Below are positions 1 to 64,000 of a DNA stretch of 64,000 nucleotides, in pieces. Source of the stretch: an uncultured virus (IMG/VR IMGVR_UViG_3300024946_000002) (taxonomy: Duplodnaviria > Heunggongvirae > Uroviricota > Caudoviricetes); IMG/VR virus record IMGVR_UViG_3300024946_000002; one strand, written 5' to 3'. Both the position numbers and the translations under genes were made by a program. Positions within the stretch are counted from its first letter, which is position 1. The number at the start of each line of letters is the position of its first letter. The notes under the pieces are model-generated. The model made no database searches and had not been told where the DNA came from. It saw only the letters and a list, made by a program, of their open reading frames with translations.

Positions 1-379
1 AGTGACCGTCATAGATGAGCGTGTTACCAGCGCCACCGATAAAGCTAATAATGTCGTAAGCACCGTTAGTAGCCGCACCAGCAGTTAACGGCGGCGTTGC
101 ATTCGGGAACTTAAACGCAGCATTCCAAGCAAATACACGCGCAGATGTATCACCAGCTTTTAGCATAAACTTGTACATTGCCTTTTCTGTGATGCCAGTA
201 GGTGCGCCAAACGTAACGGTGATTGCATTAGTCAGTGTCACTTCTCGGATTTGGTCCGCACCATCGAATGTGTAGGTTGATGTAGTTGATACCGCGGCGG
301 TACCGTTATCAGGCACTTGAGTTGCTGTGAATGTGTTGGCTACGTTTTTCTTGACGGTATTGGCATCGAAGGCTTGAAC
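1..379. repeat. Direct repeat, copy 1 (copy 2 at 40109..40487)
   Basis: Hand alignment: 1-127 identical, 27 mismatches in 379 nt, all in the third-codon phase. Confidence 0.95.
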
Positions 380-637
380 AGTTGAGCCAATTGCAGTAGC
401 TCTTATAAAGCCCCAATCCACAGCTGCTAGATCACCCTTTTCAATCCATGCATCATTAGCTGCATTACGTTGTTTTAACTTGCCGCTTGTTGTATCTGCC
501 CACAACATATATGCAAAAGTATCAGCTGGTGCAGTAGCACCACTGTTTACCGTGCCTATCGCCGAAATCAAGTTATTCAGATCAGCCAGAAAGCTGGCCC
601 CATCCTGATCTGCTATGTTGTAATCATGTTGTGCCAT
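1..637 (-). CDS. Tail fibre adaptor of phage A (3' end beyond the window; absent from the ORF track)
   Basis: Hand translation from ATG 637: MAQHDYNIADQDGASFLADLNNLISAIGTVNSGATAP...VQAFDANTVKKNVANTF...; directly follows J; C-terminal part identical in protein to 40092..41171. Confidence 0.88.
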   Translation of the reverse strand, partial: MAQHDYNIADQDGASFLADLNNLISAIGTVNSGATAPADTFAYMLWADTTSGKLKQRNAANDAWIEKGDLAAVDWGFIRATAIGSTVQAFDANTVKKNVANTFTATQVPDNGTAAVSTTSTYTFDGADQIREVTLTNAITVTFGAPTGITEKAMYKFMLKAGDTSARVFAWNAAFKFPNATPPLTAGAATNGAYDIISFIGGAGNTLIYDGH

Positions 638-3600
638 CTAATAACCTTTCGCGTGAAAATCGAATGTGCGCGATATAACTGCACCGGCTGCATTCTTAAA
701 AATAATGGTGAAACCTTCAGTGTCTTTATTGGTGATCTCGTAGTAATCGCCTGTTTGCATGTTTTGCGCGGTAATACCCAAGGCAGGCGGCGCAATAAAT
801 GGGCGTGAATATGTCACCACATAGCCAGTACCAGATGTGCCGCTAGCTATGTCTTCACCAAACGCATCACGGTCTGGCATGTCCACGGTGACAGCTAGAG
901 ATTTAAGTAAGATATTGTGATTAGGGTCCTGCGTAGAGAAGTCCGCTTTAAACTCGTAAGCTCTGGCTGTCCAGTCGCCTACAAAGAACGGTTGCCACTC
1001 AGACCAATCAGGCGTAACTAATGGGTCGTCATCTGTTGTACGCACACTTAAAGCAACACCAACGTCATTGATGTTAGTGCCGGCAAATAGATTCCAACCA
1101 CTAATCAAGCCCCGTTTTGAAATAAAGTCGTTAGCGTCAAATGCACTTACTTCAAGTGCAGCAGTGAGCCTAGAGGTTTGAACGCTACCCAAATCAACAG
1201 ATTCATCAAAGTAATACTCACCACTGCTATTGACACCGCCTTCAGCTGACAAATAACCTAACGTACTTAACAGGCCCCAATCAGAGATCATGCTGGCAGG
1301 AGTGATTTTCAAACCACCGCGCTCAGTGTCATAGACCAGATTATTTTTAGTGCCTAAGAATGCCGGTGACTCAGTGACCGTTTCAGCAACGTTTAATGTA
1401 ATGAGGTTTGATACATTGCTTTTAATCGCAACAGCATTCACAGAAGCATTACCACTAGAATCAACCCACTTAGCCAAGTAAGAACCTGAAAGCAACGGCA
1501 CTGTGGTTGCATTTGAATTACCTGGTATTGATGAGCCAATATCCACCGCAGCAGACCATTCAGGTGTGATTAACTCAGGTGTGTAACGCAAACGAAGATA
1601 CCCGCCAACCAGCACATCTAAATCAGTTGAAGATGCCCAAGTGATATGCGCATAACCTGAAAGCGCAATCATTTGCAGAGATTGCACATCGTTTGGCGGC
1701 GTGGTCTTACCGTAAATTGTCACGTTCACGATTTGAGCTAATGACCTTCTGCCCAATGCGTTCTGTGCATAAAGCGTGAATGTGTAATCACCCTCAGCAA
1801 GCGGTTGAATATCCACAGTGGTATTACTGGTTGTGATGGTGACTGGATTTTGTCCAGGCTTAGAATAGATCAACACGTAATTGTTAATCCCAAGCTGGCT
1901 ATCCCATGAAACTGTGGCCTTTACACCAATCACGCCAACACCAACTAAATACAAAGATTCAGTCACGTTTAAATTAGTCGGCGTTGCTGGCTGGCCAGCA
2001 TTGACAGCACTAGTTTGCAATGGCTCTAAAACTAAGCCCTGCTCTACTGCAGCATACTTATCAGCACGGTAAGCTAGCGCAACAATCTCAAGCTGGGTTT
2101 TATCCACCTCAGCAATAGAAACCACACGCCAAATTTCAGGCACTAAATCACTAGCAGCCACTACCCACATTGAGTAATTTTGAGGGGCGCTAGTAAAGTC
2201 ACTCTCTACCTCAATCACGGTATGTGATCCAGCTGCATTAGTAATAGCTTTGGTTTCAATCTCACCATTCGCTAAGCAACATGAAATTTGGTAAGTCTTG
2301 CCTGCCTCAATAGTAATGGCAGCATCAATCGTCACTTGGCTGGTACTTGCAGCAACCAAACGACCACCCATGCGCTTACCTGCACGCACTGGATCTGTGG
2401 TTTGTATCAAACTACCTGATTGAATAAAGACAGAATCTAAGCCAGCTTTAAACGAAACCGTTTCAACCTCTTCCTGCTCGGTCGTCAGCAACATCTTACC
2501 CAAACGATGTGCTTGCCCACGTGAGGTGCACCCAGCTGCCACAATATCCGTTTGCACTACACCAAAGCGAGAGATTGCATCGTTGTCAGACACATACTCA
2601 ATTTTTGGTAAATAGTTGTCTAACGGGTCAATCCAAGTCACCAACACAACGGTATGGCGTACTTTTACACTTGAACCTGAGTAATTGAATACGCCATCCA
2701 CCACGTTAGCAGGGCTAAAAATCTGCGATACATCTTGTGGCGCATCTTGAGAAACATACACAGAGCCTGATGACCAATACACCATCGCCCTAAAGATTGA
2801 GGCAATGTTAGTAAGTACCTGGTACGCTTGTTCACGTGTTTGCAAATATAGGTTGCAGGTAAAGCGAGGCTCAGAGCCACCGTAGCCATCATCGACAAAC
2901 TCATCACAATATTTACCAATGGCGTACAAACCCCATTTATCAATCATGTCTTCGCCGATTAAATCACCGAGGCCATAACGATTATTGGTAACGATATCGT
3001 AAAAAATCCACGCAGGGTTATCTGTCCAGGCAACAGCAAACGTACCATCCCAAGTGCCGGTATATTCACGGGTCAATGGATTGTAGTTAGATGGTAGCTT
3101 AACTTTAATGCCTTTAATCTCATACCGACGCACTGGAATGCTATTGAACTGGCTAGAGTCAATCTGCAAAGCGACCAATGCCGTGTTTGGATAAGTTAGT
3201 TTTGCATCAATAATCTCAGTGTAGCTATCCCACATTGTGTTGTTCTGCAACGCAATCGAGGTGCTATCTGCTGTGATTCTACGCACACGCACATCCCACT
3301 CATCACCATCGGGCAATGGCACGTAATAAGCACGCTGGTATTTAGAGGTTGTTTTACCTGATATTACGTCTGTGTAAGCAGGTGCATACAGCTCAGCGTA
3401 ACTAATAGAAACAGATCCACCGTATTCAATTCCGGAAGCTACATAAGGGCCCAAGCCATTAAAAACATATTTGATAATACTTCCGCCAGTTTTAAGCACT
3501 CTAAATTCATATAAACCACTTGCCAACGTAAGCGAGAAGGTTTGTGAGCCAGTTGGAGAGGTAAATGAGCCAGGACTGTAATTACCGTTAACAACATCTG

Positions 3601-4309
3601 CCGATCCATTCCCTGAAAATGAATATCCTGTATGGGTAATCCAATCAAGAGCGCCAACTGCTCTATATTGGAGCACTAAAGATAAAGTTTGATTTCCACC
3701 AATGAGCTGACCAACCCAATTAACGGCAATGTTAAATTTATCAGATTCAACTGTATTACTTATAAATTCAGCACCATAAGTAAAGCTACCAGACTGGAAT
3801 ATTTTGCGTAATGGCTGCGGCACAAAACCACCACCATCAGTTTGAACATCGATTGCCACTTCAACCGAAGTGCCATTAATATCGCCGTTAGTTGTATCTT
3901 GCTGGCTTAATTGCGGAACAGACAACGTGACGCGCACAGCCGTATTGTTAGAATTGGTAATCGAGCGAACAACACTTGAAGCCTGCTTAATCTGTACACC
4001 CACTGGCCCCTCAGCTTCAGCTGCAGAAAAGCCTGGTATATATTCCTGAGACTGAGTGCCATTGCGTGTTGATACGGTCACACCAGTAAAGTTGAATGTA
4101 CCATCAGCGTTTTGTAGTGGCGTATCATCTAGGTAAATTGATTTTAATCCATCCACCAAGCCTTCGATTTCACCTTCACTGATTACATCAATGATGTTGG
4201 CGTACTGAGTAGATTTAAGCGAGTCAGGCGCTTCAACAGCAACACGACCACTGCCACCACCGCCGCCTTTACCACCACCGCCACCATGTCCTTTAATGAT
4301 TTCAGTCAT
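638..4309 (-). CDS. Tail tip / host specificity protein J-like
   Basis: 1223 aa; AWTDNPAWIFYD, EPRFTCN and GCTSRGQAHRLGK motifs of the lambda J family; position after L-K-I. Confidence 0.93.
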   Translation of the reverse strand: MTEIIKGHGGGGGKGGGGGSGRVAVEAPDSLKSTQYANIIDVISEGEIEGLVDGLKSIYLDDTPLQNADGTFNFTGVTVSTRNGTQSQEYIPGFSAAEAEGPVGVQIKQASSVVRSITNSNNTAVRVTLSVPQLSQQDTTNGDINGTSVEVAIDVQTDGGGFVPQPLRKIFQSGSFTYGAEFISNTVESDKFNIAVNWVGQLIGGNQTLSLVLQYRAVGALDWITHTGYSFSGNGSADVVNGNYSPGSFTSPTGSQTFSLTLASGLYEFRVLKTGGSIIKYVFNGLGPYVASGIEYGGSVSISYAELYAPAYTDVISGKTTSKYQRAYYVPLPDGDEWDVRVRRITADSTSIALQNNTMWDSYTEIIDAKLTYPNTALVALQIDSSQFNSIPVRRYEIKGIKVKLPSNYNPLTREYTGTWDGTFAVAWTDNPAWIFYDIVTNNRYGLGDLIGEDMIDKWGLYAIGKYCDEFVDDGYGGSEPRFTCNLYLQTREQAYQVLTNIASIFRAMVYWSSGSVYVSQDAPQDVSQIFSPANVVDGVFNYSGSSVKVRHTVVLVTWIDPLDNYLPKIEYVSDNDAISRFGVVQTDIVAAGCTSRGQAHRLGKMLLTTEQEEVETVSFKAGLDSVFIQSGSLIQTTDPVRAGKRMGGRLVAASTSQVTIDAAITIEAGKTYQISCCLANGEIETKAITNAAGSHTVIEVESDFTSAPQNYSMWVVAASDLVPEIWRVVSIAEVDKTQLEIVALAYRADKYAAVEQGLVLEPLQTSAVNAGQPATPTNLNVTESLYLVGVGVIGVKATVSWDSQLGINNYVLIYSKPGQNPVTITTSNTTVDIQPLAEGDYTFTLYAQNALGRRSLAQIVNVTIYGKTTPPNDVQSLQMIALSGYAHITWASSTDLDVLVGGYLRLRYTPELITPEWSAAVDIGSSIPGNSNATTVPLLSGSYLAKWVDSSGNASVNAVAIKSNVSNLITLNVAETVTESPAFLGTKNNLVYDTERGGLKITPASMISDWGLLSTLGYLSAEGGVNSSGEYYFDESVDLGSVQTSRLTAALEVSAFDANDFISKRGLISGWNLFAGTNINDVGVALSVRTTDDDPLVTPDWSEWQPFFVGDWTARAYEFKADFSTQDPNHNILLKSLAVTVDMPDRDAFGEDIASGTSGTGYVVTYSRPFIAPPALGITAQNMQTGDYYEITNKDTEGFTIIFKNAAGAVISRTFDFHAKGY

Positions 4310-4896
4310 AGTTGCGCCACGCTAAATCCAACAGAAACAACTTGAGAGCCAATGCCCATCTTGCCATAGCAAACAGGCACAGGATTACCTTGGCCAGTGA
4401 CATTCACCGCCCCTGAAAATGAAGTATTAGGAATATTTTCTGCACGCTCACCAGCATTCTTTTGTGCTTTTGGCGGTGCAAACAACATTTGAGAAACGCC
4501 ACCAAGCAATAAAGAGAAGCCAATCCCAGAAGCAATGCCAGACAGGCTAAATGAGAACGAGCTCATGGTGCTTAAGTAAGTAGTGCCAGGTAAGTAGAAA
4601 GATGCACCAATCAAGGCAGCACCCAGCAAAGCCTTACCTAAACCACCACTACCAGAAACAATAGGCACGATCTTGATTGTCTTAGATGTACCAACGTGCA
4701 ATTTTTCTTGGCTTGAGCGGTTATCACCACCAGCCAATACTTTGTAATAAGCCTGCCCATCCTGAATGATGGCATCTTTAAAATCTGCATAATTGGCACA
4801 GAAAGCACGAATCACCTCAGCTGGTGTTCTTGCATTCAGCTGATGCACCTTGCCGTATCTGTCGGCTAAAAACCCGTAAAGAATCACAGTTAACAT
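4306..4896 (-). CDS. Tail assembly protein I-like
   Basis: MLTVILYGFL start, GNPVPVCYG motif; start moved to ATG 4896 overlapping the K stop. Confidence 0.88.
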   Translation of the reverse strand: MLTVILYGFLADRYGKVHQLNARTPAEVIRAFCANYADFKDAIIQDGQAYYKVLAGGDNRSSQEKLHVGTSKTIKIVPIVSGSGGLGKALLGAALIGASFYLPGTTYLSTMSSFSFSLSGIASGIGFSLLLGGVSQMLFAPPKAQKNAGERAENIPNTSFSGAVNVTGQGNPVPVCYGKMGIGSQVVSVGFSVAQL

Positions 4897-5597
4897 AGGG
4901 ATTGATGCCTCAATATTTTTGAAGTGATTTTTCTCCAATAGCCGCCATACACATCACGGCTTGAGGCCTTGCCAAACACATGGTGCAAAATCACGTTATC
5001 AGCCACATACACAGCGCAATGGTTAGGCACTTGGCTAGCCACTTGCATCAAGATAATGTCGTGCAGCTGTGGACTATCCACCTCCACAAAGCCAGCTGCT
5101 TGGTAGTTGTCTAGGTAAAGGTTATCGCCTTTATTCCACCACTCCACATCACGTGGATAATCAATCATTTCAATACCAAGCTCGCGCTTGTAGTAATCAC
5201 GCCAGATGGCATAGCAATCAGTAATGCCATGCACAAAATGACGGCCCACATAAGGTGCCACATAGCCACTAGGCTCTGTATATGTCCAGGTATGCAACGG
5301 GTAATTCATAATCAAATATGGCAGCTGATGACGCTCAATCTCAATCAAATCAGCTTGGCTAGGCGCAGGGTTAACATTGATATGAGAATGCACCACGCAA
5401 ACAACCTTGTACTTGTCGCAAGCATCTGCATACTCAGCAGGATCAATCGCAAAATCACTATCACGAGGCGCAACGTTGGTGCATGGCAAGTACATTTGCT
5501 TACGGCGATGACTTACCACCAAGCCGCAAACTTCACGCCTTGGTGAGCTTGTCACGTGTGCTTTTACTGCCTCTAAAATATGGTCTGCAATCGTCAT
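4890..5597 (-). CDS. Tail tip protein K-like (JAB plus NlpC/P60)
   Basis: EVCG...HSH...PSQAD JAB motif; DCY and HCAVY NlpC/P60 motifs. Confidence 0.92.
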   Translation of the reverse strand: MTIADHILEAVKAHVTSSPRREVCGLVVSHRRKQMYLPCTNVAPRDSDFAIDPAEYADACDKYKVVCVVHSHINVNPAPSQADLIEIERHQLPYLIMNYPLHTWTYTEPSGYVAPYVGRHFVHGITDCYAIWRDYYKRELGIEMIDYPRDVEWWNKGDNLYLDNYQAAGFVEVDSPQLHDIILMQVASQVPNHCAVYVADNVILHHVFGKASSRDVYGGYWRKITSKILRHQSLC

Positions 5598-5599
5598 GG

Positions 5600-6292
5600 T
5601 TATCTAATCAACTTAATCGCAGGGAAACCGCCATAAGGCAGTGGATTGTTACCAAAACGTAAACGGCATGAGCGCAATCTTTTACCGCAATCATCAAGCG
5701 ACAAATCAGCAGTAGGGTTATCGCTTTTATCAGCCACAGCACCACCAGCATAACTACACTCAGATGAGCGATAAGCCCAGGTGCAAACGTTTTGAATACA
5801 TTGGCGTCGTGGCAACATAACGCCTTCAAGATCTAAAGCACTGGCAAGCTCCCACTCCACCATTACTTTGTTTTCATTGGCTTTGCGGTCGATGAAATAA
5901 ACCTCTTCATCCAATGCAGCATTAGGGTCTGCACTAGGGTTTACACCGCCCTCGAAGTTCACCGCATCAAGGTATTTTAAGAAAGTGCGACGGCGTATAA
6001 ATTTAACGCGTACCAGATCATCATTCTCACGAGACAAACTACCAATCAAACCATCCACGTTAGCAACACGTAACGTTGGTCTAGCCTGCTTACCATTGCC
6101 ATTTCGCTCAAAGCCCTCAGCATCAATCGGCAGCCTAGTGTAAGTAATGCCATTAAACACAACATCACCTAAAAGGACATTCACACCGTTATGAAAATAA
6201 TAATGCTCATCAATGCCAATAGTATTAAGATCAAGCTCAAACAGCTCAATCAAGTTACCGCCATCAGATTTTTGAATGTCTGAAGTAATCAT
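5600..6292 (-). CDS. Minor tail protein L-like
   Basis: LPRRQ...CTWAYRSSECSY...DDCGKRLRSCRLRFG...YGGFP Cys pattern. Confidence 0.92.
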   Translation of the reverse strand: MITSDIQKSDGGNLIELFELDLNTIGIDEHYYFHNGVNVLLGDVVFNGITYTRLPIDAEGFERNGNGKQARPTLRVANVDGLIGSLSRENDDLVRVKFIRRRTFLKYLDAVNFEGGVNPSADPNAALDEEVYFIDRKANENKVMVEWELASALDLEGVMLPRRQCIQNVCTWAYRSSECSYAGGAVADKSDNPTADLSLDDCGKRLRSCRLRFGNNPLPYGGFPAIKLIR

Positions 6293-6618
6293 TCAAACAC
6301 CCTTCTAAATTTTGTGGTGATACTAGAGGCATTCGCTGAAATGACCGGTTCCGACCAATCATCACAAACAACTCTAATTTCAGAAAAACCAAATGGCGTC
6401 CAAGTGAAAGAGGTCACACCAGCCTTTGAAGTTAAGAATGCATCAATTGCTTGAATCTCAGCCAAAGTACCTTTAAAAGTTAAATTCCAGTCAGTCTTAA
6501 TGGTGTTAATGCCATCACCGACACGTTGCTCGTAGCCATCCCCAAATGAGACAGTAAGCACCCTTGGTTTTTTATTGATGACAGGGTTTGATGTTGGTAG
6601 CCAAGTAAATTCACTCAT
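6289..6618 (-). CDS. Minor tail protein M-like (distal tail)
   Basis: FGDGYEQR and SFTWTP motifs; follows the tape measure gene. Confidence 0.9.
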   Translation of the reverse strand: MSEFTWLPTSNPVINKKPRVLTVSFGDGYEQRVGDGINTIKTDWNLTFKGTLAEIQAIDAFLTSKAGVTSFTWTPFGFSEIRVVCDDWSEPVISANASSITTKFRRVFE

Positions 6619-8717
6619 GCCAACAGCCCGCCTTGCCTTTTTTCACTAATCAATACAGAGCGCACAGCACCAGCTATCTGCCTGCCTAGATCATTGCCTT
6701 TTTCGTTATTACCTTGCACATTGCTGCCTGTAGCATCAACGCTTACACTGACGCTTATTTGGTTGCTACTTCCACCAAATCCATTTGGGATGATCGTTCC
6801 TGGTGCATCCGGAATGAACAACTCTGGGCCACGCTCACCAACCACAGAAATTTTATTTAATGGAGGGCGGCCACCATCAGCAAAAAAGCCACCAAAGAAA
6901 TCTTTAGCCACACCACCAATACCGCTACCAATGCCACTAAACGCCTCAGATAAAGGCTCTGTTACTAACTTACGCGTAGCAATTCTTATCAGGTCTTTTT
7001 CTATACCCAACAATACATCGCCTAAACTTTTATAATTAACAATGGCATCTTCAGCAGCTGAACTAAAAACAAAACCAAGCTCACGACCAGAGTCGCTAGC
7101 TTTATTTACTTTTGTTTTAAGCGTTTCTACTTCTTGATAAGTTTCACGCAACGCCTCAATCTCTTCAGCACTTAATCCTAAGCCCTGCTCTGCTAAATCA
7201 TTTAATGTTCTTTGTAGTGAAATCTCTACATTCCTAGCTGCAATTTTTTCCTGCTGAGCTTGCTGCGACAGTCCTTGAATTGAAAGCTGGAATTGAAGCT
7301 CTTCGGTTTCTTGATTAATGGTAGCCAGCATTTTTTCATAAGCATCAATAGCTAGTTGTTGCTGCTGCTGAGCCTTAGTCTCTATATCAAACTGCTCGTT
7401 CTGTAACTCAATTTCAGTTTCAATCGCGCGGATATCACCTTCGTTAAAAAGCTTTTCATCTTCAATCAACTGTAATTTCTGATCAGCCCTAGCTTTTTCC
7501 AACTCCATCAATGAAGCGGTTTCTTGCTGAAGGTTAAGCAACTGGACAATTGCCTCATCGCCAATACCCTGCTGCTTCAATCTAGCAATCGTTTTTGCAT
7601 CCTCAAGAGGAACGCCTTGCGCTATCAACCGATTTTCTTGTTGGATGAGAGCGATCTGATCTTGCAAGGTTTGGATTGGGGATTTTGACGTTGATGCAGG
7701 GTCAAGCACTTCGGTTGCTGTTTCAGTAGCATTGCCACTTGTATTCTTTTTAGGATTGTCTTTTAAATAACGCGCTTCTAATTCAGCGGTAATTTCAGTC
7801 AACTCTTTTCTAAAACCAATAATATTCATACGCATGTTTTTGCGTATGACAGCATTTGCACCTTCTGACTCTGCTTTTGATAAAGCCTGCTCTCGTTCAG
7901 AAATAACAGTCAATAATTGAAGTTGTCTACTTTCTAAGTTGGCTTGTTCAGTGCCTACAGCAGCAATTTTTACTGTATTACCAATAGCAGCTAATGTAGC
8001 GACAAACAAACCAGCTTTTTTATTGTTTTCTATAAAGTTATCTGTAATCTCATTGAGAGATGGCAGCAACTTACTAGCAATTTCAACACTTGTATTGCCT
8101 GCTTTAGCTTTAAGCAAATCTAACTTGTCGTTAAACTCTCCTGCATTCTTAGTGTTTTCATCTGTAACGCCTGATAACTCGCGTCCAGCCTTAATTTGCT
8201 CACGTAAAGCATCACCACCCTGAAGCAATGAAGGTAATAATTCCTCGTAGCTTTTACCAAGGAATTTATTAGCCAATGCATTACGTGTTTGTACATCCTC
8301 AATACTGGATATCACGTCTGCAAGCTGAATATAGGCTTCTAATGGATCTTTAGCTGTAATGCCTAGTTTTTTAGCGGCCTCGCCATTTTGTGCAAGAAAT
8401 ACTGATAGCTTATTAACACCCTTACCTAATGACTCTAAAGAAGTGTCTGAAAGCAAAGCAACTTGACGAAGCCCAGCTAAATTTGATGCAGCAACACCAG
8501 TGCGATCACTTAGGTCGCCTAGCATGTCTAAGGTATCAATACCGCCTTTAGTAAACGCTGTGAAAGTTGCAGCACCAAGGAATGGCATTAATCTACCAAT
8601 GACACCATTCAGCGTAACAGCAGCACCCTCAACCTTACCTAAGCCAGTTTGAACACTGTTAAATGCAGCCTTGGTACTATCAACGGCACTGATGATTATT
8701 TTTGATTCTTCAGCCAT
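6615..8717 (-). CDS. Tail tape measure protein
   Basis: 700 aa helical; C-terminal FADGG...VGERGPELFIP; gene order. Confidence 0.9.
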   Translation of the reverse strand: MAEESKIIISAVDSTKAAFNSVQTGLGKVEGAAVTLNGVIGRLMPFLGAATFTAFTKGGIDTLDMLGDLSDRTGVAASNLAGLRQVALLSDTSLESLGKGVNKLSVFLAQNGEAAKKLGITAKDPLEAYIQLADVISSIEDVQTRNALANKFLGKSYEELLPSLLQGGDALREQIKAGRELSGVTDENTKNAGEFNDKLDLLKAKAGNTSVEIASKLLPSLNEITDNFIENNKKAGLFVATLAAIGNTVKIAAVGTEQANLESRQLQLLTVISEREQALSKAESEGANAVIRKNMRMNIIGFRKELTEITAELEARYLKDNPKKNTSGNATETATEVLDPASTSKSPIQTLQDQIALIQQENRLIAQGVPLEDAKTIARLKQQGIGDEAIVQLLNLQQETASLMELEKARADQKLQLIEDEKLFNEGDIRAIETEIELQNEQFDIETKAQQQQQLAIDAYEKMLATINQETEELQFQLSIQGLSQQAQQEKIAARNVEISLQRTLNDLAEQGLGLSAEEIEALRETYQEVETLKTKVNKASDSGRELGFVFSSAAEDAIVNYKSLGDVLLGIEKDLIRIATRKLVTEPLSEAFSGIGSGIGGVAKDFFGGFFADGGRPPLNKISVVGERGPELFIPDAPGTIIPNGFGGSSNQISVSVSVDATGSNVQGNNEKGNDLGRQIAGAVRSVLISEKRQGGLLA

Positions 8718-9032
8718 TGCCTAAAACCTCTAAAGCGGCGTGTTGCATACAAATGATGTTGGATAACATTTCTTTTTGATTTGAAACCTCCATCATCTTC
8801 ATCACCGCTCCTAATGCTAATTTATCAATTGATTTGTACTGACCTTGCGGGGTAATTTTCCAATCGTCGCTACAGGCACAAAAAACCTGCATAGCCTCTA
8901 GGTTCATTTCCCACAACTCAAAGTAATCTTGAGTCTGACTATCTGCCACCAAGCCAAATGCTTTTAAAGCATCTACCTGATCTTGATTTTCATCTTGGCC
9001 GCCATTTGCCCACCATCTGGCGGCGGCCTCTA
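8710..9032 (-). CDS. Tail chaperone gpT-like part, reached by -1 frameshift
   Basis: The -1 frame after A AAA AAC reads LEAAARWWANGG...LVADSQTQDYFELWEMN open into ORF 8710..8952. Confidence 0.8.
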
Positions 9033-9039
9033 GTTTTTT
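8997..9039 (-). other. Programmed -1 frameshift signal
   Basis: Heptamer AAAAAAC at 9033-9039 followed by GGCCGCC...GGCGGCC hairpin. Confidence 0.82.
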
Positions 9040-9356
9040 CTTCTAGCACCTAATATTTCACGTAAGAAAGCGTTGGCAATATCTTGCCCAGCAGTGTGAT
9101 AACCAACTATTAGTTGATTAAGATTTTCAGGTGTGTATGTCGCTTGTGAACCATCCTCAAGCAGCACATCATTCCAACCAACAATCACCTCTTTCAATGC
9201 CTCTTCAACGGGTTTACTGCCGTGTTTTTTCTGCCACTCAGCTAACTGCTCTTTATCAAGATACTTAAAAGTAACTTTGATTTTCCCTGGCTCAGCACCA
9301 GCAACATGCAATTCAACATCAGTTGTAAAGGTAGGGTTTGGAGTAATCTTGAACAT
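9030..9356 (-). CDS. Tail assembly chaperone gpG-like
   Basis: MFKITPNPTF start, ends ARRKN at the slippery site; lies between tube and tape measure genes. Confidence 0.88.
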   Translation of the reverse strand: MFKITPNPTFTTDVELHVAGAEPGKIKVTFKYLDKEQLAEWQKKHGSKPVEEALKEVIVGWNDVLLEDGSQATYTPENLNQLIVGYHTAGQDIANAFLREILGARRKN

Positions 9357-9358
9357 AA

Positions 9359-10321
9359 CTACAAGCTCACAATTCTTAATTCATCATTACCTGATGCTGG
9401 CAAGCATCTAATGTCATAACCAATCAAGCGTTTTCCGTTAATTTCTTGTTTACTTGGGTTAATCATTTGGAAAGATGGCGCATGTAATAAAACCTTATAT
9501 CCATCAGCAGTACCGTGAATCAAACTTAAGGTTTCAAGCGTATTAGCTTTTACTGCTGCCATAAATGAAACTTCTTGCGCCGCTGTGAGATCTAGCTGCA
9601 ATGAGCCAGTAATATCACGCTGCGTTAAATCAACCGTTTCACCACCAAGTAGCGGCGTAAAGTTCACTGCATTAGCTACGTTTAAACTTAACCCACGTGA
9701 AGGCCATGCAGTGCCGCCCGTAATAGCACCAGCCGAATAAGTACCACCAAACAGCAAATCACCAGTATTTGAGTCAGTAATCACATCAGGCTGCTTCCAG
9801 GCACTTAACGTAGTGCTAGGGTTGCTAACAGCAGAAACACCACCATCCAATAAGATAAATTTGAATTTAAATACAGGACGTTCACCGACACCAGCTGCTA
9901 TCTCTACACTGCCTCGACCGCCAAAACCTTTATGCAATACACCATCGTCATACCAATAAACTGTTGCACTCTCTAATGAATCAGTCACTGGCGTATAGTC
10001 AACACGCTCATCAGCAGTGACAACTTCACCAAATCCACAAGCCCGCAATGCTGCACCCCACTTTGGAGCAACACCAAGCGCGCCAGAACCTTGAAGCTCT
10101 ACATCAAAACCCATCTCAACGTAACTGGTACCGACCAACTCTTCACTGCTCCCTAAATAAGCGCGGATTAAATCTCGCGGCACATTTTGAGCATTCAGCG
10201 GGTTAATACTTAAGTTAGAAACGAGTTGAGCGTTATCGGCACCTGTAGGCACTGGGTCAACGCCATAAGTAGTTTCAAGTTTAAGTAAAATTGCAGTTTT
10301 ACGAATCAGACGGTTTGCCAT
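9359..10321 (-). CDS. Major tail tube protein
   Basis: 320 aa; ETTYGVD N-terminus, LRACGFGE; gene order. Confidence 0.85.
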   Translation of the reverse strand: MANRLIRKTAILLKLETTYGVDPVPTGADNAQLVSNLSINPLNAQNVPRDLIRAYLGSSEELVGTSYVEMGFDVELQGSGALGVAPKWGAALRACGFGEVVTADERVDYTPVTDSLESATVYWYDDGVLHKGFGGRGSVEIAAGVGERPVFKFKFILLDGGVSAVSNPSTTLSAWKQPDVITDSNTGDLLFGGTYSAGAITGGTAWPSRGLSLNVANAVNFTPLLGGETVDLTQRDITGSLQLDLTAAQEVSFMAAVKANTLETLSLIHGTADGYKVLLHAPSFQMINPSKQEINGKRLIGYDIRCLPASGNDELRIVSL

Positions 10322-10323
10322 GT

Positions 10324-10491
10324 TTATTCCTTCGGAATGTCAGTACCAGCTGCATCATTAGCTGGGTTTGTTTTTTGTAGATCAGCTTGGTTTACTGCCA
10401 AGCTACCATCCTTGTTACGCACATAAGAACCACCGCCTTGCGGGTTTTGGTCTATCACTTCCGTGCTATTAATTGCTTTATTAGTTGCCAT
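10324..10491 (-). CDS. Small 55-aa protein (below ORF-track cutoff)
   Basis: MATNKAINSTEVIDQNPQGGGSYVRNKDG...; fills the intergenic gap, purine-rich RBS upstream. Confidence 0.7.
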   Translation of the reverse strand: MATNKAINSTEVIDQNPQGGGSYVRNKDGSLAVNQADLQKTNPANDAAGTDIPKE

Positions 10492-10499
10492 AACTCTCT

Positions 10500-10934
10500 C
10501 TAGCTATCCATTGTTGTTTCTGATGTTCTGTAATTAACCGAGTATGTTTTTTCAATCACTGCCAAACGTTTTCCATTAGCAGCGTTTTGGCGAATGGTGC
10601 CAAGCTCATTAATATCAAAACAAAGTCCACCCAAGGTTGCATCTGCAAACAACTTTGCGTGGGCCTCTACCATGACCGCATCTACATCACTAACTGCTGT
10701 AGGGCCTATTGCCATAAATGTTAGGGTTACTTCTACGTCTCTATCTTTAAATCCAATTACCAAAAGGTTTGGTGGCGGCTCATCACCAAGCTCAATATTG
10801 ATAGCGGTACCGCTATTTAAGTCCGCAGGCGAAATAGGATCTGTGCGAACATCCTCAGCAGCTACAGTAGACATTGCCGGATCTGTCAAAATATCCTGTA
10901 TAGCCAGAATAATTTGCATGCCTATACTTGCCAC
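10500..10934 (-). CDS. Putative tail terminator/completion protein
   Basis: 144 aa, ADATLGGL motif, position before the tube gene. Confidence 0.65.
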   Translation of the reverse strand: MASIGMQIILAIQDILTDPAMSTVAAEDVRTDPISPADLNSGTAINIELGDEPPPNLLVIGFKDRDVEVTLTFMAIGPTAVSDVDAVMVEAHAKLFADATLGGLCFDINELGTIRQNAANGKRLAVIEKTYSVNYRTSETTMDS

Positions 10935-11215
10935 TACACTTCCTCCAAAATCACTAATGCCATTCCTGTACCATCAAGCTCAACACTTGAGACTTTGTAG
11001 TTTTGCCCTTTAATGACAAGAGGCGTATTACGAGTTGCAACACCTAAATTAGTCTCGCTAATATGCAAAACAGGTCTAGAACCTTCAACATCAAATGTTG
11101 TTTGATAGTTTTTATCGAATAAAGCACTAACAGGTGGATTACCGAGAATTGAGATCGATACAAAGCCAGGTGTATCTTGGTTAATGAAATCGTCAAAATC
11201 CTCGGTAAATGCCAT
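10934..11215 (-). CDS. Putative head-tail joining protein
   Basis: 93 aa ending DGTGMALVILEEV; gene order. Confidence 0.7.
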   Translation of the reverse strand: MAFTEDFDDFINQDTPGFVSISILGNPPVSALFDKNYQTTFDVEGSRPVLHISETNLGVATRNTPLVIKGQNYKVSSVELDGTGMALVILEEV

Positions 11216-11217
11216 CC

Positions 11218-11631
11218 TTACTCGTTACCTTTTTCAGCAGATTTTTCAGCAGCTTCTTTTTCTGCCTGAGCTTTAGCCTCTTCCGCTGCTGTAATAGCTG
11301 CTTGGTCTGCCTCTGCGTTGGCCTTAGCTTCTGCTGCCGCTTTTTCAGCAGCTTCTTTTTCTGCCTGAGCTTTAGCCTCTTCCGCTGCCTTATGAGCTGC
11401 AGCTTCTTTTTCTGCATCTTTTTCAGACAGCAATAAGGTAGATTGATATTTATCTAACTGGCCATCAAAACCGAAAGTTTCACCTTGTTTGAATGTCACG
11501 GGGTGAGCTACTAAATATTGGCCCTTCTTGCTTTTTGCCAGCAAGTGACCACGGTCTTTAACTTGGGCTTCTGACAAAGTCAGCAGGCCACCGCTAATCA
11601 CCACTGATTTTCCAATCACTGTATATTTCAT
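11218..11631 (-). CDS. Hypothetical head-associated protein with Ala/Glu/Lys repeats
   Basis: Start MKYTVIG; 48-bp perfect repeat at 11242-11289 and 11341-11388 encoding AAEEAKAQAEKEAAEK. Confidence 0.7.
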   Translation of the reverse strand: MKYTVIGKSVVISGGLLTLSEAQVKDRGHLLAKSKKGQYLVAHPVTFKQGETFGFDGQLDKYQSTLLLSEKDAEKEAAAHKAAEEAKAQAEKEAAEKAAAEAKANAEADQAAITAAEEAKAQAEKEAAEKSAEKGNE

Positions 11632-11642
11632 GGTGGCGCCCC

Positions 11643-12584
11643 TTAGATCAATGTCACTTGAACAGAACCCTGCCAGCGGCCATAGCCAACATTGCGCCAT
11701 GCATCGATACCAACTTGGATAGCATCGTTATCGAATGCAAATTCTGAAGTTTCATCTTTAACCTTCACGCTAGGCTCAGTCTCTTCTTGACGAATGAATG
11801 GACGTACAGAGCCATCGATACGATCAATTGTGAATTTATCTGTCCAACCAGCGCTTGTTAATCGTGGATTAACTGCCAGCTGAATATCCCAATCTTCAAT
11901 TGCCATACTAGATGGGCCAGCCACACGAGCTAAAGACAAGCCAGCACGGAATGCTTCAGATAAACCAACTGGCACCATTACCAAGAAAGATTTTGCTGTT
12001 TCATTAATAGGCTCACCTTGGTCATCCACAAATGACAACATTTGCGAAATACCTTTAAGTACAGCTTGCTGAGCCTCTTCTGGGCTTGGTGCAGATACTG
12101 TGCCATGCACTTGTGCTGGTAATCCAGAAATATCAACATCAATCTTGTTAGATTGAGAACCGCTTTCACCTTCGCTATGGTCAGTGTCGTAAAAGTATTG
12201 ACCGTCATAGCACAATTGGCTTGCGCCATTCACTTTTAAGCTTGATAACAATGAAGCCCAGTGTGTTTCACCACGCTCAGCAAGCTCATTAACACGCACT
12301 TGAATCTGGCCAGTTTTATCACGGCGCATATCTTTTAGTTTGATTTCAAGTGTTGCTTCATAATGCTTGTTTTGAATGGTGATGCCATTCTCCACAAAAC
12401 CCTTAGCATGACGACCACCAACCCATTCACGCAGTTTTGGTGTGTTACTTAAGAACGCATACTCTTCTGATGATTGGTCTGATTTAAAGTAGTTAGATAC
12501 TTTATCTAACCACATTGCGCCTGATACAGTTTCCAGTGCTTGGAAATACATGCCCACAACGGCGCGTGATGTAATTTTATCCAT
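11643..12584 (-). CDS. Major capsid protein, Mu gpT-like
   Basis: LREWVG, NKHYEATLEI and CYDGQYFYDTDH motifs. Confidence 0.85.
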   Translation of the reverse strand: MDKITSRAVVGMYFQALETVSGAMWLDKVSNYFKSDQSSEEYAFLSNTPKLREWVGGRHAKGFVENGITIQNKHYEATLEIKLKDMRRDKTGQIQVRVNELAERGETHWASLLSSLKVNGASQLCYDGQYFYDTDHSEGESGSQSNKIDVDISGLPAQVHGTVSAPSPEEAQQAVLKGISQMLSFVDDQGEPINETAKSFLVMVPVGLSEAFRAGLSLARVAGPSSMAIEDWDIQLAVNPRLTSAGWTDKFTIDRIDGSVRPFIRQEETEPSVKVKDETSEFAFDNDAIQVGIDAWRNVGYGRWQGSVQVTLI

Positions 12585-12594
12585 GGTTTACCCC

Positions 12595-13275
12595 TTATTT
12601 AATCAAAGCAGCGAGTTGATTGAACTTCACAGTCAGCTCTTTGAAATTGTTGTTTAAAGTTGCTTGGTTGAATGCAGCACCTACATCACCGACAGTGCCG
12701 TCTGCTGTGCCTGTCGTACTATCGGTCAACGCTGTTACCAAACCAACACCACCGCGACCAGCATCAAACTGCACGATACCAATACCACTTGATACAAAAC
12801 GCACCACACGACCAATGGCTGAGTTGCTTGTTGCAGTTAAAGTAAAGGTATTATCATCAGACGCATAAACAGGCTTACCAACATCTGTAATTGCCAAGCT
12901 GCCAATCGCTAACTGAATGCGGCCACTAGAACGTAAATTAACGCTAATAGCACCTGCAGCACCTGCAGAGTTATCTGCTTTATCTGTTGCAAACCCAAGA
13001 AACGCATCACCAGCCACCAAAGGGCGAGCATAACCAGAACCGTTATCACCGACAGCTGCCCCGCCATAAATAATGTCTGCTGCTACAACGCCTACATCAT
13101 TACGGTCACCAATTTCGTAAGAACGCAACTGATCTTGAGCTAATGTGGTCATACCAACGCCAGCTAAAAGCGGCAGACCTTGGGCAATATGTGAAACGTC
13201 ATAAACGCCTGCGTAAGCACCAATACTGAATACCGCTGCTACCAGCCCAATTAAAAGAAGTGTTGATTTTTTCAT
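12595..13275 (-). CDS. Capsid decoration/cement-like protein with signal-peptide-like N-terminus
   Basis: VGKPVYASDDNTFTLT...IGRV motif; lies between protease and capsid genes. Confidence 0.65.
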   Translation of the reverse strand: MKKSTLLLIGLVAAVFSIGAYAGVYDVSHIAQGLPLLAGVGMTTLAQDQLRSYEIGDRNDVGVVAADIIYGGAAVGDNGSGYARPLVAGDAFLGFATDKADNSAGAAGAISVNLRSSGRIQLAIGSLAITDVGKPVYASDDNTFTLTATSNSAIGRVVRFVSSGIGIVQFDAGRGGVGLVTALTDSTTGTADGTVGDVGAAFNQATLNNNFKELTVKFNQLAALIK

Positions 13276-13286
13276 GATAGATACCT

Positions 13287-13772
13287 TTATTTAGATTGAC
13301 CGGCTACTCTCACACTGCCAGCTGCATGAGCTTTTGCGTATGAAAGATAAGTTGCAAAACTGTTGCCGAATTCAGCGCGTAGGCTTGAATCTTTATCCCA
13401 AGTAGCTTGCGCTTTATCTTCAACAGACATATTTGCATCAGCTTGAGATTCAGCTTCAAGTGCAGCTGCATCATCAGGTGCAGATGCAAAAGCAACTGCA
13501 GCTGGTGTGCCTGTTACTAAGTTTGCAGCAAACTGGTTTTGTAAAGCACGCTCTGCATTTACAACCTGCACAGCAGCTTCAGGACCAGTGGTTTTGCCAT
13601 CAAATTTAAGTGAGGTGATTAAAGATTCGTGTCCGCGCATAGATTGCGCTTCAACAGATTTAATACGATTTAGCTCTGCAGATGCTCCGGCGTCGAAGCC
13701 GGCACTGCGGCCTTCTTCTACCAGAGCAGCACACAAGTCTGGATGCGCAGCGCGCAATTCTTCCAGTGTCAT
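13287..13772 (-). CDS. Nested in-frame scaffolding protein (Nu3-like)
   Basis: AAAGGAG 8 nt upstream of internal ATG 13772 (MTLEELRAAHPDL). Confidence 0.7.
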   Translation of the reverse strand: MTLEELRAAHPDLCAALVEEGRSAGFDAGASAELNRIKSVEAQSMRGHESLITSLKFDGKTTGPEAAVQVVNAERALQNQFAANLVTGTPAAVAFASAPDDAAALEAESQADANMSVEDKAQATWDKDSSLRAEFGNSFATYLSYAKAHAAGSVRVAGQSK

Positions 13773-14759
13773 GGTTGTTACTCCTTTGGTTGAAATATGG
13801 GGTGCTGCCTTGTCTTGCTGCATGCCAGGCAACGTGGCATTTTCTTTAGCCGCTGTACTTACATTGGCTGGAATAGAATGAACGCGAGTACTACGTTTTT
13901 GCGATAACTCTGCAATTAGTTTGTCGGTAGTTGACACACGATCAGCCAAGCCCATTGATACGGCTTTTTGACCACGGTATGTATTGGCTTGTGTGTTGAT
14001 GATGGCCTCTACTGAAAGCCCACGCTGCACTGAAACTGCTTGCACAAACATCTCGTAAAGGGTATTAATTTCGTCTTGGAAATCAGCGCGAACAGACTCA
14101 GGTAAAGGCGCGAATGGGTTTCCATCCACTTTATGATCACCGGCAAATATATGAGTGACTTGAACACCCTCATTTGCCATCGCACGTGAAACATCAATAT
14201 GACGCATCACTACACCAATGGAGCCAGCGTACCCAGTATTTGTAATGACTAATTCATCAGCGGCACTACCACCTAAGTAAGCAGCTGAAGCGGCAATACT
14301 ATCCGCAATAGAAATCATGGGCTTTTTACCCAATAATGCTTGCATACGTTCTGCATGTTCAAACGCGCCGTTCACTTCACCGCCTGGGCTATCGTAAACG
14401 CGCAATACAGCATGAACATCGCTGTTATCCATGGCACTTTCAATTTGTCTGGTAATGTCGTTATAACCAAGCAAAAATGTGGAGTCAGCTTCCATACGAC
14501 TACGGTGCACTGTTGCACCTGAAATATTAATAACTGCCACACCATCCACCACTTGGAAACCGCGCTCATAATCTTGGCGATTCATTTTTTTAGTGGAAAA
14601 TAATTCTGGTGCAAGCATTTCATATCCAGCTGAATCGCCAGTATGAGAATTAGCAGCAAATAAACGTGGGCTGATACCAGCAATAATTGCATCCAGCTTT
14701 TGCGGATGAATCATCAGCGGTGCATTGAAAAGCCTTGCAGTAATATGTGGATATCGCAT
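13287..14759 (-). CDS. S49-family capsid maturation protease fused to scaffold
   Basis: DSPGGEV, AASAAY and AGSIGV motifs. Confidence 0.9.
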   Translation of the reverse strand: MRYPHITARLFNAPLMIHPQKLDAIIAGISPRLFAANSHTGDSAGYEMLAPELFSTKKMNRQDYERGFQVVDGVAVINISGATVHRSRMEADSTFLLGYNDITRQIESAMDNSDVHAVLRVYDSPGGEVNGAFEHAERMQALLGKKPMISIADSIAASAAYLGGSAADELVITNTGYAGSIGVVMRHIDVSRAMANEGVQVTHIFAGDHKVDGNPFAPLPESVRADFQDEINTLYEMFVQAVSVQRGLSVEAIINTQANTYRGQKAVSMGLADRVSTTDKLIAELSQKRSTRVHSIPANVSTAAKENATLPGMQQDKAAPHISTKGVTTMTLEELRAAHPDLCAALVEEGRSAGFDAGASAELNRIKSVEAQSMRGHESLITSLKFDGKTTGPEAAVQVVNAERALQNQFAANLVTGTPAAVAFASAPDDAAALEAESQADANMSVEDKAQATWDKDSSLRAEFGNSFATYLSYAKAHAAGSVRVAGQSK

Positions 14760-14766
14760 AGGTTTA

Positions 14767-14811
14767 ACATTACAGAGTGTGACGTCTCATTTTTAGGGGA
14801 AAATGAGACGT
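14767..14811 (-). promoter_or_regulatory. Phage A late promoter box 1
   Basis: GTCTCA-N14-TGAGAC palindrome, then 11 nt, then TAATGT; ATG 7 nt further. Confidence 0.72.
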
Positions 14812-14814
14812 GAT

Positions 14815-16464
14815 TTACTCATCATCGTCTTCATTTTTTTTCTTATCTAAATCTAAGTCTTCATCTAAGTCTTCAATCTTTACTGGAATACCGCCTTGTG
14901 ATGGCAAAACAGTCAAGCCGTCAGCATCGCGCATGCGTTTTTCTTTGGCTAATTGCTTATGTTTGGTTTCATAAGGCACACCATCATGCAGAATGCTTTC
15001 TGTCTCACGTGTTGATATACCTAGCTCCACTCGCTCTTTTGCAGCAGAAACCTCTTTGGCTGGGTCAATGCTGCCAGGACCGTCTCCAATCCAGATTGAT
15101 TTACTCCATGCTGCACGAGTAAGCTTGTCTGCAAAGAAGCCTGGTGCTTTGATGTAGCCTTTTGCTACAGCTTCCTCTAGCCACAACTCATATACAGGCT
15201 GACAAAAGTCAGAGGCCATCCAATCACGCCAACGACGGTAAGTTTTCCAAGCGGCTAGTAATGCAGCACGCGCAGCTGAATAGCTTGATTGAAAATGCAT
15301 GATCAGCACTTCAAAGGGGATTTCCAGTTGCATCCCGATTTGGCGCAAAATCGATTGAAAGAATTGGTCAAACTCAGGGTTTGGTCTGCCAGGATTTGGC
15401 GACACAGGCTCTTCACCTGGCAATAAATTAATGACTCGACCATTATCATCAAGACTCCCGTCCCAATTCGATGCTTGTTTTGCATAATTTTGGCGCCCAG
15501 TGTCGTCAAAAATATCCATAAACGCTTCGTGATCCATTCGCACAAACATAGCAAACATACCGTTCACTACAGCCGCTTGAAGCTCTGCATCTGTGAAACG
15601 TCCTAGCTGCTTCAATGGTTCAATAATTGGGGCGAATTCAGGCACGCCACGCACCTGTTCAGGACGTAATTGCTTGAAGAGATGAATTACATTTTTACGG
15701 CCATTTTCACCGTATGCCTGTACGGGGATCCACTCATTACCAGCTTGACGTAAACTACCAGGGTGAATCTTGCTAAAGTGGTATCTAATAGGCGCACCAT
15801 CACCATCCATCTCAATACCATCAACCATTGTGTTGGTATTTTGTTTTCGATTAGGATTACTGCAACGGTCTGCTTCAATGGTTTGTAATGTCAGGTCGTA
15901 TCTGTTTCCACGTGGTTTTATAAGGTTAATAGAAAACACATCACCGGACTCCATACGAGAACGGAATACCAGATCTTGAATTTGGTAAAAGTTTAACTGT
16001 CTGCGTAGATCACAGTCTTTACTATTAGCCCATAGCGAATACTCACGCAGAGTGTTTTCTGCCCATTCATCTGCTTGCTCTTCGGTAATTCGTAAGAATT
16101 TTGCATCTGGTTTCGGGGATAGTGAAAGGCCTGTACCTATGACATTCGTAGTCATCTGCCCTACAGCACCACCAGCAATAGGATTGTTACGCACCAAATC
16201 GCGACTACGTGCGCGATTCATGACTAAGTCTGGGCTAATATCAGCCTCAGCAGATCCTGCAAAAGAATTCCAGTTTGATGTTGCAGCATTGTCACGTTTT
16301 GCGCCTTTATAACCAATTCCACTAGATCCCCCTACAGCCAACGCCATCACTGAGCGCGCCTGCATATTTCTTAGTGCAACTTTAGGTGCAAAGTAGCCAA
16401 TTGCTTTATCAACCAAGTTCGGTTTAATTTCTAACGGTTTACGGGTTGGTGTAGTTTTTGCCAT
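14815..16464 (-). CDS. Portal protein, lambda family
   Basis: RARSRDLVRNN, RPEQVRGVP, SSYSAARAAL motifs. Confidence 0.93.
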   Translation of the reverse strand: MAKTTPTRKPLEIKPNLVDKAIGYFAPKVALRNMQARSVMALAVGGSSGIGYKGAKRDNAATSNWNSFAGSAEADISPDLVMNRARSRDLVRNNPIAGGAVGQMTTNVIGTGLSLSPKPDAKFLRITEEQADEWAENTLREYSLWANSKDCDLRRQLNFYQIQDLVFRSRMESGDVFSINLIKPRGNRYDLTLQTIEADRCSNPNRKQNTNTMVDGIEMDGDGAPIRYHFSKIHPGSLRQAGNEWIPVQAYGENGRKNVIHLFKQLRPEQVRGVPEFAPIIEPLKQLGRFTDAELQAAVVNGMFAMFVRMDHEAFMDIFDDTGRQNYAKQASNWDGSLDDNGRVINLLPGEEPVSPNPGRPNPEFDQFFQSILRQIGMQLEIPFEVLIMHFQSSYSAARAALLAAWKTYRRWRDWMASDFCQPVYELWLEEAVAKGYIKAPGFFADKLTRAAWSKSIWIGDGPGSIDPAKEVSAAKERVELGISTRETESILHDGVPYETKHKQLAKEKRMRDADGLTVLPSQGGIPVKIEDLDEDLDLDKKKNEDDDE

Positions 16465-16470
16465 AATGAT

Positions 16471-16695
16471 TTACCTTGGGCGAGCAACGACTGTACGACG
16501 GCCACCATATGCTTTAGCAGCAAGCTCTTTTACGCGGGCATCCCAAGTCTCAATGCCATCACGCACTTCTTTTAGATTTGCGCGGTTTAAGCGACGCCCT
16601 TGAAATTCGTAAGATTGATTAGCAAGAATCTTAGATTCTGCTTCTAGATATTCATTAAGCTTGGTTTCTGCTTGTTCGAGTGTAATGCCGGCCAT
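16471..16695 (-). CDS. Head-tail joining protein gpW-like
   Basis: 74 aa, QSYEFQGRRLNRANL; directly before the portal gene. Confidence 0.8.
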   Translation of the reverse strand: MAGITLEQAETKLNEYLEAESKILANQSYEFQGRRLNRANLKEVRDGIETWDARVKELAAKAYGGRRTVVARPR

Positions 16696-16720
16696 TCGGA
16701 ATCTCCGATTAATAGTGACA

Positions 16721-16764
16721 AGCTTATTGGTATTACCGTCTCATTTTTAGGGGAATTTGAGACG
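16721..16764 (-). promoter_or_regulatory. Phage A late promoter box 2
   Basis: GTCTCA-N14-TGAGAC, 11 nt, TAAGCT. Confidence 0.72.
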
Positions 16765-16790
16765 AAAAAAAAGGCCACTTTCGCAGCCTT
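16765..16790 (-). terminator. Intrinsic terminator
   Basis: AAGGCTGC-GAAA-GTGGCCTT followed by a T run on the minus strand. Confidence 0.8.
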
Positions 16791-16890
16791 ATTAAATTTG
16801 TATTTTTAACCTTAGTTACAACTCATTAAATTAACAGTTCATCGCTCTACTCCTAAAAGTTTGGATTAAATTACTGGTTAATAAAATTGT

Positions 16891-16934
16891 ATTATCTGCC
16901 TAGCGCTGTCTCAATTTCAGGGGAAAATGAGACG
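16891..16934 (-). promoter_or_regulatory. Phage A late promoter box 3
   Basis: GTCTCA-N14-TGAGAC, 11 nt, GATAAT. Confidence 0.68.
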
Positions 16935-16937
16935 ATA

Positions 16938-17216
16938 TTAATCACCTTTTTTCATATGCCTAAATATCGTTGCTCTACCTACACCAGTCTCTTTTCTAAT
17001 TTCACTAAACGGTTTTCCACCTAAGTACTCAGTCACAGCTTTTTTAACTTGGGCTTTATTGATTTTCTTCTTGGCGATATACGCATCCTCTCCACCCCAA
17101 TGCTTACGCGTTGTTGTTTCAATTATCTCTAGTTTTTCCTGAATTTGTTCTTTATTCAGCTCTGGGATAGCGTCGCGAAACTGCTGCATCATAAAATCTA
17201 CTATGTCTTCAGCCAC
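16938..17216 (-). CDS. Mor/C-like transcription activator (HTH)
   Basis: HWGGEDAYIAK resembles the Mor GG..YIP motif; C-terminal HTH FSEIRKETGVGRATIFRHM. Confidence 0.7.
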   Translation of the reverse strand: MAEDIVDFMMQQFRDAIPELNKEQIQEKLEIIETTTRKHWGGEDAYIAKKKINKAQVKKAVTEYLGGKPFSEIRKETGVGRATIFRHMKKGD

Positions 17217-19180
17217 TATCGCGCCCCTCCACGATTAAAACCAGACAGCTGCAGCTTGCCACCAATATTGGTTGATACGTCAGCCACATCCTGTTGCGGT
17301 TGTTGCACTACTTTTGCATCAGCATCTGCAACATTTTGTGGCTCTATCATTGCTTCGCGTCTTTCCCAGTCTGATTTTTTCCATTTATGCAGGTAGACTT
17401 CAGGATGATGACTAGCTGCAATAGATAGTACCCAAGTATCAAGTTGCTCGTTACGCTTACCTTTTTTAAGCTCCCATCTGTTTTTTCTAGGGTTGTAAGT
17501 TTCAGACACCAAACCATCGTAGTAAGAGTCATCCAGTCCTGTACTAAAATGCACAAGACGCTCTCCTGGGTCTTTCTCGTTATCCCCATTTAAACGGTTA
17601 TAGAGCAAATGTTTTGCTGTATCTGAACCAATAACATACAGCGCCACCCCTTTTTTAATGGTTTGGCCTCGCCAGTTAACATCTTGCAAGCTTGGCTTTC
17701 CTAAAATAGCGCGGCCATAAGTACTTGCACCCTTACATGCTATAACGCGTGAAACGCCAAAATCTGCTGCAGCACGCCTAGAAAATCCATAAACCATATG
17801 CGTATGGTGACCGCCTGTATCGACAGCTGTTGCTTCAATTCTCAAACTCTTACCGAAATGATTCACAAACACAGCATCCTTCAAATACTTACCTAAAGAA
17901 TCCCAAACATCTTCATCACCTGGATTGCCGTAGATAACATGGTAATCAACAGGCCAAGTGCGACCACCACGTCCATGACCGGTGATTTGAATCTCTAATC
18001 GATCATCTTGCGTGTCCACCCCGCAAGTAAGAACTAAACAGCCAATTGGTATCGTACGTAAGGCGTAAGGCTCTGCACGGGCAGATAATGCATTTGGCTT
18101 AATATCATGGCTACGGTCCGCATATGTTTCACCAAGGCGAGTGTTAATGAACACCATTAGGTCTTTAGGATCATCCTGAGCATCAATCCACTCATAAACC
18201 AGCTGGGTCCAAGACTTACCAAGTCCAATTGGAGAGTACAAAGCATTGATGTGATAACTTTTATATAAATGATCAGGCGCCATGGCAACCCAGCGTGCCT
18301 CACCGCCATGCCCTTTTTCCGGCAACATGATGGCTTTGTGATATTCCTCAATCACACATCCATTGTGTTCGCAGGCATAGTAAACAGATGCAATCTTTCT
18401 CGGATTTTTTACATCCTTTGTCCAGCGTAGGTTATGCCATTTCAGATATTGCAACTCACCACAATGCGGGCATGGCACGTGGTAACGGCGCTGGTCACCA
18501 TCTTCAAACTCTTCTTCAATATGACTGGCATCTTTTACAGTTGGACTACTAACAATAAATAATTTTGCGTCATGAAAAGCAGTTAAGCGTATAACAACAA
18601 GCTTGATTGGGTCGCCTTGTTCGGTAGTCCATGTCCACTCATCAACCTCATCCAACAATGCATAGCGAAGGCTTGTAGATTTCAGTTCTGCTGTTGAACC
18701 AGCCGTCTTGAAATACAGCAATCCACCCGTGAATTTTTTTCGCTGTGCGTTGTTATCAGCTGATTTATTGTTTTTCTTTGATAAAGCCTCACTTACCGCA
18801 GGCGTATCGGTGGACATTGGATCAAATTTTTGAGAAATCCAATCATTCATGCTTTTCTCAGTCGGCATGATTACTGCCATCGGGCCTTTGGCATGGTCAA
18901 TTACATAACCAAGCCAGTTACTACCAGCCTCTGTGCCGCCCACCTGGCTTGATTTCATGAAGACTACTTTTTCATCGGGTGAGTCTTCAGACAATGAGTT
19001 CATGATCTCGCGCAAAAATGGAGTGCGCGAGGTTTTCCATTCACCTGGTTCTGCTGAACCTTCTTCTGACAAAATACGGTTTTTATCTGCCCACTCGCTA
19101 ACAGTTAAAAACTCTTTAGGCTTTACAGCTTTACGCGCTGCTTCGTATGTGAGAAGAAATGCATCAAATAGCAAACTCAT
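17216..19180 (-). CDS. Terminase large subunit, GpA family
   Basis: KSSQVGGTE, LLDEVD, SSPT, CPHCG and GVDTQDDRLE motifs. Confidence 0.95.
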   Translation of the reverse strand: MSLLFDAFLLTYEAARKAVKPKEFLTVSEWADKNRILSEEGSAEPGEWKTSRTPFLREIMNSLSEDSPDEKVVFMKSSQVGGTEAGSNWLGYVIDHAKGPMAVIMPTEKSMNDWISQKFDPMSTDTPAVSEALSKKNNKSADNNAQRKKFTGGLLYFKTAGSTAELKSTSLRYALLDEVDEWTWTTEQGDPIKLVVIRLTAFHDAKLFIVSSPTVKDASHIEEEFEDGDQRRYHVPCPHCGELQYLKWHNLRWTKDVKNPRKIASVYYACEHNGCVIEEYHKAIMLPEKGHGGEARWVAMAPDHLYKSYHINALYSPIGLGKSWTQLVYEWIDAQDDPKDLMVFINTRLGETYADRSHDIKPNALSARAEPYALRTIPIGCLVLTCGVDTQDDRLEIQITGHGRGGRTWPVDYHVIYGNPGDEDVWDSLGKYLKDAVFVNHFGKSLRIEATAVDTGGHHTHMVYGFSRRAAADFGVSRVIACKGASTYGRAILGKPSLQDVNWRGQTIKKGVALYVIGSDTAKHLLYNRLNGDNEKDPGERLVHFSTGLDDSYYDGLVSETYNPRKNRWELKKGKRNEQLDTWVLSIAASHHPEVYLHKWKKSDWERREAMIEPQNVADADAKVVQQPQQDVADVSTNIGGKLQLSGFNRGGAR

Positions 19181-19761
19181 GATTGCTCCTGAGTTGATTG
19201 ATTCAATTTATCATTACAACCCTTTTCTAACTGTGTGAGCACATGATGCACAGCTTGCTTGAGAGTGATACGAATGTCGTTGATATCTTTTCCTACCAAC
19301 TCAGCACTAATGCGGTGTGGCATGTTTTCTAAGTTTTGGCGAAATGTAGTGACCATATCGCCAATCGCATCCTTCATAGCATCGCGCGCTACTAACTTTC
19401 CTATACGTTCCTGATAGTCCAACTCAGCCTCCAGCGCTTTAAACTGCTGCTCTTTTGCGCGAGATTGTGAAAAACTATCGCGGCTAGGGTCTTTTGGCTC
19501 TTTATCTTTTTTTGATTTTCCAGTAGCCGTATGTGAACCAATTTCATTTACTTTACTATCGCTAGCGCGCTCATTTGCATGGCGAGCCTTCACATCATCT
19601 CTGTTAGGGTCCTCAGTTTCAGCAATCTTGATCTTACTTGCCTCAACATCTACCTTGCCATCCACAGAAAAAACTAAACGTCCTGCCTGCTTTAGTTGGC
19701 TAACATAACCCTTAGTCCAGCCCATCAGTTCAGCAAACTCTGTTTGATTTGCCTTAACCAT
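19177..19761 (-). CDS. Terminase small subunit
   Basis: N-terminal HTH (NQTEFAELMGWTKGYVSQLK); directly upstream of TerL; GAGGT RBS before ATG 19761. Confidence 0.8.
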   Translation of the reverse strand: MVKANQTEFAELMGWTKGYVSQLKQAGRLVFSVDGKVDVEASKIKIAETEDPNRDDVKARHANERASDSKVNEIGSHTATGKSKKDKEPKDPSRDSFSQSRAKEQQFKALEAELDYQERIGKLVARDAMKDAIGDMVTTFRQNLENMPHRISAELVGKDINDIRITLKQAVHHVLTQLEKGCNDKLNQSTQEQS

Positions 19762-19990
19762 TTGTAACCTCACTTTTAATCATTGGCTGGTGATATTCAC
19801 AATCGGTATCTGCCAGTGCATAGAAACTATAAAATTCATTAATGCCTTCGTTGCGTGTTAAATAACGGTTGCAGCTTTCTTTGTATGCGCAGCGGATACC
19901 TTCACATTTTTCATGGGAAGATGCAGCATAAACTTCTAATTTAATTTCTCCTGTAGCCACTTCCAGCCCCTCCCGTTTTATAAAGCTCAT
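19754..19990 (-). CDS. Hypothetical Cys-rich protein
   Basis: 78-aa ORF overlapping both neighbours. Confidence 0.55.
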   Translation of the reverse strand: MSFIKREGLEVATGEIKLEVYAASSHEKCEGIRCAYKESCNRYLTRNEGINEFYSFYALADTDCEYHQPMIKSEVTNG

Positions 19991-20168
19991 TATTTTTCAA
20001 CCGTTCTTTTTCCATCTTGATTAACTGGTCTTCATCAATCCAATTCTTAGATTGTTTATAAACTTCGCCATCTGGGCCAGTTACCCTGATTGCCAATTGA
20101 TCCAAGCCAAATGCTTCAATCATTTCTTTAGTAAATTCATTAATACTTTTTTCTTTAAAATTAGTCAT
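19941..20168 (-). CDS. Hypothetical protein
   Basis: MTNFKEKSINEF...; start trimmed to exclude the upstream repeat region. Confidence 0.5.
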   Translation of the reverse strand: MTNFKEKSINEFTKEMIEAFGLDQLAIRVTGPDGEVYKQSKNWIDEDQLIKMEKERLKNNELYKTGGAGSGYRRN

Positions 20169-20175
20169 AAATAGA

Positions 20176-20432
20176 CATGTGCAAGGGTGTGCAATGGTCT
20201 GTGCAGGGGTGTATATATCGTAAACCCGCATAAAATAAGGCGTGTGCAGGGTGTGCAGGGTGTGCATGGGTCGCCCGTGTGCGCACATGTGCACACTGTT
20301 TAAATAAATATGTATTTATTTTCTCGCGCACACGTGTGATAAAAACCCCTGCACACCCTGCATAATTCAATAATGGCGGGGCTTTAACACTGCACAAACC
20401 ATTGCACATACCCTTGCACACCCCTGCACAGT
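20176..20432. repeat. GTGCA/TGCAC iteron cluster, putative replication origin
   Basis: Many GTGTGCA(GG) units on the left and inverted (CC)TGCACAC units on the right around an AT-rich centre; directly downstream of the primase gene. Confidence 0.65.
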
Positions 20433-22840
20433 TACGCATGGTCACCACCACTACGAGCAGAGTTATCATCTAAATCTTTACGAAACTCCATATAACAATC
20501 TGTTAGCCACTTTGCTGGTTGCAAGTCACCCATCTGGAATTTTTCGTGAATTAAATCAACTGGCGGTGCGATCATGCTCATTTGAACTTGATCACCTTCG
20601 TAATGACATGATTTATAAACGCGCGGACGACCTTTTTTCCATCCACGGGTTTTAGAAACAGTACTGATAAATTGAGATGACTCACGTGGCCTAGCTACAC
20701 CATTCCGTCTAGACCATTGCTGGTAAGCTCGATACAAATCTTCGGTGTGGCATGGGATAACCTTCAGGCCTATATCACCGCTTATCCAATCATCCATAAA
20801 GCGCTGCACGCTATCTTTATTGACCTCGATTAGATCCTCTTTTGATTGCGTCATTGGCGGCTTTGTGTGTTCAGTAAAGTCACCTAGATCTAAATTAAGC
20901 AAGTAGTGATGCAATGCAGCGACTCCACCGCTTTTAATCTCTTCATCTACGGACCGATACATCTCATCACCTAGTTTTTCAGGCACCCAGATAACTACAA
21001 AGCGACGATCATCCTTATCCAGTACCAACGGTTGTATTTCATTGGAAAGGAATACAAGATTTACATGATTTCGCTCATCGTGCGCAGCCACATTTTTAGG
21101 GTTAATGCGGATATTTTCACCAGTGATTAACGCCTTAATCTTATTTTTTTGGTGATACAGCTCTTGTCTAGCCATCACCTCATCAGCAATCATGAATAGC
21201 TTGCCAGATGCCCAGTCGTTAAACTTATCATCAAGCTCTGCCTGGCCAACAATACGGTTATATTTTCCGTATATAGCACCATACGCCTCAAAAAATAGAT
21301 TTTTACCTACGCCTTGTGGTCCATGAAAAATAAGCGCCGTGCGCATTTTTGCACCACGGTGCTGAATGGGATAAGCCAACCACTTGAGCACCCACTCATA
21401 GATTTCAGTGCTATTTTTCTTTTCCTCACCGCTGCACAAATATTGCAGCAAATCCAGCAATACATCGCACTTACCTTGCTTAGGTGTTGTAGGCCAGCCC
21501 CCCCACAGATTGCACTTAATATGTCTATCATTCTCAGTTGGATCAAACCCAACCTCAGACAAGCGAACAACCTTACGACCTTTATGTAGCTTCCATTCCT
21601 TCCAGGCATGGTCAACACATATATCCATCACATCTGATTTTGGAATTAGAGCGCTTTCCTGATGGTCGAACATCGTGCCACCAGCGCCATAAATTAGAGA
21701 ATAGCGATCAACTGCATCCTCTACATCTAACAACGGCTTTAACGCACCCCCCGCCCCCACAGATAGAGAGGTGACGCTGGCTGATACATCACTACCCCAG
21801 CCAAGTTGGAGGATAGCTTGCTCAACTTGATGCTGAACAACATGCAAACCCTCTGATACGTGCAAATCATTGAAGTCAGTTATCTTTTTGCGTTCACGGT
21901 CAATGGTGAAAACAGGAGCAATCCAATGACCATCAACCGCAAGTGCTGCAGCTTGTGCACTTGATGTGCCAGCATTGTTTTTACCGTGCTCAGATCCACA
22001 ATATTCGCAATACTCGCCATGGCTCATCAATGTCATTTCGCCGCATGAACCACATTTTTGAATATAGTCGTCGTCTGCGCAGATTAATTGATTGACTCGC
22101 TTGTATCGCTTTTTAAGATTTTGTGCGACTGGCAGCAGGTTATTTGCATTAAATGCTACTGCTACTGGCAATCCAGTTGCTTCATGCAGAGTTGCTGCAG
22201 TGGCATAGCCTTCTGCTACCAGCAATGTTCTACGTGGTGACCCGCCAATAATGTGGTACTTACCACGCATTTCCATGCCTACTGGCCAGAACTCTTTATC
22301 GCGTCCAGTTTTAGCTTTACGTGGATGACCGGCTGGCAAAATAAACTGCAATCCGTAAGTAGCACCGCTATTATCTTGAGCCGGAATAACCATAGCGCCA
22401 GAGTCTGAATAACGCACACCATAGGCGCCTACGTTTTTACGCTTCAGGTATTCAGATTCACCAGTAGCATTTAATTTAAGCCAGGTTGCCTGGGCACGTT
22501 TTGCCGCCCGCATAATTTGACTTTTGCGGTTAGCTTCTGCCTTTTCTCTGTCCTGAGCATACTTAGCTTTAAGCGCTTCTCGTTGGTCATTACTTAACGC
22601 TTGGCGATCGAGGTTGATTTTACGTGCACCGTTATCATTGCCCTGCCAAATACCATAGCTACCAACAATGATCACATCACCATTGTCTTTGGTAAAATCG
22701 TGAAGAAAGTACCAACCCTTTTTCTCGCGTGTGCCATCAACCTTGCAGCGCACCATGCAACCTATAACAAAGCTATCAACATCTAAGCCGATGCTAGTAA
22801 GCTGGTCCAATACTTCTTTCTGGTTAATTGCACCGCTCAT
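20432..22840 (-). CDS. Primase-helicase (TOPRIM plus SF3/D5-like NTPase)
   Basis: VAEGYATA, CADDD, TDFNDLH; Walker A GPQGVGKN; IADE; LSN. Confidence 0.92.
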   Translation of the reverse strand: MSGAINQKEVLDQLTSIGLDVDSFVIGCMVRCKVDGTREKKGWYFLHDFTKDNGDVIIVGSYGIWQGNDNGARKINLDRQALSNDQREALKAKYAQDREKAEANRKSQIMRAAKRAQATWLKLNATGESEYLKRKNVGAYGVRYSDSGAMVIPAQDNSGATYGLQFILPAGHPRKAKTGRDKEFWPVGMEMRGKYHIIGGSPRRTLLVAEGYATAATLHEATGLPVAVAFNANNLLPVAQNLKKRYKRVNQLICADDDYIQKCGSCGEMTLMSHGEYCEYCGSEHGKNNAGTSSAQAAALAVDGHWIAPVFTIDRERKKITDFNDLHVSEGLHVVQHQVEQAILQLGWGSDVSASVTSLSVGAGGALKPLLDVEDAVDRYSLIYGAGGTMFDHQESALIPKSDVMDICVDHAWKEWKLHKGRKVVRLSEVGFDPTENDRHIKCNLWGGWPTTPKQGKCDVLLDLLQYLCSGEEKKNSTEIYEWVLKWLAYPIQHRGAKMRTALIFHGPQGVGKNLFFEAYGAIYGKYNRIVGQAELDDKFNDWASGKLFMIADEVMARQELYHQKNKIKALITGENIRINPKNVAAHDERNHVNLVFLSNEIQPLVLDKDDRRFVVIWVPEKLGDEMYRSVDEEIKSGGVAALHHYLLNLDLGDFTEHTKPPMTQSKEDLIEVNKDSVQRFMDDWISGDIGLKVIPCHTEDLYRAYQQWSRRNGVARPRESSQFISTVSKTRGWKKGRPRVYKSCHYEGDQVQMSMIAPPVDLIHEKFQMGDLQPAKWLTDCYMEFRKDLDDNSARSGGDHA

Positions 22841-23439
22841 TTTATAATTCCTGTTGTAACAGCTTTGATAGCTCGGTCAAATTCAACAACCAGCTCTTTA
22901 CGAATACGCTCTTCAACACGTGAACGAATCAAACGAGTATTGAACATTTGGGGAACATCAATGGTGGACAAAGCTTTAATTGGGAGTCTTGCATCTGACT
23001 GGCGAACAAACACGGTACGGCCTTTATTGCCAATGAATGCACCCGTGATTATTTTCTTTCCACCAGCACGTTTAATTTGAAAATGAAGTTGATTTTGGGT
23101 ACCGGCTTTCTTACGGCGCTTCCCCTCAGCTAGAGTCACTTTCTTTTCCATAAAGCGGATTAAATTAAGAGACCTACCAAATCTACGTGACGCAAATGGA
23201 TCGAGCTGCACAAGCCACTGAGTAAATTTACGACCGGCTCTAGTTAACTTCAATCTACTTGTAACTTCACTTCTTGGAATATTGAACTCTGCTGCAATAG
23301 CACGAGACATTTCTACTTTTGCCTTTGCACCTACTTTATTCAGTGCAGCAGGAATTACCTTCTTCTCAATATCATTTGATAAAGATTTTAATTTTTTGTT
23401 GATAGCTGAAAAGTCAGCTCTGACATTAACCTTAAGCAT
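22837..23439 (-). CDS. Minor tail protein Z-like basic protein
   Basis: AALNK, GAFIGNKGRTVF.R...RLPI motifs. Confidence 0.65.
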   Translation of the reverse strand: MLKVNVRADFSAINKKLKSLSNDIEKKVIPAALNKVGAKAKVEMSRAIAAEFNIPRSEVTSRLKLTRAGRKFTQWLVQLDPFASRRFGRSLNLIRFMEKKVTLAEGKRRKKAGTQNQLHFQIKRAGGKKIITGAFIGNKGRTVFVRQSDARLPIKALSTIDVPQMFNTRLIRSRVEERIRKELVVEFDRAIKAVTTGIIK

Positions 23440-23476
23440 GTTTAGTATGTTCCAACACCGTTTATGTGAGACAAAT

Positions 23477-23520
23477 CACGCTCGTTTCGACCCGTACTTA
23501 TGAAAGTGCCAGAAGGACCC
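23477..23520 (-). other. Candidate cos site (cosQ/cosN-like)
   Basis: GGGTCCT, then TACG-GGTCGAAACGAG-CGTG (12 nt flanked by ACG/CGT), resembling lambda cos. Confidence 0.6.
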
Positions 23521-23638
23521 GTTTCACCCCTAAACTTGGAAGTGTTTACTAAACTTTTAATCATATTGACTACTTTCTCTCATATCCATATACGGGGTGC
23601 GGGGCTACTACTTGTTAAGGTTTAATCTATGCTGCCAA

Positions 23639-24082
23639 TTACGTCACTTTGCTTTCTACAGTGCTTTGAAATGCCAATAGCCTTGCCTGCACACCAGTGA
23701 CCTCATTAGCAATGCGTGTGAATTCTTTTCTATCAATCGAACCATCTGCATAAGCTTTCTGGAACTCTGCAGCTAAGTCGCCCATCTCTTTCATGATCTG
23801 CATGTATGAATCCAGCAAACACATATCACTTTGGTCTGATACATTTGGCAGCTTGAATACGATGGCGTTACACTTATCTGCAAAGTATTGGGCTATCTGA
23901 AGGTTGGTATCTGTGAAGTCACCCATCATCTCTAACTCATCAATGTTGAGATGGTGTGTAGGTGTATTAGGGTTAAGCTTACTTGCCAGCACCTTGTCGC
24001 CACGGCCCATTAAAGAAGCCAAGCCAACAACACCGCCTTTAAATTCGTGCGCGATTCGATACGCTAAATGTGCAATAGTCAA
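23639..24082 (-). CDS. CII-family regulatory protein (phage 186-type)
   Basis: LASKLNPNTPTHHL and ADGSIDRKE motifs; downstream of cro. Confidence 0.82.
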   Translation of the reverse strand: MTIAHLAYRIAHEFKGGVVGLASLMGRGDKVLASKLNPNTPTHHLNIDELEMMGDFTDTNLQIAQYFADKCNAIVFKLPNVSDQSDMCLLDSYMQIMKEMGDLAAEFQKAYADGSIDRKEFTRIANEVTGVQARLLAFQSTVESKVT

Positions 24083-24135
24083 CGTGTAATTCCTTAATAA
24101 GTAACGTGTTTATTGATAGATAAGCTGGACATAAT
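24081..24135 (+). promoter_or_regulatory. Candidate CII-activated establishment promoter
   Basis: AACGTGT at 24081 and 24103 (22-bp period), CATAAT at 24130, pointing toward cI. Confidence 0.5.
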
Positions 24136-24176
24136 TCACCTACATTAATCAGCAATTAACAGTAAAGAGAGTAAAA

Positions 24177-24422
24177 ATGTCACTTGAGAAACGATTAGAA
24201 GCATTAGAAGACGCGCATCGCGCTTTGCATGCCAGGCATGAAGCATTAGCAATGAGTAGCAGGGTTCTTTTGCCCCTACTAAGAATAGACCCATCCTTAA
24301 AGAAACGGCTGATGACAATTGCTTATGACGCGCTAACGGAACATATGGACAACGCGAATATGGACGGCGAATTCCAGCAGATTGCACGTGGCGCGATTGA
24401 TGAAATCTTCTCTGCGATTTAG
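24177..24422 (+). CDS. Hypothetical 81-aa protein opposite to the cro-cII operon
   Basis: Clean ORF with GAGAG RBS filling the cro-cII gap. Confidence 0.65.
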   Translation: MSLEKRLEALEDAHRALHARHEALAMSSRVLLPLLRIDPSLKKRLMTIAYDALTEHMDNANMDGEFQQIARGAIDEIFSAI

Positions 24423-24455
24423 CAATGTATGCTGCAGAACCTCCCCATGGTTGCA

Positions 24456-24719
24456 TCATGCAGCACTCCTTAGATGATCAGGCAATCCGTCATCAGGATG
24501 CGGGTATAGATCAGAGCGAAGCTCATGAGGGGTAACCTGCCAATTAACTGCAGAACATGCACGAATAACATATCTGGCAGGTATGCCTTCAGCAGTCGTA
24601 TTAAGCCATCGCCAAACATGAGCTTGTTTTATTGGGTCTTCATCAGTTGCCAATTTCTCAGCAAGAGCAACTTGACCATCAACTAGTTGAACAATTTTTT
24701 CAAGGAAATATTTTGACAT
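24456..24719 (-). CDS. Cro-like (YdaS family) HTH protein
   Basis: GQVALAE...QAHVWRWL...VTPHELRSDLYP; divergent from the repressor. Confidence 0.87.
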   Translation of the reverse strand: MSKYFLEKIVQLVDGQVALAEKLATDEDPIKQAHVWRWLNTTAEGIPARYVIRACSAVNWQVTPHELRSDLYPHPDDGLPDHLRSAA

Positions 24720-24725
24720 GAGTGA

Positions 24726-24797
24726 AGAATACAACCACAGTTATATTCCTGTCAATAACTTTAGTTGTTTTACAACAAAGAAGATTGATTGTATAAA
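24726..24797. promoter_or_regulatory. Divergent cro/cI promoters with operators
   Basis: Minus TTGACA-N18-TATTCT; plus TTTACA-N17-TATAAA; operators ATACAACCACAGTTATAT and ATAACTTTAGTTGTT recur at 27898-27937. Confidence 0.8.
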
Positions 24798-24801
24798 CTT
24801 G

Positions 24802-25524
24802 ATGATGAACTATGGTGAACGTCTAAAAAAAGCACGACAAAATGCAAAGCTTTCACAAGCTGCATTAGCTGAGAAGGTAAAAATAAGCCAAGCAAACATC
24901 TCAAAACTAGAGATAAGTAATGCTAGTGGCTCAGAATTTACCGCGCAAATCGCTCGCGCTTGTGATGTAAACCCTCATTGGTTGGCAACAGGAGATGGGG
25001 ACATGATAGATAGTTCGTCTAATACCATCCCCTTATTTAGCAGATCAGCAAAGCAAGATGTTGCTGAAAACAAACCTGAACCAATCAACCTTGTCGACAA
25101 CCCAGACTATCCTTCGATTAGAAGAGTCAATCTAAGGCTATCCGCAGGCATTGTGGGCTTTAGTATCGACCATGATATAGACGATAAATCCCCAATTGTC
25201 ATGCAGCGCCAATGGTTTGAATCTCGTGGTTACAATCCATCTAAACTTCTGGCGACAGGGGTTAGGGGCGATAGCATGTCACCAGGAATGAATGATGGTG
25301 ATACTGTTGTAATTAATACAGAGGACACCACCCCTGTTGATGGAATAGCATTTGCAATCAACTACGAGGGTGAGTTAACTGTAAAACGTCTATTTCGTGA
25401 TGCTGGCATATGGTGGCTTTCATCAGACAACCCAGATCAGCGTAAATATCCGCGTAAGCAATGTACTGGTGACTTATGTTTGATTATTGGCAGAATCGTA
25501 CACAAACAAAGTGAAGTGATTTAA
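24802..25524 (+). CDS. CI-like repressor (XRE HTH plus S24 peptidase)
   Basis: LSQAALAEKV HTH; SAG cleavage site; GDSMSP and TVKRL catalytic motifs. Confidence 0.93.
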   Translation: MMNYGERLKKARQNAKLSQAALAEKVKISQANISKLEISNASGSEFTAQIARACDVNPHWLATGDGDMIDSSSNTIPLFSRSAKQDVAENKPEPINLVDNPDYPSIRRVNLRLSAGIVGFSIDHDIDDKSPIVMQRQWFESRGYNPSKLLATGVRGDSMSPGMNDGDTVVINTEDTTPVDGIAFAINYEGELTVKRLFRDAGIWWLSSDNPDQRKYPRKQCTGDLCLIIGRIVHKQSEVI

Positions 25525-25551
25525 TCTGAAGTAAATATACAGGGGAATCTA

Positions 25552-26322
25552 ATGGCTATATCAAAAAAAGTGACTGACAGAATATCGTTGATGCTTAAAA
25601 AATATCAAACTGTACTTAGCGAAGCTAAAGATAGAGACATTAGCGAATCAGATACCGTAGTCATTATCGGCGATATGCTTGCAGACATGTTTGGCTATAA
25701 GAAATACACTGAAATAACTACGGAGTTTGCCATTCGAGGTACTTATTGCGATTTAGCCGTGAAAGTTGATGCAAATGTAAGATTTCTTATCGAAGCAAAA
25801 GCTATTGGCGTTGCGTTAAAAGATAACCACATTAAGCAAGCAATTGATTATGGTGCAAACCATGGGATTGAATGGGTAGTACTAACAAACGGCGTCATTT
25901 GGCAGGTCTATAAAATACACTTCAAGCAACCTATTGATAAGGCGCTCATATTTGAAATAGACATTTTACAAACAAGCCCAAAAAATCAACAAATGCTCGA
26001 GTGCTTTGGAAACCTTAGTCGCGAGGGTTTCACCCAGTCATCAATGACAGCATTCTTCCAGCAACAGCAAGCAACTAACAAATTCTCATTAGCCGCCCTA
26101 CTTACAACAGAACCTATTATTCTAGCTATTACTAAAGAATTGAAAAAATTAGGGGCCGGAAAAACCGAAGCTGAGTTCATCAAAAATACCATTCAGAATG
26201 AAGTGCTAAAGCGAGAGCTAGTAGATAGCGACGAAGCCAAGGCCGCAACAGAATTCTTAAAGAAAAGTGCGAAAGCTGCAGCAAAAGCCAAACCAAAACC
26301 AACGCCTGAAACATCGCAGTAG
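25552..26322 (+). CDS. Stand-alone HsdR N-terminal-like PD-(D/E)XK nuclease
   Basis: SESDT...CDLAV...LIEAKA...QAIDY...VVLTNG.W..Y; no helicase domain and no HsdM/HsdS genes. Confidence 0.8.
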   Translation: MAISKKVTDRISLMLKKYQTVLSEAKDRDISESDTVVIIGDMLADMFGYKKYTEITTEFAIRGTYCDLAVKVDANVRFLIEAKAIGVALKDNHIKQAIDYGANHGIEWVVLTNGVIWQVYKIHFKQPIDKALIFEIDILQTSPKNQQMLECFGNLSREGFTQSSMTAFFQQQQATNKFSLAALLTTEPIILAITKELKKLGAGKTEAEFIKNTIQNEVLKRELVDSDEAKAATEFLKKSAKAAAKAKPKPTPETSQ

Positions 26323-26334
26323 TAAGGAAAATTC

Positions 26335-26526
26335 ATGGACATTTTAAACACAGGATTTGGTATAGCAATTGTATTTTTCTTTGTGGTGTTAGCTCTACTA
26401 TGGTTTTGCTTACCTTTCGCAATATTCGGTACTAAAGCACTTATTGAAGAGTCAATCAGCGAGCAAAAGGCGCTAAGAAAAGCGATAGAAGAGCTCCATC
26501 AAACTATAAAAAACAGCAGTAAATGA
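26335..26526 (+). CDS. Small membrane protein
   Basis: One long hydrophobic helix then a coiled coil; AAGGA RBS. Confidence 0.7.
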   Translation: MDILNTGFGIAIVFFFVVLALLWFCLPFAIFGTKALIEESISEQKALRKAIEELHQTIKNSSK

Positions 26527-26786
26527 AATTTATATTGTTGTTCATTCTTATATTAACGGCAACATCAGCCAATGCCGAATATAAACGTAGCCAAAAGGCC
26601 AAGAACCAGTTCAAACAAGCGCAACCCTGCCCTGTAACTGGACGCAGCAAAGGCTCGTGCCCTGGCTACATAATAGATCACGTTAAGGCATTAGCGTGTG
26701 GCGGTGCAGACCATCCAAGCAATATGCAGTGGCAGACTAAAGCAGATGCTAAGGCTAAAGATAAATGGGAACGCAGAGGATGCTAA
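26523..26786 (+). CDS. HNH-motif protein with N-terminal signal peptide
   Basis: MKFILLFILILTATSANA leader; IDHVKALACGGADHPSNMQW. Confidence 0.75.
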   Translation: MKFILLFILILTATSANAEYKRSQKAKNQFKQAQPCPVTGRSKGSCPGYIIDHVKALACGGADHPSNMQWQTKADAKAKDKWERRGC

Positions 26787-26820
26787 CAGTTAACCAAAAA
26801 ATAAAAATAAAAGGAATAAG

Positions 26821-27789
26821 ATGAATAATTCAGCGCTTGTTTTAAGTACGGTTGATGAGGCAGTCGCAGTTCTTCAAAGGCTAATTAATGAATCAGATTA
26901 TTGTCCAGAAGAAATAAAGTTTGAGGGAAATTTAACCAGCCTAAATATTACTATTAAGGGTAATAAATACAACGGAACATTCCCTGCGACGCTGGCTAAA
27001 CAATTATGGTATCTTCAAGAAGAGTTCTACAGAGCTGTGCTTTTCAGCCTAGGAAGAAGCGAAAATTTAAATAGCCTCACCCCAGCCGAAAAAGAAAAAT
27101 ACCTAATTACTTTTCAAGTAAGTAAAGGCAGCACATCTGTAGATGGTATCATTTCATCTATTATTGAAGGGCTAAACGCAGGGTTTGCGACTATGGAAAG
27201 TAAACACAAGGCGATCACCATAATAACCATAGCATTGATTTTTGCTACTGGGTTCTATGGAGCAGAGGCTTACACGCACAAGCAAGATACAGATTTGGAT
27301 CAAATCAAAGAAAAAATTGAACTGGAAAAAGAGAAAGAAAAAACGAAGCAGTTTGAAATTATCGCTCAGTCAGCATCAGCCAATAAAGAAGCCAAACGAT
27401 TTAGCAAGGCGATGGATAACTCTACTCAGGCAATTTTAAGCGCCATTCCAGATGCTGAAAGTGTAAATATAGGCTATGTACGTTACGATGCAGAAGATAT
27501 TGCAAACGCATCAAAACGCGCACCTAGATCAATGTCAAACTCAGCAATAGTCACTGACGATTACTTTATTTCAACAACTGATTATAGGCACTCTGAGATG
27601 ACAAAATACACACTCAGAGACAGCAAAGGAAAAGAGTTTTCAATTGAAGTAAACCATCTTAGATTTAAAGATGAGAATATCGACAAGCTGCAATCAGCCG
27701 CAAAAGATAGAAAGAAAATCAATTTAACACTAGAACTAACTACTCTTAAAGATAATATTAAGTTAGCTACATTGAACAAAATTAATTAA
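26821..27789 (+). CDS. Hypothetical AT-rich accessory protein with one predicted TM segment
   Basis: 322-aa ORF with AAGGA RBS, followed by a terminator. Confidence 0.75.
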   Translation: MNNSALVLSTVDEAVAVLQRLINESDYCPEEIKFEGNLTSLNITIKGNKYNGTFPATLAKQLWYLQEEFYRAVLFSLGRSENLNSLTPAEKEKYLITFQVSKGSTSVDGIISSIIEGLNAGFATMESKHKAITIITIALIFATGFYGAEAYTHKQDTDLDQIKEKIELEKEKEKTKQFEIIAQSASANKEAKRFSKAMDNSTQAILSAIPDAESVNIGYVRYDAEDIANASKRAPRSMSNSAIVTDDYFISTTDYRHSEMTKYTLRDSKGKEFSIEVNHLRFKDENIDKLQSAAKDRKKINLTLELTTLKDNIKLATLNKIN

Positions 27790-27810
27790 CCTAAAAATAC
27801 ATGAACTACC

Positions 27811-27838
27811 AAACCCGCCTCTGAGCGGGTTTTTTATT
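27811..27838 (+). terminator. Intrinsic terminator closing the cI-accessory operon
   Basis: AAACCCGC-CTCTGA-GCGGGTTT plus T run. Confidence 0.85.
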
Positions 27839-27871
27839 GCCTAAACTCCACAACAATACGTTTATTTTAGA

Positions 27872-27940
27872 AATATTACTCTAGTTATTTTTTAAATATA
27901 ACTTTAGTTGTTGACATTAATATAACTGTGGTTGTATATT
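27872..27940 (+). promoter_or_regulatory. pL-like early promoter with repressor operators
   Basis: TTGACA-N18-TATATT; two operators identical to those at 24729-24769 plus one degenerate copy. Confidence 0.82.
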
Positions 27941-27983
27941 ATTTCAAACGCACCACCTAAACCGTAATTTAGGAGTTTGAAAA

Positions 27984-28184
27984 ATGCCAGCAACAGCAGA
28001 CTTACAAACCGCATTTAACACCTCACAACTCCCTAGGTTGGGCTACACGTTTGAACGCGCCATGCAAAGTAAAGCATTGGTGACTTGTTTAATTAGGCTG
28101 GCACAACGCAAAACACCGCAGCAGCCAATACCGAAAATTTCGCGTGCAAAACCTGCACAAGAATATTGGTACGACAAAATTTAA
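27984..28184 (+). CDS. Hypothetical early protein
   Basis: First ORF after pL, AGGAG RBS. Confidence 0.7.
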   Translation: MPATADLQTAFNTSQLPRLGYTFERAMQSKALVTCLIRLAQRKTPQQPIPKISRAKPAQEYWYDKI

Positions 28185-28192
28185 GGCTAACC

Positions 28193-28375
28193 ATGCAAAC
28201 CATCAATTTACATATTGCAGAAAACACGAACATTCGGACCGTTCAAACATTGATTGATGAGGCCATAGCACTTGGGCTTCGTGTGGTGCATCGTCCAGAA
28301 CGAAACAAAAGCAATGTGGTGTCGCTTGAGGCACGCCGCCAGATGATGGCTAACGTGAGTGCAGAGCGCGCTTAA
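28193..28375 (+). CDS. Hypothetical early protein
   Basis: MQTINLHI...; packed in the operon. Confidence 0.6.
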   Translation: MQTINLHIAENTNIRTVQTLIDEAIALGLRVVHRPERNKSNVVSLEARRQMMANVSAERA

Positions 28376-28377
28376 CC

Positions 28378-28578
28378 ATGAGCAACAACCACCCACTAGA
28401 CGACCTTACATCAAGTGATTTTATCTATCAGGCGCTTAAAAGCATTGTTGCAGCCGTATTTATTTTAACGATCACCTATCTTTTAACGCCTCAATTTTTG
28501 GAGTTATTACATGAAGCTTACATCGGTATTTCTTTTTGGCTGGATGTTGTCATGGATTACACACGGGCGGTTGATTAA
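28378..28578 (+). CDS. Hypothetical membrane protein
   Basis: 66 aa, hydrophobic segment. Confidence 0.55.
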   Translation: MSNNHPLDDLTSSDFIYQALKSIVAAVFILTITYLLTPQFLELLHEAYIGISFWLDVVMDYTRAVD

Positions 28579-28635
28579 ACGCATTAAAGACACGCACTAC
28601 TACGTTACAAAGCGTCCTTACAGCTTAATAGAATC

Positions 28636-28932
28636 ATGGAAACTATCAGGGAGAACAATATGAAATTTAATCCAGCTAATCATAACAAAGCTAAAACTTT
28701 AATCAACAGATTAGAGATAAATACATCTGTATGGATTGCAGATCATCGAACTGGCGAACCGCAAGATTATGTAGCACAGATTATCACCATAGATACAGGC
28801 GCATGCCAGATTCATGAAGATCTAAGCGCTAAACAAGCTCAAGATTTAATCAACATGCTTAATCAACATATTGAGTACATCAAAGAGGCTGAATTAGAAC
28901 TACTAGCCTTACAGACAAAGGCAGCAGCATGA
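28636..28932 (+). CDS. Hypothetical protein
   Basis: ORF in early operon; start may be ATG 28660 after GGAGA. Confidence 0.6.
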   Translation: METIRENNMKFNPANHNKAKTLINRLEINTSVWIADHRTGEPQDYVAQIITIDTGACQIHEDLSAKQAQDLINMLNQHIEYIKEAELELLALQTKAAA

Positions 28933-29177
28933 CCGCATTAATCATCTTTGGCAGCACGTTTATTTTAGTGTTTGCACTGGGTTTTCAGAGCTTAAACGTA
29001 AATAACGGCCACTACAAAGCTGCTTTTTTAACTAGCTTTGCTATATCTGGCGCCAATCTAGTTTTATTTAAAACAGTGCCTGAAGCTGGTTTTTATGAAA
29101 TTACCGCCTACTTGACCTCTGGCCCATTTGCGATTGTTGCAAGCATGTTGGCTCACAGAAAGTGGGTGCGTAAATGA
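28929..29177 (+). CDS. Small multi-pass membrane protein
   Basis: 82 aa, three hydrophobic stretches; ATGA overlap with the upstream gene. Confidence 0.65.
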   Translation: MTALIIFGSTFILVFALGFQSLNVNNGHYKAAFLTSFAISGANLVLFKTVPEAGFYEITAYLTSGPFAIVASMLAHRKWVRK

Positions 29178-29551
29178 GTAACCAATTTTATCTTCAAGAC
29201 AGCCGTGGATACGTTGGAAATGATGTTTTGTGGTGGGCTAAGAACGGGAATGGCTATACAACGGATTTATCAAAAGCCCATATCTACACTAAAGACGAAG
29301 CCGTAAAACAGCACGAATCACGCTATACAGATATTCCATGGCCTAAAGACTACATTGATGCAAAGACACGCCCTGCTGTTGATATGCAGTATATCAATCG
29401 AGAAGAAGCATTGAGTGGCACAGAAATAAAACTACTTAAACCACCTAAAGAAAAGAAAGACACATACAAATGTGTTGGGTGCGGAAGATTTTTAACAATC
29501 CGACAAAATTACGGCGAATGTCCTAATTGCGGTCAGGAAAACAGACCATGA
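29174..29551 (+). CDS. Hypothetical protein with C-terminal Zn ribbon
   Basis: CVGCG...CPNCG. Confidence 0.7.
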   Translation: MSNQFYLQDSRGYVGNDVLWWAKNGNGYTTDLSKAHIYTKDEAVKQHESRYTDIPWPKDYIDAKTRPAVDMQYINREEALSGTEIKLLKPPKEKKDTYKCVGCGRFLTIRQNYGECPNCGQENRP

Positions 29552-30033
29552 ATCGCGCCCAACGCCGTCAAGCAGAGCGAAACGAACGCCGTGGCATTAG
29601 CTACAGTGAACGTGTAGTGCCATTACCTGCCCTACTGGATGAATTTACCGTGTTCGATATGCCTCAGTCGATACTTGACCAAATTAGCAATGGCGCTATT
29701 GATGCAATGCAAGGCATTCCGGTATTTAGAGATAACGAAGGCGTTTGGACTGAGATCATTCCGGCACTAGAAGGCTGGATTCTCACCTGGGGAATGATTA
29801 ATGAGCAACTAGGCTTAAACATCAATTTAATGCCTCTGACTATTATCAAAAAACGCTTGCATAGCAATACACCAATCACGCGAGAAAACATTACGGCAGC
29901 ACAAGCATGCATGATTGATTGCCGCAAAGCGTTTAGATCAAGCAAACGTCAGCAAATTGTCAGTATTGCAAAAACAGCACAGACAAAAATATTGATCGAA
30001 ACAAAGTATGACCAAATCGCTCAACAAAACTAA
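29548..30033 (+). CDS. Hypothetical protein
   Basis: MNRAQRR start with ATGA overlap. Confidence 0.65.
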   Translation: MNRAQRRQAERNERRGISYSERVVPLPALLDEFTVFDMPQSILDQISNGAIDAMQGIPVFRDNEGVWTEIIPALEGWILTWGMINEQLGLNINLMPLTIIKKRLHSNTPITRENITAAQACMIDCRKAFRSSKRQQIVSIAKTAQTKILIETKYDQIAQQN

Positions 30034-30048
30034 TCGCATGGACCTTAT

Positions 30049-31869
30049 ATGATCAGACCACAAATGCTGCTTGATATTCATAACGAATTGATCGTTGACC
30101 TGTTTGCAGGTGGTGGCGGTATGTCAAAGGCAATATACATGGCACTAGGTCGCCATCCTGATATTGCGATTAACCACAATGACGATGCATTGAGTATGCA
30201 TCGCGCGAATCACCCTCAAACACGCCACTTTGTAGCAGATGTATTTGAAGTTTGCCCAGATTCTGTAGTACATGGCCGCCCAGTTGGACACCTTCACGCA
30301 AGCCCAGATTGTACGCATCATAGCCAAGCGGCAGGCGGTCAACCTCGTAATGAAAAACGCCGTGCATTGTCATGGGTAGTTGTTCGCTGGGCTGGTCAAG
30401 TAAAGCCTCGTGTCATTACGCTTGAGAATGTTAAGCAGGTTCAAAAATGGGGTCCATTGATTGCTAAGCGTGATAGTGCAACTGGTCGCGTGATTACTTT
30501 AGACAAGTTAACTGATGCCAATGGCAAGGTTACTAACCGCATTGCTGCACCTGGTGAAGTTGTGCCGCGCGAAAAGCAATATCTAATTCCAGACCCTAAG
30601 CGTGCAGGCCAAACTTGGCAACGTTTTATCAAAATGCTTAACAACATGGGCTATGACGTTAAATGCCAAAACCTTGTTGCAGCTGATTACGGTGCCGGCA
30701 CTACACGCGACAGATTATTTATGCATGCGCGTAATGATGGACAGCAAGTAAGATTCCCTGCGCCTACGCACTTTAAAAATCCTAAGCGCGGTCAGAAGCG
30801 TTGGAGCGCTGCGCACGAACACATTGATTTCAGCATTGAATCGCAATCTATATTTGACCGCAAGAAGCCGTTAGCAGAGGCCACAATGCGCCGCATTGCT
30901 AAAGGCATGATGAAGTACGTTATCAATAATGCTGATCCGTTCATCGTTCAAGTAACACAAAGCAGCTCAAACGGTATTCATGACATTAATCAACCATTGA
31001 ACACGATTACCACAGCAAAAGGCGGTGAATTTGCCTTAGCAACACCGGTGTTGGTGCAAACAGGTTACGGAGAGCGTGAAGGTCAATCTCCAAGAGTAAT
31101 GGATATTGGTTCGCCAGTTGGCACAATTGTTGGTACAGGCAAGCATGCATTAGCAATGGCACACCTGCAGCAATACTACGGCGATAAAACTGAATCAGGT
31201 AACGATAGAAGCTCTGGCTTAAAAGGTTCATTGCCTACGATCACTACAGAGAATCGTCATGCATTAGTCACAACGTTTCTTGCTCAATACAACAACACTG
31301 GCAACGGTCAACCAAACCTTGGCCATGATGTACGTGAGCCTGTAAGTACCATCATTTCACAAAGAACTGTTCAAGGCCTTGTTTCTGCCAGCCTACTTGA
31401 GCTTAGAAAGAACGTAGTAGGTTCAGACCTTAACGATCCTATTTCAACGGTTACAACTAGCGGCGCACATCACGCATTGCTTGAATATGAGTTAAGCGAA
31501 GATGTGATTACCGAGAAAGCCTTACGTGTATCAGCTTTCTTAATGAGCTACTACGGCACTGACAACATGAGCAGCGTTAATGAGCCTGTTCCAACTATTA
31601 CCACTAAAGACCGCTTGGCCTTAGTCACAGTTATTTATCAAGGCATGCCGTATCTGATTGTTGATATTAAGTTACGCATGCTTAAGCCTAAAGAGCTTTA
31701 TTCAGCGCAAGGCTTTGATAAGGACTACAAATTCACACATGGCCATGATGGCCGCGCCTTTACCGTAGCAGAGCAAGTTCGCATGGTTGGCAATAGCGTT
31801 TCACCTTATCCGGGCGCTGCGTTAGTTGCAGTTTGCCATGAGGGTGATGAGATGAGATTGGTCGCGTAA
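30049..31869 (+). CDS. DNA cytosine-5 methyltransferase
   Basis: DLFAGGGG, SPDC, ENV, RDRLF and C-terminal GNSV motifs. Confidence 0.93.
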   Translation: MIRPQMLLDIHNELIVDLFAGGGGMSKAIYMALGRHPDIAINHNDDALSMHRANHPQTRHFVADVFEVCPDSVVHGRPVGHLHASPDCTHHSQAAGGQPRNEKRRALSWVVVRWAGQVKPRVITLENVKQVQKWGPLIAKRDSATGRVITLDKLTDANGKVTNRIAAPGEVVPREKQYLIPDPKRAGQTWQRFIKMLNNMGYDVKCQNLVAADYGAGTTRDRLFMHARNDGQQVRFPAPTHFKNPKRGQKRWSAAHEHIDFSIESQSIFDRKKPLAEATMRRIAKGMMKYVINNADPFIVQVTQSSSNGIHDINQPLNTITTAKGGEFALATPVLVQTGYGEREGQSPRVMDIGSPVGTIVGTGKHALAMAHLQQYYGDKTESGNDRSSGLKGSLPTITTENRHALVTTFLAQYNNTGNGQPNLGHDVREPVSTIISQRTVQGLVSASLLELRKNVVGSDLNDPISTVTTSGAHHALLEYELSEDVITEKALRVSAFLMSYYGTDNMSSVNEPVPTITTKDRLALVTVIYQGMPYLIVDIKLRMLKPKELYSAQGFDKDYKFTHGHDGRAFTVAEQVRMVGNSVSPYPGAALVAVCHEGDEMRLVA

Positions 31870-32063
31870 TGGTTAATCCGCACGAAATGCAAAACCCTAC
31901 CGAACTTGGTATAGCGATTGATGTTGTTCTGCGTGCTGCTAAAGAGCATCAAACACTATCAATGGTCATGAACCAGATTGCAGAAAAGCCACGTAAGACC
32001 AAAGAGCAGAGATTGGCTAAGTCTTGTGTGATGTTTTTTTGGAGAGTATGTGATGGAACATAA
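31869..32063 (+). CDS. Hypothetical protein
   Basis: 64-aa ORF coupled to both neighbours. Confidence 0.5.
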   Translation: MVNPHEMQNPTELGIAIDVVLRAAKEHQTLSMVMNQIAEKPRKTKEQRLAKSCVMFFWRVCDGT

Positions 32064-33021
32064 CATTTCCAGCATATCAGGCGGTAAAGATAGTACAGCA
32101 TTACTTTTACTTGCTATAGAGCGCCAGCCAGAAGGCTTGCAAGCTGTATTTGCCGATACTGGCAACGAGCATCAAATTACTTATGACTACATCAAATATC
32201 TACAGGACAACGTGTTTCCTATACGTGTCGTTAAGGCTGATTTTACAAAGCAAATTGCTCATAAGAAAGAGTACATTTTAACCAAATGGAAAGAAAAAGG
32301 CGTAAGCCAAGAGGCTATTGATCGTGCATCAAACGCGATGACCCCAACAGGCAACCCCTTTTTAGATTTATGCCTTTGGAAAGGCAGGTTCCCATCTAGT
32401 AAGGCTGCATTTTGCTCAGAAGAGTTAAAGCGTAACCCAATTATTAACCAAGTACAAAACCCATTGCTTGATTCTGGTGATGATGTAATTAGTTGGCAGG
32501 GTGTAAGGCGTGATGAATCTATAAGACGCGCTAATTTACCAGAGAATGAATTGAAGTCTGTAGGTAAAAATGGTGCTGAACTATGGAATTACAGACCAAT
32601 TTTAGATTGGACTGCAGAAGATTGTTTTGCGATGCACAGAAAGCACAACGTAAAACACAATCCACTGTATGAAATGGGCATGGGGCGTGTTGGGTGCATG
32701 CCTTGCATTAACTGCCGTAAAGACGAATTGCTAGAAATAAGCAAACGATTCCCAGAGGTTATTGAGCGAATTAAAGATTGGGAATTAGCTGTTAAGTTGG
32801 CTAGTAAACGCGGCGCGTCAACATTCTTCCCAGCGCCAAACAAATCAATGCTCCATTTAACAGAAGAGCAAAAGCATGAATGGTCTGCAATGCAAACAAT
32901 TGACAAAGTTGTGCAGTGGTCACAAACAAGTAAAGGTGGCAAGCAGTTTGACTTGTTAAGAGTTGGCGATATTCAAGGTGAAGCCGTTATGTGCACTTCA
33001 ATTTATGGGTTATGCGAATGA
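32050..33021 (+). CDS. PAPS reductase family protein
   Basis: PP-loop SGGKDS, ADTGNEH, FCSEELK, GVRRDES and RVGCMPC. Confidence 0.9.
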   Translation: MMEHNISSISGGKDSTALLLLAIERQPEGLQAVFADTGNEHQITYDYIKYLQDNVFPIRVVKADFTKQIAHKKEYILTKWKEKGVSQEAIDRASNAMTPTGNPFLDLCLWKGRFPSSKAAFCSEELKRNPIINQVQNPLLDSGDDVISWQGVRRDESIRRANLPENELKSVGKNGAELWNYRPILDWTAEDCFAMHRKHNVKHNPLYEMGMGRVGCMPCINCRKDELLEISKRFPEVIERIKDWELAVKLASKRGASTFFPAPNKSMLHLTEEQKHEWSAMQTIDKVVQWSQTSKGGKQFDLLRVGDIQGEAVMCTSIYGLCE

Positions 33022-33161
33022 GCGACTTCACCATAACCAAACGCGCTGATGTAGATATGTCAGAAACGCACAAAAAGGTAAATCATGAATCTAGCAGTAT
33101 CGAAAATGAAAAAGTTCTAGTGTCCTAAGAAAATAAACCAAAGATAAAAGTTACTTTATAA

Positions 33162-33449
33162 ATGTTCAAGTACGTCACCATCTCTAAGTTTTGCAATGAA
33201 ACTGGCTACACAGAGGATGCTGTTCGTACTAAAATCCGTGATGGTGTCTGGCTTGAAAATAAAGTGTGGGTAAAAGCGCAAGACAATAGAATACTAATGA
33301 GTGTTGAAGGATTTAACGAATGGGCAGAGATGGGAATGGTATCCGCAAGGCGTCAGAAACGAGCTACGAACTCGCCTTTACCTATCAAGGCGTCAGGTGC
33401 CGCGAAAGAATCAAGCTCAAGCCCTCCCCCGCTAATGATCGCCGCGTAA
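33162..33449 (+). CDS. Excisionase-like protein
   Basis: KYVTISKFCNETGYTEDAVRTKIRDGVW; overlaps the integrase start. Confidence 0.78.
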   Translation: MFKYVTISKFCNETGYTEDAVRTKIRDGVWLENKVWVKAQDNRILMSVEGFNEWAEMGMVSARRQKRATNSPLPIKASGAAKESSSSPPPLMIAA

Positions 33450-34492
33450 GCAATCACCTTGGTGCCATACTCGACTCTATCGAGAAAGGCACATTCAACT
33501 ACAGCGTAACTTTCCCCGATTCAAAACGCCGCTTCTTATTCATAGAGACGCCAGGCGAAGCTATCAAGATTGAAACCTATCTGGATGACTGGCTTGAAGC
33601 CCAAGAAAAACAGCTCAAGTCATCCACTTACAACGACTACAGAAAAACCGTCAACCATCTCATTATTCCGCAATTCAAAGGCAAGCTATTGCCTGAGATT
33701 AAACGCATCGATGTAAAAAACTGGGTTAAAGAAATGAGCTGCAGTAATAAGCGCATATCCAACATTCTGAGCACATTTAGAATAGCGCTACAGGATGCCG
33801 TTGATGATGAATTAATTGAAACCAACCCACTTTATGGCTGGAGCTACGAAAATAAAGAGGCTCCAAAAAAAGAAAGTGACGTGCAGCCATTTAGCCAGGA
33901 AGAGCAAGAGGCAATACTAAGCGTCCTAGATGGGCAAGCCAGAAACATGGTGCAGTTCTTTTTCTGGACTGGGCTGCGGACTAGCGAGCTAGTTGCACTG
34001 GATTGGACTGACATTGACTGGAAGCGTGGCAGCATATTTATTACTAAAGCCATGACGCAGGCATCAAAAAACATAGCTGAGATACCAAAGACAAATGCCG
34101 GCAATCGTGAAGTGAAACTCTTAGCGCCAGCAATGCAAGCTCTTTTAGATCAAAAGCAATACACCTACCTTAAAAACGCTGAAATATTTCAGAGTCCACG
34201 CTCAGCAGAACGCTGGACTGGTGACCAAGCAATTAGAAAAAATATTTGGGTTAGCGCATTGAAGCTTGCAAAAGTGAGATACAGAAGACCATATCAAACC
34301 AGACATACATACGCCAGCATGATGTTAACAGCTGGTGAATCTATCGCTTGGCTTGCTCAACAAATGGGCCATTCAGACTGGGGAATGTTACGGAAAATTT
34401 ACGCAAAATATATCAGCGATTCTATTCCTGAAGCTGGCAATAAAGCCGTTGAAATGTTCACCGAAAAAGCTGTCAAAAAAGCTGTCATTTAA
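33320..34492 (+). CDS. int: Tyrosine integrase
   Basis: TGLRTSEL, K, YQTRHTYA, QMGH and Y catalytic motifs; N-terminal arm-binding domain. Confidence 0.95.
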   Translation: MGRDGNGIRKASETSYELAFTYQGVRCRERIKLKPSPANDRRVSNHLGAILDSIEKGTFNYSVTFPDSKRRFLFIETPGEAIKIETYLDDWLEAQEKQLKSSTYNDYRKTVNHLIIPQFKGKLLPEIKRIDVKNWVKEMSCSNKRISNILSTFRIALQDAVDDELIETNPLYGWSYENKEAPKKESDVQPFSQEEQEAILSVLDGQARNMVQFFFWTGLRTSELVALDWTDIDWKRGSIFITKAMTQASKNIAEIPKTNAGNREVKLLAPAMQALLDQKQYTYLKNAEIFQSPRSAERWTGDQAIRKNIWVSALKLAKVRYRRPYQTRHTYASMMLTAGESIAWLAQQMGHSDWGMLRKIYAKYISDSIPEAGNKAVEMFTEKAVKKAVI

Positions 34493-34685
34493 GTGGTAAA
34501 TCAACCCCAAACCACCCCAAATACTGGCATTAAAATGACAGCTTTTAACAAGACATAAAACACTTAACTTACTGATTTTTATAACTTTTTACTACTAAAA
34601 AAATGGTGGAGCAGGCGGGAATCGAACCTACGTAAAGCCACGCCTAGCTTAGCTAAATTAAAAATACTGGCAAAAAGCTGTCATT
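34464..34685. repeat. Arm-type site repeats AAAAGCTGTCA around the att core
   Basis: Copies near 34465 and 34477, inverted near 34536, and near 34673 on the far side of the core. Confidence 0.75.
34604..34633 (-). other. att core: 3' fragment of tmRNA (or tRNA)
   Basis: Minus strand ACGTAGGTTCGATTCCCGCCTGCTCCACCA; T-loop and CCA intact, T-stem 5' arm mismatched, no upstream gene body. Confidence 0.8.
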
Positions 34686-34923
34686 CACGTATTTTTTCAT
34701 CTAAGCTAAATTTCAGGAATCAAACCACCGTCCTTTGTTTTATTTTGATTTTCTGTCAAAAATATATCTATAACCAATAATTGCTAAAAAATAATTAAAA
34801 AGAACCTCTCGGAAAAAAGATTTTTATTATTTTCTACTAACCCCAAAGCCATAGCTGGCAATGTGTTGAAATTTGGCAAGTGGGATTTGCACTTTTAAAC
34901 AAAAATATTTATCGAAAAACAGC

Positions 34924-34952
34924 TTGACCTACCACTACATAATGATTTTAAT
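34924..34952 (+). promoter_or_regulatory. Sigma70-type promoter of the accessory locus
   Basis: TTGACC-N17-TTTAAT. Confidence 0.62.
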
Positions 34953-34958
34953 TGATAC

Positions 34959-35140
34959 TAATCGCAATATGTAGTGGCTGATTGTGATTGCGGCCCAATC
35001 TTTTCTGAGGAGATTGAGCCGCTGGGAGGTGGGAATTTACCCCCGAGGAATCGCTACTATAATCTGAACAGATTGTAGAAGCAACGGATAAATTTCCATC
35101 TCCTTTAGTTACTATTTTTTAAAACTAATGGAGAATTACC
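34959..35140 (+). ncRNA. Structured leader RNA / candidate cis-regulatory switch
   Basis: Three hairpins with G-U pairs favouring the plus strand; an alternative stem covers the SD of the next ORF. Confidence 0.6.
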
Positions 35141-35284
35141 ATGGCTAATAAGTCACAAAAAAATGAACATACCAGTTCTAAAGTAGCATCAAAAGCATCT
35201 GCAATATTAAGAGATCCTAAATCAACAGCAGCTGAAAAATCTGTAGCTGGGTCTGCTTTAACTCAAGCAAAAAACAAGAAGTAA
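35141..35284 (+). CDS. 47-aa basic Ser/Ala/Lys-rich protein (below ORF-track cutoff)
   Basis: MANKSQKNEHTSSKVASKASAILRDPKSTAAEKSVAGSALTQAKNKK; GGAGA SD. Confidence 0.8.
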   Translation: MANKSQKNEHTSSKVASKASAILRDPKSTAAEKSVAGSALTQAKNKK

Positions 35285-35289
35285 TCACA

Positions 35290-35316
35290 AGGGGCTTCGG
35301 CCCCTATTAATTTTTC
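35290..35316 (+). terminator. UUCG hairpin, probable terminator
   Basis: AGGGGC-TTCG-GCCCCT then an AT/T-rich tract. Confidence 0.62.
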
Positions 35317-35331
35317 TTAAGGGAAACAGCT

Positions 35332-35775
35332 ATGAATTTAGACTTTGACGCTACATATGAAATACAGGACGCATCTCAAAGATATTTAGATATAAAAAAT
35401 ATCTTTAAAAAATTTGCAGATAGTCTGGTATCACAAACATCAAACAATACGGGCTTTGTTGGATTAACAATTGAACCAAAACTTAACGAAGATCATATCT
35501 TAGCTAGCATTGGTCAAATTAAAATCAGATGTCAATTAGTCACTTATTTATCGATAGATAATCGACTTGAAGGATTAATTGTATTTTTAAGAGAACATCT
35601 TGTCGATAGAGATGAGTTAATAAAATTAGGCTCAATTAATTTCAACCAGAATGGAGATCTTGATTGCAATCTAAAAAATAGCACAAGAGTTTGCAACCTT
35701 TATAGCCAAGCTGAATTTGTTCTTATGCATTACTTCAAAATAGCATTATCTATTGATGTAGATAAGCTAATCTAA
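35332..35775 (+). CDS. Hypothetical AT-rich accessory protein
   Basis: 147-aa ORF with AAGGGA RBS, convergent on the lysis genes. Confidence 0.7.
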   Translation: MNLDFDATYEIQDASQRYLDIKNIFKKFADSLVSQTSNNTGFVGLTIEPKLNEDHILASIGQIKIRCQLVTYLSIDNRLEGLIVFLREHLVDRDELIKLGSINFNQNGDLDCNLKNSTRVCNLYSQAEFVLMHYFKIALSIDVDKLI

Positions 35776-35843
35776 AACAAAGTTTTAAACTCTTCAGCAT
35801 TGTAAAATTTAACAAGGCTGGAGAGCTTTATTAAATATCAAAA

Positions 35844-36419
35844 TTATTCACCGCACTGGTGATTACTACAAACACCATCAATCCAACCACGTGCCAGATT
35901 AAAGTCTGCAGTTGTTACTGCGCACGCCTCTTCGATAACTGATCTTTCAGTATCGGCTCGGTCAAGCTCTCGCCTGCAGCTGGCAAGTCTTTCGGTATCG
36001 CTGGCAATTTCGCCTGTGGTGTTGCGACTACCTGCTTCGAGCAACATGCGGTCAGCATAAGAAGCAATCCTAAAATCAGCATTGGTTTTGTTAGCATATA
36101 AACTACTCACTTTCTTTTGAAGTTGTGCCCTATCAATATCTAAGGCAGCAATGATTGATTTGTACTTATTAATTTCAAGCCCCACAGCCTTTTTCGTATT
36201 AGCCTCTATGATCTGATTCTTTTGCGCCTGCAATTCAGCTTCTTGTTTTACTAGGCCGATATACTCTTTGAAATCCTGCTTTTCATTCTCATAGGCGCTT
36301 TTGTAATGCCAGATTGCCAGCAGCATGAGTACCACCAGCACAATGCGCCAGTGCGTGATTAGTAGCTTGGATAGAGATTTAAACTTACCTAGTAACCATA
36401 AACCCAATTTAATCATCAT
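35844..36419 (-). CDS. Rz-like inner-membrane spanin
   Basis: N-terminal TM then coiled coil; follows the endolysin. Confidence 0.75.
   Translation of the reverse strand: MMIKLGLWLLGKFKSLSKLLITHWRIVLVVLMLLAIWHYKSAYENEKQDFKEYIGLVKQEAELQAQKNQIIEANTKKAVGLEINKYKSIIAALDIDRAQLQKKVSSLYANKTNADFRIASYADRMLLEAGSRNTTGEIASDTERLASCRRELDRADTERSVIEEACAVTTADFNLARGWIDGVCSNHQCGE
35915..36097 (-). CDS. Rz1-like outer-membrane lipoprotein embedded in the Rz-like gene
   Basis: LILGLLLMLTAC lipobox and Pro-rich mature part in an alternative frame. Confidence 0.65.
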   Translation of the reverse strand: MLTKPMLILGLLLMLTACCSKQVVATPQAKLPAIPKDLPAAGESLTEPILKDQLSKRRAQ

Positions 36420-36884
36420 TTAGCGCACCATGTTTTCTGCAATACGTTTAGCCCAGCCACGGCTATAAGTTGGCCATGTTGGCAAGCTAGTCATAAACAA
36501 AAGCCTTGTACCGTTATATTTCATAGATAGAAGATGACCATCTATTTTCATGGCCATAGAAAGCGTTACGTTACCAACCACTCCATCAGCTACAACATCA
36601 AGCGCGCGCTGCAACCATAAAATCGCCTGCTTAACACCTGAGTTTACTGCTGCATCAAACACATCAAATCGCACAGCTTCAGGTAAATCATCACAACGGC
36701 ATCTATCCCAATAATCACGTTTATAGATTAGCTTTGCACCATCCAGTGTTAAATTTTTAATATCAACCGCTGGATATGCACGCTTACTAATTCCGTATTT
36801 AGTTTCACCACCAGGATCTCTCGGATCGTTAACATAACCACCTTCATGAACAATCAGCTTTTTAAACGCATCTTCAAAATTCAT
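36420..36884 (-). CDS. Endolysin, glycoside hydrolase family 108
   Basis: HEGGYVNDPRDPGGETKYGI; LQRAL..VADG peptidoglycan-binding segment. Confidence 0.93.
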   Translation of the reverse strand: MNFEDAFKKLIVHEGGYVNDPRDPGGETKYGISKRAYPAVDIKNLTLDGAKLIYKRDYWDRCRCDDLPEAVRFDVFDAAVNSGVKQAILWLQRALDVVADGVVGNVTLSMAMKIDGHLLSMKYNGTRLLFMTSLPTWPTYSRGWAKRIAENMVR

Positions 36885-37111
36885 TACGCCCTACTTTCTG
36901 AATAAACCTTAAATATAAAACCCTGCAATACTGATATAGGCGCTGTAACTGCTGCGATAATTAAAGCTACATCAGCACCTGTTTTATCAGTAGTGGTTGC
37001 AAATACTGCCGCCCAATTAAATGCTTCCCAAGTCATCCAAACGGTTACATAAAGAACAAATGAGCGAACCGAAATGAAGTTCTTTGCATCAGCCCATTTG
37101 ATGAAATTCAT
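36884..37111 (-). CDS. Putative holin
   Basis: 75 aa, two TM segments, directly upstream of the endolysin. Confidence 0.6.
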   Translation of the reverse strand: MNFIKWADAKNFISVRSFVLYVTVWMTWEAFNWAAVFATTTDKTGADVALIIAAVTAPISVLQGFIFKVYSESRA

Positions 37112-37392
37112 TTTGTACCTCTAGGCACATATAGATCAGCTCTAACTCTCTCTATTTTGTTGTCAACCTGATCAACTTTAGTATCAACTTTTTCTATACT
37201 TGTTCTTAATGATTGCATCTCAGTCTTGATCACCTCTACTGAGATATACATGGCGAACCCACCTGCAACCACCGACATAATCGCTGTTTCCACCAACCGA
37301 ACCGACACAGGCGATTGGATCTTAGGATTTTTCGCAATTAGCCCCAAAAATGGTATGTAGCTAAGTATTGAATGGCAGCTTTGATCGGGCAT
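37108..37392 (-). CDS. Membrane protein (holin/antiholin-like)
   Basis: One TM segment plus coiled coil within the lysis cassette. Confidence 0.5.
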   Translation of the reverse strand: MPDQSCHSILSYIPFLGLIAKNPKIQSPVSVRLVETAIMSVVAGGFAMYISVEVIKTEMQSLRTSIEKVDTKVDQVDNKIERVRADLYVPRGTK

Positions 37393-37412
37393 GTCTAAAA
37401 CCTTTCTTATTT

Positions 37413-37856
37413 TTATTTAATTTTTGTTTTCTCAAAATTCAGCGATAACAAATGCTGAGGTGTAATACGATGGTGATACTTACTATCAAACGGCCTTTGA
37501 CCACCTGCTGCTAGAATGCTGGCCACCAACTCAGCACACGACCATTTATCATCTTCCTGCCAGTTTCGCTTTAGCCCGATACCAATCACACCGAGCCAAT
37601 CGTATTGCTTACCAAGCTGGCCAATCGCAAACGCCTCTGATACATCCAGCTCTTTCACTGGGATATGCATCATCACGGCCTTAGATGACTTTGCTAACCT
37701 ATCGTTAACCTTACCAAGTACAACGCCCTCCCCTGCAATTGCACCGATAAGCAAATTTTCATCAAGCACCAAGTCAACATGGCTATACTCTGACCAGGTA
37801 ATAAACCTGATCAACCATGAGCCAAGATGCCGCCTACGGCTGAATAAGAGCTTCAT
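37413..37856 (-). CDS. Permuted papain-like NlpC/P60 (YiiX/YebB-type) protein
   Basis: YSHV before GKQYD...WSCAELV (His precedes Cys). Confidence 0.78.
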   Translation of the reverse strand: MKLLFSRRRHLGSWLIRFITWSEYSHVDLVLDENLLIGAIAGEGVVLGKVNDRLAKSSKAVMMHIPVKELDVSEAFAIGQLGKQYDWLGVIGIGLKRNWQEDDKWSCAELVASILAAGGQRPFDSKYHHRITPQHLLSLNFEKTKIK

Positions 37857-38445
37857 CTACATACTCCTGTGGGAATCCATCAAGTACGTCATAGGCTTCA
37901 AGTTGTCCAATGGTCATGGTTTGGATGGCTGCACGCTTGGCTTCTGCTACACCAAAAATCACTTGTTCACGCATAACCTGTGCCGCAAATAGCTCACCAG
38001 CCAGTGCTTGTGTCATAGTCACAAAAGAACCGTCTAGCGTTTTCCATTTCAGATTTGCAGGGATGTTTGCGCCCATGATGACCAATGCAATTTGTTGTTG
38101 CTTTGAATCGGTGTCTGAGTGAAACCACTTATCCTGAACCAAGCAGCCGCCATTAGTTTTAACGTAATCACGATGGCTTTTAATCTGTGTCCACAAACGC
38201 TCACGGATAGCGGTTAAGTCCATTGGTGTATTGATATATGTCACTGTTGCGCCGTTGTACTCTTCGGTCACATTGTAGAAATTACGGTTAGCAGGTTGAT
38301 TGGTTGCTACTACCAACTCAAGGCCAAATGATTGCAATATCTCAGGAGATTTATCACCTAATGCGGTAAATGGATAAGAGTTGCCATCAATCGTAAAGTC
38401 CATGCCATCGTTAATATATTGGTTGCTTGCTTCTCTGTAATACAT
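37834..38445 (-). CDS. Tail fibre assembly-associated protein (DUF4376-like)
   Basis: WTQIKSHRD...GG...WFHSD...WKTLDGSFVTMT. Confidence 0.7.
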   Translation of the reverse strand: MYYREASNQYINDGMDFTIDGNSYPFTALGDKSPEILQSFGLELVVATNQPANRNFYNVTEEYNGATVTYINTPMDLTAIRERLWTQIKSHRDYVKTNGGCLVQDKWFHSDTDSKQQQIALVIMGANIPANLKWKTLDGSFVTMTQALAGELFAAQVMREQVIFGVAEAKRAAIQTMTIGQLEAYDVLDGFPQEYVDEALIQP

Positions 38446-38447
38446 GG

Positions 38448-40091
38448 TTAATTCCCTTTTGCGTTCTGATGTTTAAAGGCTGACTTGCTCTCAGGGCTTA
38501 ATATTGTTGCCGTCCAAGTGTTAGTGCCTGATGAGTTGTAACTAGATGATGATGTGCGTAGCTTGAAGCCGTTGGATAGCTTGTCCGCATGCGTACCCCA
38601 TGTGACTGCGTTACCATTAATAGTGAGAGTTTCAGGTGTGCCGTTGCACCAGATGAATGGACCAATAGCATTTGCATTACCTGTGAAGCTTCCTGATTCA
38701 ATCACATCGGTGCTTGTTAGGTTTGCCGTGCATAGTGCTTTGAAGCCAGCAGGTGGTGTGTAGGTGAATGAACGTTGACCGAAGTTGAGGGAGGCACTCG
38801 GACTACCGTTGCCACGCCCTATTGCTGGAAAGTATGCACCGGACGTGAGTCCTGTAAATGCTGTACCTTGGCTGACGTTATTTTTGTAGAATGTTAATGT
38901 ACCGTTGTCAGCGTCAAAGGCCACGCCAATAACATCGCTGGTTGTGTATGCTGCACCATAGGCTATTGATGTACCATTTGTGTACTTTGTCCCATCTAAC
39001 CCATAGTATGCCCAACCATTAGCATCGGACCCAGGATAATTCTGTGTAGTTGCCAAAGAGTTTGAAATCCCAATCATCGGATTAGTGGCTGTAACAGTTG
39101 CTTCCCAATACCATTTGCCTGTTAGCATCCCTATGGTAGCTCGCACTGCTCCGTTAGTAGCACCTTGAGCATAATTCAAATTTGCGTTTGATAGTGTAAT
39201 ATTGGTTCCAACACCAGCATCTAACGGGTTCAACACCGCATAATTACCACTAGGCTGAACCGCACTAGCACTACCATTCCCTGCTGGAACATCCAGCATC
39301 CAGCAATCATTCACGCCAGCAGAGCGTGTGAAGTTTGTGAGCGTCCAGTGATTGTTGTTACCTGACTTGTCGTAACCTAGCGTTGTTGTGCTGGTGCCGT
39401 CTTTGAAGTCTAGGTAAAAGCCGTTTGTGCCGTAAGTGCCTGTATATTTCTTAGCAACCCATTGGCCAGTGCTTGTGTTGATTTCACCGAAGGATGAAGT
39501 CGTATTTTCAGTGACGTTTATTTCTGCTAAATACCCATCAAGCAATCCTGATGCAGTTCCAGCCTCTCTTCCGATATTAAATGTATTAAAAAGGCTTAGA
39601 GTTGTCACTAAATTTTGACTTGGGTCTATCGAACTACTAAAGGTTGTTTCTAAAATCCCGTTAATTTTTACCGTAAATCTTGAGGATGCATTAGCGCTGG
39701 GCGTGTTAACTGTGCATTCAATGTGATACAAAGCAGAAGGGTCTCTAAACACCCTCGAAGTGACCTTCCTTGCTTGATAGGTTGTAAAATAATCGAAAAA
39801 ATCTAACTGATCTGCACTATTAAATTCTATTCCAAAAGCTGTTGTAGAGCCGTTAGATGCTCCAAATATTACTTGTCGAACCCCCAGCGCGCCTCGTTTT
39901 ACCCAAAAGGAAAAGGTTGCAATTTGCCCGCCGAAATTCGAGCTAAGTGTACGTGTAAGATACTGGCTACTAGCCGCACTAAACCGCAAGCTACGCTCAA
40001 TTACGTAACCATTCGCACTACCTCCACCTGACATAAAAAAGCTAGGTGTATAAAGGCTGTAAAGCTTAGAGATAAAGCTTCTAATCATCAC
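38448..40091 (-). CDS. Receptor-binding/tail protein with laminin-G-like and SPRY-like domains
   Basis: SLRF, TFSFWVKR, GTNGFYLDF, GKWYWEA, DVIGVAFDADNG, NFGQRSF. Confidence 0.75.
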   Translation of the reverse strand: MMIRSFISKLYSLYTPSFFMSGGGSANGYVIERSLRFSAASSQYLTRTLSSNFGGQIATFSFWVKRGALGVRQVIFGASNGSTTAFGIEFNSADQLDFFDYFTTYQARKVTSRVFRDPSALYHIECTVNTPSANASSRFTVKINGILETTFSSSIDPSQNLVTTLSLFNTFNIGREAGTASGLLDGYLAEINVTENTTSSFGEINTSTGQWVAKKYTGTYGTNGFYLDFKDGTSTTTLGYDKSGNNNHWTLTNFTRSAGVNDCWMLDVPAGNGSASAVQPSGNYAVLNPLDAGVGTNITLSNANLNYAQGATNGAVRATIGMLTGKWYWEATVTATNPMIGISNSLATTQNYPGSDANGWAYYGLDGTKYTNGTSIAYGAAYTTSDVIGVAFDADNGTLTFYKNNVSQGTAFTGLTSGAYFPAIGRGNGSPSASLNFGQRSFTYTPPAGFKALCTANLTSTDVIESGSFTGNANAIGPFIWCNGTPETLTINGNAVTWGTHADKLSNGFKLRTSSSSYNSSGTNTWTATILSPESKSAFKHQNAKGN

Positions 40092-41171
40092 TTACCCCAC
40101 ATTCGCTAAGTGACCGTCATAGATGAGCGTGTTACCAGCGCCACCGATAAAGCTAATAATGTCGTAAGCACCGTTAGTAGCCGCACCAGCAGTTAACGGC
40201 GGCGTTGCATTCGGGAACTTAAACGCAGCATTCCACGCAAATACTCGCGCAGAAGTATCACCAGCTTTCAGCATGAACTTATACATAGCCTTTTCTGTGA
40301 TACCTGTAGGCGCGCCAAATGTAACGGTGATTGCATTGGTTAGCGTCACCTCACGGATTTGGTCTGCGCCATCGAACGTATAGGTTGAGGTAGTTGATAC
40401 CGCAGCTGTGCCGTTATCAGGCACTTGAGTAGCAGTGAAAGTGTTGGCTACGTTTTTCTTGACGGTATTGGCATCGAAGGCTTGAACGTCTGTGCCGATG
40501 GTTAAACCTAAATTAGCTCTAGCAGTTACCACATTGGCTAAGTCAGATAAGTTATTTGCTTTCAATAATGCAGATACAACCGCAGCTTCTGCCGCGAGAA
40601 CATCAAGCCCTGTTTGTATGCGGTCTAATCCAGTTTGAATTTTGTCTGCTTCTGCATCATTTGCATAACCTAAAGCCTCTATTGCAGATAAAGCCGCAGC
40701 CGCAGCAGAAGATGCCGCCTGAAGTTTGTATGTATTAATAGTGTCTAGGTAATTCTCTGAGGTAACAGAGCTTGATGCAGGCACGACCACGGCACGATCT
40801 GCAATCTCTTTGACTTGCTGAATAAGCATCGTGATTTTATCAAGTGCATTTTCAAACACTTCAGGATAAAAGCCACCTTGATTTTGAATGTCAGTTTCTT
40901 GGGTGTACTCTACGTTGCCTAATATCGTTAGCTTTTCACCTGTAGCTAATGTTGAATAGCTAATGCTACCGCCTGGGCTTGCGTTCTGATCGAGGTTAAG
41001 CGTAACGGTGTAGTCACTATCAAGAACCAGTACGGTTTCAATCTCGTCAACATCTGTGTAGATGACCTTTACATCAGCTTTTGCGAAGGTTTTAAATGTG
41101 AAAGGGAATGATGTAGTAACATCGTTTCCATCGAATGGGCCAGCTTTCCTAGCTTCAGAACTGATAGTCAT
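40092..41171 (-). CDS. Podovirus tail fibre adaptor of phage B
   Basis: GNDVTTSFPFTF and ENALDKITM podoviral anchor; C-terminus shared with 1..637. Confidence 0.85.
   Translation of the reverse strand: MTISSEARKAGPFDGNDVTTSFPFTFKTFAKADVKVIYTDVDEIETVLVLDSDYTVTLNLDQNASPGGSISYSTLATGEKLTILGNVEYTQETDIQNQGGFYPEVFENALDKITMLIQQVKEIADRAVVVPASSSVTSENYLDTINTYKLQAASSAAAAALSAIEALGYANDAEADKIQTGLDRIQTGLDVLAAEAAVVSALLKANNLSDLANVVTARANLGLTIGTDVQAFDANTVKKNVANTFTATQVPDNGTAAVSTTSTYTFDGADQIREVTLTNAITVTFGAPTGITEKAMYKFMLKAGDTSARVFAWNAAFKFPNATPPLTAGAATNGAYDIISFIGGAGNTLIYDGHLANVG
40109..40487. repeat. Direct repeat, copy 2 of 1..379
   Basis: Hand alignment, about 93 percent identical. Confidence 0.95.
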
Positions 41172-41191
41172 GTGCGCAACTCCTTTTGCAC

Positions 41192-41225
41192 ATTTTCTAT
41201 CAGTTATAATTGACTAAACGCACCC
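41192..41225 (-). promoter_or_regulatory. Phage B late promoter motif
   Basis: GGGTGCGTTT-N18-GAAAAT upstream of the tail fibre gene. Confidence 0.65.
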
Positions 41226-44200
41226 TAATCTTTAGGTGGGCCAGAGATTAAAGCATTGAAAATACTCACCCCTTCCACCTCGCCTCGCTCGATTGCTAAC
41301 ATGCCGTCAACCGTTGTATTGATTTGGCCTGCTGGATAGTGAAACAAGATGCCGCCTGCGTTATTTAGTGATTTAAACAAAGGCATATCAACTTCACCTT
41401 GCTCTGCTTGTTGCCCTAGTTTATACACGTCTGCAAAGAATCTTAGTGAAGGTGGACCAGAGTAACCAAATGCATCACCGCCAGTTGCCACATCAACCGC
41501 AACACCTACATCACGCAAGCCAATCATTTGCCCAAATATTGCACTCATTTGCTCTGACTTGTAGCGATTAAGTATGCATTCTGTATCATCCCACGCACAT
41601 TCACCTTTCAACAGATTTTTCAATATCACCGAGTAAATCACTGGCATTACGTTTAACAATATCGCAGTGGCTACAAAATCAGCAAACTCAGCAGGATTGG
41701 TAAGCTTTTTCGTTCTAAAGTTTTCAACGTTTAAGTTATAAAGCGCAGAGAAATAAGAGTAAAAGTTAGTGAATAGCTTCTGGCCTTGGCCGCCTTTTTG
41801 AACGCCTGCCAAGTCTTTAATTTCACCGCCTGTTTGCGTATCAATGACTGTCTGTCCAGCAAACGAATGGGCTTTATTCTCGATAGCTTTACGTTCATCT
41901 TCACTGCCTGCTTGGTCATAATCCAAATCTGCTAACGCTTTTTCATACGCGCCTACATAGGTAGGCATATCAATCATGATCTGCATCTTACTAATCATGT
42001 AGAAATAAGAAGCCTGCAACGTTGTTAGGTTTTTACCAGCACGCACCTGATTCACAATTTCATTAATCTCACGATTTAATGTACGCGCACGGTTACGCAT
42101 CATCGGTGAGTTTTCCATTACCCACTCGTTCGTTTTTACTGGATTTTTCAATACAGTTTTAATGCCATTAGCCACCGCGCCAATGCCTAACCTGCCCCAT
42201 GATTGGAATATGCCAGATGGTTGCAGTAATGCAGTGCTAACGCGATAACCCATACCTACGATTGATGTACCTGTTCTAATGCGTGACAAAAGCACATCAG
42301 TTGTACCAGTCACAGGCGCATCACCTATCGCTACATCACGAATGTGTTGATGAATTTCCTGTAAGGCTTCAGCCCCTAAACGTTCACGAATGCTTCCATC
42401 AAGCGCAGTCACTACGCGCGTTGCATCGGTTAACCATTCTTGCCATGCTAACCTATGCGTGACTTCATGAATATGGCGTGAAATGGTATCAAAGCTTAAT
42501 AGTATTGGTCTGCCTTTGACTGCCTCAGCCCTCGCTTGCGTATAACCATCGCGCGTGCCTGAGCTATTAAACGCACCTTTCATTGCCATCCGCAAATCAG
42601 TCACCGCTTCCAAACTCTCTGAGCGTGTGGACATTTGCGCATCATACTTAGCAGGGAAATAACCACCAGCATAAGTGCCGTACTTGGTATTCACAGGCGA
42701 TGGGTCAATCCATACTGGTTCACGGCCTGTGAGTTTACGCTCTTGTTCAGCAATCATCGGCTTGAATGTTGCGATGTAATCCCATGTGCCTTGAATAAAA
42801 TCCCATTCATCCTTAGTAATGGTATCTAAAATAGCTGATGCATCTTCGTTGCTAATTGATCGCGTACCTTCTAAGCCACCATCAAGTAAACGTTGACGGT
42901 TGCCATCATTACCCCAATTCATAGCAAACATAATGCGCTGTTCATGGGTAAGGCTGATATTCGTACCAGGCACTATGCGTTTAATTGCATACAAGTTACC
43001 GACTGCCTTATCTAGTGTGCCTTCAATCGTAGCAAATAGGCGTTGCATATCATCAGTCGCCTTAGCACGTAAATCAGTTTCAAGGCTTCCTGCTTCATAC
43101 ATAGAATATAAAAGCATATCCTGCATCACACCTAAGTCTTTACCACCATCCAACTCACGCATAAAGCTTGAGAATTTACGGTGCGCTGCAGAAAAGCGTC
43201 TGCCAAATCTAGCCGTTTTACCAATAAAGTCATTCGGTGTTGCACGCTCTGGCACAATGCGATTGCCATTATTATTAATTGATTCTCGCGCTTCAGTCAT
43301 GCGCTCAGCAAACTCACGCTTGTCTTTAGCCGTTAGCAGTGTTTTCTTTAATCGACCTAAGTGTTCAATGTTGCGGATAGAATCAGCCAGTGCCATGAAT
43401 TGCTCAAACGGCAGGTCTTTATAACTGGTGCGCCTTGCTTCATTTAATAAATCTTCATCAATCACTGGTGATAAGCCAATTTCTTTCTGGCCTTCTACCC
43501 ATTGCACTAACGATTTTCGTTTATTGATAGCACGTAACGATTGGCCTGAACGTAAATCAAACCTCATTAAAATGTCATCAATCTGCTCAATATATTCAAT
43601 ATCAAGGTTCTTGCGCACGCCCTCGCTGTCAAACTTCTTAAAGTATTTAAGCGTAGCATCTACCTTATCATTCGCATCTAGCGTGGCCTTTGCTGCACGG
43701 TTATTCAATAACTGATCGCGCTTAGCTTGCACCGCAGTTTGCGTATCACCTTTTCGCGTTGCTTTATCTGCCATTTTTGCCGATTTAGATTCAGCCCTAG
43801 TGAATTTAGATGACTTCAAATCACGGACTAATGTGCCAGCAATTTGACGATTGGCATACTCTTTCGCTGCCGCCTCTAATATTCTGCGATTGCCTAGTGC
43901 TTTATTCTGCGCAGATAGCTCAGTTGCTAATACTCTTGCACGCACTTCGTTATGCACGGCCTTATCAGCCGCTTCGTTCATTTTCTTAGCATCAACCAAA
44001 TCCCCAAACTCAGCCAGCATGCGCTCATTCGTTAATCGCTCAACCAATGCTTTAGGATTCTCAGCCGCTAGTAATGACTTTACTAGATGATCGCCACTGT
44101 TAAAGCCGAATAGTTCCGCTACCGCATCAGGTGGATTGCCTGTTTGCATCACCATGCCAGTGCGACCTATGCCAAGATTACGCCAATCACCATCTTCGCC

Positions 44201-47200
44201 ATACATCGCTTTCATGCTGTTCAGGTCTAATTTACCTTTACCAAATGCATCAAGTCTGACGCGCTCTTGTTCATCATAGATGGATTCCTGCCACTTACGG
44301 TATTGCTCACCTTCTGCAAATAAACTGTATTGGCGCTCACCTTTTGCCTCTTCAAAAAACTTATCTTCAAACTCGCGTAAATCCCATTTGCCGTTTTCAT
44401 CTAAGGTTAGATATTCATATTGTGCCAATGCTTCAGCCATCGCATCAGGTGACAAACCACCTTCTTTACGCAATACAGGCTTACCAAATACGCCTGAATC
44501 GAATTTATCTTTAGGGTCAATTCCCCATTCAGAAGCCGCAAGCTCACGATTCAAACCACCTAGTTTAGCAATCGCGGTATATAAACTATCTTTCTCAACA
44601 TCAACGCCTTTGGTCGCTTTAACCTTCTCGGCTTGTTGCGCTTTGCTTTCATCAGGGATTTGTTTTAGCCATGAATAGGCTTGATAGACTGGTTGCGTCA
44701 TCACCTCGCGTCTGACCGCCATGCGCACAGCTCTGCGCTCAGCATCGGCTTGACGTTGTAAATCACGCAATACACGACTACGCGCACCTTGCAGCCACTT
44801 CATATCACGCAATGAGCGTGCTGTTAATTGTGTTTTAGCCTCATCGGTAGCATCTTGCTGGTTTTGCAGGTACTCAGCATATTCATCTACGCTCATGCCT
44901 GCTTCTTCCATTGAAGCAAACATCGGCATCATGCCACGCACTGCCTCAGCTTTATTGATGGCATCATCACTAGCAAGCATACGGTCAAACACTTGGCGCA
45001 CTTCAGGTGTTAACGATGGGTCACCGCTACGCTCAAAGAATTGTTTTAATGATTTGTAAGCAGATAGCATGAACGAACGTAACTTAGCAAATACTCTACT
45101 TAATTCAAGCGTAGGGGCTTTACCTTCCATTGCATACTGCTCAAAACCTCGCGCTAACTGTTCGTGATATGGGCGCTTTTGGTCTAACGTCATGTTGCGC
45201 CATACATCAATTGCCGGTTGCTCAGTAGATTCAATGCCAAACCAATTAAATAACTGGTTCATATCATCTACAATCACTTGAGGGGCATCTGGCTTGCTGG
45301 CTACGTCAGCATAGACTTCTAAAAAGAAATGGCCTAGCTCATGAATGAATGTTGAAGCATCGGCATTTTTAAGCAGGGTAATGTTTGCTCCTTGCGTAAT
45401 GTCGTTGCTGAATGATATTTGGCCGCGTGCTTGCTGATTCAGTATATTCGCATCATTAGGGTCAAATGTTCCACGGTTACCAATTGCGGATTTGATTTGG
45501 GTCGACTCAAAAACGACGTATGTGTCTGTCGGGCGAGTGCCGATGCCGTTATTGTAGTCATCTTTTACGTTTCGGATGATTACTCCGTCATGCCCATTGC
45601 TCCTTGCGACCTCGATCACTTCTCCTGTTTTGCCACGCCGTTGTGCATCTCTCCAGTTGGCTCCATTAGCTTCAACTATTAGAGGGTTCTGCATTTTGAG
45701 ATAAGCTGGGATAACGCCTTCCTCGGCGCGCTGGTAGTCAAACGCGCGCCGAGGGTCAGCGTAAGTTAGGGCGGTTTGACGAGATGGCGTGAACCAATGA
45801 GCACCCTTATTTTCACCAAAGCCAAGTCGATCTTTCTGGCTTTTAAAAACTGCGTCCTCGTTCATAAAACGCATGTCAGGGCTGCCATGATAAACAACCA
45901 GCGGCTTACCATCAGCGTCAACTACTTTACTATCACCGAACCATGCTTTAAACTCAGGCGTATCAATCTGTGATTCAGACTGATTTAGATTGTTTGATTT
46001 AGGCGTATATGTGTAGCTATATAATGGGGTATAAGGTTCACCTTCAAATTCTAAAGTTACTGATTCTCTTTTCAGATATTGCAGTTTTTCATAGTATGAA
46101 GTTGCAGATTCTACGGCATCAACTATTGCTAACTTTTTGCCAGTTAAATCAGAATATTCTTTTAATGAGTTTAATACATCAGTTCCTCGGCCAGTTCCTT
46201 TAGCCTGCACTGTTAAATCATCAACTTTTTTAGTGTGAATATTAGTAACATAGATATTTTCAGAATCTTCCTTAACACTCAACTGCACATACGCATCATT
46301 AAATTTGATTAATGAAGGCTGCCCTATATCTTTAGTATAAGGGTTCTCAGCATTATCAACTTCCATATCATATTTTTTTGATAACTCTGTTAATGCGCTT
46401 ATTGATACATTATTTTGATTAAACTGATTATTCCCTGCCTTAGTCAATATGCCTTTGAACGCTGGTGATGTTTGGTAAGCTTCAGGATTGCGCCTTAATT
46501 CATCTAGCGCCTGATGTGGATATTCAAACCCAAGCATCTGCTCTTTTGATAAGGCTCGTAAAACCGTTTTTTGTTTAGGATTAGCCGCCTCATACAACGC
46601 ATCATAAGCATCTTGTGGCGTGTAGGTTTCATCGTAAACCACTTGTGATAGCTTAGATAAACTACTCAATGCTTCATTCTTGCCGACTATATCATTCTGC
46701 TCAAAGCCGTTAGCCGTTACATTACCACTTACTTGCAAGGGATAGCGTGCGTATGCTTCAGCAGGCGTGATGCCTAAGTTACTTGCTAGTGTTGAATACC
46801 ATGGCGCAACTAAACCTTGCACATAAGCCTGATTGCTTTCAGGGGTGAATCTACCTACGGCATTAAGTTGGCCCAATAGGTTATCACTCACCTCAGTAAC
46901 TGATTGTTGCCAAGCCTCGTTATCTTGGTATTGCTGTGCAATAGTTTCAGCCTGTTTCTGCAACTCATTTACTGCATCATCTAGCTGTGTTTTAGCCTCA
47001 AATGCACTAATGCCGTTTTCATCTGCGCGTAAGTGTTGGAGTATCGCACCACCAAATTCAGTGCCAGCAATAGACGCACCAAACTCACCCACTGGTATAA
47101 CCAAGTCAACACCCTGCGCGATTGCCTCTTGCAGCTGCTGATTAATCACTGGTGATGATTGCATTAAAGTGTTTAGGTCAACGCCTTGCTTTTCAGCTTC

Positions 47201-48637
47201 TTCTACAAAGGTGCGTGCATCAATGTAAACTTCATCTAAACCATTCTCACCGCCTGCCTCTTGTAAGAAAGTTGCAAAGTCTTGTGCTGAACGTTGCTTG
47301 AGCTTTGATTGTGCCGCTAGTTGTTGGATATTAGCAAAGGCTTCCATTGAGGTGTTGGCGGCCTCGCTTTGATACTGCAGCTTCTCTTGTTCGGTTGAAA
47401 CGTAGTTGCCAGCCACTTCAATAGATTTAGCAATCGCCACCTGTCCTGTTGTGCCGACTAGGGTAGCAATGGCTGTCTGTAGCGCAGCATCAGGGCGCTC
47501 TTTCACATACTCAGCAAATGGTTTATCAGGGTTTAATACCGCCCATTCGTTCAAATCCTGCAATACCGTAGCAGCCTGTTCACCAATTTGTTCTTGCACG
47601 TTGCTCAGCAATAAGGTTTTTAATAATCCAGTTTCACCACGCAATCCTTTAAACAGAGTGTCAACCGGTAGCTTTTCTGTGAAGTATTCAACACCTAATT
47701 GCGAACCTGCATAAGTTAATGCCTGATTTGCACCTAAACCTTGCTCACGCGCTTTGGCAAACTCTTGGCCGCCAGTTAATGAAACCATCGCATTTAATGC
47801 CAATGATGGATTGTTGCTTATCACGCCTGCTAACAATGGCGGCAAGTTCATACCTAGTGATTCAAATCCACTATTGACTGCACCTTCTACAAAGCCTTGC
47901 TCACTTCTATCACCTGCAATCGCATCAGCAACATTTGATTGTTGTTTAGATAAATTGAGTAAGCCTTGCTCAGCAACACGCAATGGGTTAGCTGGTAATA
48001 CTGTGCCAACTAATGGGTCTAGCAATGGGGATAATACGCCAAACGGTGAAGCCAATGTGCCATAAACGCCTTGCCCGATTCTGCCTGTAGAGCCTGCCGC
48101 AATAGAACGGCCAAAGCTACCCACTACATCACCGATGCCGCGCTCTACTACTCTATCTCTACCGCGCTCAATGATATTGCTAAACTGCTGGTCACTCATG
48201 GCACGACTTAACTCAGAGGCTTCACGAAAACCTTGCTTAGTCAATGCTAGTTGCTTGATTGCACTCTCTTGGCCTGCCAGTTCATCAGTAATATCATGGC
48301 TTAGTTTTGCAAAGGCTGGATCAGAAAGCTTGCGGCCTAATACTGGTGAGGTGTCGTAAAGCTCAGATACCTTTTGCGTAATGAATCTGCGTCTTACTTC
48401 ATCAGGATTGCGCTCTGCAATATCATCAGGCAAGCCAACTTGACGGCCTAATGCTCTTGATTGTGCTATTTGGTCTGGATTAAATTTGGTTGCAATCCCT
48501 GTGACGGTTGCCGCACGCTTTTTCTGCGTGGTGACTACATTATCAATCGCAGAATCTAGCCGTGATAATGGGTCATCGTTTTTGGTAACTTCCCCTGTGG
48601 CTATGTTGATTGCAGAATCTAAATCATCTAATGCCAC
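41225..48637 (-). CDS. Large polyvalent internal virion protein (GNAT-like, ART-like and zincin-like domains)
   Basis: 2470 aa; FKAWFGDSKVVD..GKPLVVYHG...GHDGVII...YVVF...QIKS; FIHELGH; T7 gp16-like position. Confidence 0.85.
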   Translation of the reverse strand: MALDDLDSAINIATGEVTKNDDPLSRLDSAIDNVVTTQKKRAATVTGIATKFNPDQIAQSRALGRQVGLPDDIAERNPDEVRRRFITQKVSELYDTSPVLGRKLSDPAFAKLSHDITDELAGQESAIKQLALTKQGFREASELSRAMSDQQFSNIIERGRDRVVERGIGDVVGSFGRSIAAGSTGRIGQGVYGTLASPFGVLSPLLDPLVGTVLPANPLRVAEQGLLNLSKQQSNVADAIAGDRSEQGFVEGAVNSGFESLGMNLPPLLAGVISNNPSLALNAMVSLTGGQEFAKAREQGLGANQALTYAGSQLGVEYFTEKLPVDTLFKGLRGETGLLKTLLLSNVQEQIGEQAATVLQDLNEWAVLNPDKPFAEYVKERPDAALQTAIATLVGTTGQVAIAKSIEVAGNYVSTEQEKLQYQSEAANTSMEAFANIQQLAAQSKLKQRSAQDFATFLQEAGGENGLDEVYIDARTFVEEAEKQGVDLNTLMQSSPVINQQLQEAIAQGVDLVIPVGEFGASIAGTEFGGAILQHLRADENGISAFEAKTQLDDAVNELQKQAETIAQQYQDNEAWQQSVTEVSDNLLGQLNAVGRFTPESNQAYVQGLVAPWYSTLASNLGITPAEAYARYPLQVSGNVTANGFEQNDIVGKNEALSSLSKLSQVVYDETYTPQDAYDALYEAANPKQKTVLRALSKEQMLGFEYPHQALDELRRNPEAYQTSPAFKGILTKAGNNQFNQNNVSISALTELSKKYDMEVDNAENPYTKDIGQPSLIKFNDAYVQLSVKEDSENIYVTNIHTKKVDDLTVQAKGTGRGTDVLNSLKEYSDLTGKKLAIVDAVESATSYYEKLQYLKRESVTLEFEGEPYTPLYSYTYTPKSNNLNQSESQIDTPEFKAWFGDSKVVDADGKPLVVYHGSPDMRFMNEDAVFKSQKDRLGFGENKGAHWFTPSRQTALTYADPRRAFDYQRAEEGVIPAYLKMQNPLIVEANGANWRDAQRRGKTGEVIEVARSNGHDGVIIRNVKDDYNNGIGTRPTDTYVVFESTQIKSAIGNRGTFDPNDANILNQQARGQISFSNDITQGANITLLKNADASTFIHELGHFFLEVYADVASKPDAPQVIVDDMNQLFNWFGIESTEQPAIDVWRNMTLDQKRPYHEQLARGFEQYAMEGKAPTLELSRVFAKLRSFMLSAYKSLKQFFERSGDPSLTPEVRQVFDRMLASDDAINKAEAVRGMMPMFASMEEAGMSVDEYAEYLQNQQDATDEAKTQLTARSLRDMKWLQGARSRVLRDLQRQADAERRAVRMAVRREVMTQPVYQAYSWLKQIPDESKAQQAEKVKATKGVDVEKDSLYTAIAKLGGLNRELAASEWGIDPKDKFDSGVFGKPVLRKEGGLSPDAMAEALAQYEYLTLDENGKWDLREFEDKFFEEAKGERQYSLFAEGEQYRKWQESIYDEQERVRLDAFGKGKLDLNSMKAMYGEDGDWRNLGIGRTGMVMQTGNPPDAVAELFGFNSGDHLVKSLLAAENPKALVERLTNERMLAEFGDLVDAKKMNEAADKAVHNEVRARVLATELSAQNKALGNRRILEAAAKEYANRQIAGTLVRDLKSSKFTRAESKSAKMADKATRKGDTQTAVQAKRDQLLNNRAAKATLDANDKVDATLKYFKKFDSEGVRKNLDIEYIEQIDDILMRFDLRSGQSLRAINKRKSLVQWVEGQKEIGLSPVIDEDLLNEARRTSYKDLPFEQFMALADSIRNIEHLGRLKKTLLTAKDKREFAERMTEARESINNNGNRIVPERATPNDFIGKTARFGRRFSAAHRKFSSFMRELDGGKDLGVMQDMLLYSMYEAGSLETDLRAKATDDMQRLFATIEGTLDKAVGNLYAIKRIVPGTNISLTHEQRIMFAMNWGNDGNRQRLLDGGLEGTRSISNEDASAILDTITKDEWDFIQGTWDYIATFKPMIAEQERKLTGREPVWIDPSPVNTKYGTYAGGYFPAKYDAQMSTRSESLEAVTDLRMAMKGAFNSSGTRDGYTQARAEAVKGRPILLSFDTISRHIHEVTHRLAWQEWLTDATRVVTALDGSIRERLGAEALQEIHQHIRDVAIGDAPVTGTTDVLLSRIRTGTSIVGMGYRVSTALLQPSGIFQSWGRLGIGAVANGIKTVLKNPVKTNEWVMENSPMMRNRARTLNREINEIVNQVRAGKNLTTLQASYFYMISKMQIMIDMPTYVGAYEKALADLDYDQAGSEDERKAIENKAHSFAGQTVIDTQTGGEIKDLAGVQKGGQGQKLFTNFYSYFSALYNLNVENFRTKKLTNPAEFADFVATAILLNVMPVIYSVILKNLLKGECAWDDTECILNRYKSEQMSAIFGQMIGLRDVGVAVDVATGGDAFGYSGPPSLRFFADVYKLGQQAEQGEVDMPLFKSLNNAGGILFHYPAGQINTTVDGMLAIERGEVEGVSIFNALISGPPKD

Positions 48638-48640
48638 GTT

Positions 48641-50302
48641 TTACCCCTTATTTGCTAAATTTGCTTTAATTGCTTTCAATTCTTCTGATGTTGGTGCGCG
48701 GCCTTTATTCTTTTCAAAGCGCTGTTTGATAGCGTCATCGCTAGGGATAAACTTATTCGCATCAGGCGTGCCGTAAAACTCGTAAGCACGACCTTCTTTA
48801 TCATTGCTGTACCATGAACCACCTGGCACTTCACCATCAATGACCATGCGGTCAATAATCTTTTGCCTCGCCTCTTCACCCAATGGCTTGCCTTGTTTTT
48901 TCTGCTCAGTGAGTACCGCATCACGGATAACGCTTTCAAACTTGTACTTGCTTGCATCTTTAATGCCTAACGCGCCAACGGTTAAGCTGATCTGACCATC
49001 AAGCGTAGTCACATCTTTCAATTCATCTGGCTTCTTAGCCTGCAAATCAATCAATTCTTCGCGCTTCTCTTTAGGGATTGCTTTAAAGTCTAGGCGTAAA
49101 TCACGACCTTTGAATGCTTCTGGGTTATCTCTGGCTTGCTGACGAATGGCATAGTAGTTTTCCCATGCAGCATCAGTGTTCTGTTTGTCTTGTTTGGCAT
49201 CATCTCTGTCTTTTGCAACACGGCTACGCTCTGCGCGTTGATAGAGTTCATCATCAATAGAATCACGTTGCTGAGGGGTGAGCATGGACCATGTTTGTGC
49301 ATCAACCCCTCTACGGCCTTTGCCTGAATCAATAGCAATGCCCCAAGCTCTATCAAAAGCCTGTTTTTGCGATTGTTGCATTGCTTCTTCTTGCTCTTTG
49401 TAACGTGTTTTCACTTCATTGACGGCTAACCTCATACCGTCTGCATCAGTTGCAAACTTCTCGCGCACCATTGCCAATGCTTCTGATTCACTTTTAGCTG
49501 TACCCATTGCCGTTGATACTTCACCAAATACTTTGACATTACGCTCAGCCACTTCAAGGCTTTTATCAAACTGCCCACGCGCAGCAGGTAGCATCTGAGC
49601 GCCATATTTATTCATGTACTCACGCGCTCGTTCTGGATTCCCATCAATCATGTTTTGCAACACGCCTGAATGGTATTGGCTGGTGTATTTCAGCATATCC
49701 ATTTGTGCTTTTTCAGGGGCATCGCCATTCTCTGCCGCTAATTTGCTGACGGTGATTTGAATAGTACGCATGGCTTCTGATGCAAGCCCTGCATTATTTG
49801 GATCATCAAGCGCTAGTTTGATAGAAGAATCAATCGAAGCTAATGCGCCCTCTTGTTTAGCCGCACGTACTTGACCGTCTTGGTATTGTGATAGCGAATC
49901 TAAGGTTGAAAGCCTTGTGCCTTGCATGCGGTTCTTAAATAACCGTTGCTGATTAGGTGTCATTTTTTCAGTGACTAATCTAGCTTGGTCATCCCACCAC
50001 TTCTCAGCATCTTTAGCTAAGCCATCAGCCGCCAAGCCTCTGCGCGTTCTAGCCTCAGACTGAAACTGCATATAAGCTTCGCGTGTCGATACCTCGGCAT
50101 TTAAAGCTGTTGCTGTGTCTATTTCATCTTGTCTTTTATCAAGCACATCACCAACACTATTAAGCGCTTTGCCAAGTGCTGATGTATTGTTTGCCCCACT
50201 TATGCCAGCAAACAACTCAGGCGAGGCAATTGAAGATTGCTTTGTGCCATCTAATGGTCTTGTTTGTTGGACATTGTTGTCATAGGTAGGAACGGTAGGC
50301 AT
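48641..50302 (-). CDS. Internal virion (ejection) protein
   Basis: MPTVPTY start, helical; gene order. Confidence 0.65.
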   Translation of the reverse strand: MPTVPTYDNNVQQTRPLDGTKQSSIASPELFAGISGANNTSALGKALNSVGDVLDKRQDEIDTATALNAEVSTREAYMQFQSEARTRRGLAADGLAKDAEKWWDDQARLVTEKMTPNQQRLFKNRMQGTRLSTLDSLSQYQDGQVRAAKQEGALASIDSSIKLALDDPNNAGLASEAMRTIQITVSKLAAENGDAPEKAQMDMLKYTSQYHSGVLQNMIDGNPERAREYMNKYGAQMLPAARGQFDKSLEVAERNVKVFGEVSTAMGTAKSESEALAMVREKFATDADGMRLAVNEVKTRYKEQEEAMQQSQKQAFDRAWGIAIDSGKGRRGVDAQTWSMLTPQQRDSIDDELYQRAERSRVAKDRDDAKQDKQNTDAAWENYYAIRQQARDNPEAFKGRDLRLDFKAIPKEKREELIDLQAKKPDELKDVTTLDGQISLTVGALGIKDASKYKFESVIRDAVLTEQKKQGKPLGEEARQKIIDRMVIDGEVPGGSWYSNDKEGRAYEFYGTPDANKFIPSDDAIKQRFEKNKGRAPTSEELKAIKANLANKG

Positions 50303-50904
50303 TAAGGCGTGCTCCACAACTTATTGCCGCTGGTTGTCTTAGTAGTATCGCCCTTAGGTTTACTATCGCTCATCTTGTACCACTTATCAGCAACCGTACC
50401 CGCGCCATTCAGCAATGTTGAACCTGCTGCCATTAAAGGGCTTTCTGCTTGTGATCGAGCCGCTAGCAAATCTGAGTTTGAATTGTAGTTTTGCCCTTGC
50501 TGACGATAGCCACTTGCTTCTCTGTTTGCGTTATCACGTACAGTTAAAGCATCCTGCTCACCCATCCAATCAGTATCAGATAGAATTTGTAGTGCTGAAC
50601 CTTCTGAAATATCAAGGCCATTAGCAGCTAATCTAGCCGTTTGACTGCCTTTCATCATGGCTGTTTTGCGTCTTTGCTGTTCTTCTGCTACTTGACCACG
50701 TTTGATAGCGTCTTGCGCTTGATATTCAGCAGTAATGGCATTATTCCGCGCTACTGTAGATTGATAATCATAGGATTCTTTAGCCGCTTGGCTTGATTGA
50801 AATGCACTAAATGCCTGCAATCCAACGCCTGCGATAGATGCAACTGTGGATGCTGTGCCTAACCATGATGGCGCGGTTGCTAATGCCGCTGGAATTCCGC
50901 ACAT
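50302..50904 (-). CDS. Internal virion protein (T7 gp14-like)
   Basis: MC start, Ala/Gly/Ser-rich, AQDAIKRG...GSQ.A..AANG. Confidence 0.72.
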   Translation of the reverse strand: MCGIPAALATAPSWLGTASTVASIAGVGLQAFSAFQSSQAAKESYDYQSTVARNNAITAEYQAQDAIKRGQVAEEQQRRKTAMMKGSQTARLAANGLDISEGSALQILSDTDWMGEQDALTVRDNANREASGYRQQGQNYNSNSDLLAARSQAESPLMAAGSTLLNGAGTVADKWYKMSDSKPKGDTTKTTSGNKLWSTP

Positions 50905-50905
50905 A

Positions 50906-51376
50906 CTAACCCCTTAATTCAAATCTATAAAACGGATAGCCTTTTACACCGTAAGGTTCGGCTTCAAAAAAGGTAAAGCCCATGAGTTTTAACCATCTAA
51001 CGGTTTTCTTATTCCGCACATCACACCAATTGGTTAACACAGGCGATACACTTAACATGGCTTTAATATACTCTTGGCTATGGCGTATAAACGCACCCTT
51101 GTTTTTCTCAATCTGGTCTGTGCCTAGCATCCATATCAATGCAGTATCACTGAGCAAACCTAGTGGATGCATCCCAAATAGGCACACAAATTCACCGCCT
51201 GCATAGATGGCCCACTTGTACTTTGATTTTTCGTAAGAAAGCTGAATCGCTTTTTGATAGTCACCATGTGAAGCGTCAAGCTCTTGCTTATCATCATGGC
51301 GAATATTGGCAATGAGTAAATCAACATCAGCTTGCGTAGGTGCTCTAAGCTCAACCTTTACCGAATCTTTACCCAC
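50906..51376 (-). CDS. T7 gp13-like acetyltransferase-fold protein
   Basis: IWMLGT...N..DVRNKKTVRWLKLMGF. Confidence 0.72.
   Translation of the reverse strand: MGKDSVKVELRAPTQADVDLLIANIRHDDKQELDASHGDYQKAIQLSYEKSKYKWAIYAGGEFVCLFGMHPLGLLSDTALIWMLGTDQIEKNKGAFIRHSQEYIKAMLSVSPVLTNWCDVRNKKTVRWLKLMGFTFFEAEPYGVKGYPFYRFELRG
51065..51098 (-). promoter_or_regulatory. Phage B late promoter motif, intragenic
   Basis: GGGTGCGTTT-N18-TATATT ahead of the internal virion genes. Confidence 0.58.
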
Positions 51377-53651
51377 CTAGCGCCACTTCCATCACCATGC
51401 TCAATACCGTCACTGGCAAAGGGTCTGTTTGCTGAATCACTACTTGGCCGCTACTATTCCAATCAGGCTTGATAGCAATATCAATTTCATCGGTGATCCA
51501 GTTTGGCGGTGAACCATAAGGCTCAATCGTTCTTTGTTTGAATTGCACTAGATTGTTAGTGTCATAACCAACCATCACGCCACTGGTGCGATAAACTCGC
51601 AATGTAGTTTCATTGATGTTCTTCAACACGCCTTGACCAAGCGCAGGACCTTCAAAGCTTACCGGTAATGTTTTAATGCGTGAGGTGATAGGCAGGCCAA
51701 CATGGACCAATGTGGCTGATTGTGGCAAGGTGATTTGACCATTCTCTACCGTTAAATCTTTAACTACCGCACCATTTGATAACGCCACTACGGTTTTACC
51801 TTCAAGATGATGTAATCCTTTAATCACCGTAGCCGCTGTGCCGCTATATGTCAGCCCTGAATCAACGATAAAGCTTTCTTCAAGCGTATCTATTAGTCGG
51901 TCCGATAAGCGCTCAATATAGCGCACCACTTCATCATCTACGGTTCGCTTAACAGTCACATACAGAACATCACGGCCAGATTCATTGACGGCAGCAATCG
52001 ATTCAAACAAGCCATCGGTTTCATGCTGATGCCATGCAAACACTTTTTGCTCTGGCATGTAAGTAATGCCAAGTAACTTGCCGTCATTACGAATCACCCA
52101 CACCACTGGCACAGGCGTTCTTGTTAGACACATATCAACAATGGTAAAGCCATCAAACAAATGTGGTGCAATCAGTGATAAATCATTTGATTTGAAGCCA
52201 CTCACTTCAAAGTTATAAGCCAAATCATGCAAGCGGCCTGACTGAGCACGCACATAAATACCACTGTTATTCACGACCACTGGCTGCACATCAGTACAAC
52301 CGTTGTAAGACTGTGGCCTGACCGTCACAGATGATGGCGTTAACACATCACTGTTTTGCGTGCTAATCTTCCATTCACCGCCACTGGTGAGAATAAGCAA
52401 CTCAGTTAACGGCACGATATTTCTAATACGCTGCACTTCTCGTGAAACAATTCTCAGTGAAATCGCATCATCGTCTTGTGTAGGGATGGAGTAGTTAAGG
52501 TTTGATTCTGTGGCTGAACGTGTCATCCATAGATTTTGTGGTTTGTTATTCGTGCCGCCAAAACATCTGCGTTGTTCAAAGTAAGATACTGCGCCAGGGT
52601 AATCATTTGCACCGCTAAATGGATTTTCAGCTTCAGGTGGTGTGCGTGTTACATCAGCAATGATATTATCATCTACAAACGCCGTGCCAGAAGCTTGACC
52701 AATATATCCAAATAGACCATTCTTCTCTTTGTAAACGTTGTATCGAATCGCACCAGTGACCGCAGTCCATGTGATTGTATTTTTATTGCCTGCTGTTGCA
52801 AGGTTATTGGTTATATCATCAGCAGTTGATGCCACCGATTCTTCTAGCGCCTCGTCTGAGATAGCCGTTACCACGTAGTTATAAACCACGCTACCTGTGC
52901 CTGTTGTCGCTGTTGCTGTTACGCCAGTTGGTGCGCTAATGCTAGGAATAAAGCTAATGTTTGTTAAGGTGAATGTGGTTGATGTAGTTCTATCCAACTC
53001 AGCAGGTGGATAGCTAGGATGCACTAAAGTTAAAGTATCAGCGGATTGCACGTAATGAATATTGAACAAGTCAGCTTCAAGGTAAGGTGACGCTATCTCA
53101 TACACCTCAGCAATCGTGCCGCCTGATACATAGGCAGTCATGCCAGTGGTATCAATGTAATTACCACGCAAGTCTTTAAGCTTAAAGGTGTTTGCGCCTG
53201 CATCTACATCAGAAACCACCACATAGCGACCATTCAATTCAACCATGCCAGTAATACCAGACAAATAAAACCATGTGCCGTTAGCAGGATCGGTGCCTGA
53301 ATAGGTCAACACGCCTTCGGTTGCTTGCGTAATTGCACTGATATTCAGACCAGTTTTAAGTAGCGTACCGCCATTAGTATGAAAACGAATATACTGATCG
53401 CCAAACTCTAATATGTAGGTTTGCTCTGTACTGAAGGCAAACTCAATAAGATTGGCTTTCTTATCCTGAAACTTGGTTTGCAGAATGTAGCTAAAACCTG
53501 CACGATTCTGTGCTGGTCCATGCGGTAATATCACAAAGTTTAAACACTCTGCTAAGCCTGATTGATACTTATCTAAGTCAATACGACCAAATAATTCAGG
53601 CGCTATTTCGCCGCCTACGAAGCTACGCTGGATGGTTTTGGTTGATGGCAT
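51369..53651 (-). CDS. Tail tubular protein B (nozzle)
   Basis: QRSFVGGEIAP...GRID, YPGAVSYFEQR, AWHQH. Confidence 0.88.
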   Translation of the reverse strand: MPSTKTIQRSFVGGEIAPELFGRIDLDKYQSGLAECLNFVILPHGPAQNRAGFSYILQTKFQDKKANLIEFAFSTEQTYILEFGDQYIRFHTNGGTLLKTGLNISAITQATEGVLTYSGTDPANGTWFYLSGITGMVELNGRYVVVSDVDAGANTFKLKDLRGNYIDTTGMTAYVSGGTIAEVYEIASPYLEADLFNIHYVQSADTLTLVHPSYPPAELDRTTSTTFTLTNISFIPSISAPTGVTATATTGTGSVVYNYVVTAISDEALEESVASTADDITNNLATAGNKNTITWTAVTGAIRYNVYKEKNGLFGYIGQASGTAFVDDNIIADVTRTPPEAENPFSGANDYPGAVSYFEQRRCFGGTNNKPQNLWMTRSATESNLNYSIPTQDDDAISLRIVSREVQRIRNIVPLTELLILTSGGEWKISTQNSDVLTPSSVTVRPQSYNGCTDVQPVVVNNSGIYVRAQSGRLHDLAYNFEVSGFKSNDLSLIAPHLFDGFTIVDMCLTRTPVPVVWVIRNDGKLLGITYMPEQKVFAWHQHETDGLFESIAAVNESGRDVLYVTVKRTVDDEVVRYIERLSDRLIDTLEESFIVDSGLTYSGTAATVIKGLHHLEGKTVVALSNGAVVKDLTVENGQITLPQSATLVHVGLPITSRIKTLPVSFEGPALGQGVLKNINETTLRVYRTSGVMVGYDTNNLVQFKQRTIEPYGSPPNWITDEIDIAIKPDWNSSGQVVIQQTDPLPVTVLSMVMEVALGG

Positions 53652-53653
53652 TA

Positions 53654-54322
53654 CTAACCCCTGAGAATGCGACCATCAGCTTCATAAATACTGCGCTGAT
53701 CTGATACGCCATAGTCTTGAACCCAACCAGGCACATGCGTTCTTTGTGCATCGTAGTTGCGTGCTGACGCATCTTTGCCAGCCGAAACATTAAGCATCTG
53801 CATGGCCTTGTTATACATGGCATCGGCAATCTTCATGCCTGTATCGCCTTTAATCAGCGAGCCTGCCAAAAAGCTTGCCAACATAAATGAAAGCGTATTG
53901 ATAAACAGCGGTGTGAATTTAGTGGTATCGGTAATCAATGAAATGTATTTGAGCGTAGCATTCTCGACATTGGTGTATAAAACCAACTGACCAAGCTCAT
54001 TTGTTTCAATGATGAATGGTTGCTGATCTGCTTCGCTATTGGTTTGCTCTGGATAAACGGCAAGCGCACGAATGTAGTTTGATGGCACTGCATAGGTGAA
54101 TGCCCATGCATCAGGGGCTACATCACTGGTTGCTGCCAAGCTAATACGTTTAGTGGCAAAGTTCCAAGCATGCAATTCAAGCAAGTTATCACGCGCAATC
54201 GGATAAAAGCGTTTGGCTTGCTCTGCCTGTGCTGAGCCTTCTGGTGGGTCTATACTGGTGACTGTGGCAGAATCGCCAAGCCTAGCTAGTGCAAGATTTA
54301 CAATGTCAACGACTGAAGCCAT
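53654..54322 (-). CDS. Tail tubular protein A (adaptor)
   Basis: SVVDIVNLALARLG, HAWNFA. Confidence 0.85.
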   Translation of the reverse strand: MASVVDIVNLALARLGDSATVTSIDPPEGSAQAEQAKRFYPIARDNLLELHAWNFATKRISLAATSDVAPDAWAFTYAVPSNYIRALAVYPEQTNSEADQQPFIIETNELGQLVLYTNVENATLKYISLITDTTKFTPLFINTLSFMLASFLAGSLIKGDTGMKIADAMYNKAMQMLNVSAGKDASARNYDAQRTHVPGWVQDYGVSDQRSIYEADGRILRG

Positions 54323-54330
54323 GATTGCCC

Positions 54331-54579
54331 CTAAACGCTAAGCCAAGAAACATAGGATAAAAACACGCTAATCATCATCACTGCGCCAAGAATCTTATTG
54401 GCCAATGACGATAATTCTTCATCAGTGCCACATCGTATTGATTCAAGAAAGTAAGCCGATGCCATGCTAATCACTGCCAATACAACACCTACTTTATTGC
54501 TTGCCAATAGGTTTAATACCAGTGCCCAATTCACTAGAAAGTAACCGACTACAACGCCATTGATATAATTGATGTTCAT
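54331..54579 (-). CDS. Small 3-TM membrane protein
   Basis: 82 aa, strongly hydrophobic; GAGGG RBS. Confidence 0.6.
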   Translation of the reverse strand: MNINYINGVVVGYFLVNWALVLNLLASNKVGVVLAVISMASAYFLESIRCGTDEELSSLANKILGAVMMISVFLSYVSWLSV

Positions 54580-54670
54580 TGAAAATCCCTCTCTGGTGAT
54601 AATTCTTACAAGGCAATCTCTTTTAAAATCACCTTGTAAGAAGGGCTAATGAAAGCCCTTCTCACGGTTA

Positions 54671-54961
54671 TTACGCTTGCTGTGAGGCTTCTGCCAATGC
54701 CGCTTCTGCTTCCGCAATAGAACCATTTAGCTTATCAACCCCCCAGTTCTTAGTTGCAGCGATACCCAAAGCTTTCGCTTTCTCGATCAATGCATCTTTT
54801 TCACCGTTATCAGCTTGCTGTGAGGCTTCTGAAGGCACATCTTTTAGTACCTTCATCCACTTGCCGACTTTGACGTTATCAGCGATTGCAAATACATCGC
54901 CTTTGCGTCTACGTTTGCCATCACAAAACCCATTTGCTAATGCTTCTACTTTTTTAGGCAT
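54671..54961 (-). CDS. Hypothetical head-associated protein
   Basis: GF.DG.RRRKGDVF N-terminus; AKALGI...WGVDKL tail. Confidence 0.7.
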   Translation of the reverse strand: MPKKVEALANGFCDGKRRRKGDVFAIADNVKVGKWMKVLKDVPSEASQQADNGEKDALIEKAKALGIAATKNWGVDKLNGSIAEAEAALAEASQQA

Positions 54962-54972
54962 GTTCAATCCCC

Positions 54973-55440
54973 TTAAATCGCGTCAGCGTAAGCTTTCCAC
55001 TTTTGAACATCAGTGGTTAGGAACGCATTAATTGCACCTGCTGAAATAGCTGTTGTGCCTGTTACTTGCAAGATGCCCAAATAACGCTCGTAAGCATTAC
55101 CTTCAATTGGTAAAGCAACTGCAAACAACACTGTGCCAGCCGCTAAAGTTGTCGTGTCGCTTGTTGTGCTTGTCGCAAACTCAGGTGAAGTGAAATGCAC
55201 GGTTGAAGTAGTTGTGCTGATTGCCGCTGAATCATCAGAAGCCAGTTTGAATGCTACTGTGCCTGTTGATGCCGCCACTTCAATACCTGTTGCCACTGTT
55301 GCCACTAGATAAAGCGGTGAACCGTTGCCAATATCACGCGCTTCACTAATGTCAATTTGGCTACCAATCAGATAAGTGCCAGCAGCGCCAGTGTTTAAAG
55401 CGACTGCATCTGCAAATTCTGTACGTTTGTCTAAAATCAT
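54973..55440 (-). CDS. Bbp16-like capsid cement protein
   Basis: MILDK..EF, RDIGNG.PLYL, ERYLG; follows the capsid gene. Confidence 0.78.
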   Translation of the reverse strand: MILDKRTEFADAVALNTGAAGTYLIGSQIDISEARDIGNGSPLYLVATVATGIEVAASTGTVAFKLASDDSAAISTTTSTVHFTSPEFATSTTSDTTTLAAGTVLFAVALPIEGNAYERYLGILQVTGTTAISAGAINAFLTTDVQKWKAYADAI

Positions 55441-55455
55441 GTTATTCCCCTTAAA

Positions 55456-56451
55456 TTAAATGCCTGATTCAGCGTTAGTGATCGCATCAACTCGTTTAAA
55501 CGGAACGCCCTCAAACATAGTTACATGCTTACCGCCTACTGTTTCCATAGTCAAAGTAGAGGCAGCCACTTTGTTTGCGATTTGGCGCTTCAAGAAGCTC
55601 AATGCTTTACGGTTGCCGTAGAACACTGGGCGGCATGATGATAGTGATGGAATTAACTCAGTTGCTTGTGAAAGCAAATCAATTAAATCAGGGCCAGCAC
55701 TTGCGTTTTTGGTTAAGTCTTCTGCGTCATAGTTGATACGCACTACATAACGCCAGTCACGCACTGATAAGCCGCAATCCCAACGATAGTGCGAACGGTA
55801 TGCTTCCATGCGACCGCCAGAACCATCCACGTTTTCAATGGTGACTTGACCTTTATCAGTCATTTGCAATCCACCTTTTGAGCCTTTAGGATAGATGCCG
55901 TGAACGGTATTAGCGCCCCAACCGATTAGCCAAATGCTTGAGTTGTCTGTACCGTCTGGTGTATCAGCAGATGTGATGATGTTTTCACCGTTTGCCGCAG
56001 ATTGGTCATTGAAGCGCGGTGCGAAGCCAATAAACTCTTCAGGGGCATCAGCAGTACCGTAGAACAAGGTAGATGCAAACTCTTGGTTCATACCTTCAAT
56101 GTGTGCCAAATCTTCTGACATACGGAACGCCGCTGTATTGCCGTTCAAATCAGCTAATGCTTTGTCAACTTCAGCGTAAGCTTCCAACATACCGCAAGAA
56201 TCAGTAATTTGCGCTGTACGTGATTTAGTTGGTTGAACACCACCGTACAGTTTGCGCCATGTAGGCTCAGGCAAACCAGTACGAACAGTGGTGCGATGAC
56301 CAGTAGCCAAGTTGCCTTCTAGCCAAACCATATCTTCAATGATAGGGTTTTGTTCGTTTAAAATTTCTACGATTTTTGCAATTTTGTCATCAGGATCAAG
56401 ACGCTTTGCAACATCAAGAAGCGTAGGGTGAATTGTGCTTAATGCAGCCAT
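55456..56451 (-). CDS. Major capsid protein (BPP-1-like)
   Basis: TTVRTGLP..TWRKLYGGV, GMLEAYAEVDKALAD, WDCGLSVRDWRY. Confidence 0.9.
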   Translation of the reverse strand: MAALSTIHPTLLDVAKRLDPDDKIAKIVEILNEQNPIIEDMVWLEGNLATGHRTTVRTGLPEPTWRKLYGGVQPTKSRTAQITDSCGMLEAYAEVDKALADLNGNTAAFRMSEDLAHIEGMNQEFASTLFYGTADAPEEFIGFAPRFNDQSAANGENIITSADTPDGTDNSSIWLIGWGANTVHGIYPKGSKGGLQMTDKGQVTIENVDGSGGRMEAYRSHYRWDCGLSVRDWRYVVRINYDAEDLTKNASAGPDLIDLLSQATELIPSLSSCRPVFYGNRKALSFLKRQIANKVAASTLTMETVGGKHVTMFEGVPFKRVDAITNAESGI

Positions 56452-56466
56452 GATTATTACCTCTCT

Positions 56467-57084
56467 TTAATTCATATTTGGGAACATAATGCTTGCGGTA
56501 GATTTGGTATCTTTTGCAGTACCATTGCTAATCACAAGCGCGTCATTACTTACCGACTTACCAATGTTGTAAAAAGCTTTCACGATCGCAGGGTGGTTTC
56601 CAAAGCCTGTTGATTGCAGTAAATCTTTCAAGTCTTGACCGCCAAACTTGTCAAGCGCCTGTTTAGCCAGTGCAATGTTTTCATCAAACTTTTCACCGCC
56701 TAACTCTTTATCTGCTTTCACATCCTCTGCCCATTGATCTACTTGCGTCTGCCATTGGTCTGCTTGTTGCTGTTGCATCTTCACGCCCAAATCAGCGAAT
56801 TTCTGCGCAGCGTCTTTGCTTAAACCGTTCTCTTTCGCAAGTGCCTTTAATTCACCAGCCAGTTCCTCATTTGCGGTAAAGCCCTCAGGTAAAGTGAAGT
56901 CGTAATCAACATCATTTGGCTGGTTCTCAGCCGTTGAATCTTCACTCTTTGAACCATCTTCCTGCGTGTCGGTAGTTGCAGTGGATGTTTCGGCTTGTGC
57001 TTCTGTGGCCTGCAAGGTTGTAGCGTCTGCACTAGCTTCAGCGTTGGTGTCACCCTGAGCTGTTGCTGTATCTTCAGTTGCCAT
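56467..57084 (-). CDS. Scaffolding protein
   Basis: Acidic N-terminus, YDFTLPEG, DKELGG, GNHP. Confidence 0.75.
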   Translation of the reverse strand: MATEDTATAQGDTNAEASADATTLQATEAQAETSTATTDTQEDGSKSEDSTAENQPNDVDYDFTLPEGFTANEELAGELKALAKENGLSKDAAQKFADLGVKMQQQQADQWQTQVDQWAEDVKADKELGGEKFDENIALAKQALDKFGGQDLKDLLQSTGFGNHPAIVKAFYNIGKSVSNDALVISNGTAKDTKSTASIMFPNMN

Positions 57085-57382
57085 CTTCTTTAAACTCCTT
57101 TAGTAAATTAGCGTAGCTGTCAGGTGATACCGCTTGCACTTCTGCAATCACGTATTGCCCAACATTCATTTCACCGCACCGAAAATACGTTTCACTGTTG
57201 CCAGTGAATGGGTTGCGATATACGCCTGTTTTAGCAAGCAGCCTGTTAATCACTCTGCGACCTCTCTGATCGCTCAATACAAAACGCAAATCTTCAAGCT
57301 CTTTTGCACGCTTGTTCTTTTGCTCTTTGCTGGTATCAGTGGATATGTCAGCGCTTAATGGGTCGTAGTCTTGCTTGCTCAT
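57074..57382 (-). CDS. Bbp19-like protein
   Basis: DLRFVLSDQRGRR...TGVYR..FTGNS.TYF..G; start trimmed to MSKQDYDP. Confidence 0.72.
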   Translation of the reverse strand: MSKQDYDPLSADISTDTSKEQKNKRAKELEDLRFVLSDQRGRRVINRLLAKTGVYRNPFTGNSETYFRCGEMNVGQYVIAEVQAVSPDSYANLLKEFKEDGN

Positions 57383-57388
57383 GACTAA

Positions 57389-57422
57389 AGAATAAAGCCA
57401 ATAAAAAAAGGTAAACGCACCC
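57389..57422 (-). promoter_or_regulatory. Phage B late promoter motif
   Basis: GGGTGCGTTT-N18-TATTCT, ATG 6 nt further. Confidence 0.68.
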
Positions 57423-57432
57423 CTATAGACGT

Positions 57433-57457
57433 AAAAAAAGCCCACCGAAGTGAGCTT
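57433..57457 (-). terminator. Intrinsic terminator
   Basis: AAGCTCAC-TTCG-GTGGGCTT plus T run. Confidence 0.82.
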
Positions 57458-57475
57458 GATTTAATCTAACTTGTA

Positions 57476-57730
57476 CTAGACGAGTTTTCGATAAAAGAAT
57501 GTAACGTTTAATGTGCCGCCGATAGTGGCATGCAAACCATTAACACCATTGGCAGGAAATTGATGAAAGCCTACTGCTGGCGTGATTGTGCCACCTAGTG
57601 CTGTGCCACTTGCACCGCCACTTTTTAAAACAATCGTGCCTGATGTTGTGCTATTCACATAAAACCCAATCAGATCAGAGTGAACAGTAGAAATGTCACC
57701 TGTCGCTGTTAAATTAGTTGATAAAGACAT
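57476..57730 (-). CDS. Hypothetical small beta-rich protein
   Basis: 84 aa with AGGAG RBS. Confidence 0.7.
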   Translation of the reverse strand: MSLSTNLTATGDISTVHSDLIGFYVNSTTSGTIVLKSGGASGTALGGTITPAVGFHQFPANGVNGLHATIGGTLNVTFFYRKLV

Positions 57731-57744
57731 TTTATTACTCCTAG

Positions 57745-59418
57745 TTATGTTGTATAGCCAGTAAGGCCTTGCATGACATCTGCTAAAGCGTTGCTGTTAC
57801 CTGCTTCAGTTTCAATGCTTCCAATCTTTGCGGCAGCATCAGCCATCGGTTGCATCATTGCCATTTGTTGCTGTTGCGCCATTTGCTCTTGCCTGCTCTT
57901 GCGAATGATTGCCACCTTATCATCGGCAACCAATACGCTTGGATCAACACCTAATCGCTGTGCATACACATCGGCAAACTGGTCAGCATCAAACTTATCA
58001 AGCACATCTGGTTTCATTTGCGCAATTGAGCCTATTGTCATTGCGTAGCGGTCAAGCGAACCTAAGCCGACTAATTGCTGAGCCTGTGCCAATGTAGAAA
58101 CAAAGTCAACTTGCAAGTTTTGGCCTGATAGCTCTGGTGGCGCAGGTGGCAATATGCCTGCTTGTACCATTCTGGCAAACGTTATATCAATGAGTGGATT
58201 AAGCATTTCATTATGCAAACGCTCTAATACCGGCCCAAGCATTAGCATCTTCTCTTCATGGCGCTCTGCTACTTCGGTTGCGGTAATCCCTGAACGATTG
58301 TCATTGGCAAGCATCATGAATAAGTCTGCATAGAACGCTTGATCTATTCTGCGCTCAGTACGGTCTATGTCCATCATCAAATATTGCTGATTTAGATTGA
58401 CTTCAAACTGAGTTTTAATACCACTGTTCTGAGTACTGCTGTCGTAGTAAGCAACACCGCCAGGCAAGCTATTCACCTCTTGCCCCTTCATGTTGATAGG
58501 CACTTGAATCGGTGGTTTTGTTTGATAGTCAATGCATTGCGCATTACGAAGCTCTTTATGCTGTAATGACTTCACATCGCCTAACGCTTCCATGCCTGGT
58601 GAACTGCCATACACATCACCTTGCAATACCATCCAGCGTGGTGCTAAGCCTGGGAATTCATCAAATCCTGATTCACGCAGCACCTTGCCTCCATCTGCCG
58701 CTGCTTCAAAATAGATAGACTTGAATGCTTTGTTCTTTGCATCTTTTTTGCCGTACTCACGATCATAGCGTGGTTCAACCACATGAATGACCGTCAACCA
58801 TTGATCTAAATTGCCTGCATCATATTTATTAATCACACTGGCACTGACATTCTCTTTGCCAAATTCCTGAATCACTTGGCTAACAGTCATCGGCAGCTCA
58901 CGATAAACCGTTTTCACTTGCTGGTTTGAATCAATCGCCAATGCATACTCGCCTACCGTCATCGGGAAATGGCGCAATACATCATCAAAGTTAGGGGCAA
59001 CAAAGCTAAAGGCCGTACCGTAAGCGCCAAGCTCAAGGTACATTTGATGCAATGAGTTATAGGTATTTGAACGTGCGAATATCTCACGCATGATTTTTGA
59101 AGTCTTATCAAGCCAAGTGCGAACAGGTTCAAACTCCATTAAGTCAGTATCAGGCGTGGCCAATCTAAACCACGGCCTAGCTGGTGAAGTCATGCCTGCC
59201 ATCATGCCTGAAGCTAACGTGTTTAATGCACGTGTCGCTTTTGAGTTGATGATGTTGTTGTGTTTCTTCTTACCATTGTTACGGTCTGATTCAAAGAATC
59301 GGCCAGTGCGAGGCATGATGTGATCGCTAATCTCGCGCCAATGGGTTAAGTAACTGCTTCGCTCATTCCACAAAGCCTGCTTGCGCTTGAGGTATCGCTC
59401 TCTTTTATTTTCTTCCAT
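57745..59418 (-). CDS. Portal / head-tail connector (podoviral)
   Basis: TSPARPWFRL, YG.SPGMEALGD, TATEV.ERHEEK..MLGPV. Confidence 0.93.
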   Translation of the reverse strand: MEENKRERYLKRKQALWNERSSYLTHWREISDHIMPRTGRFFESDRNNGKKKHNNIINSKATRALNTLASGMMAGMTSPARPWFRLATPDTDLMEFEPVRTWLDKTSKIMREIFARSNTYNSLHQMYLELGAYGTAFSFVAPNFDDVLRHFPMTVGEYALAIDSNQQVKTVYRELPMTVSQVIQEFGKENVSASVINKYDAGNLDQWLTVIHVVEPRYDREYGKKDAKNKAFKSIYFEAAADGGKVLRESGFDEFPGLAPRWMVLQGDVYGSSPGMEALGDVKSLQHKELRNAQCIDYQTKPPIQVPINMKGQEVNSLPGGVAYYDSSTQNSGIKTQFEVNLNQQYLMMDIDRTERRIDQAFYADLFMMLANDNRSGITATEVAERHEEKMLMLGPVLERLHNEMLNPLIDITFARMVQAGILPPAPPELSGQNLQVDFVSTLAQAQQLVGLGSLDRYAMTIGSIAQMKPDVLDKFDADQFADVYAQRLGVDPSVLVADDKVAIIRKSRQEQMAQQQQMAMMQPMADAAAKIGSIETEAGNSNALADVMQGLTGYTT

Positions 59419-59993
59419 TATAGCAATGTCCTTCTTTGTGCATTTTGGCGAATACTTGCTGAAGCTGTGCCAGATTGATTGCCTAGTCTTAGGCTGTCTG
59501 CTGTTTTTGCTTGTTGTGTGGCTAGGCGCATATAGCCTTCTGTTCGTGAACCATTACGAAACTCTGCTAGTGGTGAGCCTTGATCCATACTGAAAACAAC
59601 CTCTGAGCCATCAACTACATCACCAGACTTGCTGGCTTCATCAAACACAAAGCCACCAACATCGATGTAATAACCTCGCTCAGCACCTGGCTGATTTACA
59701 ACGCCGCCATCCCTAGCAACAACATCTTCATACTCGTTGGAATAGCCAACTTTCTTGCGTTCTATTTCTGGGATAAAGCCTTGAACCTTGCCATTTTTAT
59801 AAACGAACTTGCTGATTGAATCGGATAGGCGCACATCAGGTGCCGCTGATGAGTACATGTAGTTGCTCATGCGTTGCTTTTGGTTTTCTTGAAACTGCCC
59901 CATTAACCCTTGATATTGGTTAACGTCAACCTTTGCGCCACCTGGCAAAGCATCAAGAGTGATAATCCCATCCTTATCCCACTTATAAGCCAT
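59418..59993 (-). CDS. Hypothetical protein
   Basis: 191 aa, coupled to the portal start. Confidence 0.7.
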   Translation of the reverse strand: MAYKWDKDGIITLDALPGGAKVDVNQYQGLMGQFQENQKQRMSNYMYSSAAPDVRLSDSISKFVYKNGKVQGFIPEIERKKVGYSNEYEDVVARDGGVVNQPGAERGYYIDVGGFVFDEASKSGDVVDGSEVVFSMDQGSPLAEFRNGSRTEGYMRLATQQAKTADSLRLGNQSGTASASIRQNAQRRTLL

Positions 59994-59995
59994 GA

Positions 59996-60217
59996 TTAGC
60001 CGCCAAGTAACGTGCTAGAACCTAGTTGGCCTTGTGGCACCATTTCACCGCCTGAGCCAGTTAAAATAGTGCCTGAGTTACCTGCGCCACCTGCTGTTTT
60101 AGAGTTGGCTACATTCTTACGTTTAAACGTTTCCTGCTCTGGTGCTTTCTCTGCTTGAGGTGGTGGCACTACTGCCGCTGGTGGCGGTATCTTTGGGCTT
60201 TTTCCTAATCCACACAT
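59996..60217 (-). CDS. Small pre-portal virion protein
   Basis: MC...Pro-rich...TILTG...TLLGG pattern; AAAGGAG RBS. Confidence 0.72.
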   Translation of the reverse strand: MCGLGKSPKIPPPAAVVPPPQAEKAPEQETFKRKNVANSKTAGGAGNSGTILTGSGGEMVPQGQLGSSTLLGG

Positions 60218-60244
60218 ACAAAACTCCTTTGATGTTATGTATGG

Positions 60245-60278
60245 ATTTTATGACTTGATTAGAAATGCAAACGCACCC
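60245..60278 (-). promoter_or_regulatory. Phage B late promoter motif
   Basis: GGGTGCGTTT-N18-TAAAAT. Confidence 0.68.
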
Positions 60279-61798
60279 TAATAGTTGGCGAGTGGGTCGT
60301 ACTCTCGGTTGTTGTTATTGACTGCACCATGCGCAAACTTCTCTATCGCGCTACGTGGTTTTTTAACGACTGGCATAGCAAAGCTTAAGCACAATGCATC
60401 TGCTTTGTTTGGTGATGGCTGTCCACGCTTCTTCATATCTTTCTTTGATTCAATCTGAATTTTACCATCGAGGCGCGGCACGGTTTCTGGACCAATCAAT
60501 TCACGGTATAACTGTTGGTCTTTTGGCAATGTGCCACCTTCTTTCAACCAATCTCGCGTTAGCTTCCACATTTCAGCACGCTTATTCAAGCATCCTGCAT
60601 CGCTTGATGCACCACTAAACCAAACAATCTGCCAATCCCTGCCCATTGTGCGCCCTGCTGAGATGATGCCAGTACCGTAACCACCATCAATGAACACTGC
60701 ATCCGCTTGATATTGATCTTCTAGCTGCGCAATGATATTAGCCACATAAATATCATTATCATTCTTAGGCATAGTCTTAAGTATTTCAAACTTTAATCCT
60801 TGGCGCATGGCAATCACAAGCTCATCGTCACCTTCCCAAGCAGGATCGCACGTAATAATGCGTGGTGCAAAATCATATTGGTCTTTGCGCAGATGCTTAT
60901 CAAAGGCATTATCAACATCATTAGTTGAAATGAATTGCTTGAGTGATAGTGAAGGGAACATGCCGCGCACACGGACTTTAACAAAGTCGCTATTCTCGCC
61001 ATAATCTTCTACCCATTCAGCAATCAGCTTCTTGTTGGTCAATTTAACTGTGCGAGAATCAACCTGCCTTGTATTCCATCGGTTACGCTGTCCATTAAAG
61101 CAGCTATGAAACTTACCGCTGTTACGTGTTGGATTGCCGAAAGCAAACACCATAGGCTCACCATCGGTTAGACCACCTTCTGCCACTTCCCAAATTACAT
61201 CAGGCACAGCAGATGCTTCATCGAAGATATAAAACGAGGTAGAGTTAGCCGCGTGCTGTCCAGCAAATGATTCTGAATTTTCTTCACGGCAGGTTTGCGC
61301 AGAGCAAAACCATGATTCAGGCGCTTCTTTGTGATAAAGCTTAGTGGTGTTGATTTCAAACCAGTGAGCAGTAATTGATAGCTTTACCCACTTTTGAATC
61401 TGCGCCCATGTTTTAGTTTCAAGCTGAGCGCCAGTGTTTGCAGTGACCGTGCCTTGTGCATAAGGTCTGGTTGACATAATCCACGATACTAACCAACCAG
61501 TCATTGCAGATTTTCCAATGCCATGACCTGAGCTTACCGCCTCACGAATCGCATCAACGGCATTCACGCCATCAAATCCGTGCGCTTTGACTTGTTTGCT
61601 GATGTTATCAAGAAACTCACACGCCCATACATCCGGGCCGTATTTACACTTGAATCTCGATTTGTATGGTTCTTCAAGCTCAACCAATTGCAATGCAGGG
61701 TTACTATCCCACGGAAATGCAAAGATAACGTAGCCTAATGCATCGTCATAATACTTTCCTATCTCACGCGCTAAATCAATATCAGCCCTACTGAACAC
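60278..61798 (-). CDS. Terminase large subunit
   Basis: SGHGIGKS, IFDEAS, GNPTRN, SPNKADAL. Confidence 0.93.
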   Translation of the reverse strand: MFSRADIDLAREIGKYYDDALGYVIFAFPWDSNPALQLVELEEPYKSRFKCKYGPDVWACEFLDNISKQVKAHGFDGVNAVDAIREAVSSGHGIGKSAMTGWLVSWIMSTRPYAQGTVTANTGAQLETKTWAQIQKWVKLSITAHWFEINTTKLYHKEAPESWFCSAQTCREENSESFAGQHAANSTSFYIFDEASAVPDVIWEVAEGGLTDGEPMVFAFGNPTRNSGKFHSCFNGQRNRWNTRQVDSRTVKLTNKKLIAEWVEDYGENSDFVKVRVRGMFPSLSLKQFISTNDVDNAFDKHLRKDQYDFAPRIITCDPAWEGDDELVIAMRQGLKFEILKTMPKNDNDIYVANIIAQLEDQYQADAVFIDGGYGTGIISAGRTMGRDWQIVWFSGASSDAGCLNKRAEMWKLTRDWLKEGGTLPKDQQLYRELIGPETVPRLDGKIQIESKKDMKKRGQPSPNKADALCLSFAMPVVKKPRSAIEKFAHGAVNNNNREYDPLANY

Positions 61799-62180
61799 GC
61801 GCTCTCGCTTTCGTTATCTCTGAAGCTAAGCTCAACTCACCTGTTAGCTCAACTTTCTCAGTAACAAAACCAAGCAACTTAGCCTTTGACATTGTTGCTT
61901 GATTAGCCGCACCAGCTTGCACAGTTTCAGCGGATAAAGCAGCCTTTCTATTCTCATCAAGCTCATTAAGAATATCATCTAGCGTTTCTTCTCTACGCTT
62001 TTGAGCGTCTATTAAGCGCTCATCAATATATGCCTTTACCTTAACACTTGTTAACAACCTAGAGGCTTGTTGCTCAGCAGTCTTGTGAGAAAATCCAGCA
62101 GCAATAGCCGCACGTTTACCGTTGCGGTCTATTAACCATTCATCTGCAAATATTTTATGATTAGGTCTTAACTTAGCCAT
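61788..62180 (-). CDS. Terminase small subunit
   Basis: F..EW.ID.NG.RAAIAAGFS.KTA..QASRLL. Confidence 0.88.
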   Translation of the reverse strand: MAKLRPNHKIFADEWLIDRNGKRAAIAAGFSHKTAEQQASRLLTSVKVKAYIDERLIDAQKRREETLDDILNELDENRKAALSAETVQAGAANQATMSKAKLLGFVTEKVELTGELSLASEITKARARVQ

Positions 62181-62436
62181 GTGTTTTACGTTTCCTAAGC
62201 ACTAACATAACCGTATGTAATGTTTCACCGCTGATAAATGCAAATGGCAATGTGTATTGAAAGTAAAAGTTACGATCTTTAACCTCTCGCTGCACTCTAA
62301 GCCACTTCATATCTATTTGCGCATTGCTATATGAAGTGATGCATACCAAACCTAAAAGATAGTGCCTGACAGTTGCGCTACCTACTATCTGATATGCAGG
62401 GCTTTCTTTACTGAAGTCTATTGCAGTAGTATTCAT
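62173..62436 (-). CDS. Hypothetical protein
   Basis: 87-aa ORF overlapping the terS start. Confidence 0.5.
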   Translation of the reverse strand: MNTTAIDFSKESPAYQIVGSATVRHYLLGLVCITSYSNAQIDMKWLRVQREVKDRNFYFQYTLPFAFISGETLHTVMLVLRKRKTHG

Positions 62437-62445
62437 AATAATTAC

Positions 62446-62479
62446 ACCCTACCCCATCCAATTAATCATTAGCGCACCC
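62446..62479 (-). promoter_or_regulatory. Phage B late promoter motif, variant
   Basis: GGGTGCGCTA-N18-TAGGGT ahead of the terminase operon. Confidence 0.5.
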
Positions 62480-62480
62480 A

Positions 62481-62843
62481 TCATATGAAACTACGATTTT
62501 TTAACATAGCATTTAATTCAATTACTGCAGCCAGCAAACCTTCTTGCGTTAAATCTTGTATTGGCGTACCCATGTAAGTAATTACCTCACCTGATTTTTT
62601 GTAATCTTCTATTTTTTCTTTGTAAATATCAGTCATGCCACTATCAACGACATATTGAAGCGATTTTGATGGTATGTTCTTGCAAGCATTCATACAAAGT
62701 ATCATTCTCTCTGCTGTTTCAATGCTCATGGAAGCACTGTATTCACCGTTTGCAGATCCATCATCAGCAACAACATTCCCTTCATTATCTTCTATTTCAA
62801 AATAACTCATTTCTTGAAACACTATTTTTAATGGATATTTCAT
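62481..62843 (-). CDS. Hypothetical protein
   Basis: 120 aa with GAGGA RBS. Confidence 0.65.
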   Translation of the reverse strand: MKYPLKIVFQEMSYFEIEDNEGNVVADDGSANGEYSASMSIETAERMILCMNACKNIPSKSLQYVVDSGMTDIYKEKIEDYKKSGEVITYMGTPIQDLTQEGLLAAVIELNAMLKNRSFI

Positions 62844-62855
62844 TTTGTCCTCTTT

Positions 62856-63044
62856 TCAATTGCACCAAGTGCGATAACTTAATATATCACGTACCGTTCT
62901 GATGCTCACTTTAGCAAGCTTTGATAGGCGCTTGTAACCCCACTGAAACACTTCATGCAGATGCCTAAGCATATCCACCTGATTTGAAGTTAATTTGTGC
63001 TTGTGATGTGATTCACCATATCTTGAATTTTTCATGCTATTCAC
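62856..63044 (-). CDS. Small HTH DNA-binding protein
   Basis: GESHHKHKLT..QV...GYKRLSKLAKVSIRTVRDI. Confidence 0.65.
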   Translation of the reverse strand: MNSMKNSRYGESHHKHKLTSNQVDMLRHLHEVFQWGYKRLSKLAKVSIRTVRDILSYRTWCN

Positions 63045-63249
63045 CCCTTAACCTATCAGGCAAAATTACCTCGTCACCACTAAAAACCATTTCATGCGCA
63101 AACTTTTTTGCACCACCAGGCAGATGTACTAAGTAGCCTTGATTCTTAATCACGGTGTAGCAGCACTTAATGCCGTTCACGATGATGACTTCTGAATCAG
63201 TCCAGCTTGATGTTTTATTGTTGAAAATGGCTTCTAGCTGTTTGTTCAT
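63037..63249 (-). CDS. Hypothetical protein
   Basis: 70-aa ORF packed in the operon. Confidence 0.55.
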   Translation of the reverse strand: MNKQLEAIFNNKTSSWTDSEVIIVNGIKCCYTVIKNQGYLVHLPGGAKKFAHEMVFSGDEVILPDRLRGE

Positions 63250-63675
63250 CTAAAACATCCCCATGGTTGATCCAATGTAAACTTTTGGCGCCTTGTGCTC
63301 CTGTCTGCGAAGCGCGTCCGTCTGCTCGTGAAGTTTAATAAGCCGCTTGTTCTTATTTGGCTGAACAATCATGTTTGGCGACCACTTAAGTTCATCTACT
63401 ACTGTTTTTTTCAATATCACGCGATTGCGCGTTTTCTCGCTTACTTGCTTAACGATTCCACCTTTAGATACGTGGTCTGCCAATGCCTGATATTGCATAG
63501 GTTTTGTGCCATCTTTAACAATGATTGCCAATCCGCTTTCAATCAACCGCCCTAAATGAGATCTGGTATTTCTATCGTGCCATCCAAAGTGAGTAGCAAT
63601 CTCTTTGCTGGTCTTTGGTGTACTTATAAAACATAAAATGTCGCTGTATCGTTGATAATTGTGATCTTTAGGCAT
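63250..63675 (-). CDS. Winged-HTH protein
   Basis: KTSKEIATHFG....TRSHLGRLIESGL. Confidence 0.6.
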   Translation of the reverse strand: MPKDHNYQRYSDILCFISTPKTSKEIATHFGWHDRNTRSHLGRLIESGLAIIVKDGTKPMQYQALADHVSKGGIVKQVSEKTRNRVILKKTVVDELKWSPNMIVQPNKNKRLIKLHEQTDALRRQEHKAPKVYIGSTMGMF

Positions 63676-64000
63676 TACGCTGCTAACCTTTCTTGTTCTT
63701 TTTTTGCTTCTTTAATCATTAATTTAAACTTTGCGATCAATTCTTTACACTCATCTACGGTGTAGCGGTGTATCTCGTTGTAGTTCTCTATAAATTCAAA
63801 TCGCTCCATGCCTATTTTCTTTATCAGTCGTGGGCGGTAATAGAATGTATTGCCGCTTAAATGCACATTGCAGTTATTGCTACATTGCTTGTGTATGTTG
63901 TCTAGGTGAAATCGCAACTGTGGTGCTGCCTTCACAGTGCGGTAATGCCCTGCATCGTATTTAATTTTTGGATTAGTCGTTCCGCAGCTGATACACGGCT
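63675..64000 (-). CDS. ninG: NinG/Rap-family endonuclease (5' end beyond the window)
   Basis: PCISCG...YDAGHYRTVKAAPQLRFHLDNIHKQC..CN.HLSGN. Confidence 0.85.
   Translation of the reverse strand, partial: PCISCGTTNPKIKYDAGHYRTVKAAPQLRFHLDNIHKQCSNNCNVHLSGNTFYYRPRLIKKIGMERFEFIENYNEIHRYTVDECKELIAKFKLMIKEAKKEQERLAA

Follow-up and report, generated by a model that had tools for sequence, protein, structure and literature searches.

The tailspikes of P22, 9NA and Det7 present one receptor-recognition protein on different tail morphotypes. Tail fibre genes were reportedly described by Haggard-Ljungquist in 1992 as horizontally transferred among unrelated phages, and in lambda the side tail fibre locus stf-tfa lies behind J, with attP-int beyond the b region. 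The SP6/K1-5 adaptor is an anchor/adaptor-based modular receptor-binding system. The anchor-branch receptor-binding proteins (RBPs) of Klebsiella phages are systems of this kind (PMC8262889, PMC6872550). The branched tailspike complexes of CBA120 and G7C are built on T4 gp10-like XD domains; in CBA120 and T4 docking proceeds via XD2 and XD3, whereas the authors of the TSP4 report take XD1 for a spacer and not for a place of docking, and give its structural neighbours as T4 gp9, CpaA and StcE (PMC8825819). The mosaic, anchor-based organisation of phage fibre modules is thus an established principle; what the present locus defines is a conserved, unannotated domain that may serve as a connector.

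Two adaptors with a common C-terminal domain

The window, a 64,000-nt stretch of DNA from an uncultured virus record, carries two tail adaptor genes on the minus strand, adaptor A of a siphovirus (phage A; 2-637, protein P0001) and adaptor B of a podovirus (phage B; 40092-41171, P0002). Only their C-terminal parts align, with 128 of 130 residues identical and the common stretch beginning just ahead of VQAFDANTVKKN; the alignment gives no significant similarity between the N-terminal parts. At the DNA level positions 1-127 are 100% identical to 40109-40235, 127 nt being the longest exact prefix and position 128 the mismatch next to it. The copies differ at exactly 27 positions, all within 128-332 and 27 of 27 at the third codon position, are identical again over 333-379, and lose all similarity from 380 on. 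The preliminary description of this DNA had reported convergent adaptors with unrelated N-termini and 27 third-position differences, and this is borne out. The part at 128-379 (minus strand), with its counterpart at 40236-40487 in copy B, is probably the older portion of the shared domain-coding sequence. Across the ~68 codons concerned, 27 synonymous changes stand against 0 replacement changes, a ratio far beyond chance that shows strong purifying selection.

In adaptor A a linker connects the N-terminal anchor of 66 aa to the shared C-terminal domain. The contig end truncates its gene 5 codons ahead of the stop; read across the 127-nt overlap the protein has 217 aa, with 94-95% identity to the adaptors, likewise 217 aa long, of two relatives (L005, L006). 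Adaptor B begins with a putative tail anchor (residues ~1-130), followed by predicted long helices and, at the C-terminus, by the shared β-sandwich (~245-359). Residues 12-130 match the N-terminus of the tailspikes Dpo31/Dpo36 (PDB sequence search, E = 4.7e-20), and 14 PHROG families, either unannotated or of tail fibres/spikes, have N-termini that match residues 1-130. Adaptor B has no Pfam match to Phage_T7_tail (PF03906) at E <= 0.01; the family is present in one homologue (P0007), and the T7 gp17 N-terminus gives a weak Foldseek match (E = 0.17) that falls in a low-confidence part of the AF2 model. A further possibility, that translation reads through the in-frame TAA separating adaptor B from the RBP gene that follows, is rejected because the two genes lie in different frames in L013, L099 and L108.

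The common domain is carried by 71 protein clusters. Among 73 proteins it is joined to ~28 N-terminal types; the match lies no more than 2 residues from the C-terminus in 61 of them, and one has more than 40 residues beyond it. Three longer forms (632-664 aa) likewise end in the domain, and a search for longer forms found none fused to a LamG/SPRY protein, a result of little weight. Named carriers are Methylotenera, Rhodocyclaceae and Magnetospirillum records, and one named homologue gives a tentative lead to a Methylophilaceae host. By tail type they comprise J-type siphoviruses (window A, L102), a siphovirus recognized by its tape measure (L110) and T7-like podoviruses (window B, L104, L107). 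The domain search that the preliminary description had proposed, with tail type and downstream gene recorded, thus recovers both siphovirus and podovirus carriers, and a LamG/SPRY homologue lies directly downstream of the domain in 8 of 10 distant loci, weakly in L106 and as a mere 42-aa match in L104; in L107 and L109 no LamG/SPRY gene follows. Across many anchors the domain is 75-97% identical, and the RBPs are ~59-100% conserved. The idea of a transferable C-terminal domain therefore stands, and sequence comparison supports its being a transferable unit set on many unrelated N-terminal anchors; the RBPs of the two lineages differ in their LamG and SPRY parts.

The domain matches no Pfam family. 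Fold searches with the whole adaptor were dominated by its helical middle part and were uninformative, and the domain was folded alone instead. The resulting AF2 model (mean pLDDT 91) is a confidently predicted β-sandwich. Its closest folds (Z = 6.0-7.6) are domains from fibres, spikes and baseplates of phages, against Z <= 3.4 for unrelated chains. The best matches are the terminal knobs of the Pa223 gp52 capsid spike (Z = 7.0) and the Solidus gp83 tailspike (Z = 7.6); XD1 of CBA120 TSP4 (residues 78-180) superposes with Z = 6.2 and r.m.s.d. 3.4 over 97 residues, and the fold also occurs in domains of StcE and CpaA.

Phages A and B and their module copies

Adaptor B is followed on the minus strand by three further module genes. 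The LamG/SPRY fibre protein (38448-40091; phrog_19943, phrog_27411), the putative receptor-binding protein, has a SPRY domain (PF00622) above the curated Pfam cut-off [77.4 bits (cut-off 26.3), E = 1.2e-21]. It has no Pfam match for LamG at E <= 0.01; Laminin_G_3 (PF13385) passes only in the L006 homologue (55.6 bits, cut-off 27.6). The protein is 100% identical to that of a closed podovirus record (G001, 43,908 nt), so the gene in the window is phage B's copy. Next comes a DUF4376 protein (37834-38445; phrog_2837, tail protein) that scores above the Pfam cut-off for PF14301 (56.2 bits, cut-off 25, E = 5.5e-15) and is by its position a putative fibre assembly chaperone. The last is a conserved 147-aa protein (37413-37856; phrog_1128) with no Pfam match and 95-100% identity to its counterparts in the relatives of A type and C type that were compared.

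Window positions 37432-64000 are 99.95% identical to G001, the match stopping at 37432. G001 has a T7-like virion, with head-tail connector, tubular tail proteins A and B and internal virion proteins (phrog_332, 394, 376, 308, 418) and no tape measure. Directly upstream of adaptor B lies a 2470-aa polyvalent internal virion protein (41225-48637, minus strand; phrog_9880) with ART-PolyVal and LPD22 domains. The lysis genes of G001 differ from those in the window; it has its own attP, and its 393-aa integrase is unrelated to the window's. Phage B is probably the podovirus of the G001 record, with T7-like structural genes, its own fibre module, another lysis cassette and an unrelated integrase.

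Phage A is lambda-like, with a J-type fibre, tape measure, tail assembly genes, lambda-like terminase and portal, and cI/cro/cII (PHROG). The central tail fibre J (638-4309, minus strand; phrog_31, E = 4.5e-280) lies directly upstream of adaptor A. An excisionase (33162-33449) and a tyrosine integrase (33320-34492), together 33162-34492 on the plus strand, are followed by a tRNA gene 3' fragment (34604-34640, minus strand), the putative attP core, placed downstream of int as in lambda. Its 25-nt core occurs once in the window, and ARAGORN found no whole tRNA there. Beyond it lies a lysis cassette of putative holin-endolysin-spanin type (35844-37392, minus strand), in which the endolysin is assigned by domain and the others by sequence features and position. 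The 94-aa holin candidate (37108-37392), hydrophobic stretches then a charged tail, matches no PHROG or Pfam family; the endolysin (36420-36884) is a GH108 protein (PF05838, E = 5.4e-28) with a PG_binding_3 domain, replaced by an M23 peptidase in G001 and in a related siphovirus, G002. The spanin-like protein (35844-36419), with an N-terminal hydrophobic stretch and a coiled coil, shows 88-89% identity to its counterparts in G001 and G002 and differs at its C-terminal end. The gene order of phage A would read J, adaptor, LamG/SPRY protein, chaperone, 147-aa protein, lysis genes, small cargo, attP in a tRNA 3' end, int and xis.

One LamG/SPRY gene, one assembly gene (DUF4376) and one clear lysis cassette are visible in the window, as the preliminary description had stated. 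Taken at its strongest, its reading is that both phages depend on one physical copy of the receptor-binding and lysis module, or that a composite element makes two particle types, and the lack of clear lysis genes in 1-34.6 kb fits this reading, the sole lysis-like match there being to a PHROG holin family (28929-29177, weak at E = 8.6e-10). The reading is nevertheless very improbable, because a separate module copy is present in relatives of phage A, phage B is found alone with its own module and lysis genes, the two phages differ in depth and the window begins exactly at the boundary of the 127-nt repeat. Three close relatives of phage A (L005, L006, L007) are 96-97% identical to window positions 3-10640 (L007 over its 8.6 kb), and each has its own 217-aa adaptor and downstream fibre module, with LamG/SPRY protein, chaperone and lysis genes; the full set in L006 comprises an RBP (547 aa), the chaperone, 147-aa, 122-aa and 100-aa proteins, an M23 endolysin and a spanin. 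The apparent single shared copy is a product of metagenome assembly, and each of the two freshwater phages has its own copy. Megablast of 1-8000 and 35300-42000 against cultured phage records returned nothing, and a scan of genome contigs with P0001 gave only three distant N-terminal matches, all in MAG contigs, and no host genome.

Depths were taken from Logan contigs of four related runs (X1-X4), each contig giving one figure summed over strains. In X1, A-specific contigs stand at 21-24x and a 23-kb B-specific contig at 49.7x. The window-type lysis contig over 36333-37441 has 22.5x, like the A-specific contigs; in the spanin gene the G001-type letters have a B-like 50-59x and the window's letters an A-like depth. 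The lysis cassette at 35.8-37.4 kb, including the holin candidate, belongs to phage A. The region of the shared 147-aa protein reaches 78x, and RBP pieces lie at 54-70x, which is no clean sum of A and B and indicates that more variants are present. Over 37432-37935 there are 12 differences between X1 and the window, so X1 may not be the source sample. In X2-X4, where 33-42 kb was read in its covered parts, the G001-type cassette appears as a joint from 36416 to 37399, 1132 nt replacing 982. X4 contains a 43,811-nt contig equal to phage B, with A-specific depth there of 0-3x.

Three further suppositions of the preliminary description are not supported by these data. Lysis is not common to the two phages, since the window cassette tracks A depth and a different cassette tracks B; an integration site shared by A and a G001-type B is ruled out by their unrelated integrases; and an identical host range gains no support from RBPs that differ between the two lineages in both LamG and SPRY parts.

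The same data bear on another arrangement, in which A and B are tandem prophages in one chromosome, each with a near-identical module, that of A lying left of the window and the copies collapsed by the assembler. The two phages do run in one direction without intervening host genes, such a repeat would likewise end a contig in a k-mer overlap, and among relatives siphovirus and podovirus lineages can have int and att in common. The arrangement is nonetheless improbable, given that A- and B-specific depths differ about twofold or more in all four runs with a ratio that varies by run, the window-type lysis cassette following A and the G001-type cassette B. Phage B is moreover 99.95% identical to a closed record with another lysis cassette and another integrase, and the order int, tRNA fragment, cargo, lysis (34.5-37.4 kb) is as expected of an unintegrated attP region of A.

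The window is probably a metagenome contig that walks through a repeat common to two separate temperate phages with a horizontally exchanged late-end module. The duplicate of 40109-40235 at 1-127 looks like a k=127 assembly-graph signature, the phage A path presumably re-entering the shared repeat; an exact overlap of this length at the window edge points to an assembly walk, and the circular G001 record is itself closed by an end overlap of 127 nt, an agreement in length that the preliminary description had overlooked. The path likely switches from B to A inside the 147-aa protein gene (37413-37856), and the circle of phage A would close from window position 1 back into the fibre module. The locus serves as a warning that genes 'shared' by phages adjacent to each other in a metagenome contig can be repeats collapsed into one.

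Putative role of the common domain

Gene content, mosaic boundaries, separate genomes and shuffling of the domain are established. Each adaptor would combine a tail-specific N-terminal anchor with the common β-sandwich, and a separate LamG/SPRY protein and a putative DUF4376 chaperone follow. The adaptor, presumably a trimer, would be fixed to the tail by its anchor and present the conserved β-sandwich as mounting point for the LamG/SPRY protein, whose variable LamG and SPRY domains would bind the host. The probability of this chain, from anchor through adaptor and LamG/SPRY protein to host, is about evenly balanced. Such mounting would allow recombination within the conserved domain to carry the same fibre cassette from one tail type to another. 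Its broader form is tentative and slightly less probable; there the domain is a general plug for LamG/SPRY receptor-binding proteins on ~28 anchors, the cassette hops between tail types by a single crossover, and lysis genes, attP and integrase travel along in some lineages.

Exchange itself is documented for the siphovirus G002 and the podovirus G001, which have in common a lysis cassette (92-99% aa), an attP core at tRNA-Val and an integrase (97% aa), so that a block from fibre genes to integrase has been exchanged between the two tail types. In the window, recombination tracts of co-occurring phages are visible at nucleotide resolution, an identical stretch of 127+ nt lying beside one with 13% synonymous divergence. 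A predicted 1:1 complex of the full LamG/SPRY protein with the C-terminal domain, run without controls, gave no answer (score 0.00) and was counted neither for nor against binding.

The domain could itself be the distal receptor-binding knob of a short fibre, with the LamG/SPRY protein an accessory fibre, or an independent one, whose link to it is genetic only. Its best fold matches do include C-terminal knobs (Pa223 gp52, Solidus gp83), StcE and CpaA domains have the same fold, it is C-terminal in nearly all proteins, and two loci have no LamG/SPRY gene. We consider this rather unlikely, as conservation of the domain (75-97% across anchors) far exceeds that of its partners, there are no replacement changes between the A and B copies, the carriers span Methylotenera, Rhodocyclaceae and Magnetospirillum records, and no tail anchor can be recognised in the LamG/SPRY protein itself. 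A receptor-binding tip is usually the most variable part; conservation of this degree across carriers fits a protein-protein interface better. As a putative mounting point, the domain is a candidate site at which fibres could be plugged in for swaps between tail types, and together with its anchors and LamG/SPRY partner a possible marker for host-recognition cassettes in uncultured freshwater phages.

Comparison with known systems

The position and order of the phage A genes recall lambda stf-tfa, with the fibre and a downstream assembly protein behind J and the succession fibre, cargo, attP, int, xis; unlike lambda, where the lysis genes precede the terminase genes, they come after the fibre genes here. 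As in P22, 9NA and Det7, podovirus and siphovirus tails carry related modules for host recognition via different N-terminal parts as a result of mosaic recombination. Here, however, the junction lies inside a separate adaptor protein, and in one pair of relatives the exchanged block reaches through the lysis genes to attP and integrase.

The resemblance to CBA120 and G7C is that small β-sandwich domains in fibre-proximal proteins organize multi-protein adsorption complexes, although docking in our case is a proposal. The shared domain matches the same structural neighbours as XD1 of CBA120 TSP4. Set against TSP4 and G7C gp66, its fold match lies in XD1 rather than in XD2 or XD3, the sequences show no similarity, and it is terminal whereas XD1 is internal.

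With the Klebsiella anchor-branch proteins and SP6/K1-5 the locus has in common a small protein with a putative N-terminal anchor of T7 gp17/tailspike type (the Dpo31/Dpo36 match), whose distal part would take a separately encoded receptor-binding protein, so that specificity modules would be swappable. Unlike in those systems, the distal domain is an uncharacterised β-sandwich, its predicted partner is a LamG/SPRY protein rather than a depolymerase tailspike, and the same distal domain is also found on a 66-aa anchor behind J of lambda-like siphoviruses.

Two phage genomes and a common adaptor domain

Judged from the ORF listing and the PHROG and Pfam scans, the window is made up of two phage genomes, with host genes absent. 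From its predicted genes, the stretch from position 1 to ~34.6 kb is a temperate lambda-like siphovirus (phage A). The minus strand carries its adaptor (2–637), J (638–4309), tail assembly genes, tape measure, head genes, portal, terminases (17216–19773), primase, cII and cro; cI (24718–25524), a methyltransferase, a PAPS-reductase-like gene, xis and a tyrosine integrase (33320–34492) are on the plus strand. The 606-aa DNA methyltransferase and the PAPS-reductase-like gene, possibly DndC-like, lie just upstream of xis/int at 30049–33021 (+), a region absent from the relative G002. Within the early region, an ORF of 82 aa (28929–29177, plus) weakly matches a PHROG holin family (E 8.6e-10); lying far from any endolysin, it was not accepted as a lysis holin.

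The layout scan identifies 35.8–64 kb as a podovirus with predicted T7-like virion genes (phage B): a connector (57745–59418), capsid and internal virion proteins, tubular proteins (53654–54322 and 51369–53651) and a 2470-aa polyvalent protein (41225–48637, minus). The latter has an ART-PolyVal ADP-ribosyltransferase domain (residues 907–1058, E 2e-18) and an LPD22 domain, and a 2971-aa relative precedes the adaptor in locus L104. Adaptor B (40092–41171) comes after the polyvalent protein gene, with the LamG/SPRY protein, the putative receptor-binding protein (RBP; 38448–40091), and then the DUF4376 protein, a putative chaperone (37834–38445), downstream. Next is a 147-aa protein (37413–37856, minus), and the series closes with a lysis cassette of a holin candidate, a GH108 endolysin (36420–36884) and a spanin-like protein (35844–36419). 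The 147-aa protein is 95–100% conserved in the A-type and C-type relatives compared; a Pfam scan gave no family, the enoyl-CoA hydratase-like label from PHROG seems untrustworthy, and its His and Cys motifs, judged by eye, recall small papain-like peptidases.

The preliminary description had the two adaptors joined to a common C-terminal domain, with 27 nucleotide differences all at third codon positions, and both points are borne out. The proteins are identical at 128 of 130 C-terminal residues and have no similarity elsewhere. At the DNA level, window 1–127 matches 40109–40235 exactly, positions 128–332 hold exactly 27 mismatches, 333–379 are once more identical, and from 380 the copies are dissimilar; a perfectly identical tract thus borders one that is older and has diverged synonymously. 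With all the mismatches in third codon positions, purifying selection on the shared domain is strong. Immediately after the adaptor B stop codon, and in frame with it, lies the GTG/ATG start of the LamG/SPRY gene (40088–40094). This relation is not retained in distant loci, which makes translational coupling more likely than read-through at the junction.

One visible module, two phages

The preliminary description also had one receptor-binding and lysis module serving both phages, an arrangement that is an assembly artefact: relatives of A have modules of their own, and the depths of A and B differ. The closed podovirus record G001 (43,908 nt) is 99.95% identical to window 37432–64000 and has the same adaptor, RBP and chaperone, but another holin and endolysin, its own attP and an integrase (393 aa) unrelated to that of the window. 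Its ends overlap by 127 nt (position 1 corresponds to window 37558, position 43908 to window 37432), the same length as the exact identity at the first bases of the window. De Bruijn assemblers often use 127 as their largest k, and when a contig circles a loop back to the vertex where it entered, its two ends have exactly k bases in common. We read position 1 as a contig end at a vertex of the assembly graph.

Read through the 127-nt overlap, adaptor A is a 217-aa protein with an end like that of its relatives. Phage A would then close as a lambda-ordered circle of J, adaptor, fibre module and lysis genes, continuing through small AT-rich cargo genes, a tRNA 3' fragment (34604–34640, its putative attP core), int and xis; no whole tRNA was found within the 64-kb window. 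The stretch between attP and the spanin gene (34650–35830) is AT-rich (36% GC) and absent from all five relative records searched (G002–G006). Its small lysine-rich ORF (~35143–35285) and 147-aa ORF of no family (35332–35775) probably represent phage A cargo.

DNA beyond position 1 was assessed through the IMG/VR loci L005, L006 and L007, whose 96–97% identity to window 3–10640 (L007 over 8.6 kb) makes them close relatives of phage A. Each has a 217-aa adaptor followed by its own module copy, with a 544–547-aa LamG/SPRY protein, a 211-aa DUF4376 protein and a 147-aa protein; two small proteins follow in L005 and L006, the latter also encoding an M23 endolysin and a spanin. The siphovirus lineage thus has receptor-binding and lysis genes of its own, and in these relatives the set sits after the fibre genes. 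Although the rest of the cassette is conserved, its endolysin position is taken by one of three unrelated enzymes: GH108 in the window (36420–36884), an M23 peptidase in G001/G002 (L006 14040–14504) and an amidase in L011 (13792–14385).

Four freshwater-sediment metagenome runs (X1–X4) contain 54–94% of the words sampled from 34400–41300, and their Logan contigs were aligned to window 33000–42000; the contig depths are coarse and summed over strains. In X1, A-specific contigs lie at 24.3x and 21.3x, a contig over the window-type holin and endolysin (36333–37441) at 22.5x, a B-specific 23,251-nt contig at 49.7x and the shared 147-aa region at 78.4x. Non-window (G001-type) letters make up 50–59x out of 72–87x in the X1 spanin gene, and loose ends at 36416 and 37399 indicate that the G001-type cassette is also present; another, at 40487, leads into the A-type N-terminus. 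X2, X3 and X4 have the G001-type cassette as a joint from 36416 to 37399, 1132 nt replacing 982. A single 43,811-nt contig (20.6x) in X4 spans phage B including its own module, with A-specific depth at 0–3x. By these depths the abundances of A and B vary independently. It is A that the lysis cassette of the window accompanies; B goes with a different one.

Other X1 contigs at 23–26x (A-like) match the window on either side of three gaps (37935–38164, 38759–39240 and 39499–40015) and not inside them; they belong to a second variant of the module, in which the chaperone-N, SPRY and LamG segments are different. It is in the same segments that L005, L009 and the window differ from one another. Within 37432–37935, X1 and the window disagree at 12 positions, and RBP pieces at 54–70x indicate more than two variants.

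Distribution and fold of the shared domain

Searching adaptor B residues 226–359 against 5.8 billion proteins gave 71 clusters with the shared domain (203–471 aa). With the two window proteins included, the match ends ≤2 residues from the C-terminus in 61 of 73 and ≤37 in 72, the exception being P0036 with 124 residues beyond; three longer proteins (632–664 aa) likewise terminate in the domain. The N-terminal parts form ~28 unrelated groups (blastp single linkage), a few with precomputed Pfam labels (T7 tail fibre N-terminus, carbohydrate-binding module, Mtd_N). Named sources (Methylotenera and Rhodocyclaceae MAG records, Magnetospirillum) are leads to host range only. Among the best 80 of 537 viral relatives of adaptor A (P0001), three match over the full length, one over residues 1–200 at 60%, eight through the C-domain alone and 68 through the N-terminal anchor alone, so the phage A anchor is a widespread module too, one that elsewhere carries different distal parts.

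A LamG/SPRY homologue is the next gene in eight of ten more distant loci with downstream DNA, weakly in L106 (26% identity) and in L104 as a 42-aa match to the central motif only. Tail contexts, assigned from upstream genes, are siphoviral in L102 (J-type) and L110 (tape measure nearby) and podoviral in L104 and L107 (tubular protein B or giant protein); L011/L012, L013, L100, L101, L103, L106, L108 and L109 are unclassified. In L107 and L109 no LamG/SPRY homologue was found after the domain. Among close relatives, variation in the RBP falls in the LamG and SPRY domains, with conservation of the first 25 residues (a peptide missing in L013), a central linker and the last 85 residues.

Modelled alone, the domain is an eight-strand β-sandwich (mean pLDDT 91). 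VIA-align against 48,161 chains gave seven matches at Z 6.0–7.6, all others being ≤3.4: the C-terminus of Solidus gp83 tailspike (7.6), the C-terminal knob of the Pa223 capsid spike (7.0; also matched by Foldseek, E 8.8e-5), a Klebsiella phage KP1 baseplate chain (6.9), CBA120 TSP4 residues 78–180 in two crystal forms (6.2 and 6.0), StcE (6.2) and CpaA (6.0). According to PMC8825819, TSP4 78–180 is XD1, a spacer with T4 gp9, CpaA and StcE as neighbours, and XD2 and XD3 are the domains that dock in T4 and CBA120; the Pa223 preprint describes a trimeric spike whose knob has a TNF fold. The predicted fold places the shared domain among phage fibre and baseplate modules and would by itself favour neither a mounting point nor a binding knob.

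We give an even chance to the domain being the docking point for the LamG/SPRY protein. Docking is favoured by conservation much stronger than in the proteins on both sides, by zero replacement changes between the A and B copies, by linkage to the LamG/SPRY gene across deep divergence and by a LamG/SPRY protein with no recognisable anchor of its own. Docking is disfavoured by the knob-like fold matches, by the absence of the partner gene from two loci and by the lack of any domain–LamG/SPRY fusion among the three longer proteins.

Sharing between phages and known systems

The record containing L006, G002, is a prophage starting at tRNA-Val (51–127). Its integrase (393 aa; L088 332–1513) is 97% identical to that of the podovirus G001. 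A 13-nt core, the tRNA 3' end, occurs at the G002 left end, at its right end after the spanin (L006 15085–15170) and in the G001 attP (att/int at L002 1874–3344), and the flanking arms match as attL, attR and attP would. Small lysis proteins, endolysin and spanin are 92–99% identical between G001 and G002, the RBPs just 69%. This siphovirus and podovirus therefore share lysis genes, attP and integrase; the window's A and B do not.

The overall arrangement is a new case of a known type, with a connector domain undescribed so far and a LamG/SPRY protein as partner. As predicted from its genes, the module would work like the anchor/adaptor RBP systems of Klebsiella, SP6-like, G7C and CBA120 phages. 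Another parallel is with P22, 9NA and Det7, to which a single tailspike is common.

Follow-up and report, generated by a model that had tools for sequence, protein, structure and literature searches.

A portable promoter and structured leader with a predicted shared anti-Shine-Dalgarno strand in a variable cargo slot of a temperate phage

A small expression cassette lies beside the attachment site of an uncultured member of the Caudoviricetes, in a 64,000-nucleotide stretch of viral DNA (IMG/VR record IMGVR_UViG_3300024946_000002) that is referred to here as the window. The cassette appears self-contained and would comprise a sigma70-type promoter, a leader of ~182 nt ahead of the start codon, a ribosome binding site (RBS), a small open reading frame (ORF) and a terminator (Table 1). 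The leader is a genuine, conserved, structured RNA read from the plus strand, and it is used in front of two unrelated ORFs. We put the probability at about 0.5 that the unit is a moron expression cassette whose cis-acting leader sets translation through a single strand complementary to the Shine-Dalgarno (SD) sequence, the anti-SD strand, which is shared between alternative helices. A regulatory role for the leader, and any switching between its folds, we infer from the pairings and predicted energies described below.

Table 1. Features of the cassette and its surroundings, with positions counted along the window
Feature	Position	Strand	Description
Tyrosine integrase	33320-34492	+	Adjoins the att core
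attP core, tmRNA (ssrA) 3' end	34604-34633	-	Partial Rfam matches to tmRNA and tmRNA_permuted
Conserved upstream segment	34866-34923	+	5' boundary of the shared module; A-rich before the -35
Sigma70-type promoter	34924-34952	+	-35 TTGACC (34924-34929), 17-nt spacer, -10 TTTAAT (34947-34952)
Inverted repeat CCACTACATAATG / CAATATGTAGTGG	34932-34944 / 34965-34977	.	12/13 complementary; flanks the -10 and the start site
P1 hairpin	34960-34989	+	AATCGCAAT (34960-34968) with ATTGTGATT (34981-34989), 9 bp including 1 G-U
P2 hairpin	34990-35022	+	14 bp
P3 long stem	35024-35039 with 35089-35104	+	5' arm GGGAGGUGGGAAUUUA (anti-anti-SD); encloses P4
P4 hairpin	35051-35084	+	GAAC loop; inside P3
Anti-SD strand UCUCCUUUAGUU / SD partner AACUAAUGGAGA	35099-35110 / 35123-35134	+	11/12 paired; covers GGAG 35130-35133
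47-aa ORF	35141-35284	+	phrog_5079 member, predicted two-helix hairpin
Intrinsic terminator	35290-35316	+	AGGGGC-UUCG-GCCCCU (35290-35305), then a T-rich tail; 3' boundary of the shared module
147-aa ORFan	35332-35775	+	Second cargo gene of the slot; 4 clusters only

The -35 element and the 17-nt spacing of the promoter are the same in all four leaders that were found, and the -10 is TATAAA in one of them (L013). The promoter was unlisted by a consensus promoter scan because the scan rule requires an A at position 2 of the -10. Transcription probably starts near 34959, to judge from the sequence. Similarity between the window and L013 begins near 34866. In run X4, loose contig ends fall at 34866 and 34901, and a variant diverges at 34947. 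A sigma54 promoter at 34871-34889 was considered and rejected; its GG-to-GC spacing is 2 bases too long for the sigma54 consensus and the GG is missing in L013.

The predicted fold of the leader starts with a 5' hairpin (P1), followed by another hairpin (P2) and by a long stem (P3), which would cap a near-invariant hairpin (P4). The core of P3 (35025-35039 with 35089-35103) is paired at 15 of 15 positions, two of them G-U. On the plus strand, positions 34959-35143 fold at -66.5 kcal/mol with a z-score of -6.59, and none of 200 shuffles did as well, while the minus strand reaches -57.1 kcal/mol (z -5.46), a difference of 9.4 kcal/mol in favor of the plus strand. The z-scores over the whole 358 nt are -5.05 for the plus and -3.75 for the minus strand. 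The assignment to the plus strand is right, because nine G-U pairs in the fold of the window would be C-A mismatches on the minus strand. The single-sequence minimum free energy (MFE) folds of the window, L172 and L191 follow the same plan of P1, P2 and P3 enclosing P4; the MFE fold of L013 has P2, P4, a shifted P3 and, instead of P1, a long-range helix. This helix, predicted by RNAalifold, joins the P1 loop at 34974-34980 (GUGGCUG) to 35106-35112 (UAGUUAC), and two of its G-U pairs become G-C in L013. The sequence-only reading had described a good sigma70 promoter, two hairpins, a long stem around an inner hairpin and G-U pairs favoring the plus strand, and each of these elements stood where it had been placed. 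That description had missed the inverted repeat around the -10, the loop-to-strand helix and a 35-nt conserved block containing a perfect TATAAT.

The architecture is conserved across the four leaders. When they were aligned, 95% of the cells were able to pair, compared with 42-48% when the partners were slid. Two P1 pairs differ at both positions when the window is compared with L172/L191 (A-U to U-A and U-A to C-G), and in P2, where 98% of the alignment cells are paired, one pair changes from C-G to U-A in L013. The changes in P3 of L172/L191 are one-sided only (G-C to G-U), and 7 of the 15 aligned P3 pairs are broken in L013, where the MFE fold uses the shifted register. The least variable part is P4 with its 3' flank: 34 of 35 columns are invariant at 35055-35089, and 10 of the 13 P4 pairs show no variation at all. 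Plus-strand scores of the covariance model are 150-216 bits, and no minus-strand score exceeds 26 bits. Covariation, which had been proposed as a check on the structure, gave a mixed answer. The architecture is kept in all four leaders, but the double-sided changes amount to three pairs, two in P1 and one in P2, and 41 of 500 shuffles reach as many. The covariation is therefore supportive and not significant, the more so because the structure was derived from the same four sequences, and four leaders are too few for proof of a conserved structure. A leader peptide was rejected as an explanation, since L013 has indels of 1, 2 and 3 nt that interrupt the 34-aa GTG frame at 34974-35078.

Four copies of the leader were found, one in the window and the others on three metagenome or virus contigs (L013, L172 and L191); they represent about three lineages, as the L172 and L191 leaders are nearly identical to each other. 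The promoter, leader and RBS of the window recur in L172 and L191, where they extend to the ATG of a DUF1508/YegP-like ORF (66 aa, E 3e-13, and 69 aa, E 5e-14, respectively). Because it is joined to at least two unrelated small ORFs, the conserved entity is a portable front end made up of the promoter, the leader and the RBS. The proposal that the leader controls the 47-aa protein specifically does not hold, as it also precedes the DUF1508 ORF and is present in only one of 160 other loci of the 47-aa family. That locus is L013, with 76% identity over 227 nt by blastn, and the covariance model found no leader beyond L013 in the same 160 phrog_5079 loci. The idea that members of the 47-aa family generally have a structured leader was likewise rejected: the median z-score of the upstream regions is -1.19 over 90 distinct regions, scored from 90 of 161 sources after 71 were dropped (no anchor motif or start codon, position near the locus end, or duplication). 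The most extreme of these regions (L066) is an upstream terminator.

The leader is rare. A pattern for its conserved hairpin returned 24 loci from the metagenome collection, of which three are true leaders (L172, L191 and L171, the last being the L013 contig again) and 21 belong to an unrelated coding stretch. The exact 33-nt P2 string has 0 matches in IMG/VR, and four further DNA patterns searched there hit nothing except the L013 contig and unrelated places. The leader is missing from two IMG/VR relatives of the DUF1508 ORF, blastn gave no match to the leader slot in cultured phages, and the covariance model (R1), run over ~1.13 Mb from 202 sources, returned no leader besides the known four. 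A sample of 400 scored genomes of the class of G002 (one more was unscored) yielded two matches only, of 29-35 nt, and these score at most 4.6 bits with R1. Run X2 contains a relative that is ~86% identical across the leader (34603-35136) and was left out of the four-sequence alignment. No Rfam 15 family reached its gathering score in the leader, in searches covering window positions 30000-40000 (E up to 10), L013, L172 and L191, which agrees with the earlier claim of an unannotated RNA. The best Rfam match nearby is to isrK (RF01394), a prophage-borne Hfq-binding small RNA; it is weak (20.3 bits, where the gathering score is 50; E 0.71) and covers the end of the ORF and the terminator at 35228-35310, not the leader. 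A literature search found no RNA motif work on DUF1508 and nothing relevant on moron leaders. The leader is a candidate for a rare cis-regulatory RNA family that is absent from Rfam.

The preferred reading turns on the 3' arm of P3 and the bases next to it. This strand is complementary to three stretches, namely GGAGG in the 5' arm of P3, the loop of P1 and the SD region. It is proposed to act as an anti-SD strand whose partner would be the SD of whichever ORF follows. Formation of P3 and the P1-loop helix would release the SD, and in their absence the SD would be occluded. Because the anti-SD strand has alternative partners, the leader may set, and possibly switch, the initiation of cargo translation. 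In silico, 35099-35110 can pair either with 35123-35134 or with 35025-35029 and 34974-34980, as in an expression platform, and the anti-SD/SD hairpin is present in both the MFE and the centroid of the 358-nt fold. In the window the fold with the SD occluded (OFF) has a predicted energy of -68.5 kcal/mol and the MFE is -69.0 kcal/mol, a gap of 0.5 kcal/mol, where differences of 1-2 kcal/mol fall within the error of the energy model. For the window the OFF fold has a predicted probability of 0.20 at 37 °C, falling to 0.15 at 20 °C; for L172, L191 and L013 the value at 37 °C is 0.03-0.04. In none of the four sequences is the SD predicted to be mostly free (probability 0.01-0.08). The SD region is GGAG in the window and AAGGA in L172/L191. 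At alignment column 150, which lies in the anti-SD strand, a C to U change in L172/L191 keeps the P3 pair with G68 as G-U in place of G-C; the same single event makes a new A-U pair with the SD side (columns 150/180, C-G to U-A). The claim that two folds compete for one anti-SD strand was borne out: the competition is real in terms of sequence and plausible in terms of predicted energy. The balance between the folds might be shifted by a factor bound to the invariant P4 block, by the order of co-transcriptional folding or by a second start within the leader.

Control of translation by alternative anti-SD pairings is well known from translational riboswitch platforms, the lambda cIII mRNA and the rpoS leader. 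The present leader resembles these in that an SD-complementary strand is common to two exclusive helices, in the close fold energies seen in the window and in being a long, multi-stem leader. It differs from them in that the leader in the window matches no Rfam family and is known only from phage cargo slots, in four places.

A passive leader is the alternative that survives best, and we regard it as unlikely. Here the leader would be a fixed 5' untranslated region (UTR) in which P1 guards against 5'-end-dependent decay and P3 sequesters the stretch complementary to the SD, so that the cargo is expressed constitutively in lysogens. Hairpins at the 5' end do stabilize mRNAs, as in the ompA leader, and P1 begins at the second base of the predicted transcript. 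Additionally, the P3-type fold dominates the ensemble in L172, L191 and L013, and the 5' side of the P3/P4 internal loop lacks aptamer-like conservation, with a 3-nt insertion and several changes in L013. A passive role leaves unexplained, however, why a 35-nt block is almost free of variation, why the anti-SD complementarity tracks the changed SD in L172/L191 and why the two folds of the window are nearly equal in energy.

The sequence-only reading called the leader riboswitch-like or protein-sensing. That label goes beyond the evidence, given that there is no Rfam match, that only four sequences are available, that their covariation is not significant and that the OFF fold is predicted to make up only 3-4% of the ensemble in the relatives. 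It is quite doubtful, on present evidence, that the leader belongs to a new class of sensing RNAs in temperate phages, in which a metabolite or a phage or host protein would switch the translation of recombined cargo. Under such a scheme the P1-loop helix, P2, P3 and the invariant P4 block would form the core, and the whole might serve morons as a portable front end of sensor plus RBS, a scheme that we rate no higher.

It is also very unlikely that the leader is a dual-function or trans-acting small RNA, whose structured part of ~150 nt would act on host or phage targets through the invariant block with the ORF merely co-transcribed. Several features would suit such an RNA, including the retention of the leader while the downstream ORF is exchanged, the almost invariant 35-nt block and a U-run at 35116-35121 after the long-range helices. 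Against it, a consensus scan found no terminator-like site between leader and ORF, and the RBS region belongs to the conserved leader up to the ATG. The leader sequence is present in RNA libraries, and the contigs there continue from the leader into the ORF: those of metatranscriptome run X6 show 0 differences from the window over 35009-35274 and 35287-35511, and one of run X10 shows 0 differences over 35065-35284. Neither run has contigs over 34500-34958 or 35520-36000, where missing cover is not evidence. Such assembled contigs reveal neither the ends nor the strand of a transcript, and RNA libraries can contain DNA, so they only hint at transcription in nature.

A 22-nt string of the invariant block recurs, identical and in the same sense, within a conserved coding stretch (..KTYKSEQILEAEAIW..) that belongs to an unrelated gene of freshwater phages. 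The identity occurs in 21 metagenome loci (L170, L173-L190, L192 and L193) with 17 distinct sequences, and could be due to chance. It might be taken to favor a trans-acting RNA, but the match is same-sense and not antisense, and one chance family in 241 million records is not unlikely.

Some of the conservation in the leader may act on DNA, since a perfect TATAAT lies in the most conserved block and the promoter lies inside an inverted repeat. The two arms of this repeat are separated by 20 nt, and the right arm doubles in the RNA as the P1-loop strand. Its position around the -10 makes it a candidate operator, and its outer 6 bp are kept in L013 with a paired change (CCACAA / TTGTGG). The consensus scan also lists a promoter-like site, TTTACC-16-TATAAT, at 35036-35063 within the invariant block, with 10 of 12 consensus matches. 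An extreme form of this view, in which an operator and a second promoter are the conserved signals and the RNA folds are largely incidental, seems to us improbable. The 12/13 complementarity of the repeat and the inner promoter-like site speak for it; against it stand the advantage that the nine G-U pairs give to the plus strand and the compensatory changes in P1 and P2, which lie away from the operator and inner-promoter sites. Moreover, the spacing of the inner site grows from 16 nt in the window to 19 nt in L013, and in L172 the repeat is degraded to 8/13 although the leader is intact.

The cargo of the window, the 47-aa ORF, belongs to a real and conserved family of non-hydrophobic proteins. 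A profile search matched residues 8-47 to phrog_5079 (E 7e-14, 52.7 bits), and no Pfam, NCBIfam or PADLOC family matched the protein. The family comprises 88 clusters at E <= 0.01 among 102 candidates, has the invariant core TSxxVASKASxxL...KSVAGSALxQ and is encoded in 317 viral and at least 528 genome stretches from many phyla. AlphaFold2 predicts helices at residues 13-24 and 30-43 with a mean pLDDT of 76.6; the protein is rich in Lys, Ser and Ala, and the helices are of amphipathic length without a hydrophobic stretch. Members of phrog_5079 are 55-83% identical between very distant phyla, including one archaeal genome (L144), and the proteins have an internal two-fold repeat, with four repeats in some (80 aa, P0017). 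Diverged members were also seen in RNA runs X6 and X10. Of 161 sources, 40 have a Peptidase_M78 protein near the family member and 24 have a Bro-N/ANT antirepressor there, a neighborhood typical of prophage immunity regions.

A long folded 5' UTR, an occluded SD and a very small ORF on a mobile element are also the hallmarks of type I toxin mRNAs such as hok, tisB and zorO, and the cassette shares all of them. It differs in that the ORF is hydrophilic with no predicted membrane helix, as the sequence-only reading had argued from its composition, and in that the leader also serves the DUF1508 ORF. A scan against consensus sequences found no antisense promoter-like site on the minus strand between 34900 and 35320. 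Neither the hydrophobic membrane toxin nor the antisense RNA of a type I toxin-antitoxin system was therefore found.

The UUCG hairpin that closes the unit, as the sequence-only reading had noted, is part of the intrinsic terminator. The terminator is kept in L013, and the similarity to L013 stops just past it. The 147-aa ORFan beyond it may be reached by read-through, and the identical X6 contig at 35287-35511 extends into it. It has only 4 clusters among 5.8 billion proteins; as the 1325-nt contig of one of them matches the size of contigs with homologues of the 47-aa protein, the 47-aa and 147-aa ORFs may travel together as a pair.

The unit had been placed beside att, and this is where it lies: the 25-nt tmRNA 3' end at 34604-34628 is present as a single copy in the window next to the integrase, and it recurs beside leader-type slots in L172, L191 and L198. 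The leader begins ~330 nt from this core. Two further repeats are found beside the core, a direct repeat (CTTAGCTAAATT / CTAAGCTAAATT, at 34648-34659 and 34701-34712) that is also part of an inverted pair (34645-34657 / 34696-34708); the arrangement resembles the arm-type sites of integrases. On the far side of the unit the 147-aa ORFan is followed by minus-strand Rz/Rz1, endolysin and a 74-aa holin candidate without a family match. In the window, L172 and L191 the unit is flanked by a tmRNA-type att core and Rz; its flanks in L013 are an integrase of a different type and a Dam-type methylase. The viral contig L198 has the order Rz, 88-aa ORF, same att core, same integrase and xis. Because L198 repeats the order in one viral contig, the window reads as one phage genome with an internal attP, and tandem prophages, which had been considered, were rejected on that same order of Rz, cargo, att core, int and xis. 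The other cargo of such slots includes a 213-aa predicted membrane protein in L172 (577-1218, minus), behind the DUF1508 ORF, and the 88-aa ORF of L198 (4609-4875, minus), neither with a Pfam match.

The order of int, attP core and leader in the window, with int and the leader both on the plus strand, recalls lambda sib, a downstream retroregulator of int that acts only when the phage is not integrated, but a leader that destabilizes read-through int transcripts only in the non-integrated phage can be dismissed as highly improbable, because the leader follows a conserved promoter of its own and leads into an ORF, the integrase points away from it in L013 (adjacent) and L172 (neighboring), and ~330 nt separate it from the core.

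The nearest phage genome to the window (G001, 43.9 kb, with terminal repeats) is 100% identical over 41340-64000 and 99.7% over 37432-41339, and it lacks the unit: Rz is directly followed by a different integrase. The leader is likewise absent from all nine IMG/VR phages with a related Rz. While its structural genes are identical to those of the window, G001 has a different integrase of 393 aa with a P4-like N-terminus, and another attP straight after Rz (L197, 1875-3344). Integration module and cargo slot have been exchanged between the window and G001 as one block. Elsewhere, positions 1-391 of the window are 92% identical to G001 40841-41231, a region that is also found in the window near 40100-40500 at 99.7%, which makes the former a second, diverged copy of a segment from the tail-fibre region.

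Phage morons are genes that sit among the backbone genes and carry a promoter and a terminator of their own. The unit has its own promoter and terminator, lies between backbone genes and is absent from G001 and from the nine relatives by Rz; it is a moron cassette, and the variable slot that it occupies has the lysis genes on one side and attP on the other. It is like other morons in these respects and in that the cargo varies, and it differs in having a conserved front end, composed of the promoter, a structured leader of 182 nt and the RBS, which is used again with unrelated ORFs. A further parallel is offered by the promoter-early stem-loop (PeSL) cassettes of T4-type phages, which are described as stem-loops with a strong sigma70-like promoter that flank non-essential ORFs in variable regions and are associated with gene shuffling, the stem-loops being transcription terminators next to the promoter (PMC2839356). 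Both are small, conserved cassettes of promoter and stem-loop at non-essential ORFs in a variable region; in the present case, by comparison, the stem-loops lie downstream of the promoter, within the mRNA leader, and reach the RBS, and the phage is temperate and not T4-like. PeSL cassettes, as characterized there, pair a promoter with a terminator stem-loop in many copies per genome (PMC2839356); the window holds one copy.

The leader cassette is a genuine but rare element of a familiar kind. Of the functions considered for the leader, tuning of translation through the shared anti-SD strand is the most likely, at about even odds. Morons are usually seen as a promoter, a gene and a terminator, and here a long folded leader joins the portable front end. 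Its reuse for unrelated small genes would place the cargo of slots at prophage ends under post-transcriptional control in addition to that of the promoter. Should the leader prove to be a sensor, it would represent a control part that is both compact and transferable, and it would offer a lead to the timing with which lysogens produce phrog_5079 and DUF1508, two widespread small proteins.
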